Source of the DNA: Chiloscyllium plagiosum
Lineage: Eukaryota
Assembly (NCBI RefSeq): GCF_004010195.1
Contig: NC_057716.1
Location: forward strand, 104,808,822-104,871,088
Reading direction: 5' to 3'
Length of the DNA stretch: 62,267 nt
The translations under genes were made by a program, and so were the position numbers. Every line of letters starts with the position of its first letter. Within the stretch, counting starts at the first letter, position 1. This document shows, one piece after another, positions 1 through 62,267 of the stretch. The notes beneath the pieces were generated by a model. The model saw nothing but the letters and a program-made list of their open reading frames with translations, was not told the origin of the DNA and did not search any database.

Positions 1-175
1 AATGTTGGGCCACGGGGCGGTTTGGTTGATTGGTGCGGGTATCCCGGAGATGTTCCCTAAAGCGCTCTGCTAGGAGGCGTCCAGTCTCCCCAATGTAGAG
101 GAGACCGCATCGGGAGCAACGGATACAATAAATGATATTGGTGGATGTGCAGGTAAAACTTTGATGGATGTCGAA
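1..175 (-). mobile_element. Penelope-like element fragment (GIY-YIG region)
   Basis: Reverse strand encodes the C-terminal GIY-YIG segment homologous to 56500-56700. Confidence 0.75.
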
Positions 176-1629
176 GGCTTTCGATGGGCTGAATGGCCTG
201 TTTCCACACTGTCGGGATTCTGTGACTAATCACCGGAATGGCATGGGTGATCTTATGAGGAAACGTTGCATGGACTGGGCCTGTAACCCCTCCCCCGCCT
301 CCCCACCGAGTTTAGGAAGAGCAAGAGACAACATTGCTGAGACTTCCCACGCCCTGAAGTGTTCTTGACAGGTGGGAGACGCGGGAGGATCTAAAATAAG
401 AGGGGGCACTGTTTAAAAATCAAGAGGCGCCCACTGAAAATGGAGTTGTTGCGTCTCAGAGAGTCATAGAGTTGTACGGAAACAGACCCTTCGGTCCGAC
501 GTCCTCGGGCAGCTCATTCCACACGTGCACCACCCTCTGCGTGAAAACGTTACCCCTCAGGTCCCAGAGCGCGGAAAAGGGGGCGGGGGGTGGGGGAAGG
601 GGCGAGGGGAGGGGGTCTTTATTACCGACGCACCTATCTACAAGGTGGACTGCAGCGACTCCCCCCAACGGCTCCTTCCAAACCCACACAAGCAGAAGGA
701 CGTAGGGAGTTTCCTTCTGTGCACCCTCCCCTCTTCCAACCCCACCTCCACCCCCCCACACACACACACACATACGCACACACATACCATCCCAACTGGG
801 AACGACGTGAGCTGTTCCTACAGTGGTCAGAAACTGCCTCCCTCACAGGGCACTGTGTCCCGACACGACACAGCGGCAGGAGGGGGAGGGAGGGGGGATT
901 GATTTACCGCAGCAGCTCGAGAAAGGGAGGCTTCACTCCCACCTTCCCGAGGCAGGGTGGCGATTTGGGGTCAAAACGCCCATTGGCGACGATGTCTGGA
1001 AGCACAGGGCCACGCCGCGCGGGAGAGGAACCATTCCCGGGAAAGTTGAAACATCTCCAGCCCTGAGCAACGACCTTCGTCCTGTTGGACAGACCCAAGG
1101 CTTCAGACCATCATCACATCCCGACAGGANNNNNNNNNNNNNNNNNNNNNNNNNNNNNNNNNNNNNNNNNNNNNNNNNNNNNNNNNNNNNNNNNNNNNNN
1201 NNNNNNNNNNNNNNNNNNNNNNNNNNNNNNNNNNNNNNNNNNNNNNNNNNNNNNNNNNNNNNNNNNNNNNNNNNNNNNNNNNNNNNNNNNNNNNNNNNNN
1301 NNNNNNNNNNNNNNNNNNNNNNNNNNNNNNNNNNNNNNNNNNNNNNNNNNNNNNNNNNNNNNNNNNNNNNNNNNNNNNNNNNNNNNNNNNNNNNNNNNNN
1401 NNNNNNNNNNNNNNNNNNNNNNNNNNNNNNNNNNNNNNNNNNNNNNNNNNNNNNNNNNNNNNNNNNNNNNNNNNNNNNNNNNNNNNNNNNNNNNNNNNNN
1501 NNNNNNNNNNNNNNNNNNNNNNNNNNNNNNNNNNNNNNNNNNNNNNNNNNNNNNNNNNNNNNNNNNNNNNNNNNNNNNNNNNNNNNNNNNNNNNNNNNNN
1601 NNNNNNNNNNNNNNNNNNNNNNNNNNNNN

Positions 1630-1812
1630 CAGGTTAGGGAGGATTGGCCGTGCTAAATTACCGATAGTGCCCAGGGATGTGCAGGTTAGGGTGGATTGGC
1701 CGTGCTAAATTACACATAGTGCGATGGGATGTGCAGGTTAGGGTGGATTGGCCGTGCTAAATTACCCATGGTGCCCAGGGTTGTGCAGGTTAGGGTGGAT
1801 TGGCAATGGGAA
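1630..1812 (+). repeat. 52-bp HE1-derived tandem repeat abutting a gap
   Basis: caggttagg at 1630, 1682, 1734, 1786. Confidence 0.85.
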
Positions 1813-2164
1813 ACCACTGTGCCGCCATCTGTGTCACCCTAATGAGAGAAGGAACGTGGCAAGATGGCGAGGAGAGGGGCTGGATGGGAACCGGGGAACA
1901 GAGAGAGAGAGAAAGGGGTGGATGGGGAGAGAGTGTGGGTGACAGGACGAGGGTATATTGAAAGAGGGGAGTGCGTATCAAGGGAAAGGTTACTGGAGGG
2001 AAATGGATGTGGAGCAGCAGGGAGTTGGAGGGGAATCGAAAGGGAATAATGAGGAGAGACAGTGAGTGGGTAGTAATTGGCAGGATTTGGGTGGGGAAAC
2101 ATATGGCTGAGGGAGGAAAGGGTGGTCTGGAAAAGAATGGAACGGCAGGGGAGGAACAGGGGAG

Positions 2165-2872
2165 GCTTCGGAAGAGATTTGCCAGGATGTTGCCGGGTGT
2201 GGAAGGTTTGAGTTATGGATAGGCTGGCAGTTTCTTCACTGGAGCATCGGAGGGTGAGAGGCGACCTTAGAGAGGTTTATAAAATAATGAACATTATAGA
2301 TACAGTTAATGGTAGCCGGATTTGCCATGGGAAATTGTCCTGCAGCGTCCGCAGACGTGCAGAGTTGGCGGGCTCGCCATGGGAAATGTCGGGTCACAGG
2401 GACTGGGAAGGAGGGGGGTGGGATGCTCTTCAGAGCTGATTTGCTTGCTTCCACGCCGCAAGGAGGTGGGGCTGTTTTCCCTGGAGCGTCAGAGGCTGAG
2501 GGGGTGACCGTATAGAGGTTTGTAAAATCATGAGTGGCATAGATAGAGTCAATGGACAAGGTCTTTTCCCTGGGACGGGGGAGTCCAGAACTAGAGGGGC
2601 ATAGGTTTAGGGTGAGAGGGGAAAGATATAAAAGACACCTAAGTGTCAACTTTTTCACCCAGAGAGTGGTACGTGTATGGAATGAGCTGCCAGAGGATGT
2701 GGTGGAGGCTGGTACAATTACAACATTTAAGAGGCATCTGGATGGGTATATGAATAGGAAGGGTTTGGAGGGATATGGGCCGGGTGCTGGCAGGGGGGAC
2801 TAGATTGGGATGGGATATCTGGTCGGCGTGGACGGGTTGGACCAGAGGGCCTGTTTCCGCGCTCTATAACTC
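2165..2872 (+). mobile_element. CR1/HER1 LINE 3' fragments
   Basis: RFARMLPG, RRxRGDL and FFTQRVVRVWNELPE motifs, followed by the HER1-type tail. Confidence 0.85.
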
Positions 2873-3879
2873 AGTATTATTCAGTTTGTTTTCACCGGGA
2901 CACAGCTTCTCCAGAAACAAAGACAGAATTTGTTGGAGATGGGTTAACTCTGCTTTCTCTCCACAGGTGCTGCCAGACCTGCTGGGATTTTTCCAGCAAT
3001 TCCTGTCTTCGTTTCCGGTTTCCAGTTCTTTCAGGTTTTTGTTTCAGAGGCTGGTGACCTTTGGGGAGAAGTCACGTGACTGTGGACCAATCATATCTGG
3101 GTGAGGTTAATCTGTTCTCTACTTAATTGCCTTGAAGTCCAACCAGAGGTTTGTGTTGGAGGCATGAAGATGGTTGTGAGGGGGAAATTAAAGAACATAA
3201 CAGAGTGATGATGTAAGTGCTGAGTTGTTGTATGGGAACCCAGTTGACAGTCGATTCTGGTCAGTGTCAGGGAACTCTAAGATGGTTCTTTTTCCCCGAA
3301 TGGAAGATGCATGCTCTGAATACCCCTGTTTACTATCTTGCTCCTCGATATCCATGGCCTCTTTCCTCCCATGTTGGAATAGGAGGAAGCCATTTGGGCT
3401 GGTGAGTGAGGAGGCTGTGTGGCTCTGCTGGTTTGTAATTTGGGCAAATGGGAGGAAGCCATTTTGCCTTTGAGTACAGCATCAAGGACAGGAAGAGGAG
3501 GCCTGGAAATGTACTGGAGAACGTCAGCTGGCCTGGTAGCGTGAGAAACTGGGTTGACGTTTTCAATTCGATCTTCCGTGGATACTGCCAGACCTGATTT
3601 CTGTTTAAACCTTTGGCCTGCACTGCCTGCAGTACTTGGCTTTGTTGCTTTTGGAGGCTCCTTCACAACAGCCCCTTCTGTTTCTCAACTCCTACCTCCG
3701 GAAAGGGGACAAATTTCATTTATTTGGTCTGGGGGTGGCATTGGGTAAGGCCACTCAGTTCCTTGAAGCCTGCGATGACCATGAAACAGCAACAGACCTT
3801 CAAATCAGTTTGGCAAGTGTTGGGCTGCCTCATTGGAGAAATGGGTGATGGTGGCAGGAAAAAGTAGGTGGTGAAGGTC

Positions 3880-4140
3880 ACTTGACTAGAAATTCAAAAC
3901 TCCCGGTTAATGTTCCAGTGGCTTGGGTTTGACCTCTGCTGTGGCCGGTGGGTGAAATTTGAATTGCGTAAAACACTGGCCTAATGGTAGTCATGTACCA
4001 ATTGTTGTCGGGGAGGGGTAAGTCCATCTGTTTCATGAATGGCTTTGGCGGGGAAGGTGATTTGCCATCCTTGTGTTGTCTGGCCTACGTGTGACTGACT
4101 CTTAACTGTCCTCTGGGCAATTTACAGATTGGAATCAAAG
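3880..4140 (+). mobile_element. Old SINE remnant (SacSINE/CR1-tail type; related copies at 30060-30320 and 56805-56940)
   Basis: Shared gtctggcctacgtgtgact / actcttaactgtcctctgggcaat motifs; family assignment tentative. Confidence 0.45.
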
Positions 4141-4429
4141 CCACAGAAACTTAAGCTTTTTAAAAAGAAACACAAAAGGGGAGGATTTGTATTTGAATGA
4201 AGTTCGGGCATACAGGGGAGGAAAATCCCATTGCTTTTCGGTCAATGGGAGAGGGGATCAAATATGGTGGGCCCCCAGACATCAAGCAAATGATGTCTCC
4301 TTGTCTATCCAGATGGCCTGAGTCAAGAATATGTAGCAGAAAGTTCGTAAAATTTTGTTTATTTATCTGTTCCAAACAGTTTGTAGTCCATGTTGAGTGG
4401 TATTAGTTGAACAGTGAATGGTGTCAATA

Positions 4430-5420
4430 CAGCTCTGCCACCCTTAAAGATGGCCGCCAAAACCGGTAGGCTACCGCTGAGAGTTGGCTAGTACCACCTA
4501 TTGTGCCCCAAACAAAGATGGCGAAACCCCGCCAATGTCGATGGCAGGGTATCTCCCGGTACGCCCTAAACCAAGATGGCGTACGTTCCCATTCCCGCGT
4601 CGACCGCAGACGCGTATTGAACCCAGTGTGCCCCTTAACAAAGATGGCGCACTTCAGCTCCCAATGGGTCATGGGATGCGTATTCGACCCCCGTTCGCCC
4701 TAAACAAAGATGGCGCTCGCTAACGCAAATGAGCCTGAAGCGAAAGGTATGCCAGCACAGGAAGTGACGACAAGACAACCTCCCCCCCCCGGATGACTTC
4801 GCCAATTTGGCGAATTTTCAACCTGCGACCGGCGGTTTAAAACACCAGTTCGTTTACCAACCTGTGGACGGTAGAGTTGGGGGATGAGGAAGGAAGAAAC
4901 GATTTGCTGCGAGGCAGCGTGGAGGAGGCGGAGTCAAGATGGCGACCGGAAGCTAGTTGAGTCTGGCGACGGTTGGAAAGTGTGTGGGGGAGTGGGGGGG
5001 GATTAATAAAGGGAGGATTGGGTTTTCCCGCGTCGCTGAGCGGCGGGACGGGAGAGGTATTAACCGTCCTCGCTCAGACCGAAGAGACGGGGCGGACCGA
5101 GAGCGTCGGTGGGTTCACCACCACCACAACGGACGGCGATTGGTCTGGCGGTGACGGGAAGTGACGGTTTGCGGCGGCCATCTTGTTGCGGGGCACCCCC
5201 ATCCGCCGCAGTGGTTGCCCGTTGCGAGAGCGGGGCGTCACTCAACTTTATTGAGCGAGGGAGGGAGGGAGGACAGGGGCTGCCCCTCACCCCCAGAACC
5301 AAGATGGCGGCGGAGGGCAGGGAGACAACAACAACAACAACCACCACCTCCACCTTAACAAGCACCGCCGGCTCTGGGCAGCCCTGAAGGGCAGACACTT
5401 CCCCTTCCCAGGCGCCCAGC
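4430..5420 (+). promoter_or_regulatory. DCAF8: CpG-island promoter of DCAF8 with YY1 and ETS/GABPA motifs
   Basis: CpG-dense. AAGATGGC at 4447, 4515, 4573, 4641, 4707, 4936, 5301 and in reverse at 5177. GGAAG ETS cores at about 4760, 4948, 5157; reverse CCAAT at about 5139. Confidence 0.75.
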
Positions 5421-5734
5421 AGCACCTCCTTTTTATTTCTTCTTTCTTTCTCTCCCCCCCCGTCTCTTCCATTTCCTTATTTGTTTCGGAAAACCAGTTT
5501 TTTTTTAAAAAGAGAAAAACAACAAAAACAAAAACACAGTTCGTTGGCTTAGCTACAACAACAACCCCTCACCCCCCCCCTCCAATAATCTGATCTCTCT
5601 CTCTCCTTTTTTTATTTGTTTAAAATTCCTCCTTCCAAAAAGATTTCCCTGGGGGGGGGGGGGGGAGGTGGGGGTTAATTTTGACAAAAGAATCTAATGA
5701 CAATGAGGCAATATTCACTTTAACTGAGGCGAGG
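4920..5734 (+). other. DCAF8: Candidate non-coding first exon of DCAF8 (start uncertain)
   Basis: Lies downstream of the promoter motifs and ends at a strong donor, GG|GTAAGT at 5735. Confidence 0.45.
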
Positions 5735-6099
5735 GTAAGTATTCTCCAGCCATGGGGTTTGGCTTNNNNNNNNNNNNNNNNNNNNNNNNNNNNNNNNNNN
5801 NNNNNNNNNNNNNNNNNNNNNNNNNNNNNNNNNNNNNNNNNNNNNNNNNNNNNNNNNNNNNNNNNNNNNNNNNNNNNNNNNNNNNNNNNNNNNNNNNNNN
5901 NNNNNNNNNNNNNNNNNNNNNNNNNNNNNNNNNNNNNNNNNNNNNNNNNNNNNNNNNNNNNNNNNNNNNNNNNNNNNNNNNNNNNNNNNNNNNNNNNNNN
6001 NNNNNNNNNNNNNNNNNNNNNNNNNNNNNNNNNNNNNNNNNNNNNNNNNNNNNNNNNNNNNNNNNNNNNNNNNNNNNNNNNNNNNNNNNNNNNNNNNNN

Positions 6100-6151
<52 letters not shown>

Positions 6152-6436
6152 GAGAGAGAGAGAGTGGTTTGTCCCCTTCATCACGTCTCTGTTTCATCAC
6201 GTGCCGTGCTGGGGCAAGTGAGTTAACCCCAGTGAGGAAGTGAGGACCAGTGTCGCCCAAACCGGGTGCAGACATCCTGGATTTCCTCTTTCCCCCTTCA
6301 CCTCTGACAGGGTGGTGTTCCCTGGTCTGAATTTTGGGTCGGGAGGGTTGAGATGTGACTGTCACTGATCCTGTTCTCTTGCTCAGTGTCTTCTCCCTGT
6401 TCCCTCTGTGACTAACGTTGTCCTGTTGTTTTGCAG

Positions 6437-6460
6437 CGAGAGAAGTTGGATCCGCAACAG
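6437..6460 (+). other. DCAF8: Candidate 24-nt 5'UTR micro-exon
   Basis: Branch-point-like gactaac at 6410-6416, pyrimidine tract, ttgcag acceptor, CAG|gtaaat donor. Confidence 0.55.
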
Positions 6461-7321
6461 GTAAATGTCAGCCTTTCGGCGTTCCTCCATTTCGATCACT
6501 TTCTTTTGAAATTATTCCTTTTTTTTTAAACCTCTGTGCCAGATGTCAGTTTGTGTCTTTTCCCAGCTGCCATCAGTTCTCTGAGGGTCACTGGAACTGA
6601 AATGTTAACTCTGCCTTCTCTGCGTGGATGTTGAGATTTTTCCACTTGTTTATTTGTTAACGAGCAATCCCAGGCATGAGGAACCTGAGTGGGGTGCGTA
6701 GATTGGACGGCTGCAGGTTGGGTGGCTCCTGGTTTCTAAAAGCATTGAGAACAAAAGGGCCAGAATTCAGTCAGACAAGGAAACTTTTCTCTGGCTCAGA
6801 GGGTGGTTCTGGTCGGGAATGTGCAGCTTGGATGTGATGGAGGCTCAGCACTCTTTTGATGAAGGTGTTTATTCTCCTCTCTGCCCTAAAAAATGTCCTT
6901 CTCTTTCGGCCTGTGACCCCTGGTTTAGGATTCCCAATCGTCTTCCTGCATTTACCCTGTCCAGTCCTGTTCAAATGTAATGCTCAAAAGGAAGTTGAGA
7001 CTGTGTGTGTGTTCTCAAGAAACAGGAAGGATGTGACCTGATGGACTGACTGGCCTGCTTCTACACTAACTATCCTGTGTGCCTACTTTGGAGCAGAACT
7101 CCCTTCCTTTCATTCTGCTAACAACCCTCACTTTGGATGTAGAAATATCGTTAAGATGAGCAGGAGTAGGCTCCTTCCCCATTCCATAAGATCTGGGCTG
7201 GTTATCCATCAAAGTCCCCTGTTTGTCGTTTTCTCTCCTTTTTTTTTCACCCCCCCCCCCCCTTTGATCCCTTGGTCTCCTTCCTATTGGAAAGATGTTG
7301 TGAAACTTGAAAGGGTTCAGA

Positions 7322-7536
7322 GCTGAAAGATGTTGCTGGAAAAGCGCAGCAGGTCAGGCAGCATCCAAGGAATAGGGGAATTGATGTTTCTTGCATAAGC
7401 CCAATTCCTGAAGAAGGGCTTATGCCCGAAATGTCGATTCTCCTGCTCCTTGGATGCTGCTGGACCTGCTGTGCTTTTCCAGCAACACATTTTTCAGCTC
7501 TGACCTCCAGCGTCTGCAGTCCTCACTTTCTCCTAG
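7322..7536. mobile_element. Fold-back non-autonomous Penelope-terminus element (family A) inserted in CR1
   Basis: Inverted arms; 15-bp TSD ttgaaagggttcaga at 7307-7321 and 7537-7551; hammerhead core at 7408-7435 with one substitution. Confidence 0.75.
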
Positions 7537-7659
7537 TTGAAAGGGTTCAGAAAAGATTTACAAGGATGTTGCCAGGGTTGGAGGATTTGAGCTACAGGGA
7601 GAGGCTGAACAGGCTGGGACTGTTTTCCCTGGAGTGTCGGAGGCTGAGGGGTGACCTTA

Positions 7660-7967
7660 GATTAGATTAGATTACAGTGTGGAAACAGGCCCTTCGGCCC
7701 AACAAGTCCACACCGACCCGCCGAAGCGAAACCCACCCATACCCCTACATTTACCCATTACCTAACACTACGGGCAATTTAGCATGGCCAATTCACCTGA
7801 CCCTGCACATCTTTGGACTGTGGGAGGAAACCGGAGCACCCGGAGGAAACCCACACAGACACGGGGAGAACGTGCAAACTCCACACAGTCGCCTGAGTCG
7901 GGAATTGAACCCGGGTCTCTGGCGCTGCGAGGCAGCAGTGCTAACCACTGTGCCACCGTGCTGCCCA
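7660..7967 (-). mobile_element. HE1 SINE (full length)
   Basis: tRNA-like head ggcagcacggtggcacagtggttagc..gggttcaattccc, V-SINE core, HER1 tail and (tctaa)n. Confidence 0.9.
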
Positions 7968-8824
7968 CTATCGGCCTTATAGAGGTTTACAAAATTGAGG
8001 GGCATGGATAGGATAAATAGACAAAGTCTTTTCCCTGGGGTCAGGAAGTCCAGAACTAGAGGGCATAGGTTTAGGGTGAGAGGGGAAAGATATAAAAGAG
8101 ACCTAAGGGGCAACTTTTCCACCCAGAGGGTGGTACGTGTATGGAATGAGCTGCCAGAGGATGTAGTGGAGGCTGGTACAGTTACAGCATTTAAATGGCG
8201 TTTGGATGGGTATATGAATAGGAAGGGTTTGGGGGGATATGGGTCAGGTGTTGGCAGGTGGGACTAGATTGGGTTGGGATATCTGGTCGGCATGGACGAG
8301 TTGGGCCGAAGGGTCTGTTTCAATGCTGTACATCTCTCTGACTTCATCTCCTTCAATGTTTTGGCCTCAACAGCTTCCCTGTTGGGATTCCACAGGCTCC
8401 CCACTCTTTTGATGAAGGTCTCCTCTCTGCCCTAAAAAGTCCTTCTCTTTCGGCCTGTGACCCCTGGTTTAGGATTCCCAATAATCTTCCTGCATTTACC
8501 CTGTTCAGTCCTGTTCAAATGTAGTCCGTTTTGAAGAGCTATAACCTCTCATGCTGCTTGATATACTAAAGGTTTGTTTAGTCACCTTGTTCCTTGTTGT
8601 TTATTCTTCCCCCCCCCCTTTCACTTTCAGCAGCATAAAAGTCAACACTGTTCTCTGTCCATGAACGAGAGGCCTGTGAAATAAGGGGCAGGCTGTTCAA
8701 GCCTTTAGAAAGATCACTGCTAATCTGATGATCACCTTAAACTCCACGTGACTCCAAGAAGTCCTGGCTGCAATGTCTTCAAGAATCTATGTCCCTCTGC
8801 CGTTTAAAAGTATTCAATAGAATC

Positions 8825-9312
8825 CCGACAGTGTGGAAAGAGTCCCTTCAGCCCAACAAGTCCACACCCAGAGCCATTCCCTGACCCTGTTACTCTACGT
8901 CTGCCCCTAACGAATGCTCCTAACTTAGAAGGAAGTGAGGACTACAGATTAGAATCGAAGAGTGTGGCGCTAGGAAAGCACAGCCGGTCAGGCAGCATCC
9001 GAGGGACCAGGAGAGTTGTAGTTTCGGATAAAAGCCCTTTATGCCCGAAACGTCAACTCTCCTCCTCGGATGCTGCCTGACCGGCTGTGCTTTCCTAGCG
9101 CCACGCTCTTTGACTCTAATGTAGCAAACCTACACTGAACCACTGCTGTTTCACCCTAACCTGCCCATCTTTGGACTGTGGGAGGGAACCCACGCAGTCA
9201 CGGGGAGAACGTGCAAACTCCACACACACGCACAGTCGCCCGAGGCTGGAATCTAACCCGGATCCCTGGTGCTGTGAGGCAGCAGTGCTAACCACTGAGC
9301 CATTGTGCTGCC
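8825..9312 (-). mobile_element. HE1 SINE split by a fold-back element
   Basis: Tail at 8825-8925, head at 9150-9312. Confidence 0.75.
8928..9118. mobile_element. Fold-back family A element inserted in an HE1 SINE
   Basis: Inverted arms (gcacagccggtcaggcagcatcc / ggatgctgcctgaccggctgtgc); the CUGAUGA box has been lost. Confidence 0.7.
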
Positions 9313-9845
9313 CTCTCTCTGGGAAGAGTTCCACCGACCTAAAACGCCTGTGGTGAAAGTTCCTACTTTTCGAATGATCAGATTTGTTTCAAAATGGCCA
9401 TCCCTCTTGCTCTAGCCTCCACGGCAGGGAAATATCCCCAGGGTCTTTGACGTTCCAATCGGATCATGCTTGTTCTTCCGAACTGCGATGGATGCAGATG
9501 CAGTCTGTCCAGTTTTTCCTCGGAACGATTACCTCCTCTGTTCCAGGGATCATCCGCTGAACCGCTTTTGAAGCGGTTTGGCCTTCCTCTCAACCAGGAG
9601 ACAAAAGTCACATTGGACTGTCCACATTGACTCCTGTGTGCTCTCGCTCTCGCTCTCGCTCTCGCCGGATGCGACCAGACCTACGGATCTTTTCCAGCAC
9701 TTTGTTATTTACACCTTCCAGTGGTCGCCGTTTCTTTTGTTAACGACAGGTAAAAAGATCGTGCTTTCCTGTTTTCGCATGAAACGTGTTGAGCTGGTTG
9801 ATCATTTGACAGGAACCTTGACTTGTTAAATTTTTATTTTAACAG

Positions 9846-9869
9846 AGCCAGCAGTCAATCCTGGAGCAG
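9846..9869 (+). other. DCAF8: Candidate 24-nt 5'UTR micro-exon
   Basis: T-rich tract with aacag acceptor; consensus donor CAG|GTAAGT. Confidence 0.55.
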
Positions 9870-10239
9870 GTAAGTACGACTCCCCTTTGGTACGTTTCAT
9901 GTGCGTTTGCAGATGGTGTGTACACTTAAATGTCGAAGCAGAAGCTTGCGGTCAGGCTGATAGTATTTTCTGAAGCTCCTGAGCAGTTGGTTGCAATTCA
10001 GGGGCGAGATTATGTTCTTTCTAGTTAAATTGCGATCTCCCCTTCACTTGGGGGTTTTGAGAGATTCGGTGCAGCAAATGTGAGCAATGATGTGTAGAAT
10101 TTAATAGGGAATACAGAAAACTAACTCTTAACCAAAATGCGCTCATCCCAATTAGTGTTTTGATATGGAGCCAAACCAAATCAGCCTTTCTATGTTTGCA
10201 ACACAGTGCTATTAAAACTTGGCTAAACCTGAGCGGGTT

Positions 10240-10705
10240 GAGAAGATTTACAAGGATGTTGCCAGGGTTGGAGGGTTTGAGCTACAGGGAGAGGCTGAAC
10301 AGGCTGCGGCTGTTTTCCCTGGAGCGTCGGAGGCTGAGGGGTGACCTTTTATAGAGTTTTGTAAAACCATGTGGGGTGTGGCTAGAGTAAATAGACAAGG
10401 TCTTTTTTTTAACCCCAGAGTGGGGGAGCCCAAGACTAGAGGGTGTACCTTTTAAAGTGAGAGGGGAAGACTTTTTTTTTAAAAGGGACCTGAGAAGTAT
10501 TATTTTCAGAGGGTGGTGCGTGTGGGGAGTAAGCTGCCAGAGGAAGTGGTGGAGGCGGGTACAATTACAGCATCTGAAAGGCACCTGGATGGGGATATGA
10601 ATAGGAAGGGGTTAGAGGAATATGGGACTATAATAATTTTTAGGATGTCTGTTTGGCACGGATGAGTTGGACCGAAGAGTCTGTTTCCACGCTGTACATC
10701 TGACT
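10240..10705 (+). mobile_element. CR1/HER1 LINE 3' end
   Basis: RRFTRMLPGLEGLSYRERLNRL..RRLRGDL. Confidence 0.88.
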
Positions 10706-10838
10706 CTTTCAAAGGCTTTCGAAGTTGACCCCAGTGATTCCTCAAGGAGAAAGTGAGGTCTGCAGATGCTGGATCACAAAGTTGAAACTTTATTGCTGGA
10801 ACAGCACAGCAGGTCAGGCAGCATCCAGGGAACAGGAG

Positions 10839-10874
10839 ATTCGACGTTTCGGGCACAGGCCCTTCTTCAGGAAA
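10839..10874 (-). ncRNA. Hammerhead motif, family A (left arm of fold-back)
   Basis: Reverse strand reads UUUC-CUGAAGA-A-GGGC-CUGU-GCCC-GAAA-CGUC-GAAU. Confidence 0.65.
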
Positions 10875-10877
10875 GGC

Positions 10878-10909
10878 CTGAAGAAGGGCCTGTGCCCGAA
10901 ACGTCGAAT
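10878..10909 (+). ncRNA. Hammerhead motif, family A (right arm of fold-back)
   Basis: CUGAAGA-A-GGGC-CUGU-GCCC-GAAA-CGUC. Confidence 0.6.
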
Positions 10910-11929
10910 CTCCTGTTCCCTGGATGCTGCCTGACCTGCTGTGCTGTTCCAGCAATAAAGTTTCAACCCAGTGGTTCCTCCCCAGGTTGTTGGATAATCC
11001 AATCCCAGATTCTGCGCAAAATCAATTCGAGACACTGCTTTGTATCTTAAATAAGACTGAGCAATTTAATAACAAATATCATAACTTTAGCAGAACAAAC
11101 TTTAAACAGCAAGATAATCTAACTGATGTACACCTATGAAAATCACTTGTTTTCAGTCCCAGTCACTGACTGACAGACCAACAACCGAATGTAGTTAAAG
11201 GATAAATCTGATGTCATGAAATCCCTCAGGGCACCCCTCACCCTTTCTTCCAAACAGCAGGGAAAATAGCCCCAGCCTCTTCCTATAGCTGAACAAACTG
11301 GCCAGGTTGTTTCCTGAGTTTTTAATGTGTTGTTCCACAGATATAGATGGGGCGTCTGTTGATTTTTTTTTTATTATTCTGAAGGTGGCAATCAGGGTTA
11401 TCCTTCCAGTTTGCTCAGATAAAAGCAGTATTCTCAACTTGCAAGAGCTGCCGATGTAGGGGTCGGGGGGGGACCTGCTTTGAAATTGTCATGAAATTCC
11501 TTTTTACACAAAACAGTCCAAAACCTAGTTCAAATTCTGACCACTCACTGACCGTCTCGTCCACTCAGTCCTAGTTACCATTCAATGTCGTCTGCTTGAG
11601 CTTGAGGTCACTTCCAGACTTGCCGGAACCAATTCCCAAGTATTGGCCTTGTTAATTCTGCTCTCTGTTTGAATGTATTGCTTTTCTCCAGCGATGAAGG
11701 GGCATCTGCAGAACCTTCTGATCAGATAGCAATCTGCAGTTAACATCCAGGTCTGGCCTGACCAACAAACACAAAAAAGCCTGTTTGGTCGGTTTTGCCT
11801 ATCACCAAACACACTCTCGCCCACAGCCCAAAAGTCCATTTTGGCTCTCGGTTCTCAGCTCCAAGCCAAAACTGGTAAATATTAATAAAATGAAGAAAAA
11901 AAAAATCAGTGAGGGTTCAAAGAGTGGAG

Positions 11930-12185
11930 GAAGCAATTCTTTGTACCTAACTCTGTGCAATACCTCTCCTGGGAATGTTTGGGGATGGTGCAGAGAGAGA
12001 GAGGACTTTACTCTGTACCTCGACCCACGCTGTACCAGTCCTAGGAGTGTTTTGACTATCAGCGCAGAAGATGCTTGAAATGGGATGGGATGATGTGGAG
12101 GAAGCTTTACTTACCTAACCTCGTCCTGTCCCTGTCCTCTGGGAGTATTTGATGGGGACAGTGTAGAGGAAGCTTTACTTGGTGT
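11930..12185 (+). repeat. Degenerate satellite of about 65-70 bp
   Basis: Recurrent ctttactctgtacct..cctgggagtgtttgatggggacagtgtagagg. Confidence 0.65.
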
Positions 12186-12877
12186 CTGTCTCAGAGTCCA
12201 CCCAAGCTCAGGAGCGTGTGATGTGAAGTGTGTTGGCGAAGGTGTCCTGCGCTTGAACCTGGAATCAGTCAGTGGCCCTTCTGATGAGGCAAGTTTTGGA
12301 CAGACTTGGCTTGTATCTGCTGGGCAGTTTGAGTTGAAAAATGCAGCGCTGGAAAAGCGCAGCAGGTCAGGCAGCATCCAAGGAACAGGAGAATCGATGT
12401 TATGGGCATAAGCCCTTTGTCAGGAATGTGGGGTAAGGGGGCTGAGGTAAATGTGGGGTGGAGCTGGCAAGGTTGATGGGGTGGTGATTAAGTATGGACA
12501 CACTGATTGGTGTTGAAGGTGGTGAGGGGGCTTTTGAAAGGGAGGTTGTGCAGAGGTGGGTTTTTTTTTTCTTGTGAAAGAGCAGAGAACTAGGGATCAC
12601 CGTTTCAAATAAGGTGTCGGCCACCCCTTGTGATTGAGATGAAAACGTTTGTGTCCCGAGTCTTTGGAACTTTCTGGAAAGGTGGCGGAAGCTGAGATTG
12701 AGCACTTGTAATGCAGGTTAATTTGAGCCTCTGTTAACAAGGGGTGGAAGGTAATCAGGAGCAGACAGGAATGTGGCTTGGAGCCTAAATGGTTCAGTCA
12801 TGATGAACCGGCTTCCTGTTTCTTGGTTGTAGGCACATGTTTCCAGTGTGAATTCTGATGCAAATATTCATTCACGT

Positions 12878-13365
12878 AGAACATTCCAGCACAGTACAGG
12901 CCCTTCAGCCCTCGATGATTCCACAGGTCAGTGCAACAATCTGAAGCCCATCTAACCGACACTATTCCATTTTCGTCCATTTGTCTATCCAATGACCATT
13001 TAAGTGCACTTAAAGTTGGTGAGTCTACTGCTGTTGTAGACAGGGCATTCCACACCCTTAGAACTGAGTAAAGAAACTACCTCTGACATCTGCCCTATAC
13101 CTACCATCGTGAATTGAAAGCCAAGTCCCCTCAGGCTAGCTGTTACCATCGGAGGAAAGAAGTGCTCACTGTCCACCCTATCTAACTCTGATTACCTTGT
13201 GTCTCAATTAAGTCACCTCTCAACCACCTTCTCTCTAGCAAAAACAGCCTCCATTCCCTCAGCCTTTCCTCATAAGACCATCCCTCCATTCCTGGTAAAT
13301 CTCCTCTGCACCCTTTCCAAAGCTGCTTATACCCGGCGACCAGAACTGTACATAATACTCCAATT
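12878..13365 (-). mobile_element. CR1 LINE 3' end (second subfamily)
   Basis: SYEERL..RRWLRGDLIET; WNAL. Confidence 0.8.
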
Positions 13366-13989
13366 CCTGGACACTTACAGCACAGAAGGAGGCCCTTCAA
13401 CCCATCCTGTCTCTGCTGGTCAACAACACCTTGGCTGCACTGATCCGGTTTTGTATTGGCTTTTGGCCCATATTTATGAAGGCTATAGGAGCACAAGGCA
13501 ATATCAAAGTGCTGCTGAAATGTTCACGCAAGTTTCTGACTCACCCACCCCTTTCGGGCAGTGATTTCCAACCACCCATCTACCAGTGGAAATAAAAATT
13601 CTCCTTGCCTCTTGTGTTAGCCTTCTAACTCTTGCCTTAACTCCAAACATCCTGCTGGTTTCTCATCCTTCCATTAACTGGAAGCTGCCTGTCACAGTCC
13701 AATGCAGCTTGGCATCCATTTCCCACCTTGCCCCCCCATCCTTTGCCCCAAGGGAAATAATCTCAGCCTGTCCAGTCTTTTCTTGTGTCAAAGACCCTTT
13801 GGCTCAGGCAGCATCCTGGGGTTGCTCTCTCTCTCTCTCTCTCAAGCAGGTTGGTAGTTGCACTCAGTCATTTTGCTATTGGAAGTTTGAGCAGGAGTGT
13901 GTTCTGGCAGCAAGTTTGAACATGGCAGCCTGCTCTCGGAGCTCCCTGTTGGCATCAGTGATCGCCTCGTGACTGTCTAGGACTTGCCA

Positions 13990-16470
13990 TGGGTTGGCAG
14001 GCAACGGGTGAGAGTGCCTGTGCTCTGACCCCTCGTGCTACAGATTTTTCCAAAGGAAACTTTGTCCCCAGCCTGTACAGTGTACTCACCGACATCTCGA
14101 AGGAAGGTAAAGTTGTCCTATTCTTGAGACTTCCAGCGCTAGGGTCCGAAAGGAAAGCATTGCAACTCCAGCAGCATCCTCCCGCTCGCCCAAATGTGTG
14201 GAACCCCAACTGGGCGACACCAACATGCCACTCCGCCAGAGAAATGGGTTTGAGACTTCCCCGAGGCACCTGTGGTCAACTGTGGCGTTGTTCAGTCCCG
14301 ACTCCAGAAGGGTGCCCAACTGGTGGACCGACCACCAACTCCAGTGCCCAGCAAATGCCCCAGAAGTGATGGTAAGCTTCCTTCCAGCTTCAGCCAAGTG
14401 GCTTAGAGCCAAGCAGGAGGGCAAACGTGCAGCGATGTTGTCACCGAAGTCTGCAAAGAGCTTTTCTTTCAGAGTCGTCGAAGGAATCTGAAACGAGCTG
14501 AAGACTACCATTGTTGTGTGCTGTGAAGAAACCAGGGCTATGATCCCAGGGAGCGTTCAGAATGAGCTTGGTACAACAGCGAAGCCAGGAGGGAAATAGA
14601 GAGCCAGTGGTGGTCCGAGGAAAGCGAAGGAGCTGCAGTTCCTCACCTGGGTTAAGGCAGGGCCATCGAGATACCGTACGGACCCTTGGTCCCAAACCGA
14701 GGTGGAGTAAGTACAGCCCCCTTCTGGGTGACTGAAGACATCAGCCTCCGATGGAGCTAACGCTCCAAATAACTCCGAAAGCATGGTGCAATCAGGTGTT
14801 GGAGGGAATATCCCCAAGCAAAGGCGGGTCTTGGACTGCCACATGGTGTGGCGGATGCTGAAGCTTCTCTCTTCGAGGAGGTGCTGGGATACCAGCAGGG
14901 TTTTTCCACTTGGGGAGGAGCAGAGCTTACCTGTCATCTGTGTCAGGGGAAAGGGAGGACTGCAGATGCCCCCTCAGTGCGTTTCAGAGGACATCTCCAG
15001 GATGCCCGCACCAACCAACCCCACTGCCCCTTGACCAAACACTTCAACTCCCCTCTCCCACTCTGCCGAGGACCTGCAGGTCCTGGGATGCCTCCATCGC
15101 CACTCCCTCACCACCCGCCACCTGGAGGAGGAACGCTTCATCTTCCACCTTGGGACCCTCCAACCACCCTGCATCAATGTGGATTTTGACCAGTCTCCTC
15201 ATTTTCCCCTCCCCCCACCTAATCTCAGTCCAACTCCGTGCCACCCTCCTGACCTGTCCACCTTCCTTCCCACCTTGTCTGCACCACCCTCTTCTCCGAC
15301 CTATCGCCATTGCCCCCACCTCTCTCTACCTATCGCGCTCTCAGCCACCCCACTCCCACTTATCTCGCACCCCACCAGCCCACAAGCCTCATTCCTGATG
15401 AAGGGCTCTCACCCAGAAGGTCCACTGTCCTGCTCCTTGGATGCTGCCTGACCAGCTGTGCTTTTCCAGCACCACACTAGAGGCTGTCATCCCTGTCAAT
15501 TCCCGCAAAGCTTTTGCGAAGACAAACTCTGCCGTTGCCACTGCCTTCAGGAAAAGGGGACCAAGTGGGACTATGGAATCACCGTCTTCTTCGCTGTCAG
15601 GAAGTTCATCGTCCAAAGCCTTGCTGCGCTGGAGGTGAGCCGTCTTCTGGTCTCGGGGAATCCTTCCTGAAAGCTAGTATGGCTTCTAACCAAACCACGG
15701 GCATGATGTTTCACTGCTGAGTAACTCTTGGTGGTGCCAGGAACAAGACCGACCAGTCTGTGTGGCCACCTTCAATCCAAACCAGGCTTTTGGTTCAGTC
15801 GGTCGGATAGCATGAAGGAAGGGCCTGTCCAAGGGCTGCCTGCTGAAATTCATCGACATGCTCCGATTACCTCCACGCCAATGGCAATGGTCCTCCTCTG
15901 TGTGTCAGGTGACAGCATCCTTTTGTGGTCACGATGGGTCAGGCAAGAATGTGGCTTTGTCTCCCCCTGCCCCATCTTCAATACCACTGTTCTTGCCAAG
16001 AGCCAGCTTCGTTGTGAGGTGGCCGTCGCCTCCAGGTTGGACGGGGTGGTATCCAAGAAGAGAACAGCACTCCCTTCCCTTTTGGTATGCAGGTCTCTGC
16101 TGTTCCAGAAGAGAAAGCTCGCCTAATACACTCCTCAGTGCACACTTCCACGACTGTGTCTCAGCCTTGATCCTTTACCAACTCAGTCCAGTCCATCCCT
16201 CCCACTAAGATCGATGGGGCGATCCTCCCAAATGTGCAGCATGCCCTCCCCTTTCCCCTTGTCAAAGGCTGACATCAATGTAGAGATTCAAACATGGCAG
16301 CCTAATCTGTGCGTGCTGCCTCGGAGTGCTTACAGATGAGGGTCTGCGATGACTGACTGTGGTATCCGTGCTGATACCAAGACCCTGCTGGAAAAAGGCA
16401 GTCACTCCCCTGTATGGCTCTGAAACCTGGACTACATACAGATGCCAGCTCCAGACCTTTCAAAGTACCA
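13990..16470 (+). mobile_element. Highly decayed RTE-clade LINE (endonuclease end to RT C-terminus)
   Basis: Frameshifted RTE motifs in the expected order: WTDH (about 14325), QWWSE/KAKELQ and YGP (14605-14685), ILPES*YGF (15660), GC.LKFIDMLRL (15835), GVRQ.C (15937), KADI..EIQ (16265), LYGSETWTTYR (16410). Confidence 0.8.
14939..15483 (+). mobile_element. Penelope-like 3' fragment with family A terminus, inserted in RTE
   Basis: RFRGHL..HFNS..EEERFIFHLGTLQP segment; degenerate hammerhead at 15395; TSD ctgtcatc at 14931-14938 and 15484-15491. Confidence 0.8.
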
Positions 16471-17219
16471 TCTCTGTATTTTGAAGCCAATTGGTTCACA
16501 CCATCTGGGAGGGCCGTGGTACTGACCTCAGCAAACCTGTGTCCTGGGAGAGGTTTGGGATGGTGTCGAGGGAGCTTCACACTCCCACCATCTCCATGGT
16601 GTACCTGATCCTGGGAGTGTTTGAGGGTACTGTAGAGGAGGCTCCAGGACCCCTTTTGATCAGGTGCTGGCCGGGCGCTTGCGAAATAAGCGAAGAGCCC
16701 ATGGTGTTTGGGAAAAGGCACTGGCATGAGTAGAGGACTGGCTGACTGGCAGAGAGCAGGGATAAAGGGGTTGTCTTCCAGTTGGCAGCTGGCGGCAAGT
16801 GGAGTACCACAAGGGTGAGTGCTGGGGCCACACTATGTTCACCTTCCATATTAATGGTGTGGACAAAGGAACCGAGGGCGTTGTTGCTAAGTTGGCACAT
16901 GACGCCAAGATGGGTGGGGTGACAGGTAAAGTTGAGGAAGCTGGGAAGGACTTGGAGAGGCAAGGAGAGTGAGCAAAGAACCAGCAGATGGAATACAACA
17001 TGGGCAAATGTGAGGTTGTGTACTTTAATTTGTGATTGCGACATGTGGCGAGATACAGTGAAAAGTGGTGTTTTGCATGTGATTTGTACCAGTGCGTTTC
17101 AGCCCCAGAGTACAGAGCAGTCAGTTAACATTGAGAGGAAGTACAAGAGGTGGAGACTATTTTTCTAAACCAGGAATGGGTTCAGAAATCTCCAACACAA
17201 GGGGACTTTGGTCCTCTAG

Positions 17220-18745
17220 AGCATAGAACGTTCCAGTGCAGTACTTTGGCCCTCTACACTGCGCTGGCCTGCAAAAATAATCTGCCCATCTAACCTACAG
17301 TGTTCCATTATTATCCATATGTCTGACCAATGCCCTTTAACGTCGGCGAGTCTACTACTGTTGCAGGCAGGCCATTCCACGCCCCTTCCTCTGGGTAAAG
17401 AAACTCCCCCTAATATCTGTCCTCAATCTGTCACCCCTCAGTTTAAAGCAATGTCCCCTCGTGCTAGCCATCACCATCTGAGGAAAAAGGATCTCACTGT
17501 CCACCCTATCTAACCCTCTGATTATCTTCTATGTCTCAATTAAGTCACCTCTCAACCTTCTCTCCAATGAAAACAACCTCCGTTCCCTCAGCCTTTCCTC
17601 ATAAGACCGTCCCTCCATACCAGGCAACATCCTAGTAAATCTCCTGTGAATCCTTTTCCAAAGCTTCCACACCCTTCCTGTAATACAGTGACCAGAACTG
17701 GACACAATACTGCAGGTGCAGCCACACCAGTGTCTTGTACAGCTGTCGCATAACCTCATGACACTGAAACTGAATCCCCCCTCCCAATAAGGTTAGGTGA
17801 ATTGGCCATGCTAAATTGCCTGCAGTGTTGGGTGCAGGGGTAAACGTAGGGGGATGGCTCTGGGTGGGTGCGCTTCGGCGGGTCGGTGTGGACTTGTTGG
17901 GCCGAAGGGCCTGTTTCCACACTGTAAGTAATCTAAAACCATCTAAATAAATGCCAACACACCATATGCTGCCTTAACAACCCTATCAACCTGGGTGGTA
18001 ACTTTCAAGGATCGATGTACATGGGCATCTACACTGCAAAAAGCTTTACCATTAGCCCAATGCTCTACATTCCTGTTACTCCTTCCAAAGTGAATCACCT
18101 CCCCCTTTTCCACAATAAGCTCCACTTGCCACCTCTCCGCCCAGTTCTGCAGCTTATCTATGTCCCTCTGTAACATACAACATCCTTCAGCACTATCCAC
18201 AACTCCACTGACCTGAGTGTCATCCACAAATTTACTAACCCATCCTTCTACGCCCTCATCCATATCACTTATAAAAATGACAAGCAGCAGTGGCCCCAAA
18301 ACCGCTCCTTTCAGCACACCACTAGTAACTGTGCTCCAGGATGAACGTTACCCATCCACCACCCCCCCCTTTGTCTTTCAGCTTGCCAATGTCCGATCCA
18401 AACCGCTAAATCCCTCTCGATCCCCAAACTTGGTATTTTGTGAAGTAGCCTACCATGTGGAACCTTATCAAACTCGTTACTGAAGTCTATATACCCCACA
18501 GCAACCACTTCCCCCTCATCTACCTGTTTTGTTACCTTCTCCAAGAACTCCATAAGGTTAGTGAAGTGCGACCTACCCTTTACAAAACGGTGTTGACTAT
18601 CCCTAAACAACTTATTCCTTTCCTGATGATTCTAAATCCTCTGTTACAACCTTTTCCAACACCTTACCCACACCCGAAGTAAGGCTCACTGGCCTATAGT
18701 TACCAGGGTTGTCCTGACTCCCCTCCTTAAACAAGGGAGCAACGT
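17220..18745 (-). mobile_element. CR1 LINE RT region and 3' end, with an HE1 tail inserted at about 17790-17937
   Basis: DSQHRFVKGRS, IDFSNEFDKVPHGRL, AVLGPLLLVIFI, SKFVDDT. Confidence 0.9.
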
Positions 18746-19399
18746 TTGTATCCTCCAGCCTTCTCTTGTGCCAGAAGACTGGAGGATGGCAAATGCTGTC
18801 AGCTTGGTCCTAGTTCAGGATTTTCTTAATGTTAACGTGCAGGTTGAGTTGGCTGTTTGGAAGGTAAATGCGGTGTTAGCCTCCATTTCAAAAGGAATAC
18901 CAGAGCAGGGATGTCCTGCTGAGGCTGGACCCAGCTCCGGTTAGACCGCGTTTGGGATATAGAGGGCCCAGAATAGCTCACTATCAGTGGAAAGATGTAC
19001 TACCGTTGAAGAGGGTAAAGAGGAGCTTTATCAGAATGATCCTGGGGATGACAGGCTTGTCCTTTAAGGAGCAGTTGAGAGCTCTGGGTCTGTACTGGAT
19101 GGAGGTTTAGAAGGATGAGGAAGATCTGTCTGAAACGTGCAGAACACAGAGGCCTGGATAGAGCAGACTGGGGTGAGGTGGGGGGGGGGGAAACGATGGT
19201 TCCACCAGGAGCAAAGACTAGGCACAGCCTCAGTTAACTGAGATCAGGAGGAATAGACCTGAGGTAGAGGGTGCCGAGTCTGTGTGGAGACCAAGTTATT
19301 GAAGACTGAGGCAGGTCCTTGAGTGAGGGTAACAGGGAGAAGGCAGGAGAACTGGGTTGATCGTGACCCAGTGATGGTCTCGCGTCCCAATGTGCATGT

Positions 19400-19830
19400 C
19401 ACTGATGAACCACTTGATCATTCCCCCTCGCTGGTCCCCTGCATTGTTTCCACTGATCCGACATCCTCTATTCCTTTACCATTGCTTCCTGCCTCCCCGC
19501 TAATGTTAAGATTGTGTGATGCTTTGCCCTGGGTTTGAGAGACTCTTTGACCAATCTGACTCCATGGAGGGACCTTGTCAAAAGCCTTGCTCGAGGCCCC
19601 GTCGACAACCTTCAATGTATTGCCCTCATCGATGCTCCTGGGTATGGTCTCAAAGTCCAGTTGGTCAAACTCCACCTTCCTTTCTCAAATCTGCTGACTG
19701 TCCCTGAATAATCTATCTCAGAGGCTGTCCATCAATGTTTTCTTAATAACTTTCCTACCAGTATGGTTCGACCGACTGGCTTGTATTTTGCTGCCCCATT
19801 ATTAACAAGGGGAAATGTTAGCAGTCCTGA
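19400..19830 (-). mobile_element. Decayed CR1 RT fragment
   Basis: SKAFDKVP in ORF 19418-19675. Confidence 0.65.
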
Positions 19831-20139
19831 CCCCTCTCCTGTGGTCAGAGGGGTTTGGAAAATTCCTGCCGCTGCCCCTGATCTGTCCTTGGCAGGATGC
19901 TAAACCTGCCAGCACCTTCTGTGTTTCCTGATGCCTGTAACTTTTTCCACCTCCTTGTTGGGGAAATGTAAATCAAGCTATTGTGCAAACAGAAGATTAA
20001 ATCACCTATCAGTTCGAGACAATCCTTTTTCAACCTTCTACATTCCAGGGAGTTCTGTTTTTGTGTAATCTCCTCGTAACTTGACTCTTGAAATCCAGGT
20101 ACTGTTCTAGTAAACTAAGTGTGCTGCCTCCAACACTGG

Positions 20140-20767
20140 TTAGATTTGATTCCCTACAGTATGGAAACAGGTCATTCAGGCCAACAGCTCCACACTGACC
20201 CCTCCAAAGAGTAACGCACTCAGACCCATTCCCCTACCCTAGATTTACCTTTGACTATGGGTAATTCAGCACGGCCAATCCACCCTAACCTGCACATCCC
20301 TGAGCACTGTGGGTAATTTAGCACGGCCAACCCACCCTAACCTGCACATCCCTGGGCACTATGGGTAATTTAGCACGGCCAGCCCACCCTAACCTGCACA
20401 TCCCTGGACACCATGGGTAATTTAGCACGGCCAATCCACCCTAACCGACACATTCCTGTGCACTATGGGTAATTTAGCATGGCCAATCCACCCTACCCTG
20501 CATATTCCTGTGCACTATGGGTAATTTAGCATGGCCAATCCACCCTACCCTGCACAACCCTGAACACTATGGGGTAATTTCCCATGGCCAATCCACCCTG
20601 ACCTGCACATCTTTGGACTGTGGGAGGAAACCGGAGCACCCGGAGGAAACCCACTCAGACACTGGGAGACTGTGCAAACTCCACACAGTTACTCAGGGCG
20701 GGAATCGAACCGGGCTCCCTGGTACTGTGAGGCTGCAGTGCTAACCACTGAGTCGCCGTGCCGCCCC
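20140..20767 (-). mobile_element. HE1 SINE with an internal 52-bp tandem expansion (about 7 units)
   Basis: Repeated ctatgggtaatttagcatggccaatccaccctaacctgcacatccctg between tail and head. Confidence 0.88.
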
Positions 20768-22019
20768 GAGATCTCTTTCCTGTTGGGTAATGCCCAGACC
20801 TGCTTCCGGTCTCTCCGGGGTATAGTCCGACGATGTTTTGTGGAGATGAAACTTGATTTCCACTTTCTCATGTTCTTGTCCTTTAGATGGAAGGTCCTTT
20901 TTTGTATTTAAAAGAAAAAAAAAAATTCTTAACTAAAAAACAAACCAACTAATGGTCGATTAGATGGAGTAACTGGAATGTGTGGCGAGTTGAAACACAA
21001 GGCTGATTGCTGTGTCCGTATTGGGACGGGGTTGTGTGTAAATGACTCCAGTTGTAGTGTGTCCCCAAATTTGAAACACTTGTGGGGGATGCCAGATTTG
21101 GAGGTGTGACAGTGTAATGCCAACACACACACACACACACACACTGTCTGACAGATGGAGTTTAATACTGAGAAACGTGAGGTGATGTGTTTTGACAGTA
21201 GGGATGAGAGAGAGAGAGGGGTGGGAGGTAACAGTTGTGAAAAGGATGCAGCAACTCTGAGGGGGTGAGCATCAATCTTTTGAAGGAGGGACGACTTGTT
21301 TGAAAGATAAATCTGCAGGGTCCTGGCTTTGATGCGACCGGGCATTTGAACTGAAGCTTTCCAGTTTGGACAGAGTGTCTGGCAGCATCAGTGGAGCGAG
21401 GAAACAGCGGGCATTTCAAGTCCAGCGTGACTCCTTCCAAGCTGGGTGGGGCCCACATTCCAGTTCTCGGTCCCACCCTTCAGAAAAGACCCGAGGGTCC
21501 CTGAGGGGGTGTGAATGGAGATTGGAACCATGTGTTGGGGGGGGGGGGGGAGGGGAGGGGGTGTGGAACCTTGCTCTCCAGAGCCCGTTTTGGAGAAGCT
21601 AAGCTGGTTATCCTCAGTGGAGGGGTGGTTTTTAGATTTGAGGGTAACCTGAAACTCGTGCTGTCCTGGTTTACAGAAGGAAAGCTGTTCCCATCAGTTG
21701 AGATGGCACAAGGCCTGGGCAGGAGAGGCTCTCGCGCTCGCTCTCGCTCAATGCTGCTGGTGACTGGTTCCTTGTGAAAGGAGAACAGATGAAGGCCTGA
21801 GGGGGAAATAAACTTGCAAGATCTGTAGGGGTGGGAGAGGGAGTGCAGGGTAACTGGGGGCACTCTGGAATTCTCTAGAGGTCCACATGGGCGAAATGTG
21901 CCACGATGTATCTGCTGTCTCTCGAATTCCTTCAGTCCAATGGAGCTGAATCCTGTGCTCTGGAAGGCTCAGTCATTGATCCTTTCAAGAGGGGTGATTA
22001 GGATTGGGATTTCATTGAA

Positions 22020-22700
22020 GCATAGAATCCCTACAGCATGGAAGGATTGGCCATTTGGCCCATTGAGTCCACACTGACCCCTCTACTTATAACTCCATAA
22101 TTCCCATGGCTAAACGTCCTAACCTCCACATCCCTGAACACTATGGGGTAATTTAGCGTGGCCAATCACCCTAACCTGCACATCCTTGGGCACTATGGGG
22201 TAATTTAGCATGGCCAATCCACCCTAACCTGCACATCCCTGAACCTATGGGTAATTTAGCATGGCCAATCCACCCTAACCTGCACATCCATGAGCACTAT
22301 GGGTAATTTAGCATAGCCAATCCACCCTAACCTGCACATCCCTGAGCACTATGGGTAATTTAGCACGGCCAATCCACCCTAACCTGCACATCCCTGAGCA
22401 CTACGGGTAATTTAGCACGGCCAATCCACCCTAACCTGCACATCCCTGTACACTATGGGTAATTTAGCATGGCCAATCCACCCTAACCTACACATCCCTG
22501 AGCACTATGGGGTAATTTAGCATGGCCAATCTACCCTAACATGCAGATCATTGGGTTGTGGGAGAAAACCGGGGCACCCGGAGGAAACCCACGCAGACAC
22601 TGAGAATGTGCAAACTCCACACGGACAGTCACCCGAGGCTGGAACCAATCCCTGGCACGATGTGGCAGCAGTGCTGACCACTGTATCACTGTGCTATCCC
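22020..22700 (-). mobile_element. HE1 SINE with an internal 52-bp tandem expansion (about 8 units)
   Basis: Same unit, repeated over about 22105-22545. Confidence 0.88.
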
Positions 22701-23146
22701 GGTTTCTTGATTGGTACTTCGCTTCTTATCTCTGTCCAAAATCTGGGATATCTGCAATTTAGTTTCAAAAGATCTTTTTTGCTTTTGAAATACAGAAAAT
22801 TAGACATTCCATGACCAGTTTTTTTCCACCTTGGTCTTTTTAAGAACCCAGCATCATTAGCTGACCGTTTTCTTTTTTAAAGCAGGGTTTTGTGTAGCTC
22901 GGGTTACTGGACGTAATGAGTTTTTTTTTTGGTCTGATCGGTGGTTTCTAATCACTCAATGGTGGGCAGTCTCCAGGGCGCACCCTACAGGACGAAGCGC
23001 AGCAATGCAGGCAGCAGACTGCAGTCTTTCAAGCTGCATTGGTGGGAGGGCCGAAGGTTCCTGGCCTTGTGTGGCATTTTCACGTAATTCTGTCTGTGTT
23101 CCCTAGGCTCTGCTAACCTGTGGATCACCTTGAGGCACGTGGCAAG

Positions 23147-23195
23147 ATGGGGGACAGGGGCAGTGAATTAGATCTGAAGCCTGACTTCAGGAATG
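23147..23195 (+). CDS. DCAF8: DCAF8 coding exon 1 (MGDRGSELDLKPDFRNG); exon begins at 23107
   Basis: Acceptor ccctag at 23101-23106, ATG in the context gcaagATGg, donor G|gtagg at 23196. The 16 codons + 1 nt splice in frame to GSLSSSPE, matching the layout of the human N-terminus (MSSKGSSTDGRTDLANG|SLSSSPE). Confidence 0.85.
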
Positions 23196-23279
23196 GTAGG
23201 TGAAGAACTCTGTACCTTTTCAATCTGGCGTCCCCTGCTATCAATACCCCTCTTGCCGCCCCCCCCCCCGTCCCAAACC

Positions 23280-23520
23280 TTCCCAGTCCCTGTAACCCTG
23301 CATTTCCCATGGCGAGCATGCCAACTCTGCACGTCTGTGGGTGCTGCGGGACAATTTCCCCAAGGCCAATCCACCCTAACCTGTACATCTTTGGATTGAG
23401 GGAGGGAACCCACACAGACATGGAGGAGAATGTGCAAACTCTACACAGACATTCTCCCGAGGCTGGAAGTGAACCTGGGACCCTGGCACTGTGAGGCAGC
23501 GGTGCCAGCCACCGTGCTGC
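23280..23520 (-). mobile_element. HE1 SINE variant in the first coding intron of DCAF8
   Basis: HE1 head and core; a similar variant segment lies at 2325-2410. Confidence 0.75.
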
Positions 23521-23901
23521 TCACCGGCAGTTTGTCTGCCTTGGTTGTTGCCGTGCCCACCCCCACTCCGGGCAGAGCCCACACTGTGTGCTCTGCTAAC
23601 CTGACTGGCAGCTCCTCCTGTGCTGTTCCCCGGTCCCAGTACCCGCTGCATGGCTCTGACTGCCCTGAGGTCGGGTTCACCCCTGACCTGGCTGCCGCCT
23701 CCTCTCTCTGAGACCAATCGCCCGCCCCACGGCAGCCCCCAGTCCAGCCAAACTCCCCTCTCTCTTACGGTTGAACGTCCCTCCGTTGTCGATTGGGTGG
23801 GAGGTGGTCTGGAGGGAGGGGAGTGTGGAGCTCGGTGTCGGGAGCAGTCGCCCTTGTTTTCTTTTTTAAAACACCCAAACCTGCCGCTGCTCCCCCCGCA
23901 G

Positions 23902-24620
23902 GCAGCCTGTCGAGCAGCCCCGAGGACACGGAAGAGGCGCGCGAGTCTTCCTCTGGCATCGAGGTGGAAGCCTCCGACCTGAGCCTGAGCCTGACTGGGG
24001 ATGAGCACATGGCGGAGGAGGAGGAGGATGAGGAGGCAGGTGGCCAGCGCCGAAGGGAAGGGGGCCGGCACGGCACCGACAAGGAGAGCTCGGACGAGCG
24101 GGACTCGGACTCGCTGGAGGACACCGGCACCTACTCCATCGTGGACGAGGACGAGGAGGAGGAGGAGGAGGGCGGCGGAGAGGAGCGCGAGGAGGAGAGC
24201 AAGATGGAGGACGGGCAGTCCGGCCCCCGGGCCCGGCGCCGCCGTGGGCCGAAGCGCGCCAGTGAGCCGGAGCGGGACTCCTCTGAGGAGGAGGCGGCGC
24301 TGGAGCGCTGGGTACACTCGGAGGTGGCGGCGCTGCCCCCCCCGACCTGGTGCGCGGCACCGGCGCTGGGGGGCCGGGAGATAGGCCGGGACCCCCGGGC
24401 CTTCATGTACCGGGCGTGCGGGGCGCGGACCTTCGTGGAGCGCCTGCGGCTGCAGCACAGCCTGGAGCACCACGCCGGCTGTGTCAACACGCTGCACTTT
24501 AACCGCCGCGGCACCTGGCTGGCCAGCGGCAGCGACGACCTCAAGGTGGTGATCTGGGACTGGGCGCGCCGCAAACCTGTCCTCGAGTTCGACACCGGTC
24601 ACAAGAGCAACGTCTTCCAG
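23902..24620 (+). CDS. DCAF8: DCAF8 coding exon 2 (acidic N-terminal region and first WD40 repeat)
   Basis: Encodes [18 protein letters not shown]...[31 protein letters not shown]...GHKSNVFQ, near-identical to DCAF8. Acceptor ccgcag, donor gtacgt. Confidence 0.97.
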
Positions 24621-24719
24621 GTACGTGCAGCGTGCACGGTGGCTGGCCTGTACTCGGGATGGCGCCGAACGTCTGAGCCTGACCCGGGGGGCGCGGGGGT
24701 AACGGTAACGTATCTCCCT

Positions 24720-24880
24720 GACCCCGTGTCCCCGCGGGGTCGGTGCGTATTCGGGGGAGGGGGTCCTCCTCCCCGTGTCCCCGCGGGGTTGGTGCGTATT
24801 CGGGGGGGGGGTGCGTATCCACTGTCCCTCCCCGTGTCCCCGCGGGGGTCGGTGCGTATCCACTGTCCCTCCCCGTGTCA
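24720..24880 (+). repeat. GC-rich intronic tandem repeat (3-4 units of 40-60 bp)
   Basis: ccccgtgtccccgcggggtcggtgcgtat repeated. Confidence 0.8.
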
Positions 24881-24962
24881 GTGTAATGTTGACCCATGTT
24901 TCCTTTGCATCTCTCCCGTTCCCCACCTCCTGCTTCCTTTGTGCCCTGTTGGTTTCCCGTAG

Positions 24963-25154
<192 letters not shown>

Positions 25155-25242
25155 TGACCCCCACCCGAACGTTCCTTCCCCACCTCGCGGTCGATGAGTT
25201 TGTGGTTTGGATTTGGATGCACCTTGTCTGTTTCTCCTGTAG

Positions 25243-25338
<96 letters not shown>

Positions 25339-25484
25339 TGAGTATCTGGGCTGTGCGTCGGGAGGGTGGCGTGGCTGGTGTTCGAGTTCTACACTAATCC
25401 CCTTGCGCCACAGCCTGTTGTGGGCGACAAACCAGATGGAAATCATCGAAACATCACACACTCATTGTGATGTGCAGCACGGCC

Positions 25485-26772
25485 CAACCCGTCCATGCCG
25501 GCCAGATAACCCAACCCAATCTAGTCCCACCTGCCAGCACCCGGCCCATATCCCTCCAAACCCTTCCTATTCATATACCCATCCAGATGCCTCTTAAATG
25601 CTGTAATTGTACCAGCCTCCACCACATCCTCTGGCAGCTCATTCCATACACGTACCACCCTCTGGGTGAAAAAGTTGCCCCTTAGGTCTCTTTTATATCT
25701 TTCCCCTCTCACCCTAAACCTATGTCCTTCTAGTTCTGGCCTCCCCGACCCCAGGGAAAAGACTTTGTCTATTTACCCTATCCATGACCCTCATAATTTT
25801 ATAAACCTCTATAAGGTCACCCCTCAGCCTCCGCCGCTCCAGGGAAAACAGCCCCAACCTGTTCAGCCTCTCCCTATAGCTCGAATCCCCTACCCTGGCA
25901 ACATTTTTGTAAATCTTTTCTGAACCCTTTCAAGTTTCACAACATCTTTCTGATAGGAAGGAGACCAGAATTGCACGCAATATTCCAACAGTGGCCTAAC
26001 CAATGTCCTGTACAGCCGCAACATGACCCCCCAACTCCTGTACTCAATACTCTGACCAATAAAGGAAAGCATACCAAACGCCTTCTTCACTATCCTATCT
26101 ACCTGCGACTCCACTTTCAAGGAGCTATGAACCTGCACTNNNNNNNNNNNNNNNNNNNNNNNNNNNNNNNNNNNNNNNNNNNNNNNNNNNNNNNNNNNNN
26201 NNNNNNNNNNNNNNNNNNNNNNNNNNNNNNNNNNNNNNNNNNNNNNNNNNNNNNNNNNNNNNNNNNNNNNNNNNNNNNNNNNNNNNNNNNNNNNNNNNNN
26301 NNNNNNNNNNNNNNNNNNNNNNNNNNNNNNNNNNNNNNNNNNNNNNNNNNNNNNNNNNNNNNNNNNNNNNNNNNNNNNNNNNNNNNNNNNNNNNNNNNNN
26401 NNNNNNNNNNNNNNNNNNNNNNNNNNNNNNNNNNNNNNNNNNNNNNNNNNNNNNNNNNNNNNNNNNNNNNNNNNNNNNNNNNNNNNNAATCAGTCCTTGC
26501 CTTTCCAAATACATGTACATCCTGTCCCTCAGAATTCCCTCCAACAACTTGCCCACCACTGAGTTCAGGCTCACCGGTCTATAGTTCCTGGCTTGTCTTT
26601 ACCACCCTTCTTAAACAGTGGCACCACGTTTGCCAACCTCCAGTCTTCTGGCACCTCACCTGTGACTATCGATGATACAAATATCTCAGCAAGAGGCCCA
26701 GCAATCACTTCTCTAGTTTCCCACCCGAGTTCTTGGGTACACCTGATCAGGTCCTGGGGATTTATCCACCTT
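25485..26772 (-). mobile_element. CR1/HER1 LINE (gapped) in the DCAF8 intron between coding exons 4 and 5
   Basis: LYRTLVRPLLEYCVQFWSP, SVVGKLLEGILRDR, KSPGPDQVYPR. Confidence 0.9.
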
Positions 26773-27248
26773 AATCGTGTGGAAGCTGGCCATTCGGCCT
26801 TGCAAAGAGCATCCCACCCAGACTTTGAACCCTTTCCCCCTCACCAGCCACCTTTTCCCTGTACATCCCATGTGGAATCCACTGAACCTGTACATCTCTG
26901 GGCTGTGGGAGTCCAAGGGTCTGTTTCTGTGCTGGGCTATGACTTTTTAAAATTGGGGCACTGAGAGGAAATGGGGATATTGTGCAAACTCCACACGCAG
27001 TCACCCAAGGGTGAAATCAAACCTGGGTTCCTGGGCCAGTGTTCTGGGGATCAGTGCTCATCTTCCAACACCAACACTAAATACAAGCAATCTGTGCCAT
27101 TCTGCGGTTTGCTTGCGGGAGCTTTCTGCGCTGAGTTGGCACTGCCATTTCTGGCTGTTTTTCACAGCGATCCCACTTCACGGGCCTCCCTCCCTGTCAC
27201 CACACCACGGCTGAGTGCTTTGGGATGTTTAACAGAAGCGGTTGTTGA

Positions 27249-27404
<156 letters not shown>

Positions 27405-27490
27405 TGAGACCCTCTGTTTCTTCTCCCCTCCAGCCCCCCCCCCCCCTCTCCGGCAGCCAGGAGTCACTGGCAAACTGGGCAGCATCTAAA

Positions 27491-27527
27491 AGTCCTGATG
27501 AAGGGCTTTTTGCCCGAAACGTCGATT
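27491..27527 (+). ncRNA. Minimal type-I hammerhead ribozyme motif, family A (intact core)
   Basis: AGUC-CUGAUGA-A-GGGC-UUUUU-GCCC-GAAA-CGUC-GAUU: stem I AGUC/GAUU, stem II GGGC/GCCC, palindromic ACGU stem III, GUC cleavage triplet. Confidence 0.7.
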
Positions 27528-28633
27528 CTCCTGCTCCTTGGATGCTGCCTGACCTGCTGTGCTTTTCCAGTGCCACTCTAATCTTGACTCCAATCTGCAC
27601 TTCCCACCTCTGCCTGGCATCTTGTTTCTGTCAGGAGTTAGAGGCACCAGCCCTGCATGCGGTTTGTCATCTCTCTTTTGAGTTGTGTGGTACAGCCTGC
27701 CCTCCGAGCAGTGATCTATAACCCCTTGTACAGTTTCAGAGCAAGAGCTGGCTGCTTAGCCCTTCCAGGCCACTCCAACATTGAACAGGACGACAGCCTC
27801 CAGTCCACATTCCTGCCTCTTCCTGGTCACCTGTTTTGCCCCTCTTATCCATCAGGAATTTATCCACCTTTTGCCTGTAAAGCATGCATCCACTGCTCCC
27901 TTGTCTAACTCCGCCTTGAATATATTCAGTGATCCACAGTCTGATAACGACCCCCGCCCCCCTCCAATCTCCTCCCCCTTTAATTCTGAGACTGTCTGTT
28001 CCTTGTAGGAAACCTGAAGGAAATCCCTTTCTGCATTGTCATGCCCCCCCCCCCCCTCTGCAAGCCTCCTTTTGATCAGCTTCAGTAAGATTGCCTCTAA
28101 TTTTGGAATTCGAGTAGACACTGACCCAGTCTGTCCAACCTTTGGCCTCTGTAAAACAGCTCCCTCATTCCTGGTCTTCCTCTGCCCGCCCCTCCCTGAA
28201 CTGTGCCAGCACACTGGCACCATTTGCAAAGGGAGGTTTAAACTGTACGCAACACTTCAACGAAGGCCTCTGCTGCACTTCCAAAAGGTGCGTGTTGTTT
28301 AATATTAGTTTGTCTCAGAGCAAACAGTTGTTCTGTTTAAAACTCCCTTTGTTTAGTTGCTGTTAATGTTGAGATTAACACAGCAGGCCGCTCTGTACTT
28401 GAGCTCGGCTGTCTCTCCATTTTAAACCAAATGTGTTTTTGCTGCTTTTTAAAAATTCTTCCTGCTAAGGTGGACCAGTTCACATTTTCTCAACTTCCAG
28501 CCGATCATGTTTGCATACTCCTTTTTTTTTAAACATTTGTAATCCGTTTGTGTGTGTGTTTGTTGGCAGACTCCTGATGCCCTCTGCACAACACATCTGC
28601 CCTAATGCTTGTGCATCTGGCTTTCCCTTGCAG

Positions 28634-28706
28634 GGTGTATGACCAGCGCAAGATAAATGAGAATGAGAACAACGGCGTGCTGAAGAAGTTCTGCCCTCAT
28701 CACCTT
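28634..28706 (+). CDS. DCAF8: DCAF8 coding exon 6
   Basis: [24 protein letters not shown]; ttgcag / gtaaga. Confidence 0.97.
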
Positions 28707-28841
28707 GTAAGAGAACGGCGTGGAACCCCTATCTCCTTGTCTGTCAGTCTGTTGTGTGGTATGAGAGCGCCACTGTCCCCAGTGTCACTAACTATCTCCT
28801 TTATCTCTCTCTCTCTCTCTCTCTTCTTCCCCTTCTGGCAG

Positions 28842-28899
28842 ATCAACAGTGAATCAAAAGCCAACATCACGTGTTTGGTCTACAGCCACGATGGCTCTG
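28842..28899 (+). CDS. DCAF8: DCAF8 coding exon 7
   Basis: [19 protein letters not shown]; ggcag / gtgaga. Confidence 0.96.
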
Positions 28900-28977
28900 G
28901 TGAGAGCGCTGGGACGGTCTGACCGCGTGGGGCTTCAGTCAGGAGGGAGGAGGCATTTCATCACTTTTTGCTTTTAA

Positions 28978-30058
<1,081 letters not shown>

Positions 30059-31409
30059 TTCATCCAGAGGCCTCGGTAATGTCCTTGGGGTCAGGGTTGA
30101 AATCCTGCCATGGCAGATGGTGAAACTCCCATTCTTAACCATGGATGGCTTGTCGGAAAACCCAATCTGGTTCACTGACGTCCCGTCGAGAGAAGGAACC
30201 TACCATTCTCACCTGGTCTGGCCTGCATGTGACTCCAGACCCACAGTCGTGTGGTGGAATCGGTGCTAACAGGGGTGGCCAACAACTGCTGGCCGAGCCA
30301 GAGATTTGTCCCGTCAATGAATATTTCTTTTAAAAGAGAACAACTCAATTGGACACTGTTCTGAAATGTCGAAGCCGAGACTGACTGCTGTTTGATCATC
30401 CCATTTGCTGTCCCTCTTTTTTTTTTCTCTCCAATATCGCAAATGTTTGCTGCTTGTAGAATTGAATCTGGTTTTTGTTTTGAAAGTTGGGGTTGACTCT
30501 TTGTTCTAACCTCTGCTGAGCTGCGTAATCCCAAGTGTTCCTCTTTTTTTTTAAAAGAAAAGACACCGTGCGCTTTCAAAACTGCTCTCCTCTCCCTGCA
30601 GGAGAGAGGTGTCCCTATTATTTTATTTTTTGGTAACACCACTTGTAGCCCACTCTGATTCCCTTTTCTACTTGTGTTTGCTCCTCATTCACGAGGGGCC
30701 AGTGCAAGTTGGTCCCGAAATCTGTTCTGCTGAGGCCACTGCAGCCGCAGCACAGCGAGAATGTGGGCTCACCTGCCCGTCGGATGTGTTTAAGGCTAAC
30801 GCAAAAACACAGCAGCCAGCTCCCACCAACAGTGCATCGGCTTTCCTGTTACTGTTGGACTGCTCTGAAGTATCTGTTCCAGAATCGCTGAGCAGGAGGG
30901 CTCTGCCCCTGCCCCTGCCCAGCGCATTGCTGCACCGCGAGTACTCTCTCTCCACTGGCCAGTGCGCTATTTCCCAGGTTGTCCCCGTTTAAAGTTGTCC
31001 CTGAAGGTTGCAACTTTAAGTGAATCATTGACTCCTTCAGGGATCCATGTTAAACTGGGAATAAGGTGTGGTCGGACCTCCCTTTGCAGTGGGGAATAAA
31101 AATAAAAAAGCATTGTACCTTTACTCCAAGTTTAAGTTGCCCCTTTTTTTGATTGATGACTGNNNNNNNNNNNNNNNNNNNNNNNNNNNNNNNNNNNNNN
31201 NNNNNNNNNNNNNNNNNNNNCGGAGGTTAGTTGGCCTGGTATGGTGGTTGAGAACTGCTGGAGCACAGTGTGGGAGTGTGCTCCGTGAGTTGGGTCCAGC
31301 TACGTGAGCAACGTTGGGGAAAAACTGTCCTCTGTGCTCTCCCTCCTCCCCATGATCGTCTTGAACACTGCTTCCTCCCTGTCTGTTTGCCCTGTCTAAC
31401 ATCACCTCT

Positions 31410-31909
31410 NNNNNNNNNNNNNNNNNNNNNNNNNNNNNNNNNNNNNNNNNNNNNNNNNNNNNNNNNNNNNNNNNNNNNNNNNNNNNNNNNNNNNNNNNNN
31501 NNNNNNNNNNNNNNNNNNNNNNNNNNNNNNNNNNNNNNNNNNNNNNNNNNNNNNNNNNNNNNNNNNNNNNNNNNNNNNNNNNNNNNNNNNNNNNNNNNNN
31601 NNNNNNNNNNNNNNNNNNNNNNNNNNNNNNNNNNNNNNNNNNNNNNNNNNNNNNNNNNNNNNNNNNNNNNNNNNNNNNNNNNNNNNNNNNNNNNNNNNNN
31701 NNNNNNNNNNNNNNNNNNNNNNNNNNNNNNNNNNNNNNNNNNNNNNNNNNNNNNNNNNNNNNNNNNNNNNNNNNNNNNNNNNNNNNNNNNNNNNNNNNNN
31801 NNNNNNNNNNNNNNNNNNNNNNNNNNNNNNNNNNNNNNNNNNNNNNNNNNNNNNNNNNNNNNNNNNNNNNNNNNNNNNNNNNNNNNNNNNNNNNNNNNNN
31901 NNNNNNNNN
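31410..31909. other. Fixed 500-N assembly gap (also 1130-1629 and 53745-54244)
   Basis: Three gaps are exactly 500 N, while the other five have irregular sizes. Confidence 0.9.
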
Positions 31910-32446
31910 ATGGGCTGGGAATTGGCTGGGTTGGATTTGTCCTGCTTTTTCCACATTTGTCGACAATTTTCCACATTGTCGGGTAGATGCCAGTGTTGTA
32001 GCCGTGCTAGAACAGTTCAGAGAGAGATGTGGAAAGCTCTGGATCGGAAGTGTTAAGTACTATTGCTGGAAAGTTGGCAGGGCCCATAGCCTTTGCAGTG
32101 TCCAGTGCCTCCAACTGTCTCTTGATATCACGTGCAGTGAACTGGAGACTGAAGATTGGTATTTGTAATCCCGGAGATCTCATGAGGAGGCTGTGATGCT
32201 TCATCCAGTTGGCACTCCTAGCTGAAGATTGCTGTGAATATTTCAGCCTTATCTTTTGCACTGATGTACTGTGCTCTCCCATCATTAAGAATTGGGATAA
32301 TTGTGGAACCTCTTCCTCCAGTGAGTTTATGTTAATTGTTCACCAGAGAAATTCCCCGGTAATCAAGCCCCAAAGCTCCATCAGTCACATATTTGAACAC
32401 ATTGAGTGTTATTGCCTTTATACTGCTTGCTAGAATAAGAGACGTT

Positions 32447-32728
32447 TTGATTAGATTCCCCACTGTGTGGAAACAGGCCCTTCAGCCCAACAAGTCCACA
32501 CCAACCCTTCGAAGAGTAACCCACCCAGACCCATTCCCCTCGCACTATGGGCAATTTAGCATGGCCAATTCACCTAACCTGCACATCTTTGGATTGTGGG
32601 AAGAAACTGGAGCACATCCATGCAGACACGGGGAGAATGTGCAAACTCTACACAGACAGTTGCCCGAGGCAGGGATTGAACCTGGGTCCCCGGTGCTGTG
32701 AGGCAGCAGTGCTAACCACTGAGCCACC
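32447..32728 (-). mobile_element. HE1 SINE
   Basis: Head, core and tail present. Confidence 0.88.
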
Positions 32729-33127
32729 AGATCTCTTCAATTAACTTAAAATAGTTTGTTTATTATAAAACAAAGCTCACTCAAAAAAACCCACTGGAAA
32801 CCTAGCTGACTCCCAGACTATAATCCACAATTAGAATGATATCAATTTTAAACCTCCCGCAGAAACACACACAAAAGACAACAGAGTCTGCAGAGATGAA
32901 ATTTTGAAAAAAGCAAGAAGAGAAAGAACACTCTTACTGGCCAGTTGTCTGAAAAAATAATTAGAGTTTTTACCTATTCAGCCCATCTGGTCTACTCCAC
33001 CATTTGATCTTGGCTGATATGGTCCTCAACCCAATTCTCCTGACTTCTGCTGTAACCCTTTGTTCCCTTACTAATCTCCTTAGTACCTTTCTGCTTCAGA
33101 TTTCTGAAGCCTTGCTCCATTTCCCGC

Positions 33128-33433
33128 TGACTCAGTGGTTAGCACTGCTGCCTCACAGCACCAGGGTCCCAGGTTTGATTCCAACCTCGGGCAACTGACT
33201 GTGTGGAGTTTGCACGTTCTCCCCGTGTCTGTGTGGGTTTCCTCTGGGTGCTCCGGTTTCCTCCCACAGTCCAAAGATGTGCAGGTTAGGTGAATTGGCC
33301 ATGCTAAATTGCCCGTAGTGTTAGGTGCATTAGTCAGAGGAAAATGGGTATGGTTGGGTTACTCTTTGGAGGGTCAATATGGACTTGTTGGGCCGAAGGG
33401 CCTGTTTCCACACTGTAGGGAACCTAATCTAAT
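33128..33433 (+). mobile_element. HE1 SINE
   Basis: Head, core and tail present. Confidence 0.88.
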
Positions 33434-33894
33434 TTAGAAAATGGTCCACACTTCTAATCCTCTGACCAAAGTGAGAAAGATAATTTTGGAGATTTTCTCT
33501 TCCTTCTCGTTAGAGCACAAGGCTTGTAAAACCAGAAATCGAGTCGAGAGAGCATTAGTAAGCAATCATCAGCACATGGTCCCGTAGACTCTTCCAAATC
33601 CAGATTTTCCAGCAATTAAGTTCACTAAGGACCCCTTGTTATCTGCCTAAAAGCTTTACTTGGCTGTGTTCCAAAGTCACTTGACTTTTTGTAGTCAGCA
33701 GTTGGAACACAATTCGCATTAAATTGTTGACCTCATATTGAAGAATACACATGGATTCTGTTCAGAACCCTGGCTAAAATCATGTCCATTTCAAAATGTG
33801 TCCAAAAGTTCAATATCCAGTTATCCACATAGTCCATAAATATAGATATATATTCATAATACTGTTTACTGAATGCAAGGGTCACTGTACAGAT

Positions 33895-34086
33895 GACTTG
33901 TAGAAGCCGGTGTTGGACTGGGGTGGACAAAGTTAAAAATCACACAACACCAGGTTATAGTCCAACAGGTTTATTTGGAAGCACTAGCTTTCGGAGCGAT
34001 GCTCCTTCATCAGGTGGTTGTGGAGAATAAGATTGTAAGACGGAATTCTGTTGAACTATAACCTGGTGTTGTGTGATTTTTAACTA
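33895..34086. mobile_element. Family B hammerhead-bearing short element with partial inverted arm
   Basis: aaaatcacacaacaccaggttatagt ... actataacctggtgttgtgtgatttt inversion; flanked by actgt(a/g)caga. Confidence 0.7.
33982..34016 (-). ncRNA. Hammerhead motif, family B (intact core)
   Basis: Reverse strand reads CAC-CUGAUGA-A-GGAGC-AUC-GCUCC-GAAA-GCUA-GUG; palindromic AGCU stem III, CUA triplet. Confidence 0.7.
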
Positions 34087-35092
34087 ACTGTGCAGAGTCA
34101 GTATTTACTGTGGAAGATTGGAGTTATGCTAAAAATCCATTTGTCTTCTACAGTCAGTGGGCTGCTTTAGAGATACAGTCTTTGTAGTAATATGGCTGAG
34201 TTACATTGGGCACAGTAAGATCCCACCCAACTGGAACAGTGTAATGGGTCAAATAATCTGTTGAGAGAAATGCTTAGGTCATGACACCAAGGAGAATTCC
34301 TCTTTGTACATTTCCAGGGATCTCCTGCTTGAGAATCGAGTTTATTGACTCTCCAGAAAGATAGACCGTGAGACATTACACCCCACCCACTGATCGTCCA
34401 CCCACCCATCTCCCTGGTCAACACTCTGAAAGATGTTAAATGGCACAACCTAGATTGTTGTCCACAGGTTAAATCAGACAGTAAGATGTATTTACATTAA
34501 GAGGACATGCACAGAGTCAGGTAGATACAGCGCATGTCCAACAACATTAAATGGCAAAATAACATGAAATCTACATTTTTGTTAATAACTGTTTGACCTG
34601 GTTTCTGAATCCACAGACACCTTATTAACCTCAGCATGTGTTACGAGCCAGAAACTGAAACTTTAGGAAGGATTTAAAGCTCTTACATAATTTCCCAACA
34701 CAGGAGAGGCTGATTTTATATTCAAAGCACAAAAAACCCCTCGGGCCCCAGAGCTAATAAATTCAGCAATAGCACAGCACACTTAATGGATTAGTTGAAG
34801 AGATTGTGAGTCTTTCTACTTTGGGTTTCTGTAAACCCATGTGCGTTAAGCGTCTTAATACATACGAGCTGATCATCTAACATGATGAGCTTTTCAACAT
34901 AGGGCTGTATCATTCAATTGAAAGAAGCTAACAGAATTAAATGGTTTCCCCAGGGAAATCTGGATACCTTTGGACAGAGTTACGCATTGACTATATAGTG
35001 ATGTAGGAGAGTCTAGGATCAGAGGGTATCATCTCAGGATAAGGGGTGGCCCATTTAAGACAAAGATGAGGAGGAATGCCTTCTCTCACAGG

Positions 35093-35364
35093 CCATGACG
35101 TACAGATGCTGGTGTTGGACTAGGGTGGACAAAGTTAAAAATCAACTAGGAGAAAGTGAGAACTGCAAATGCTGGTGATCAGAGTCGAGAGTTTGGTGCT
35201 GGAAAAGCACAGCAGGTTAGGCAGCATCTGAGGAGCAGAAGAATTGACATTTCAGGCAAAAGCCCTTCATTGGAAAGCTACCTGATGAAGGAGCGTCGCT
35301 CCGAAAGCTAGTGCTTCCAAATAAACCTGTGGGACTATAACCTGGCGTCATGTGATTTTTACCT
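35093..35364. mobile_element. Composite: family B fold-back element containing a family A segment, inserted in CR1
   Basis: TSD ttctctcacagg at 35081-35092 and 35365-35376. Confidence 0.7.
35279..35313 (+). ncRNA. Hammerhead motif, family B (intact core)
   Basis: UAC-CUGAUGA-A-GGAGC-GUC-GCUCC-GAAA-GCUA-GUG. Confidence 0.68.
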
Positions 35365-35419
35365 TTCTCTCACAGGGTAATGGAACTGTGGAATTCGTTA
35401 CCACAGAGGGCTAACAAAG

Positions 35420-36915
35420 ATACAAAGGACAGTACAGCACAAGAACAGGCCCTTCGGCCCACCGAGACTGTACCAACATATTATGCCTTTCTAAACCAAA
35501 AATGCCTTGACACTACATGGTCCATATCCCTCTATTCCCTGCCTGTTCATGTGTCTGTAAAGATGCCTCTTAAACGTTGCTATTGTATCCACCTCCACCA
35601 TTTCCACTGACCAAGTATTTCAGGTACTCCCTACCCCCTGTGTAAACAACCTGCCTCTCCTTTCAATTACCACGCTTCACCTTAAACCTATGTCCTCTGG
35701 TATCTGACATTGCTTCCCTGGGAAAGACTCCAACTATCCATTCTGTCCATGCCTCTCATAAATTTCTAAACTTATATCAGGTCGCCCCTCATCTGTGATA
35801 TTCAAGTGAAAACAAACCACTTACACCTCCTTGCTAATACCCTCCAAACAAGGCAACATCCTGATAAACTGTACTTGCACCTCTCCAAAGCATCCACAAA
35901 TTTCTGGTGTGTGGTGAACATAACCATATTACAAATGTGGACTAACTAAAGTCCTGTTCAGCTGCAAAGTGACTTGCCAATGTTTATACTGTATGCCCTG
36001 ACCGATGAAGGTAAACATGCCATATGCCTCCTTGACCACCTTTTCCACTTGGGCTGCCATGTTTAGGGGAACGTGGACCTGTACACCTAGATCCCTCTGT
36101 ATGCTGATGCTACTAAGGGTTCTGCTATTACTGTGTACTTCCCTCCCACATTAGATCTTCCTCAACATGTCACCTCGCATTTGTCCAGATTAATTTCCAT
36201 CTGCCATTTCCTTGCCCAAGTCTCCAGCTTATCTATACCCTGTTGTATTCTCTGGCAATCCTCACCCTCCACACTTCCCCTAATCTTTGCATCACCTACA
36301 AACTTACTCATCAGGCCACATATATTCTCCTCCAAATCATTTACATATAGTACAAAAGAAGGGGGTCCCAGCACTGATCACTGCAGAGCACCACTGGTCA
36401 CAGATCTCCAGTCAGAAAAACACCCTTGCACTGCTTATCTCTGTCTTCCATGACCAAGCCAGTTCTGTGTCCATCTTACCTACTCACCATGGATCCCATG
36501 TGCCTTCACCTTTCGTATCGGGCTGCCATCAGGGGCCTTGTCCAAGGCCTTGTTAAAACCCACGTAGACAACATCTACTGCCCCGCCCTCATCAATCACC
36601 TTTATTAACTCCTCAATCAACTTCCTGGGGCATGACTTCCCCCGCTCAAAGTCCTGCTGCCTGTCACTAATAAGTCCACATTTTTCCAAATGCAAGCAAA
36701 TCCTATCCCTAAGAATCTTCTCCAGTAATTCCTTACCACTGAAGTTAGGCTCACCTGTAATGTCCCAGAGTATCCCTGTTGCCCTTCTTAAACAAAGGAA
36801 CAACGTTAGCTATTCCCCAGCCCTCTGCCTCCTATTCTGTGACTAAAGAGGATGTAAATATTTCACACAAGGCCCCAGCAATTACCTCCCTCAGTATTCT
36901 GGGATAGATCCCATC
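35420..36915 (-). mobile_element. CR1 LINE
   Basis: GKELLEKILRDRI, VDVVYVGFNKALDK, LGPPSFVLYVNDL..KFVGDAKI. Confidence 0.85.
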
Positions 36916-36929
36916 AGGTGTTCACAGGG

Positions 36930-39832
36930 AAAGGGGTGTCCAGCAAGTGGAAGGTTTCCAAAAGCGAGATAACAGGAGTTCAGGGCAGCATGTTCCTGTT
37001 AGTATGAGGGCATGGCAGGCAGGGGTAGGGAACACCTCATGACTGGAGAAATTGAGGCACTGATCAAGAAAAAGAAGGAGGCCTATGTCAGGTAGAGACA
37101 GCTGGGATCAAGTGATCCCTTCAGGACTATTGGGGGGTGTAGGAGTACACTTAAGAGGGAAATCAGGAAGGCAAATAGGGAACATGAGATAGTTTTGGCA
37201 AATAAGGTTAAAGAGAATCCAAACAGATTCTACAAATACATTGAGGGCAAAAGAGTAACTAGGAAGAGAATAGGGCATCTTAAAAATCAATAGGGGATAA
37301 GTAAGATCCCAAATTGCCAATTTTGGGTCAGTATTTACTGTGGAGAAAGACATGAAACTACGGAACTAGGGAAAATAAACAGTGAAGTCAAGAAAAGATT
37401 CCACATTACAGAAGAGAGGCGAGAGAAGTCTTAAACCCCAGTGACCCGATCAAATGTATCCCAGGACGTTGTCGAAAGCTGGGGAAGAAGTTATGGGGCC
37501 CCAGCAAAGATATCTGTATCATCAACAGCGATGGGTGAAGGGGCCAGAAGACTGAAGGGTGGCTAATGCTGTGCCAGTGTTTCAGAAGGGTGGAAGAGAA
37601 CGCCAGGGGACTCCAGACTGGTGAGACTGACATCTGTGATGGGTAAGTTATTGGAGGGGATTCTGAGGGACAGGATTTACATGCATTTTGGAAAACCAAG
37701 GGATGATTAGGGATACTCAGCATGGGTTTATGTTCGGAAAATCGTGTCTCACAAATTTGGCTGAATTATTTGAAGAAGTGACCAAGAAGGTGAATGATGG
37801 CAGAGCAGTAAACATTGTCTACATGGTCTTTAGCAAGACCTTCAACAAGGCTCCTCTGTAGTCTGCTTAATAAGGTTAAATCACATTGATTCAGGGATCC
37901 AGAGAAAGGTAGCCAATTGAATGCACATAGGTTTGATGGGTAGGAGACAGAGGGTAGTGGTGGAAGCCTGTGCCCAGCGGTGTGCCACAAGGATTGGTGC
38001 TGGGTCCACTGTTGTTTGTCATTTATATAAATAATTTGGGTGAGATTATAGGAGACATAGATGGTAAGTTTGTGGATGACACCAAAATTGATGTTATAGT
38101 GGACACTGAAGAAGGTTTTTTATTTATTTGTGCATCACTGGCTGGGCCCAGCATTTATTGCCCGTCCCTAGTTGCCCCTTGAGAAAGTAGTGGTGAGGTG
38201 CCTTCTTGAACCACTGCAGTCCATGTGCTGTAGGTAGACCCACAATGCCCTCAGGGAGGGAATTCCAGGATTTTAACCCAGCCACAGTGCAGGAACAATG
38301 ATATATTTCCAAGCCAAGGTGATGAATGGCTTGGAGAGGAACTTGCAGGGGGTGGTGTTCCCATGTATCTGCCACCCTTGTCCTTCTAGATGGAAGTGGA
38401 TGTGGGTTTGGAAGGTGCTGTCTGAGGATCTTTGGTGAGTTTCTGCAGTGCACATTGTAGATAGTACACACTGCTGCTACTGAGTGTCGGTGGTGGAGGG
38501 AGTGGGTGTTTGTGGATGTGGTGCCAATCAAGCGGCTGCTTTGTCCTGGATGGTGTCAAGCTTCTTGAGTGTTGTTGGAGCTGCCCCCATCCAGGGCAAG
38601 TGGGGAATATTCCATCGCACTCTTGACTTTTGCTTTGTAGATGGTGGACAGGCTTTGAAGAGCCAGGGGATGAGTTATTTGCTGCAGAATTCCTAGCCTC
38701 TGACTTGTTCTTGTAGCCACTGTGTTTATGTGGTGAGTCCAGCTGAGTTTCTGATCAATGAGTACCCCCAGGATGGTGATAGTGGGGGATTCAGATGGTA
38801 ACACCATTGAATGTTAAAGGGCGGTGGTTAGATTGTCTCTTATTCGTGATGGTCAGAGCCTGGCATCCATGTGGCGTGAATGTTATTTACCACTTGTCAG
38901 GCCAAGCCTGGATATTGTCCAGATCTTGTTGCATTTGAACACAGACTGCTTCAGTATCTGAGGAGTTGCGAATGGTGCTGAACATTGTGCAATCATCTCC
39001 GAGTATAATGGGATCTTGATCAACTGGGCCAATGAGCTGAGGGATGGCAGATGGAGTTTAACTTAAAAAAATGTGAGGTGGTGCATTTTGATCAGACAAA
39101 CAGGGCAGGACTTACATAGTTAATGGTGGGGTATTGTCAAGTGGAGACTTAGGGGTGCAGGAAATTGTTCCTTGAAAGTGGCATCACAGGGTAGACAGGG
39201 TAGTGAGGAAGGCATTTGGCAAGTTTGCCTTTATAAGTCAGAGCACTGAGTACAGGAGTTGGGATGTTATGTTACAGCTTTACAAGACATTGATAAGGCC
39301 ACAATTGGAACATTGCGCAAGTTTTAGTCTGGTACAGGAAGGGTATTACTAAACTGGAAAGGGTGCAAAAATGATTTGCGAGGATGTTATTGGGATTGGA
39401 CGGTTTGAGTTATAGGGAGGGGCTGGATAGGCTGGGACTTTTTCCCCGGAACGTGGGAGGATGAGGGGTGACCTTATTGAGGTTTATAAAATCTTTAGGG
39501 GCGTAGATAAGATGAATACCCAAGGTCTTTTCCTCAGGGAAGGGGAGTTCAAAACTAGTGGGCATAGGTTTAAGATGAGAGGGGAAAGATTAGAAAGGGA
39601 CCTGAGGGGCAACATTTTCACTCAGAGGGTGGTGCGTGTATGGAACGAGCAGTCAGAGGAAGTGGTAGAGGCGAGTATATTTACAACATTTTAAATACAT
39701 TGGACAGGTACATGGATAGTTTAGAGGGATATAGGCCAAACGCAGGAAAATGAGACTAGCTCAGTTTAGGAAAACAGGGTCAGCAAAGACAAGTTGAGCC
39801 AAAGGGTCTGTTTTTGTGCTGTATGACTCTAG
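36930..39832 (+). mobile_element. CR1/HER1 LINE (about 2 kb), split by an antisense LINE
   Basis: [29 protein letters not shown]; RGDLIEVYKI..VWNE; HER1 tail. Confidence 0.88.
38122..39000 (-). mobile_element. Distinct CR1-clade LINE 3' end nested in the previous element
   Basis: ILGVLIDQKLSW, YKAKVKSAMEYS, SLHHRHSVAAVCTIY, KSWNSLP; tail gggcaactagggacgggcaataaatgctgg. Confidence 0.8.
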
Positions 39833-39864
39833 ACTCGAGGTCCTGAGGACTTGCCTACATTTAG

Positions 39865-40175
39865 GCTTTATAAAACACCCAACACATCCTCCTCTTTTGC
39901 CCAAGAATATCAACATTCCCCTCTTTCAACTCACCATCCACCATATCCTTCTCTTTTGTGAATACTGATACAAAGTATGGATTAAGGACCTCACCCACTT
40001 CCTCTGGCTCCACACACAAATTCCCACTTTTGTCCTTGAGTGGGCCTAGTCTTTCCCTAGTTACCCTCTTGCTCCTAATATATGGATAAAATGCCTGTGG
40101 ATTTTCCTTAATCTTGTTTGCCAAAGACATTTCATGGCACCTTTTGGAACTCTGGACACTTAAGTGAATTCTTTC
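39865..40175 (-). mobile_element. CR1 fragment
   Basis: LANKIKENPQAFYPYIRSKR..LGPLKD. Confidence 0.8.
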
Positions 40176-40424
40176 CTGTCCAGGCTGGGTCAATAAGTAT
40201 ATTCAAGGCTGAGACAGATAGGTTTTCAATTTGTAAGGGAATCAAGGACTATGGGGAAAATAAAACGTAATTATTCAAAAGAATCATTGATTAAATCTTC
40301 TTCAACTGAGGCAACATGGAATGTTGTGAGTTTAGGAATCCAGTAACTTACCTCCTGACTCCCCAAAGCCTGTCCCTTTGTTCACCATCTACAAGTCAGG
40401 AGTGTGATGGAATACTCCCCACAT

Positions 40425-40733
40425 CATAGAATCCTTACACTGTGGAAGCAGGCCATTCTGCCTATTGAATCCACACTTACCCTCTGAAGGACATTCCACC
40501 CACTCGCCTACTCTATCCCTGTAACCCATGGCTGATCCATCTAGCATACACATCCATGGACACTATGGGCAACTTAGCATGACCATTCCACCCTAACCTA
40601 CACATCTTTGGATTGTGGGAGGAAACCCACGCAGGCACAGGGAGAATGTACAAACTCCACATAGACAGTCACCCAAGGGTAGAATCGAACCCGGGTCCCT
40701 GGTTCTGTGAGGCAGTATGCTAACCATTGAGCA
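40425..40733 (-). mobile_element. HE1 SINE
   Basis: Head, core and tail present. Confidence 0.8.
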
Positions 40734-41134
40734 AACGAGCTGCAGGTAAATTTTTAAAAATCCTTTTCAGACAGCGAAACACAGTGCCTGGAGGTTTGGT
40801 GGAGGCAGATTAAAACATTCAAGAGGGCACTGGATGGAAATGCTGTAAAGGGAGAAAAGACCTGCAGTTTGATACTGGATACTGATGCATGTATGAAGAG
40901 CTGGTACAGGCTTGATGGACTGAATGGCCTCTTTTTGCAGTGTAACAATTCCGTGATTTGGTGATTTCAAGTTGGAGCTGAACCATTGTTACCTTAACAG
41001 TGGAGACAGTGGGACTCGGTGGTTCACAAACACAGTCCATGGAGCTGGGGGACCCTCCAGATTGTGGGTCAGATATACTGGTTCTGTCTGGTCGACATGT
41101 TGCAACGTTATTGTTGCAGAGAGGAAGATAAGAA

Positions 41135-41305
41135 AAGGTCAGGAGTCACACGACACCAAGTTTACTCGAAATCACAATCTTTCGGAGTGGCTAATTCTTC
41201 GTCAGGCGATGGAACAGTGCTCCGAAAGTTTGAGATTTCAAACAAACTTGGTGTCACATGACTTCTGAGCTTGCCCACCCCGGTCCAACACCAGCACCTC
41301 CACAC
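41135..41305. mobile_element. Older family B-like fold-back element
   Basis: Diverged inverted arms (gacaccaagttt / aaacttggtgtc) with ttcgtcagg and ctccgaaag remnants. Confidence 0.5.
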
Positions 41306-41669
41306 TGGAGATAAGGAAGAGCAAGAAGGTAGGAACAATGGAGGATGACAACGTCAGTGAGCTGAAGGCATAAGGAAACATAGACAATTCACAAATCAAA
41401 CCTTCGACAATCCTGCGGAAGACATAGAGCAGAAGTGGGCCATTCTGCCCATCTGCTCTGCTCCCCCCGCTCAGTGAGATCATGACTGATCTGGTCATTG
41501 TCAACTTCACTTTTCTACCCTTTCCCCATAATCCTTGATTCCCTTCCTTAACAAAAATCTGTCTGACTCAGCCTTGAATATCCTTAAACACCCAACATCA
41601 ACAGTCCTCTGCAGTAAAGAATTCCACAGATTCAATACCCTTGAAGAAATTCCACTTCATTGCTGTCTT

Positions 41670-42305
41670 CATAGAATCCCTTTAGTGTGGAAACAGGCCA
41701 TTTGGCCCAATAAATCCACACTGAAGAGTAACCCACCCAGACCCATTCCCCTATTACTCTCCATTTACCTCTGACTAAAGCACCGAACCTATACATCCCT
41801 GAACACTATGGGGCAATTTCCCATGACCAATCCACCTGACCTGCACACGTGGATGGCATGGTGGCACAGTGGTTAGCACTGCTGCCTCACAGCGCCAGAG
41901 ACCCGGGTTCAATTCCCGCCTCGGGCAACTGTCTGTGTGGAGTTTGCACATTCTCCCCGTGTCTGCATGGGTTTCCTCCGGATGCTCCGGTTTCCTCCCA
42001 CAGTCCAAAGATGTGCAGGTTAGGTGAATTGGCCATGGGAAATTGCCCGTAGTATTAGGTGAAGGGGTAAATGTAGGGGAATGGGTCTGGGTGGGTTGCT
42101 CTTCGGAGGGTCGGTGTGGACTTGTTGGGACAAAGGACCTGTTTCCATACTGTAAGTAAGTAATCTAATCTTTGGATTGTGGGAGGAAACCGGAGCACCC
42201 AGAGGAAACCCACGCAGACTCGGGGAGAATGTGCAAACTCCACACAGTCAGTCGCCCTGAGGGTTGAATCGAACCTGGTTCCTTGGCACTGTGAGGCAGC
42301 AGTCT
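41670..42305. mobile_element. HE1 SINE (-) with a full HE1 (+, about 41850-42167) inserted into it
   Basis: Minus copy breaks at acctgcaca (41848) and resumes at tctttggattgtgg (about 42169). Confidence 0.85.
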
Positions 42306-44529
42306 TAATTGGGAGAAAGTGAGGACTGCAGATACTGGAGATCAGAGTCGAGAGTGTGGTGCTGGAAAAGCACAGCAGGTCAGACAGCATCTTCAGTGAA
42401 CTGGTGAACTGGGAAATCCTCTGGTCCAGTCAGGTGTAACAGGAGTGAGCCATGTCTCTCTAAAACAGAGTACACAGCTGCCCCTCCACTCCCTTTGGAA
42501 GGTGAGTCTAGCTTTAAGGTCAACCATCTTGTTTTTCAAAAGCTTGGTCATTTGCTAGGAGTATGCTGGGGATGGGGGGACTTGAAACCTCATAGTTCCA
42601 GTTTCACCTGAAGGCTAGGCATCTCCCACGTTTCCGGGGTAAGTCACTGTTCCCAGTCAGTCCTGGGCATCGGTGAGGAACATTTGCTGTTCCAAGAGGT
42701 AAGTGTATGCTTCCAATGGAATCCTGGGCACCAGTTGCGGACTTGAGCAATCCAGAGGGTCTTGTGGCCTGTTCGGTCAGGCCTCCTCGATGTCAGGTTA
42801 CCGTGTTCCTTGTTCCAGCACTGGTCCAGCCTCGCTTACGGGTTTTCATGAGGTCAGGCCTGTGACAGGCCAGAAGGATCCTCAGAAAATAAGTGACAGG
42901 TTTAGATAGTGGATCTGGATCAGCGCAGGCTTGGAGGGCCGAAGGACCTGTTCCTGTGCTGTAATTTGTTTTGTTCTTTGTCTTGCGGTTCCAACGCCAG
43001 CAAGCTAAGTATGGAGTTCTGGGCACTAGTTTCGGCCACAAGCTCTCTGGGGCATCTGCGAAATCTGTCAACTCTTAAAAGGTTTCAGTTCCTGGTGCCT
43101 CAGGAAAAAATAAGGATCCTAATGACCGAAAAAGCTGCAGGTCCGCAAACTTACAGGAGAATTACTCGTTGCTTTTCATCTGCCCCAGCGACATTTGCCC
43201 AGAAAATACAATGCATTCTTTCCACATACTGGGCCCAGTGTTCGAAGGGAGGATTGAACGAGTCCAGCTTCCCAAATAACGGCATGATGCCAGAAAGGCT
43301 GACCTCAACTCAACGACGATTGCTGTGAGTGAATATCTTCAGAAGCATTTGTTTTCTCATCGCCACTGAAATAACTTTACAGAGGCCGATAGCCCATCAA
43401 CAAGTCCCCCTTTATTTACACATGCATTCTACTAAACACAGATCCAGCTCCCGCAAAGCCAGCTCTCAAAGTGAATAGAAGCCCTGACACTCCTGTTTAT
43501 ATCTGTCAGCCAGGGTTCCCTGATTGGACCAGGTTAACGGCCCCAATCTGGGAACTCACATTCTATAAGGTCCATTATAGTCACTACTTTTAAATCTGTT
43601 TTCATTCCCTGTCTCCTATTCAGTTTCAAGCTTATCTCAGGTATTTCATCAGACTGCACTGAATGGCAACTTGCTCTTTAATAGATTTGTGGATTTAACT
43701 ACACCCCCAAATACGATAGCTGTTCAAGCCAACAGATCTGCACCACCTTCTCAACGAGATGGACAATAAATGTAGGCCCAGTGAGTGACACCCACATCCC
43801 AGGTACGATTAACACCCAGTGTCAGAATAACCCCAATCTCAACAACTGTGGTCAAACAGCCTGGCGACAGATTTACTCACAACAAGACTCCCAGTGATAA
43901 ACATACCCTCCCACTGGATCGGGTCTGCTTTATTCCTCACACTCCCTCTAGATCTGAGCTGCTTTATCCCCTAGACACCCTCCTGAACTCCCTGCATCTC
44001 TCATCCCTTCTCTCCTCCCTGCACCCTCACTCCCTCCCACCTTGGATACCATCCCCTAGATCTTACATCTAGTTGATAGGGAAAAAAAAAGGGCAAAGGA
44101 AAATTATGGGAAGTTGATGGGATTATGAAAACCCCACTTGATTAGAACATCCAAGCACAGAAGTTCAGCAATATCCGTCCCTGTTGACAGCTGGCATGAC
44201 CCTTCAGATCAGCAGCATGATATCAATGCTTCAAACACAGGCCCGGCTGCAGGAGCTAATTGTTACAGTCAGGAATTAAAATCCTCTCTCTTTGAAAGAA
44301 CAAGCCCAATTAAACTGTGTCAGCCTGATCTCTGCACATTGAGCCTGTTAGCTAGCATTCCCAGTGAATTATTCCGGCTGAAACCTCACTGTCTCCTTCC
44401 CTGAGGAATATTCTCCCAAATGAGAAGATCCTGGGTTGAAGTTACACTCCAGAGATTCATGGATGCAGGATCGAGGAGTTGCAGATATAAGCAATCTAAA
44501 GGTTCGGTTAGCTCCTTTGGCTGGATAAA

Positions 44530-44900
44530 AAACAAAGAACAAAGAAAATTGACAGCCCAGGAACAGGCCCTTCAGCCTTCCGAGCCTGAGCTGATCCAAA
44601 TGTACTGTCTAAACCTGTTGGTCAATTCCTAAGCATCTGTATCCCTCTGCTCCCCACCTACTCATGCATTTATCCAGACACATCTTAAATGAATCTACCC
44701 TGCCTGCCTCTACCACCTCTGCTGGCAACACGTTCCAAACGCCCACCAAACTTGCTGATCATACCAACAGTGCCCTCTTCCAGATCATTTATGTATATTA
44801 CAAACAACAGTGGCCCCAACACTGACCCCTGTGGAACACCACTGGTCACCTTTCTCCATTTTGAGAAACTCCCTTCAACTCTGTCTCCTGTTGCTCAACC
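44530..44900 (-). mobile_element. CR1 fragment
   Basis: Antisense of [11 protein letters not shown] plus 3' tail. Confidence 0.75.
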
Positions 44901-45526
44901 NNNNNNNNNNNNNNNNNNNNNNNNNNNNNNNNNNNNNNNNNNNNNNNNNNNNNNNNNNNNNNNNNNNNNNNNNNNNNNNNNNNNNNNNNNNNNNNNNNNN
45001 NNNNNNNNNNNNNNNNNNNNNNNNNNNNNNNNNNNNNNNNNNNNNNNNNNNNNNNNNNNNNNNNNNNNNNNNNNNNNNNNNNNNNNNNNNNNNNNNNNNN
45101 NNNNNNNNNNNNNNNNNNNNNNNNNNNNNNNNNNNNNNNNNNNNNNNNNNNNNNNNNNNNNNNNNNNNNNNNNNNNNNNNNNNNNNNNNNNNNNNNNNNN
45201 NNNNNNNNNNNNNNNNNNNNNNNNNNNNNNNNNNNNNNNNNNNNNNNNNNNNNNNNNNNNNNNNNNNNNNNNNNNNNNNNNNNNNNNNNNNNNNNNNNNN
45301 NNNNNNNNNNNNNNNNNNNNNNNNNNNNNNNNNNNNNNNNNNNNNNNNNNNNNNNNNNNNNNNNNNNNNNNNNNNNNNNNNNNNNNNNNNNNNNNNNNNN
45401 NNNNNNNNNNNNNNNNNNNNNNNNNNNNNNNNNNNNNNNNNNNNNNNNNNNNNNNNNNNNNNNNNNNNNNNNNNNNNNNNNNNNNNNNNNNNNNNNNNNN
45501 NNNNNNNNNNNNNNNNNNNNNNNNNG

Positions 45527-45998
45527 GAAGAAGATTGCAGGTCAAGAAGGCGGTGCTGAGTCCGAGGGTTGGGACTGAGAAAAGGTGGGGGGAGGGGAAA
45601 TGAGGAAGGTGGAGAAATCCGCATTCATCCCTTGTGGCTGGAGGGTTCCTAAGCGGAAGATGGGGCGCTCTTCCTCCAGGCGTCGTGTTGCCATGGTCTG
45701 GCGATGGAGGAGGCCAAGGACCTGCATGTCCTCGGCGGAGTGGGAGGGGGAATTAAAGTGTTCAGCTACGGGGCGGTTGGGTTGGTTGGTGCGGGTGTCC
45801 CAGAGGTGTTCTCTGAAACGTTCCGCAAGTAGGCGGCTTGTCTCCCCAATGTAGAGGAGGCCACATCGGGTGCAGCAGATGCAGTAAATGATGTATGTGG
45901 AGGTGCATGTGAATTTCTGACTGATATGGAAGGATCCCTTGGGGCCTTGGAGGGAAGTGAAGAGGGAGGTGTGGGCGCAAGTTTTGCATTTCTTGCAT
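45527..45998 (-). mobile_element. Penelope-like GIY-YIG fragment
   Basis: TRRLEEERPIFRLGTLQPQGMNADF, with upstream cysteine-rich/GIY-YIG remnants. Confidence 0.8.
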
Positions 45999-46137
45999 CA
46001 GTGTAAAGGGAGATGGGTATTTCAGTGGGTCAGTGTAAAGGGAGTTGGGTATTTCACTGGGTCAGTGTAAAGGGAGTTGGGTATTTCACTGGGTCAGGGT
46101 AAAGGGAGTTGGGTATTTCACTGGGTCAGGGTAAAGG
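45998..46137 (+). repeat. 32-bp minisatellite (about 4 units)
   Basis: gggtcagtgtaaagggagttgggtatttcact at 46027, 46059, 46091, 46123. Confidence 0.9.
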
Positions 46138-46369
46138 TGAATCTGTGGTGTACCTGACAAATGTTATAATTATCTGTACTACTTCCTCTGGCAGTTCATT
46201 CCACACCCCCACACTACCTTCTGTGAGGAACAGTGACTGTTTAGATCCTGGTTAGTAAATTTGTGGATGACACCAATGTTTGTGGTAGACTGGACAGCGA
46301 AGAAGTCTGTCAAAGTGGTAGGTGCCTGGAATGTATGGTCAAAGGAGGGAGTAGATGTGAATACCATAG

Positions 46370-47780
46370 CAACATAGAACATAACAGTGCAGTACAGGCC
46401 CCTCGGCCCTCGATGTTGCGCCGACCTTTCATACCAACCTGAAGCCCATCTAACCCACACTATTCCATGTACGTCCATATGCTTGTCCAATGATGACTCA
46501 AATGCACTTAAAGTTGGCGAATCTACTACCGTTACAGGTAAAGCATTCCATACCCTTACTACTCTCTGAGTAAAGAAACTACCTCTGACATCTGTCCTAT
46601 ATCAATCACCCCTCAATTTAAAGCTATGCCCCCTCGTGCTCGCCGTCACCATACTTGGAAAAAGGCTCTCCCTGTCCACCCTATCTAACCCTCTGATTAT
46701 CTTATATGTCTCTATTAAGTCACCTCTCAACCTNNNNNNNNNNNNNNNNNNNNNNNNNNNNNNNNNNNNNNNNNNNNNNNNNNNNNNNNNNNNNNNNNNN
46801 NNNNNNNNNNNNNNNNNNNNNNNNNNNNNNNNNNNNNNNNNNNNNNNNNNNNNNNNNNNNNNNNNNNNNNNNNNNNNNNNNNNNNNNNNNNNNNNNNNNN
46901 NNNNNNNNNNNNNNNNNNNNNNNNNNNNNNNNNNNNNNNNNNNNNNNNNNNNNNNNNNNNNNNNNNNNNNNNNNNNNNNNNNNNNNNNNNNNNNNNNNNN
47001 NNNNNNNNNNNNNNNNNNNNNNNNNNNNNNNNNNNNNNNNNNNNNNNNNNNNNNNNNNNNNNNNNNNNNNNNNNNNNNNNNNNNNNNNNNNNNNNNNNNN
47101 NNNNNNNNNNNNNNNNNNNNNNNNNNNNNNNNNNNNNNNNNNNNNNNNNNNNNNNNNNNNNNNNNNNNNNNNNNNNNNNNNNNNNNNNNNNNNNNNNNNN
47201 NNNNNNNNNNNNNNNNNNNNNNNNNNNNNNNNNNNNNNNNNNNNNNNNNNNNNNNNNNNNNNNNNNNNNNNNNNNNNNNNNNNNNNNNNNNNNNNNNNNN
47301 NNNNNNNNNNNNNNNNNNNNNNNNNNNNNNNNNNNNNNNNNNNNNNNNNNNNNNNNNNNNNNNNNNNNNNNNNNNNNNNNNNNNNNNNNNNNNNNNNNNN
47401 NNNNNNNNNNNNNNNNNNNNNNNNNNNNNNNNNNNNNNNNNNNNNNNNNNNNNNNNNNNNNNNNNNNNNNNNNNNNNNNNNNNNNNNNNNNNNNNNNNNN
47501 NNNNNNNNNNNNNNNNNNNNNNNNNNNNNNNNNNNNNNNNNNNNGCTACATCTCCCACAATCTCATTCCTCCACATTTTGTACAATAGCCTACCGTGGGA
47601 AACCTTATTGAACACCTTGCTGAAATCCATATACACCACATCAACCGGTTTACTCTCATCTACCTGTTTGGTCACCTTCTCAAAGAACTCAATAAAGTTT
47701 GTGAGGCACGACCTACCCTTCACAAAACCGTGCTGACTATCCCTAATCAAATTATTCTTTTCTAGATGATTATAAATCCT
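46370..47780 (-). mobile_element. CR1 LINE spanning a gap
   Basis: DSQHGFVKGRSCLTNFIEFF..VVYMDFSKVF; LRGDLIETYKI. Confidence 0.88.
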
Positions 47781-47934
47781 ATTGATGCATTTAGACAGGC
47801 ACATGAACAAAATAAAGGGATATGGACCTTGTACAGGCAGATGGGATTAGTTTAGAGTGGCATCATGGTCAGTGCAGACATGATGGGCCGAAGGGCCAGT
47901 TCCTGTGTTGTTTTGGTCTATGTTCTGTGTTCCT

Positions 47935-48258
47935 GAAATGTCCAGCTCCCTTTACACTGACTCAGTGAAATACCCAGCTCTCTGTACCCTGACCCAGTGA
48001 AATACCCAGCTCCCTGTACCCTGACCCAGTGAAATACCCATCTCCCTGTACCCTGACCCAGTGAAATGTCCAGCTCCCTTTACACTGAATCAGTGAAATA
48101 CCCAGCCCCCTTTACACTGACCCAGTGAAATACCCCGCTCCTTTTATACTGACCCAATAAAATACCCAGCTTCCTTTACCCTGAGCCAAAGAAATACCCA
48201 GCTTCCTTTACACTGACCCAGTGAAATACCCAGCTCCCTGTACCCTGACCCAGTGAAG
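47935..48258 (-). repeat. Same 32-bp minisatellite in reverse orientation (about 10 units)
   Basis: agtgaaatacccagctccctttacactgaccc. Confidence 0.9.
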
Positions 48259-48544
48259 GGTCTGTTTCTGTGCTGTATGACTCTATAACCAGGCGGTTGG
48301 AAGTTAAGTGAATTCTCAATTAATTCTATGTCATTGAGTGTATTAAAAGATTAAACAATAGCAGGTAGGTAGAAGAAAGCTGTGATTTAGGGAGCGTGGG
48401 AGTCAGAGAAATGAAATATTGTAATTAACAGAGACCGACCCTAAGTGTGGAACCTCTTGGTGAGTCAGTGAGGAAGTTCAAATGTTTTCAGTGTGCTCTT
48501 AAAGGCAGCTTCCGTCAGTAAGGAAAGTGGACTGTTTTATTAGA

Positions 48545-48950
48545 GACAGAGACACACACACACACGCACACATGCACACACATACACACACGCACACGCG
48601 CACACACACATACAGACATGCACGCACAGACACAGGTATGTGCACAAACACAGATGCATACATACGCACACAGACACATACACAGACATGCACATGTGCA
48701 CGTGTGCACATAAACACAGGCACACGCAGAGACATGCATGACTACAAACACATAGAAATGCTCACACATGCACTTAGACACCCAGATACACACACGTTCG
48801 TAAACACATACGTGAATAGTCACACGTACGCAGACACACATAAACACACATGTGCATGCACACACACAAGCAGAAATGCAAACACATGCACATGCAAACA
48901 TAAACACGCATACACATACACAAAAACAGACACACCTACACACAGACACA
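48545..48950 (+). repeat. Degenerate (CA)n / alternating purine-pyrimidine tract
   Basis: About 400 bp of cacaca/cataca/cgcaca. Confidence 0.9.
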
Positions 48951-49898
48951 ATCCTCAATGGCCCTCCCTGACCACTCACCATGAAACCAAATAGCAACAG
49001 GAGGAGGCCATTCAGCCCATTGGAAGCTCTTTGAAATTTATCCAAATGTCCCCGCCCTTCCGTCCTCCGCCCACCAGCCTGTAAATATTTCATTCCCTAA
49101 CAGCAGCTCACCAGCTCCTCCTCCAGGGACCATTCGGAGCTGGGTAATAAACACTGCCACAACCAGTGACACCCACCTCCTGGGAGCGACCATATCGATT
49201 TTTTAAAAATGGCAAGAATTTATCCAAATTCCTTTGGAAAGTTCCTGCTGAATCTGCTCCCACCGCCCTTTCAGGCAGCGTGTTCCAGATTACAGCAACT
49301 CCTCACTGCGTGGAAATAAACACATTCTCCTCCTCGCCCCTGCCTTGGGATTTTCTCATCACTAATTATCTCTCATCCTCCCGGTTAAACCATCTGTGTA
49401 CTCCTATGGCCAAACCCACGCCCTCATTCATCTCCCTCAAAAAACAAAGGGAACATTAAGAGTCGTTTCTATTTCATCAAAGAGGGAGAAAGCTCCTTTT
49501 TCTAACTGAGAAGGGAGCTCTGGTTGGGAGGGCGAGTGAATGATTTGTTGCGGGCAGCGAGAGTGTTTTCTGGACATACCTGACAGGGTGGTGTTTCCTG
49601 CAGCCAGCTCAGGGTTTCTGTGTGTCTCTGTTCAGTCTCAGTGGGAGTAGACAGCTTCATCCACACTCTCTGCCTCAGCTTCCAGTCTGCCCAGTTGCTC
49701 GTGACATCATCACTCCCTGGCAATTAAACCCCACAGCCTCGATAAAGGCAGGCGATTCACAGCAACAACAACAGCAATGACACTGCATTCACGTAGCAGC
49801 CCTTTGGCCTGGCAAAGACTGGAGGGAGGGGGTGTGAAGGGAGTGAACTAGGAATTTAGGAGGCTCAGAGGAATCTTAGGGAGCTTGGTCACAGACCG

Positions 49899-50342
49899 AG
49901 GGGCGGCACAGTGGCTCAGCGGTTAGCATTGCTACCTCACAGCACCAGGAACCCAGGTTCGAATCCAGCCTCGGGTGACTGTCTGTGTGGAGTTTGCACA
50001 TTCTCCCCATGTCTGCGTTGGTTCCCTTCCACAATCCAAAGATGTGCAGGTTAGGTGAATTTGCCATGCTAAATTTCCCAGAGAAGGTAAAAACAATGAC
50101 TGCAGATGCTGGAAACCAGAGTCTAGATTAGAGTGGTGCTGGAAAAGCACAGCAGTTCAGGCAGCATCCGAGGAGCAGGAAAATCGAAGCCCTTCATCAG
50201 GAATACAGCTATAGTGCCCATAGTGTTAGGTGCATTAGTCAGAGGGAAATGGTTCTGGGTGGGTTAGTCTCCAGAGGGTTGGTGTGGACTTGTTGGGCCA
50301 AAGGGCCTGTTTCCATACCGTAGGGGAATCTAATCTAATCAA
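49899..50342 (+). mobile_element. HE1 SINE interrupted by a family A unit (about 50080-50205)
   Basis: Head at 49899, tail taatctaatc at about 50340. Confidence 0.85.
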
Positions 50343-50534
50343 ACCCCTGGTGGCAGGCTCTTAGGGTAGTTACAAACAGAACATTACAGCGCAGTACAGG
50401 CCCTCGATGTTGCGCTGACCTGTGGAACCAATCTCAAGTCCATCTAACCTACGCTATCCCATTCTCATCCAAATGTTTATCCAATGACCATTTAATTGCC
50501 CTTAAAGTTGGCGACTCTACCACAACTGCAAAGG

Positions 50535-51305
50535 CATATGGGAAACTTGCATTTATCAGTCAAGGCATTGATCAGAAGAGCAGGGTGGTTATGCCAGAAC
50601 CTGTGCAAACCTTTGGTTAGGCCACAGCTGGAGTACTGTATGCAGTTGTGGTGTCCAGAATATAGGAAGGATGTAATTGCGATGGAGTGGGTTCAAAGGA
50701 GATTCACCAGGAGGTTGCCTGGGATGGAACATTTCAGATACGAAGAGGCTGGATAAGCACAGGTTGTTCTCTTTATTGGAGAGAAGGTTGGTGGGGGGGA
50801 GCTTCCTGAGAGGGGTGTTAGGTGATTATGATGGGCAAGGACGGGATTAATTGAGAACAGCTGTTCCCCTTAGTCTAAGGGTCAGTAACAATGGGGCATC
50901 ATTTTAAAGTTGAGAATGTGTTGCTGGAAAAGCGCAGCAGTTCAGGCAGCATCCAAGGAGCAGGAGAATCAACGTTTCGGGCATGAGCCCTTCTTCAGGA
51001 ATGAGGAGGGTGTGCCAAGCAGGCTAAGATAAAAGGAGGGACTTGGGTAGGCGGAAGATGAGGCGCTCTTCCTCCAGCCATCGTGTTGCTATGGTCTGGC
51101 GATGGAGGAGTCAAAGGCAGGAGGTTTAGAAGGGATTTGAGGAAGTATTTTTCACCCAGAGAGTAGTGGGAGTCTGGAATGCACTGCCTGGGAGAGTAGT
51201 TGAGGTGGAAAACCTCAGAACCCTTAGAAAGTACTTGAATGAACTCTTGAGGTGTCATAACATTCAAGCCTCTGGGCCGAATGTGAGAAAGTGGGACTGG
51301 TGTAG
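50535..51305 (+). mobile_element. CR1 3' region with a nested Penelope fragment (about 50890-51110)
   Basis: LVRPQLEYCMQLW..VQRRFTRRLPG; VWNALPG. Confidence 0.8.
50967..51002 (-). ncRNA. Hammerhead motif, family A
   Basis: Reverse strand reads AUUC-CUGAAGA-A-GGGC-UCAU-GCCC-GAAA-CGUU-GAUU. Confidence 0.6.
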
Positions 51306-51319
51306 ATTTACCATATTGA

Positions 51320-51850
51320 CCCCTCCACCCTGGGAAAAAGCCTCATACTTGCCACTCTATCCATACCATTCACAATCTTATAAACTTCTACCAGGTCGCC
51401 CTGCAACCTCCTGTGTTCCAGTGAAAGAACCGCAGTCTACCCAACCTATCTTCATCGCTAAAATCCCCCAGACCAGGCAACATCCTGGTAAACCTTTTCT
51501 GTACCCTCTCCTGGTTGTGTGGTGACCAGAACTGTACACAATATTCCAAGTGTGGCCTCACTAAAGTTCTTTAAAGCTTCAGCATAACTAGTCTATCCTT
51601 ATACTCGATGCCCCTTCCAATGAAGGTCAGCATGCCATAGACCTTTTTTATCCCCTTATTTACCTGCACTGCCCCCTTCAGTGATCTGTGGGCCTGCACA
51701 CCCAGATCCCTCTGCAAATCAATACTACTGAGGGTTCTGCCATTTACTGTATAATTTCCACCTGTACTTGGCCGTTCAAAATGCATCACCTCATATTTGT
51801 CCCTATTAAACTCCTGCCATTTTTCTGCCCATGCCTCCAACTGATCTATA
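51320..51850 (-). mobile_element. CR1 fragment
   Basis: WAEKWQ..KYEVMHF..QRDLGVQ. Confidence 0.8.
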
Positions 51851-52899
51851 ATTTCATTATTTCCCTATTCTCTCAGGGTCCTATGTTCACCTGGGCCTTT
51901 CTCTTTCTTTGTATATATTTAAAGAAGCTCTTGTTCCCTGCTTTGATATTACTTGCAAGTACAGAGGAACCTGGAATATCCAAATGAGATGGGCGGGCAC
52001 TATTTCGTTCGGATAATTGATTATTTGGTTAACTGATTCAATGCCTCTCCTCTGGCGCTCTGAGTTTTCTGAAATTTCCTTTTTCCTCACTCTGCCTGCC
52101 TTGCTCTCTCTCTCTCTCTGTCTCGGGTGTGTTTCTGAGCAGAGACACGCTTGCATGTAAGGGACCTGCAGCATTGCTCAAGCCTCAACCCCGCCCACAT
52201 CAGTTCAATGGGATTGACTCAGTGAGCGCTTGCTAAGTCTGCTCCCCGTTCAGCAGCACAACACATGAGAGCCACGCCCCCCACCTCCCCGGTCCACCCT
52301 CCCCCACCCTGCGCCACCTGTCCACCCCTCCAAACCCATCCTTCTGCCCCCCCACTCTTGTTGCGAGGGTGCCAGTGGAGGCAAGATAGGGCCAAAAGGT
52401 GGCAGCAGCTTAGTGAAGGAAACTGGTGCCTGGTCACTAGGCCCATGATGAAGGGCTTTTGCCCGAAACGTTGATTTTGCTGCTCCTCGGATGCTGCCTG
52501 AACTACTGTGCTCTCCCAGCACCACTAATCCAGAATCATGATAAAGACTGGGTCGAGTGTGTGGTGCTGGAAAAACACAGCAGGTCAGGCAACATCCAGG
52601 AGCAGGAGAGTCGATGTTTCAGGCAAAAGCCCTTCATCAGGAATGGTGATGAGGACTGTAAAGGTGGACAACTTCCTTTATTCCTTCATTTTTCATTTTT
52701 TTATTCCATGTTTCGGTTTACTTTCCTGTGTTTTAAGATGGCACCAGAGAGTGGTGACATTATACAACACTTCTCACTGTAACTTGTAACAAGATGCACA
52801 TGACAATAAATAAATCAAATCATGGTCTAAGAGACTAATAGCACTTGGCCCTAATGTGGACTCTGATGTCCAGCATCTGCAGTCCTCACATTCGCCTCT

Positions 52900-53744
52900 G
52901 GGAGGCGGTGCTCAGGGAGGGTGTGATTGGTCCTCCAAGCCTCCTGAGGGCGATGCTCAGGGAAAGTGTGATGGGTCCTCCAGGCCTCCTGAGGGCGATC
53001 CTCAGGGAGGGTGTGATTGGTCCTCCAGGCCTCCTGAGGGCGATGCTCAGGGAAGGTGTGATGGGTCCTCCAGGCCTCCTGAGGGCGATGCTCAGGGAGG
53101 GTGTGATGCATTCTCCAGGCCTCCTGAGGGCGATGCTCAGGGAAGGTGTGATGCATTCTCCAGGCCTCCTGAGGGCGACGCTCAGGGAGGGTGTGATGCA
53201 TTCTCCAGGCCTCCTGAGGGCGATACTCAGGGAGGGTGTGATTGGTCCTCCAGGCCTCCTGAGGGCGATACTCAGGGAGGGTGTGATGGGTCCTCCAGGC
53301 CTCCTGAGGGCGATGCTCAGGGAAGGTGTGATGGGTCCTCCAGGCCTCCTGAGGGCGATGCTCAGAGAGTGTGTGATTGGTCTTCCAGGCCTCCTGAGGG
53401 CGATGCACAGGGAGGCTGTGATGGGTCCTCCAGGCCTCCTAATGGCGATGCTCAGGGAGGGTGTGATGCATTCTCCAGGACTCCTGAGGGCGATGCTCAG
53501 GGAGGGTGTGATGCATTCTCCAGGCCTCCTGAGGGCGATGCTCAGGGAGGGTGTGATTTATTCTCCAGGCCTCCTGAGGGCGATGCTCAGGGAGGGTGTG
53601 ATGCATTCTCCAGGCCTCCTGAGGGCGAAACTCAGGGAAGGTGTGATGGGTCCTCCAGGCCTCCTGAGGGCGATGCTCAGGGAGGGGGTGATGGGTCCGC
53701 CAGACCTCCTGAGGGCGATGTGATTGGTCCTCCGGGCCTCAGCG
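52900..53744. repeat. 45-bp GC-rich minisatellite, about 19 units, running into a gap
   Basis: Unit gagggcgatgctcagggagggtgtgatgggtcctccaggcctcct. Confidence 0.95.
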
Positions 53745-54554
53745 NNNNNNNNNNNNNNNNNNNNNNNNNNNNNNNNNNNNNNNNNNNNNNNNNNNNNNNN
53801 NNNNNNNNNNNNNNNNNNNNNNNNNNNNNNNNNNNNNNNNNNNNNNNNNNNNNNNNNNNNNNNNNNNNNNNNNNNNNNNNNNNNNNNNNNNNNNNNNNNN
53901 NNNNNNNNNNNNNNNNNNNNNNNNNNNNNNNNNNNNNNNNNNNNNNNNNNNNNNNNNNNNNNNNNNNNNNNNNNNNNNNNNNNNNNNNNNNNNNNNNNNN
54001 NNNNNNNNNNNNNNNNNNNNNNNNNNNNNNNNNNNNNNNNNNNNNNNNNNNNNNNNNNNNNNNNNNNNNNNNNNNNNNNNNNNNNNNNNNNNNNNNNNNN
54101 NNNNNNNNNNNNNNNNNNNNNNNNNNNNNNNNNNNNNNNNNNNNNNNNNNNNNNNNNNNNNNNNNNNNNNNNNNNNNNNNNNNNNNNNNNNNNNNNNNNN
54201 NNNNNNNNNNNNNNNNNNNNNNNNNNNNNNNNNNNNNNNNNNNNGGTTGATCAAAATCCTGGTTGTGGGAAGGATGTGAAGGCATCAAAAAGGGTGTAGA
54301 AGAGGGATTGCAGTAATGGGAATAGATTGTACAACAGAAGGCAGAGAAGACCAGCTTGAGGTTTGTAAAATTATGTGATTGGGACGGGCAATAATGCTGG
54401 CCTCTCAGCAAGACTCTCAGCTCTCGAGTGAATAGAAGGAATTAAGCCGCTATCTGTATAGGAACCATGTGCAGTGAAACTTGGCCTTGAAGCCAGCACA
54501 GGCACGATTGGCTGAATAGCTTTCTGTGCTGTAATAATTTTATAATTGTGTATT

Positions 54555-55290
54555 TGATTTGATTCTATTTATTATTGTTGCACTTACCTAAGTACAGTGA
54601 AAATTTTTGTTTTGCATGCACATCATAACATACAAAAACACAGACCATAGTGTGAATGAGTAGTGAGGAATACAAAGTTATAGCTGCAAAGAAGGTGCAC
54701 GAAAAGCAAGATCAACATTAGACATGAAATTTGAGAGGTCTATTCAGAAGTCTGATCAGTGGGGAAAAAGCTGTTCTTGAACCTGTTGGTACATGTGTTT
54801 AAGCGTTTGTATCTTCTGCCTGACACAAGAGGTTGGAAGAGATTATAATTGGGATGGGAGGGGTCTATGTTGGCTGCCTATCCATGGCAACTCCAAATGT
54901 AGATGGAGTCAGTAAATGGAAGGTTGGCTTGTGTGATGGTCTGGGCTGTGTTCTCAACTTTCTTTAGTTTCTTCTGGTACTGGGTTACAGCAGTTGCTAT
55001 ACCAAACCATGGCGCCTCCAAATAGAATGCTTACCATGGTGCATTTGTAAATGTAGGCGAGGTTCCTTATGGACATGCTGAATTTCCCCCTCCTGAGGAA
55101 GAGGAGGCATTGTTGTCGATGATCAGCTCTTTAGTTTTGCCAGTGTTGAGGAAGGGATTGTTATCTTTGCAACCATCACCAAGTGCTCTATCTCTTTCCT
55201 GTATCTGCCTCATCATGGTTTGATATCCGGCCTACAACGGTTGTGTCATCAGCGAATTTATAGATGGAGTTTGGATGAAATTTGGCTACA
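54555..55290 (-). mobile_element. Decayed non-LTR retrotransposon 3' end (L2/Rex-like; family uncertain)
   Basis: Antisense of RFKNSFFP-like coding sequence and a tail related to 52660-52825. Confidence 0.45.
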
Positions 55291-55529
55291 TGTTATTGTG
55301 TTGAAAAATGTGCTGCTGGAAAGTGTTCTTCAGGCTTATGCCCAAAACGTCGACTCTCCTGCTCCTCGGATGCTGCCTGGCCTGCTGTGTTTTTCCAGCA
55401 CCACATTTTTAAACTCTGGTCTCCAGCATCTGCAGTCCTCACTTTCTCCTACATGTTATTGTGTATTATTGGCACTCAAGCAATGCACTGAGAAAAAGAG
55501 GCTCTTGTTTGAATCCTTTGAATGTGTTA

Positions 55530-56325
55530 GGAGAAAATGAGGACTGCAGATGCTGGAGATCAGAGGCGAGTGTGTGGTGCTGGAAAAGCAAAACCGGTCA
55601 GGCAGCATCCGAGGAGCAGGAGAGTCGACGTTTCAGGGAAGAGCTCTTCATCAGGAATGACTCTTGTGAGCTGAGGAGGTGGAGAAATAAGAGGGTGGGT
55701 GGGGCTGGGGAGAAGGTGAGTGCAATAGGTAGATGGAGGTGGGGGGTAATGGTGATAGATCAGAGAGGAGGATGGAGTGGATAGGTGGGAAGGAAGATGG
55801 ACAGGTCATGAAGGCAGTGCCAAGTTGGAACGGCGAGGAGGGGGGAATGAGGAAACTGGTGAAGTTCACATTGATGCTGTGGATTGGAGGATCCCAAGGT
55901 GGAATATGAGGCATTCTTCCTCAAGGTGTTGGGTAGTTAGGGTGTGGCAATGGAGGAGGCCCAGGACCCGCATGTTCTTGGTGGAGTGAGAGGGGGAGTT
56001 GAAATGTTCAGCCACAGGGCAGTGGGGTTGGTTGTTGCGGTTGTCCTGGAGATGTTCCCTGAAGTGTTCTGCGAGTAGGCGTCCTGTCTCCGTGATGTAG
56101 AGGAGACCGCATCGGGAGCAATGGATACAGTAAATAATGCGTGGAAATGCAGATAAAACTCTGGAGGATGAGGAAGGCTCTTTGACGCCTTGGATGGATG
56201 TGGAGAGGAGAGTGGGTTCATGGGGGGGGGGCGGCGTGGACCTGGTAAGAGAGTCGTGGAGGGAATGGTCTTTACGGAAAGTGGATAGGGGTGGGGAGGG
56301 AAATATACCTCTGGTGTTGGGGTCT
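55530..56325 (-). mobile_element. Penelope-like element, 3' part with family A terminus
   Basis: Homologous to the adjacent + copy; hammerhead remnant at 55625-55658. Confidence 0.8.
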
Positions 56326-56334
56326 GTTTGTGGG

Positions 56335-56810
56335 TTCCCACCACCAAAGGAATATTTTCCTCCCCTCCCCTATCCACTTTCCATAAAGACCATTCCCTCC
56401 GTGACTCTCGTCAGGTCCACGCCCCACATCAACCCACCTTCCCCTGCCACCGGAGGAATTGCAAAACCTCCCCCCTCTCCGCCCCCCTCAGGCTGCAAAG
56501 GAGCCTGCCACATCCATCAGAGTTTTATCTGCACTTCCACACACGTCATTTACTGCATCCATCACGCCAGATGCGGTCTCCTCTACATCGCGGAGACAGG
56601 ACGCCTACTTGCAGAACGTTTCCGAGAACACCTGAGACACTCGCACCAACCAACCCCACCGCCCCGTGGCCGAACACTTCAACTCCCACTCCGCCAAGGA
56701 CATGCAAGTCCTGGGCCGTCTCCATCGCCACTCCTTAACCACCCACTGCCTGGAGGAAGAACACTTCACCTTCCGCCTTGGGACCCCCCAACCCCATGGT
56801 ATCAATGTGT
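56335..56810 (+). mobile_element. Penelope-like GIY-YIG fragment (inverted relative to the previous copy)
   Basis: FICTSTHVIYCIHHARCGLLYIAETGRLLAERFREHL is a VIY-YIG endonuclease motif. Confidence 0.85.
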
Positions 56811-57642
56811 GACTCCAGACCTACAGCAATGTGTGGATGACTTTTAACAGCCCTCAGAAATAGCCCACTCAGTTCATGGGCAGTTAGGAACAGGTGACAG
56901 ATGCTGGCCTTGCCATTGACACCCATTTTCTCATGACAGAATTTCTAAAACTCTTGCCTTTTCAGGCCTTGTGAATGCAATGCTGCAGATGTTTGTGAAA
57001 TTGACCCACTTCAATGAGGAAGTACCAGGGTGCAGCAGGAAAGTGGGTGCCAGGCACAAATGTAGATTTAGAGGAATTAGACTGTGTGTGAAACTGAGAT
57101 TGGGGGCACAATAAATACCACAGTCCCAAGGGTATAACCTCGAGCTAGCATGTGCTGTTTCTCAGCTGCTTGTCATCTTTACTATCCAAAACCTGAATTC
57201 ATTTGATTTAGATAATCATCTCCCCTGCCACCTCCGCAGGAAGCATTAATTGTAGAATGTGTGAGATGATGGCACACCTCTGGTACCACACATATGGGAG
57301 TTCTTGCAACTAAAGTTGCATTTATATAGCACCCCTCCTGCACGTCAGTGCAGAGTGTTCACATGAGTGGTTACTAAATTAAATTTTAGCACACAATAGA
57401 TCAGGTGACCAGATGTTTGGTCCAAGGGATTGGTTTTGAGAAGCCTCTTGAAAGGGGGGAGTGTGGGATTACAAACCTTGAACCCCATGGTGGTAACTGG
57501 ATGTGCAAGAGGCTGGAATTGGAACCTCAGTGATGAGGGTAGATTGAAGACGTTAGGGTTGTCCTCCTTGGAGACAAGGCGAGGGGTTTGATTGGATAGA
57601 GGTTTTCAATGTCATGAGCAGCAGCTGGATAGACTAGACAGG

Positions 57643-57768
57643 AGAAAGTGAGGACTGCAGAAGCTGGAGATCAGAGCTGAAATGTGTTGCTGGAAAAGCG
57701 CAGCAGGTCAGGCAGCATCCAGGGAACAGGAGAATCGACCTTTCGGGCTTGAGCCCTTCTTCAGGAAT
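57643..57768 (-). mobile_element. Single family A unit inserted in CR1
   Basis: TSD gactagacagg at 57632-57642 and 57769-57779; hammerhead core with one substitution. Confidence 0.75.
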
Positions 57769-59187
57769 GACTAGACAGGGACAAGCAGTTCCCACTTTTA
57801 AAAGGAAGAATAAAGAGAGGGGATCAGATGGAAGTGATGCAATGAAGCAAGGGTGATTTGAGAAAAACAGTTTCAGTGAGCAAGCAGTTAGGGTTTGGAA
57901 TGCTTTTCCTGGAAATGTGGTGCAGGCATTGAGGGATGACATTGGATGATTATTTGGATAGAAATGTTCAGGAATATGAGGAAAAAAGTGGATGATTGAC
58001 ACTTGGGAATGGAACCATTAAAGGCACCGTCAACTGAATGGCCTCACTCTATGCTGTCAAGATTAGAGTGGTGCTGGAAAAGCACAGGTCAGACTGCCTG
58101 CTCCTCGGATGCTGCCTGACCTGTGCTTTTTCAGCACCACTCTAACCTTGACTCTGATCTCCCCAGCATCTGCCGTCCTCACTTACGCCTAGTTCATTCT
58201 ATGCTGTAACAGTTGAGATTCTGTGGAAAAGTGCAGTGATCTCAAAGCATTGTAGGGACGAGGAAGACCAGTACATTTATCCAGGAGACATATGGGTTAA
58301 ACCCATTCCAAGTCCGTTCTTAAACGTTTTCTGTGATTGTTTAAAAAGCAGAACAAAATTGAGCGGTTCAGTCTTTTGTGTTTCTTGTGAGCTGTTGAAA
58401 GAGTCTGATTCCCCTCTCTGAGGGTTATGCTCGGGTCTTGGCACCACATTATAGAGGAAGTATGTGAAGGCATGGGGGAGAGTGCAGAATAGGTTTGTGA
58501 GAAATCTCAGTCATGGACATAGATTGGAGAAGCTGAGACTGTTCTCGGACAAGAGAAGGCAGCTGAGGGATATTTTCAAAATGGTGAGAGTAAATCGGGA
58601 GAAATGATTGAGAACTTGTACCCATACATGGCTGAGCTCACTGAGGCATTGGGAAGAAGTTCAATTTGTGGCTTATCCATGTTGCTGGAATTGTTCTATC
58701 TCTCAGGTAAACAAATGTTCAGCAGAGCCTGTGAATGGTTAGCAAGACCTGTATTGGTCCAGGTTGAAGTTTAACCATTTGTCCGACAAATTGGCCTTTT
58801 CTTTAGAGCCTGAAAGTGAGTGAGATTAAACTGGGCAGAGGTCTGCTTAGCGAATGTCTCAGTTCCAGTTCTATTGTGAAGGGATAATGGTGTGATTGTG
58901 GCTCTGGGGATGTGTCCCTTTCTGTCGCTTCTGGGGGTCTGTGCAAGGAATGAGTTTGTTCAACTGTTGGTGAAAATTTGTGAATGAAAACATTTAAAAA
59001 GAACAGCCAATTCACGCTCTTGGAGCCATACTGTAACAATTGTAGAACTTCCTTGCCTCGCTCTCACTTTATTTTGGATTTTTCAGGGACAGTTTGTGAC
59101 ACCTTTTCCCCTATGGCAGGGCTTTGCACAGTGCCAGGGCCAGTGATAATTCAAGTTAGCCGATTCAGGTGAGCTGTTGAAATTGGG

Positions 59188-59380
59188 AACAAAATCAGAA
59201 ATTGTTGGAATGGCTCAGCAGGGCAGGCAGCACCTGTGAAGAGAAATCAGAGTTAATGTTCCGGAAGGGTCACTGGACCTGAAAGCTTTGCTCGATTTCT
59301 CTCCTCAGATGCTGCGAGACCTGCTGAGCTTTTCCAACAACTTCTGTTTTTGTTTCTGATTTACAGCATCTGCAGCTCTT
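59188..59380. mobile_element. Older Penelope-terminus fold-back element (related remnants at 2915-3045 and 6570-6640)
   Basis: Inverted arms (ctcagcagggcaggcagcacctg / cagatgctgcgagacctgctgag); gggtcactggacctgaaa stem II-like remnant. Confidence 0.55.
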
Positions 59381-59768
59381 TCAGTATTTGTTGAAATTGG
59401 GATTCTGTGTTGTTCTGGTGTCTAGGATTTATGCTGCTGCCCCTCGTTCTGTGCAAAACTGTGGGAGTTAAAACTAGGAGGCCATTCAGCCCCTTGAACC
59501 TACTCTGCCATTCACACACCAAAATTTTCACCACCTTTGATTTTTTTTTGGAGAGAGGGGTTACTGGATGAAGCAGATACAGTGGAGCTATAGGCACAGC
59601 ATGAACAAATGGCTGGCACAGGATCGATGGGTTGAACGGCACAGGATCGATGGGTTGAGGGAGACTAGCGTGAGCGTGTCTGGTAACAAAATTGATTAGT
59701 GTAAGCAATTTGGGAGAAGGTTTGTGGATCAGGTTGTAAGTTTGCTTGCTGAGCTGGAAGGTTCGTTT

Positions 59769-59808
59769 TCAGATGTTTCTTCGCCATGCTAGGTAACATC
59801 TTCAGTGA
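59769..59808 (-). ncRNA. Degenerate hammerhead motif, family C
   Basis: Reverse strand reads UCA-CUGAAGA-U-GUUACC-UAGCAU-GGCGAA-GAAA-CAUC-UGA. Stem I is UCA/UGA; stem II is imperfect. Confidence 0.5.
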
Positions 59809-60905
59809 GCCTCCGGTGAGGCGCTGGTGAAATGTCCCCCTTGCTATTTGTGTGGATTCGTCTGTTGTGCTGGGTGATATCATTTCCAGTTTTTTTTCTG
59901 AAGTTGGTAAGGGGGGTAAAAGGGGTGAATGCCGTACTTCTCAGATGAAAGCCATGTGCTGTGAACGCTGGAAACTTGGACTAAAAGCAAAACGTGCTGG
60001 AAGTAATCAGTCTGGCAGCTTGTGTGAAAAGAGATGTGTTAGCGTCTCTGCTTGATGACCTTTTTAGCAAAAGTACTTCCAGGTGCAGTCAATGAACAAG
60101 GCGGCTGACCACACAGCAGATCTGGAAAAGAGCAGTGTGAAATCATGGGGTTGTTTCCGTGGTGTTCTGAAAAGATTGTTTCCCAGCACGTGGATTGCAC
60201 TCTTACTCCTGCTGCCGATTGTAATCCTCCTCTTTAAAATCGTGACCTTGAAATATTTTTTAGAATTAGGTTTGATTGCCATGTGTACTCCTGTACAGGG
60301 ATACAGGAGTACAGTAAATATTTTACAATGTCGTCATTCACTGTGCCACCTTAGGTACAAAATCTTTGGTTTAAAAAGTAGAAAAATAACGTTAAAAGTT
60401 CAACACATCAGTTCCTCTCAGTATGAAGTAATAAATGCGAAGTAAAGTTAAAACATTCGAGTGACAGTCCCCCTTTAGCCATGGGCCTGCAGTTGCACCA
60501 AGCTGGGCTTTCCCAATGTGGGGTCAATCCCTCGATTCCTGTACCTCCGTGGAGCCTCCTGGCTCACCCGCTGCCTCGTCACAGACAGCCAGAATCCCAC
60601 TCTGGCCCCTGGCTGCTTCAGCAATCCTACTGACCATCAGAGCTCTGCCCGGGCACACCAAGCCTGCCACCCGAGAGGATCTCTGTTTAACATCCCTCAG
60701 GTCTGACTGTGCAGTGCTCCTTGATACCACACCACAGTAATGGCAGCATTTAGCTCATTCCAGCCTGTACCGTCGTTTAACATGCTCGGGGCTGATCAAA
60801 CTCAGTCCTGTGTTGCCACTTCATTCCTTATACCTTTTGATTCCCTTAGCCCTAATAAATCCATCTATCTCCTTTTTGACAATGTTCAATATTTTGTCCT
60901 CAGTT

Positions 60906-61147
60906 ATGATTTGGAGGTGGTGGTATTGGACTGGGGTGGACAAAGTTAAAAATCACACAATACCAGGTTATAGTCCGACAGGTTTAATTGGAAGCACTAG
61001 CTTTCAGAGTGCTGCTCCTTCATCAGGTGGTTGTGCAGTATGCTCCACTTATACTCCACAACCACCTGATGAAGGAGCAACGCTCCAAAAGCTAGTGCTT
61101 CCAATTAAACCTGTCGGACTGTAACCTGGTGTTGTGTGATTTTTAAC
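60906..61147. mobile_element. Family B fold-back element with a hammerhead motif in each arm
   Basis: Inverted arms of about 100 bp; TSD tttgtcctcagtt at 60893-60905 and 61148-61160. Confidence 0.8.
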
Positions 61148-61871
61148 TTTGTCCTCAGTTGCTTTCTGTGGCAGAGAATCACCTTACTCACGTGATGTGA
61201 GGCATGTGCTGTTAGCCTATCTGTAAACAATGGCTGATTACTGTCCTGTGCTGACATGGACTGTGATCGGTTTTGATAAGGGGCAAGGGGTCTTTGAGCG
61301 GATACACTTTATTTATAAACAAGAAAACATTCCAGTGTGCTTCCTCCAGCTACCAGTGTGGAATGTGAAGATAACTTGGCTTTGTTCTGTTTCAATCATT
61401 CCACCGGCTGTGGAGGTGAGGATCAGCCTTTGATTGGACAGGTTAGTGTTAGTGATCACTGGGGAGGGGTGCTTGTCTCTGCAATGTACAATGGGGCCAT
61501 TAGCACTTGATAAGGCAGTGGCTGCAGCTTCACTGAGTTGTCATGCACAAAGTCTGCCCACACGCACACGCATCAAAGCTCGGGGGAAAACATCTGAGCA
61601 TGTATCCGGTGAAGATGTACAACCACTATTTCAAACTCTCCTGGCTTCTGTTCACTCAGAAGCCTCAGAAAGTAGCTTGGCTGGAAGAAACTGAGAGTGT
61701 CGAGAGGTATCCCAGTCAAAAGATTGGACCTCACAGAGCAGCCTATTCTGGAAGCCAGTATGCAGTTGTAAGTGTCTTTAACTTATGTTTGCTTGTAGTG
61801 TCTTTAGAGTTTTGTAGGCTGGTGTGGCCCAGAGCTGAGAGTTGTGGAGCACAATGTGCTGTAAATTCCTG

Positions 61872-62077
61872 ATTTGGAGATGCCGGTTTTGGACTGGGGT
61901 GGACAAAGTTTAAAAATCTCTCGACACCAGGTTATAGTCCAACAGGTTTAATTGGAAGCACTAGCTTTCGGAGCGCCGCTCCTTCATCAGGTGGTTGTGG
62001 AGTATGAGTGGAGCAGACTGCACGACCAGCACTCTGAAGGAGCAGCACTCTGAAAGCTGGCGTTGTGATTTTTAACT
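61872..62077. mobile_element. Family B element with truncated inverted arm
   Basis: TSD ctgtaaattcctg at 61859-61871 and 62078-62090. Confidence 0.78.
61959..61993 (-). ncRNA. Hammerhead motif, family B (intact core)
   Basis: Reverse strand reads CAC-CUGAUGA-A-GGAGC-GGC-GCUCC-GAAA-GCUA-GUG. Confidence 0.7.
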
Positions 62078-62267
62078 CTGTAAATTCCTGTCTCTTTGCC
62101 CCCCCCCCCCAATCAACTTTTGAAAATCTTAGCTCTTCCCCTATATTAATTCTGCCTGTTGGGTGGTATTGAGGTAAAATTAGTTCTTGGCTTTCCCCTC
62201 CCATCACCCCCCCCCCCCTCTCTCTCTCCCCAAATCCCCCCTCCTCCCTCTCCCCAAATCCCCCCTC

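What the first reader, a model, noticed from the sequence alone, without database searches (positions are those of the whole stretch)
7322..62077. Dense population of minimal hammerhead ribozymes in at least three sequence families
Seen: roughly 18 intact or decayed copies of CUGANGA-N-[stem II]-GAAA-[4-nt palindrome]-NUH, flanked by a short stem I. Family A has stem II GGGC-N4/5-GCCC and GAAACGUC (e.g. 10878, 27495, 50967). Family B has GGAGC-N3-GCUCC and GAAAGCUA (33982, 35282, 61959). Family C has GUUACC..GGCGAA (59769). Across families the catalytic boxes stay fixed while stems I-III change in a compensatory way (ACGU vs AGCU; UUC/GAA vs CAC/GUG vs UCA/UGA), and the stem II loops vary freely (UUUU, UUAU, CUGU, UCAU; AUC, GUC, GGC). 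Established: Penelope-like elements carry minimal type-I hammerheads with a palindromic stem III that are thought to cleave as dimers. Inference: at one copy per 3-4 kb, this genome could hold a very large and largely unannotated ribozyme repertoire. I cannot tell from the sequence whether these particular families are already catalogued.
Basis: partly seen in the sequence, partly recalled or inferred. Interest (0 to 1): 0.8.

Follow-up and report, generated by a model that had tools for sequence, protein, structure and literature searches.

The report
Penelope-element mini-hammerheads in shark DNA
The small self-cutting-RNA motifs are real, but they are the already described "minimal hammerheads" on the end pieces of Penelope-type jumping genes, present here in over 100,000 copies in a shark genome, and the copy ends suggest they were mostly copied from RNA that had not cut itself.

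Summary
Confirmed. The window holds 11 strict hammerhead cores (0.22 by chance). Of 35 profile hits, 7 keep every minimal-hammerhead feature. They lie in pseudo-LTR fragments of Penelope-like retroelements: A and B Neptune-like, C Poseidon-like. The host is a shark. Exact genome counts are 87,506 (A), 17,087 (B) and 418 (C). The kind was described in 2014, and this scan noted it earlier on other pieces of this genome.

Copies decay after insertion: G12 is lost in 14/57 A and 9/25 B copies. They are mostly fossils, not a working repertoire.

What this check adds: 5' ends of A and B insertions pile up at the ribozyme's 5' edge (A 35/62 events, B 14/22), peaking on an initiator-like motif, not at the cut site (A 3/62, B 0/22). 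Genome-wide, at least 88.6% of one subfamily's copies run across the cut site. In 26/27 head-to-head pairs exactly one arm carries the ~35-nt tail. Best reading: transcription starts just upstream of the hammerhead and uncut linear RNA templates most short insertions. Cleavage was not tested and RNA reads were uninformative.

The parts
7313..7535 (.). Family A head-to-head pair; + arm core at 7408 (palindrome decayed to AUGU) with tail, - arm without; 15-nt target-site duplication
8942..9124 (.). Decayed family A head-to-head pair, 5' catalytic box lost in both arms
10749..10973 (.). Family A head-to-head pair, one insertion; - arm with tail, + arm without
10840..10873 (-). Intact minimal hammerhead, family A (stem I UUC/GAA, ACGU, GUC triplet)
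10878..10908 (+). Family A core and stem II intact, 5' strand of stem I lost at the inversion junction
12312..12427 (-). Decayed family A pLTR fragment
14857..15486 (+). 3' part of an A element: GIY-YIG remnant (14857-15292), 3' UTR, decayed hammerhead at 15395
27491..27594 (+). Solo family A fragment starting about 4 nt before the core; intact hammerhead 27491-27527, sense strand inside a DCAF8 intron
29581..30124 (-). 3' part of an A element: GIY-YIG remnant (29834-30124), hammerhead at 29680 with G12 lost
33894..34093 (.). Family B inverted structure; intact hammerhead 33982-34016 on the minus strand (CAC/GUG, AGCU, CUA triplet)
35104..35361 (.). Composite: B tail (-), decayed A arm (-), intact B hammerhead 35279-35313 (+)
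41132..41303 (.). Older B-like head-to-head pair, decayed
45545..45997 (-). GIY-YIG endonuclease remnant with Cys linker (PF01541, E 4.4e-5), followed by an assembly gap; same family as the ORF upstream of A hammerheads
50091..50204 (-). Family A fragment with a deletion through stem II and GAAA
50895..51110 (-). Family A fragment; hammerhead 50969-51000 complete but with a GUU triplet; short endonuclease remnant upstream
52445..52644 (.). Two family A fragments tail to tail, both decayed
55333..56824 (.). A fragments 55333-55445(+) and 55534-55658(-); GIY-YIG remnants 55884-56213(-) and 56497-56824(+) joined through an internal inversion
57644..57768 (-). Family A fragment with tail, core intact, palindrome decayed to AGGU
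59174..59379 (.). Head-to-head pair of a further family (stem II GGGUC/GACC type), decayed
59705..59810 (-). Family C pLTR, hammerhead 59769-59808 decayed; runs more than 100 nt upstream into element sequence
60907..61162 (.). Family B head-to-head pair, 13-nt target-site duplication; - arm complete (C3 at 61026), + arm with G12 lost
61870..62060 (.). Family B; intact hammerhead 61959-61993 on the minus strand, partial + arm 62035-62060
23147..29370 (+). Context: DCAF8 coding exons, residues 1-498 of a 613-aa shark protein

Best explanation
The motifs are minimal type-I hammerheads in the pseudo-LTRs (pLTRs) of endonuclease-bearing Penelope-like elements (PLEs), and most genomic copies are 5'-truncated insertion fossils. 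Shown: linkage to RT and GIY-YIG ORFs, tandem pLTR-ORF-pLTR units, two 3' ends about 35 nt apart (the tail), target-site duplications, and decay after insertion. Inferred: in A (and probably B) transcription starts at an initiator a few bases 5' of the catalytic core. The element's RT starts internally, about 90 or about 125 nt downstream of the core, and runs to the 5' end of uncut RNA. That gives 95-130-nt solo copies, or head-to-head pairs with one tailed and one untailed arm, formed either by fold-back of the cDNA end or by joining two cDNAs. Longer copies come from read-through tandem or ligated circular RNA. The hammerhead is under selection in the master elements and probably cleaves only as a dimer or with the element's protein (from the literature). 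Single genomic copies are probably inert.
For: ORF linkage: L145 has a 561-aa frame with RT (PF00078, E 1.4e-8), a Cys linker and GIY-YIG (E 5e-4), ending about 155 nt before an A motif. Tandem units: 2,868 bp (A, L150) and 2,517 bp with RT (B, L061). GIY-YIG upstream of a C motif in L073. Four window A motifs follow GIY-YIG remnants. 5' ends (0 = C3, cut after about +27): A 52/86 copies at -14..+12 and 4/86 at +26..+32; B 20/31 and 0/31; C 0/6 in either bin. By insertion event: A 35/62 versus 3/62 (at +24..+32), with 15/62 at -5..-3; B 14/22 versus 0/22. Genome-wide: 30,940 of 34,905 anchors downstream of the cut also match across it; 15,310 of 96,898 stem II matches keep the -11..-5 upstream bases. 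One arm tailed in 19/20 A and 7/7 B pairs. Duplications of 7 nt or more flank 23/27 pairs. For solo copies, duplications of 8 nt or more: 5/17 versus 6/272 controls (A), 3/7 versus 1/42 (B). Compensatory pairs between families: 13 cells versus 5.2 in shuffles. G12 lost in 14/57 and 9/25 copies. In vitro precedent: two internal RT starts, extension on both target strands, unprocessed RNA as main substrate, protein-assisted cleavage (PMC11167929).
Against: No cleavage assay and no transcription-start data. RNA reads from one single-cell run showed no place where many molecules begin or end, at the initiator or at the cut. In B the non-CpG core is better kept than downstream bases (6/258 versus 66/1012, p 0.0065), which fits pure neutral decay less well, though the core is A-rich. 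The 15.8% upstream figure is a lower bound because the probe fits only some variants (the one long copy in my sample did not match). Copies under 45 bits were left out of the end mapping, which disfavours short copies starting at the cut. B's 5' ends are more spread and its initiator match is poor. No endonuclease was seen for B (deleted in L061). Clade labels rest on motifs, not on a tree.
Confidence: 0.85

Rival explanations
1. Same elements, but the 5'-end pile-up is made by the endonuclease or by DNA repair, not by a transcription start. The GIY-YIG domain prefers ATT, and family A has ATT at -4..-2, so intermediates may be cut or resolved there.
For: The Anolis element cleaves preferentially at 5'-ATT-3' near its ORF-pLTR junction (PMC11167929). 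The A mode sits at -5..-3. Two A arms are joined to B exactly at B's AT-rich tail boundary.
Against: B shows the same pile-up without ATT at that place. Solo copies flanked by target-site duplications end there too. C, which also has a GIY-YIG domain, shows no pile-up (0/6; small n).
Confidence: 0.25
2. The hammerheads do cleave in vivo as dimers in tandem transcripts; the unit RNA is ligated into a circle and copied, which leaves no trace at the cut site. This would account for the copies that run far upstream, alongside uncut RNA for the short ones.
For: Model proposed in PMC4209133. Cores fixed and stems covarying between families show selection on the fold. 24/62 A and 6/22 B events extend upstream of -14.
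Against: A circle has no 5' end, so it cannot explain the majority class. Read-through tandem RNA explains the long copies equally well. No reads ending at the cut here or in Anolis.
Confidence: 0.35
3. Head-to-head pairs arise by self-priming on an antisense RNA template, as proposed for rotifer Penelope elements.
For: Small palindromes or microhomologies at junctions. Both arms share the subfamily in 16/16 readable pairs. Proposed in PMC3846280.
Against: Solo copies share the same 5' boundary. The one-tail rule (26/27) matches two RT starts on sense RNA, shown in vitro.
Confidence: 0.12
4. The dispersed copies form a functional host ribozyme repertoire, for example cutting pre-mRNAs such as DCAF8 in cis or through trans-dimers.
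For: At least 70,570 A copies keep core, palindrome and 2 bp of stem I exactly. pLTR sequence is present in RNA reads on both strands. One intact copy lies sense in a DCAF8 intron.
Against: CpG decay of G12 at 25-36%. Only 18/131 sampled fragments intact. Single motifs were inactive in vitro (PMC4209133). Predicted folds give stem II but not the hammerhead junction in 4 of 5 copies, and neither in the fifth.
Confidence: 0.07
5. Chance matches in repetitive DNA.
For: Rfam finds no hammerhead. Monomer folding energies are mostly unremarkable (z from 0.04 to -1.85).
Against: 11 versus 0.22 expected. Reversed-pattern controls give 0 genome-wide. Fixed position in pLTRs and covariation.
Confidence: 0.01

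Closest known systems
Minimal hammerheads (min-HHR) in pLTRs of metazoan Penelope-like elements, including fish Xena, Poseidon and Neptune (Cervera and de la Pena 2014, PMC4209133)
   Same: Type-I core, extra base between A9 and G10.1, G10.1-C11.1 pair, palindromic 15.2-16.2, location in pLTRs, several consensus families per genome, mostly single truncated copies, some close pairs on opposite strands.
   Different: Host is a shark, not named in the parts read. At least 105,011 exact motifs against about 4,000 (coelacanth) and 9,000 (Xenopus) with another descriptor. Stem II is 4-6 bp and stem I only 2-4 bp, against 7-8 and 4-5 bp in the Schistosoma families.
PAc, Poseidon element of Anolis carolinensis (Frangieh et al. 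2024, PMC11167929)
   Same: Two 3' ends bounding a 30-40-nt tail; no sign of ends at the hammerhead cut; for family C an ATG at the start of stem II with a frame open through the tail (read, no full-length copy checked).
   Different: In A and B the ORF starts after the tail, about 160 nt (A, L150) and about 120 nt (B, L061) from the core. The 5'-end pile-up at the ribozyme edge is not described in the text read.
Non-LTR retrozymes (PMC7229834; bioRxiv 10.64898/2026.07.22.740005)
   Same: Type-I hammerheads needing dimers in vertebrates; very high copy number (126,247 in axolotl); related to pLTRs.
   Different: Retrozymes are head-to-tail tandem arrays with canonical loop 1-loop 2 contacts. 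These copies are dispersed, solo or head-to-head, and minimal.
Rfam hammerhead families (release 15)
   Same: Catalytic boxes CUGANGA and GAAA, NUH triplet (recalled numbering).
   Different: No match at gathering score or at E up to 10.

Membership tests
PLE minimal hammerhead (Cervera and de la Pena 2014) | Conserved boxes CUGANGA and GAAA with U16.1-H17 | tested here: met
   11 strict cores in the window, 7 complete; 105,011 exact genome matches
PLE minimal hammerhead (Cervera and de la Pena 2014) | Extra base between A9 and 10.1; G10.1-C11.1 pair | tested here: met
   A (A, B) or U (C) after the box; G-C or its CpG-decayed G-U in 13/13 aligned rows
PLE minimal hammerhead (Cervera and de la Pena 2014) | No helix III; palindrome at 15.1-16.1 | tested here: met
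   ACGU (A, C), AGCU (B); 28 of 41 descriptor hits in sampled stretches are palindromic, most others are CpG-type changes
PLE minimal hammerhead (Cervera and de la Pena 2014) | Compensatory changes in stems between families | tested here: met
   13 hand-picked rows of three families: 88.9% paired, 13 double changes versus 5.2 shuffled, slid controls at most 43.6%; stem I UCA/UGA, GCA/UGC, CCA/UGG in C-type families. Relatedness not corrected; R-scape not available
PLE minimal hammerhead (Cervera and de la Pena 2014) | Position in both pLTRs flanking an RT/GIY-YIG ORF | tested here: met
   A: L150 tandem and L145 ORF; B: L061 tandem with RT; C: downstream pLTR after GIY-YIG only
PLE minimal hammerhead (Cervera and de la Pena 2014) | Self-cleavage as dimer or with protein help | not testable with these tools
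   Needs an assay; one search showed no end pile-up, which is no test of activity
EN+ Penelope-like element | Optional 30-40-nt tail on one end, inverted 5'-truncated partner, target-site duplication | tested here: met
   26/27 pairs with exactly one tail; duplications of 7 nt or more in 23/27; features as in Craig 2021 and Arkhipova 2013
Neptune clade (family A) | Cys-rich Zn-finger linker between RT and C-terminal GIY-YIG | tested here: met
   C-x(2-4)-C-x2-C before the endonuclease in L145, L105, L148; Nematis shares the linker, no tree built
Neptune clade (family B) | Cys linker and C-terminal GIY-YIG | tested here: inconclusive
   RT and start of a Cys linker in L061, then a deletion; no endonuclease seen
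Penelope/Poseidon clade (family C) | GIY-YIG without Cys linker; RT phylogeny | tested here: inconclusive
   GIY-YIG E 0.0095; motif style judged from recall; linker and RT not examined
Non-LTR retrozyme | Head-to-tail tandem units each with a complete hammerhead | tested here: not met
   Window copies are solo, head-to-head or tail-to-tail
Rfam hammerhead families | Covariance-model score at gathering threshold | tested here: not met

The most novel reading that the evidence does not exclude
In shark Neptune-like elements the hammerhead is the first thing transcribed: an initiator lies 4 nt before the core, so cleavage would remove the cap and about 32 nt. The roughly 0.9 million pLTR fragments then form a base-resolution record showing that uncut linear RNA, copied from two internal RT starts, is the in vivo template for most insertions, and that cleavage takes RNA out of the insertion route or sends it to circles. 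This makes the open question of what PLE hammerheads do in vivo testable by one genome-wide end map and one CAGE experiment.
Probability: 0.45. Interest if true: 0.55.

Novelty: new member of a known kind. Interest (0 to 1): 0.3.

Why it matters
The class is known, so the catch itself is ordinary. Two things add value. First, scale: at least 105,011 exact motifs in 3.56 Gb, about 30 per Mb, near the 126,247 reported for the far larger axolotl genome (different descriptors, rough comparison) and invisible to Rfam. Second, the function of PLE hammerheads is stated to be unclear (Craig 2021). With this many copies, the places where insertions begin and end read out the RNA template in vivo. They agree with the one in vitro study (uncut RNA, two RT starts) and point to a transcription start directly before the ribozyme.

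Tried and rejected
Rfam scans: no hammerhead; the E-value hits are miRNA models on inverted repeats. RNA-run search: no RNA holder listed. Read lay on a full-length A unit: X19 laid 4,538 reads, deepest over the pLTRs on both strands, with no place where many molecules begin or end; X20 laid 0; X15 and X7 are contigs; uninformative on start or cleavage. First covariation count had the four family B rows out of register, so it is not used; redone on 13 rows without B. Four long 'open frames' were mostly assembly gaps. The C pair at C4 spaced 2,517 bp is divergent, not a tandem; no full-length C element was found, so its ORF start is untested. A downstream promoter element at the usual spacing was looked for by eye in A and not seen (consensus recalled). 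The last 115 residues of DCAF8 were not found in the window, so gene extent beyond 29370 is unknown. An unrepresented 3' UTR as the cause of the 5' pile-up was checked: upstream flanks of solo copies share nothing (0/136 A and 0/21 B pairs scoring 30 or more), though a few B copies may extend to about -20. Literature searches for a shark-specific description listed none; one search's only hit uses 'shark' for the head shape. Lunse et al. (RNA Biol 14:1499) is not held; Repbase and Dfam cannot be searched here. A look-up of earlier scan notes for the end pile-up found none.

Full report
OBSERVATION. The motifs are there. A strict descriptor finds 11 sites on both strands against 0.22 in 100 dinucleotide shuffles. 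Profiles built from fetched copies give 35 hits in the window: 25 A-type, 9 B-type and 1 C, weak ones included. The 50998(-) copy ends in GUU. The 10878(+) copy has lost the 5' strand of stem I. The one C copy is decayed. Rfam has no hammerhead match.

HOST. The exon at 24000-24620 is 98% identical to DCAF8 of Chiloscyllium punctatum and 90% to whale shark, so the host is a carpet shark. The genome held has 3.56 Gb. DCAF8 residues 1-498 map to 23147-29370. The intact copy at 27495 lies sense in an intron.

WHAT CARRIES THEM. Family A follows GIY-YIG remnants at four places in the window, and the remnant at 45545-45997 scores PF01541 above its cut-off. Elsewhere in the genome L145 has a 561-aa frame with RT (E 1.4e-8), a Cys linker and GIY-YIG (E 5e-4, below cut-off) ending about 155 nt before an A motif, and L150 has two A motifs 2,868 bp apart around a broken ORF. 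B flanks a 2,517-bp unit with an RT (E 0.0044) whose endonuclease is deleted in that copy. C follows a GIY-YIG of another style (E 0.0095). Neptune and Nematis are defined by the Cys linker (Craig 2021), so A is Neptune-like. B (Neptune-like) and C (Poseidon-like) are inferred from motifs, partly recalled; no tree was built.

NUMBERS. Exact patterns give 87,506 A, 17,087 B and 418 C matches, with 0 for reversed controls. 70,570 A matches also keep 2 bp of stem I. In 52 stretches of 10 kb taken at round coordinates on C1-C40 (511 kb without N), there are 131 pLTR fragments, 35 with core and stem II, and 18 fully intact. This extrapolates to about 0.9 million fragments and about 125,000 intact motifs (18 is a small count). 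The window is about twice as dense as the sample. Published counts are about 4,000 (coelacanth) and 9,000 (Xenopus) minimal motifs and 126,247 canonical type-I motifs in axolotl, each with other descriptors.

SELECTION. Between families the boxes stay fixed while stems change in pairs. Examples are stem II GGGC/GCCC, GGGU/ACCC, GGAGC/GCUCC and GUUACC/GGUGAC, and stem I UCA/UGA, GCA/UGC and CCA/UGG in C-type families. On 13 hand-picked rows of three families, 88.9% of cells pair and 13 show double changes against 5.2 in shuffles; slid controls reach at most 43.6% (relatedness not corrected; an earlier count with B rows out of register is set aside). Within families the copies decay. G12, which sits in a CpG, is changed in 14/57 A and 9/25 B copies. 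Non-CpG core positions are no better kept than downstream ones in A (38/555 versus 81/1915). In B they are better kept (6/258 versus 66/1012, p 0.0065), which goes against simple neutrality, though the core is A-rich. The reading is selection in master elements and little or none in inserted copies.

COPY ENDS. I mapped ends of copies scoring 45 bits or more in the sampled stretches plus the window (86 A, 31 B, 6 C; position 0 = C3; cut after about +27). 3' ends fall at about +90 or about +125, the optional tail of PLEs. In 19/20 A and 7/7 B head-to-head pairs exactly one arm has the tail. Shared flanking words of 7 nt or more surround 23/27 pairs and of 10 nt or more 13/27 (no control run for pairs). 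Both arms share the loop in 16 of 16 readable pairs of 27, and junctions differ from pair to pair, so each pair is one fresh insertion.

5' ends pile up at -14..+12 in 52/86 A and 20/31 B copies, against 4/86 and 0/31 at +26..+32; all 6 C copies run more than 100 nt upstream. By event the figures are A 35/62 (15 at -5..-3) against 3/62 near the cut, and B 14/22 against 0/22. Solo copies ending there have unrelated upstream flanks and an excess of target-site duplications. Genome-wide, 30,940 of 34,905 anchors just 3' of the cut also match across it (88.6%, before allowing for decay of 7 more bases), while 15,310 of 96,898 stem II matches keep the -11..-5 bases (15.8%, a lower bound). The score cut-off works against short copies starting at the cut, but the genome-wide anchor count does not share that bias.

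MECHANISM. Shown: linkage, anatomy and end distributions. Inferred: the A mode falls on the A of a YYANWYY initiator match (consensus recalled) kept across A subfamilies. Penelope of D. virilis has its start and an internal promoter in the pLTR. In vitro, the Anolis element starts RT at two internal sites bounding the tail, extends both target strands, uses mainly unprocessed RNA, and cleaves only with its protein. Together: RNA begins just before the hammerhead, RT runs from +90 or +125 to the 5' end of uncut RNA, and the product is a solo copy or, by fold-back or joining of two cDNAs, a head-to-head pair. Cut linear RNA is at most a minor template. Ligated circles are not excluded, since they restore the sequence across the cut. 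I put 0.85 on the identity and fossil status and 0.45 on the initiator model. Rivals are endonuclease cleavage at ATT, antisense self-priming and a host function. The RNA reads show pLTR sequence on both strands and no end pile-up, which decides nothing.

WHAT IS KNOWN. Minimal hammerheads in pLTRs, their mass occurrence, single truncated copies and close pairs on opposite strands were described in 2014. Inverted 5' partners and the one-sided tail are described too. Eight searches listed no shark-specific description and none of a 5'-end pile-up at the ribozyme. The scan's earlier notes reach the same identification on other pieces of this genome and hold none on the pile-up under my words.

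PAPERS SEEN. PMC4209133: parts 1-2 of 4 (abstract to start of methods), no supplements. PMC11167929: parts 1-2 of 4 (main text, start of methods). bioRxiv 10.64898/2026.07.22.740005: part 1 of 5 and passages; it sampled one chondrichthyan, for tandem retrozymes. Passages only: Craig 2021 (preprint and PMC8557442), PMC3846280, PMC2377424, PMC7229834, PMC6765202, PMC6155905. Lunse et al.: title in a reference list only. Unread supplements and Repbase or Dfam may already list these families.

VERDICT. Real, correctly identified, and a new member of a known kind. Interest 0.3. The end-mapping result is the part worth following up.

Noticed in passing
window 35104-35361; L125:7014-7290: Two independent A/B composites with the same plan: an A arm replaces most of the tailed arm of a B head-to-head pair and is joined to B's tail at its AT-rich boundary. 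2 of 64 head-to-head pairs in all fetched DNA. Either targeted insertion into B or a template jump between families.
   Followed up: partly
L051, L061, L064, L105, 17-26 nt upstream of family A cores: A polypyrimidine tract ending in YAG, like a 3' splice site, precedes the hammerhead in several A subfamilies; in D. virilis an intron ends at helix I.
   Followed up: no
window 59769-59808(-) and L001-L030: Family C has ATG at the base before stem II and a frame open through the tail, as described for the Anolis Poseidon element; C copies also show the two 3' ends.
   Followed up: partly
L150:1445 and 4313: The two pLTRs of this tandem unit belong to different A subfamilies, so the unit may be a chimera or an insertion into an older pLTR.
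   Followed up: no
window 56232-56423: Near-perfect inverted repeat inside PLE coding sequence joining two oppositely oriented endonuclease remnants.
   Followed up: no
window 23147-29370: DCAF8 exons for residues 1-498; the last 115 residues were not found in the window and may lie in the gaps near 31163-31909 or elsewhere.
   Followed up: partly
window 52804-53778, 20151-22648, 47902-48317: Tandem arrays of 45-nt, 52-nt and 32-nt units; the 52-nt unit is part of a dispersed SINE-like repeat (resembles the elasmobranch HE1 SINE, recalled).
   Followed up: no
L015:2878(-), L143:4717(+), L016:2430(+), L131:7119(+), L126:4926(+): Further hammerhead families in this genome: stem II GGGU/ACCC, GGGUC/GACC type, and C-like families with stem I GCA/UGC or CCA/UGG.
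   Followed up: partly
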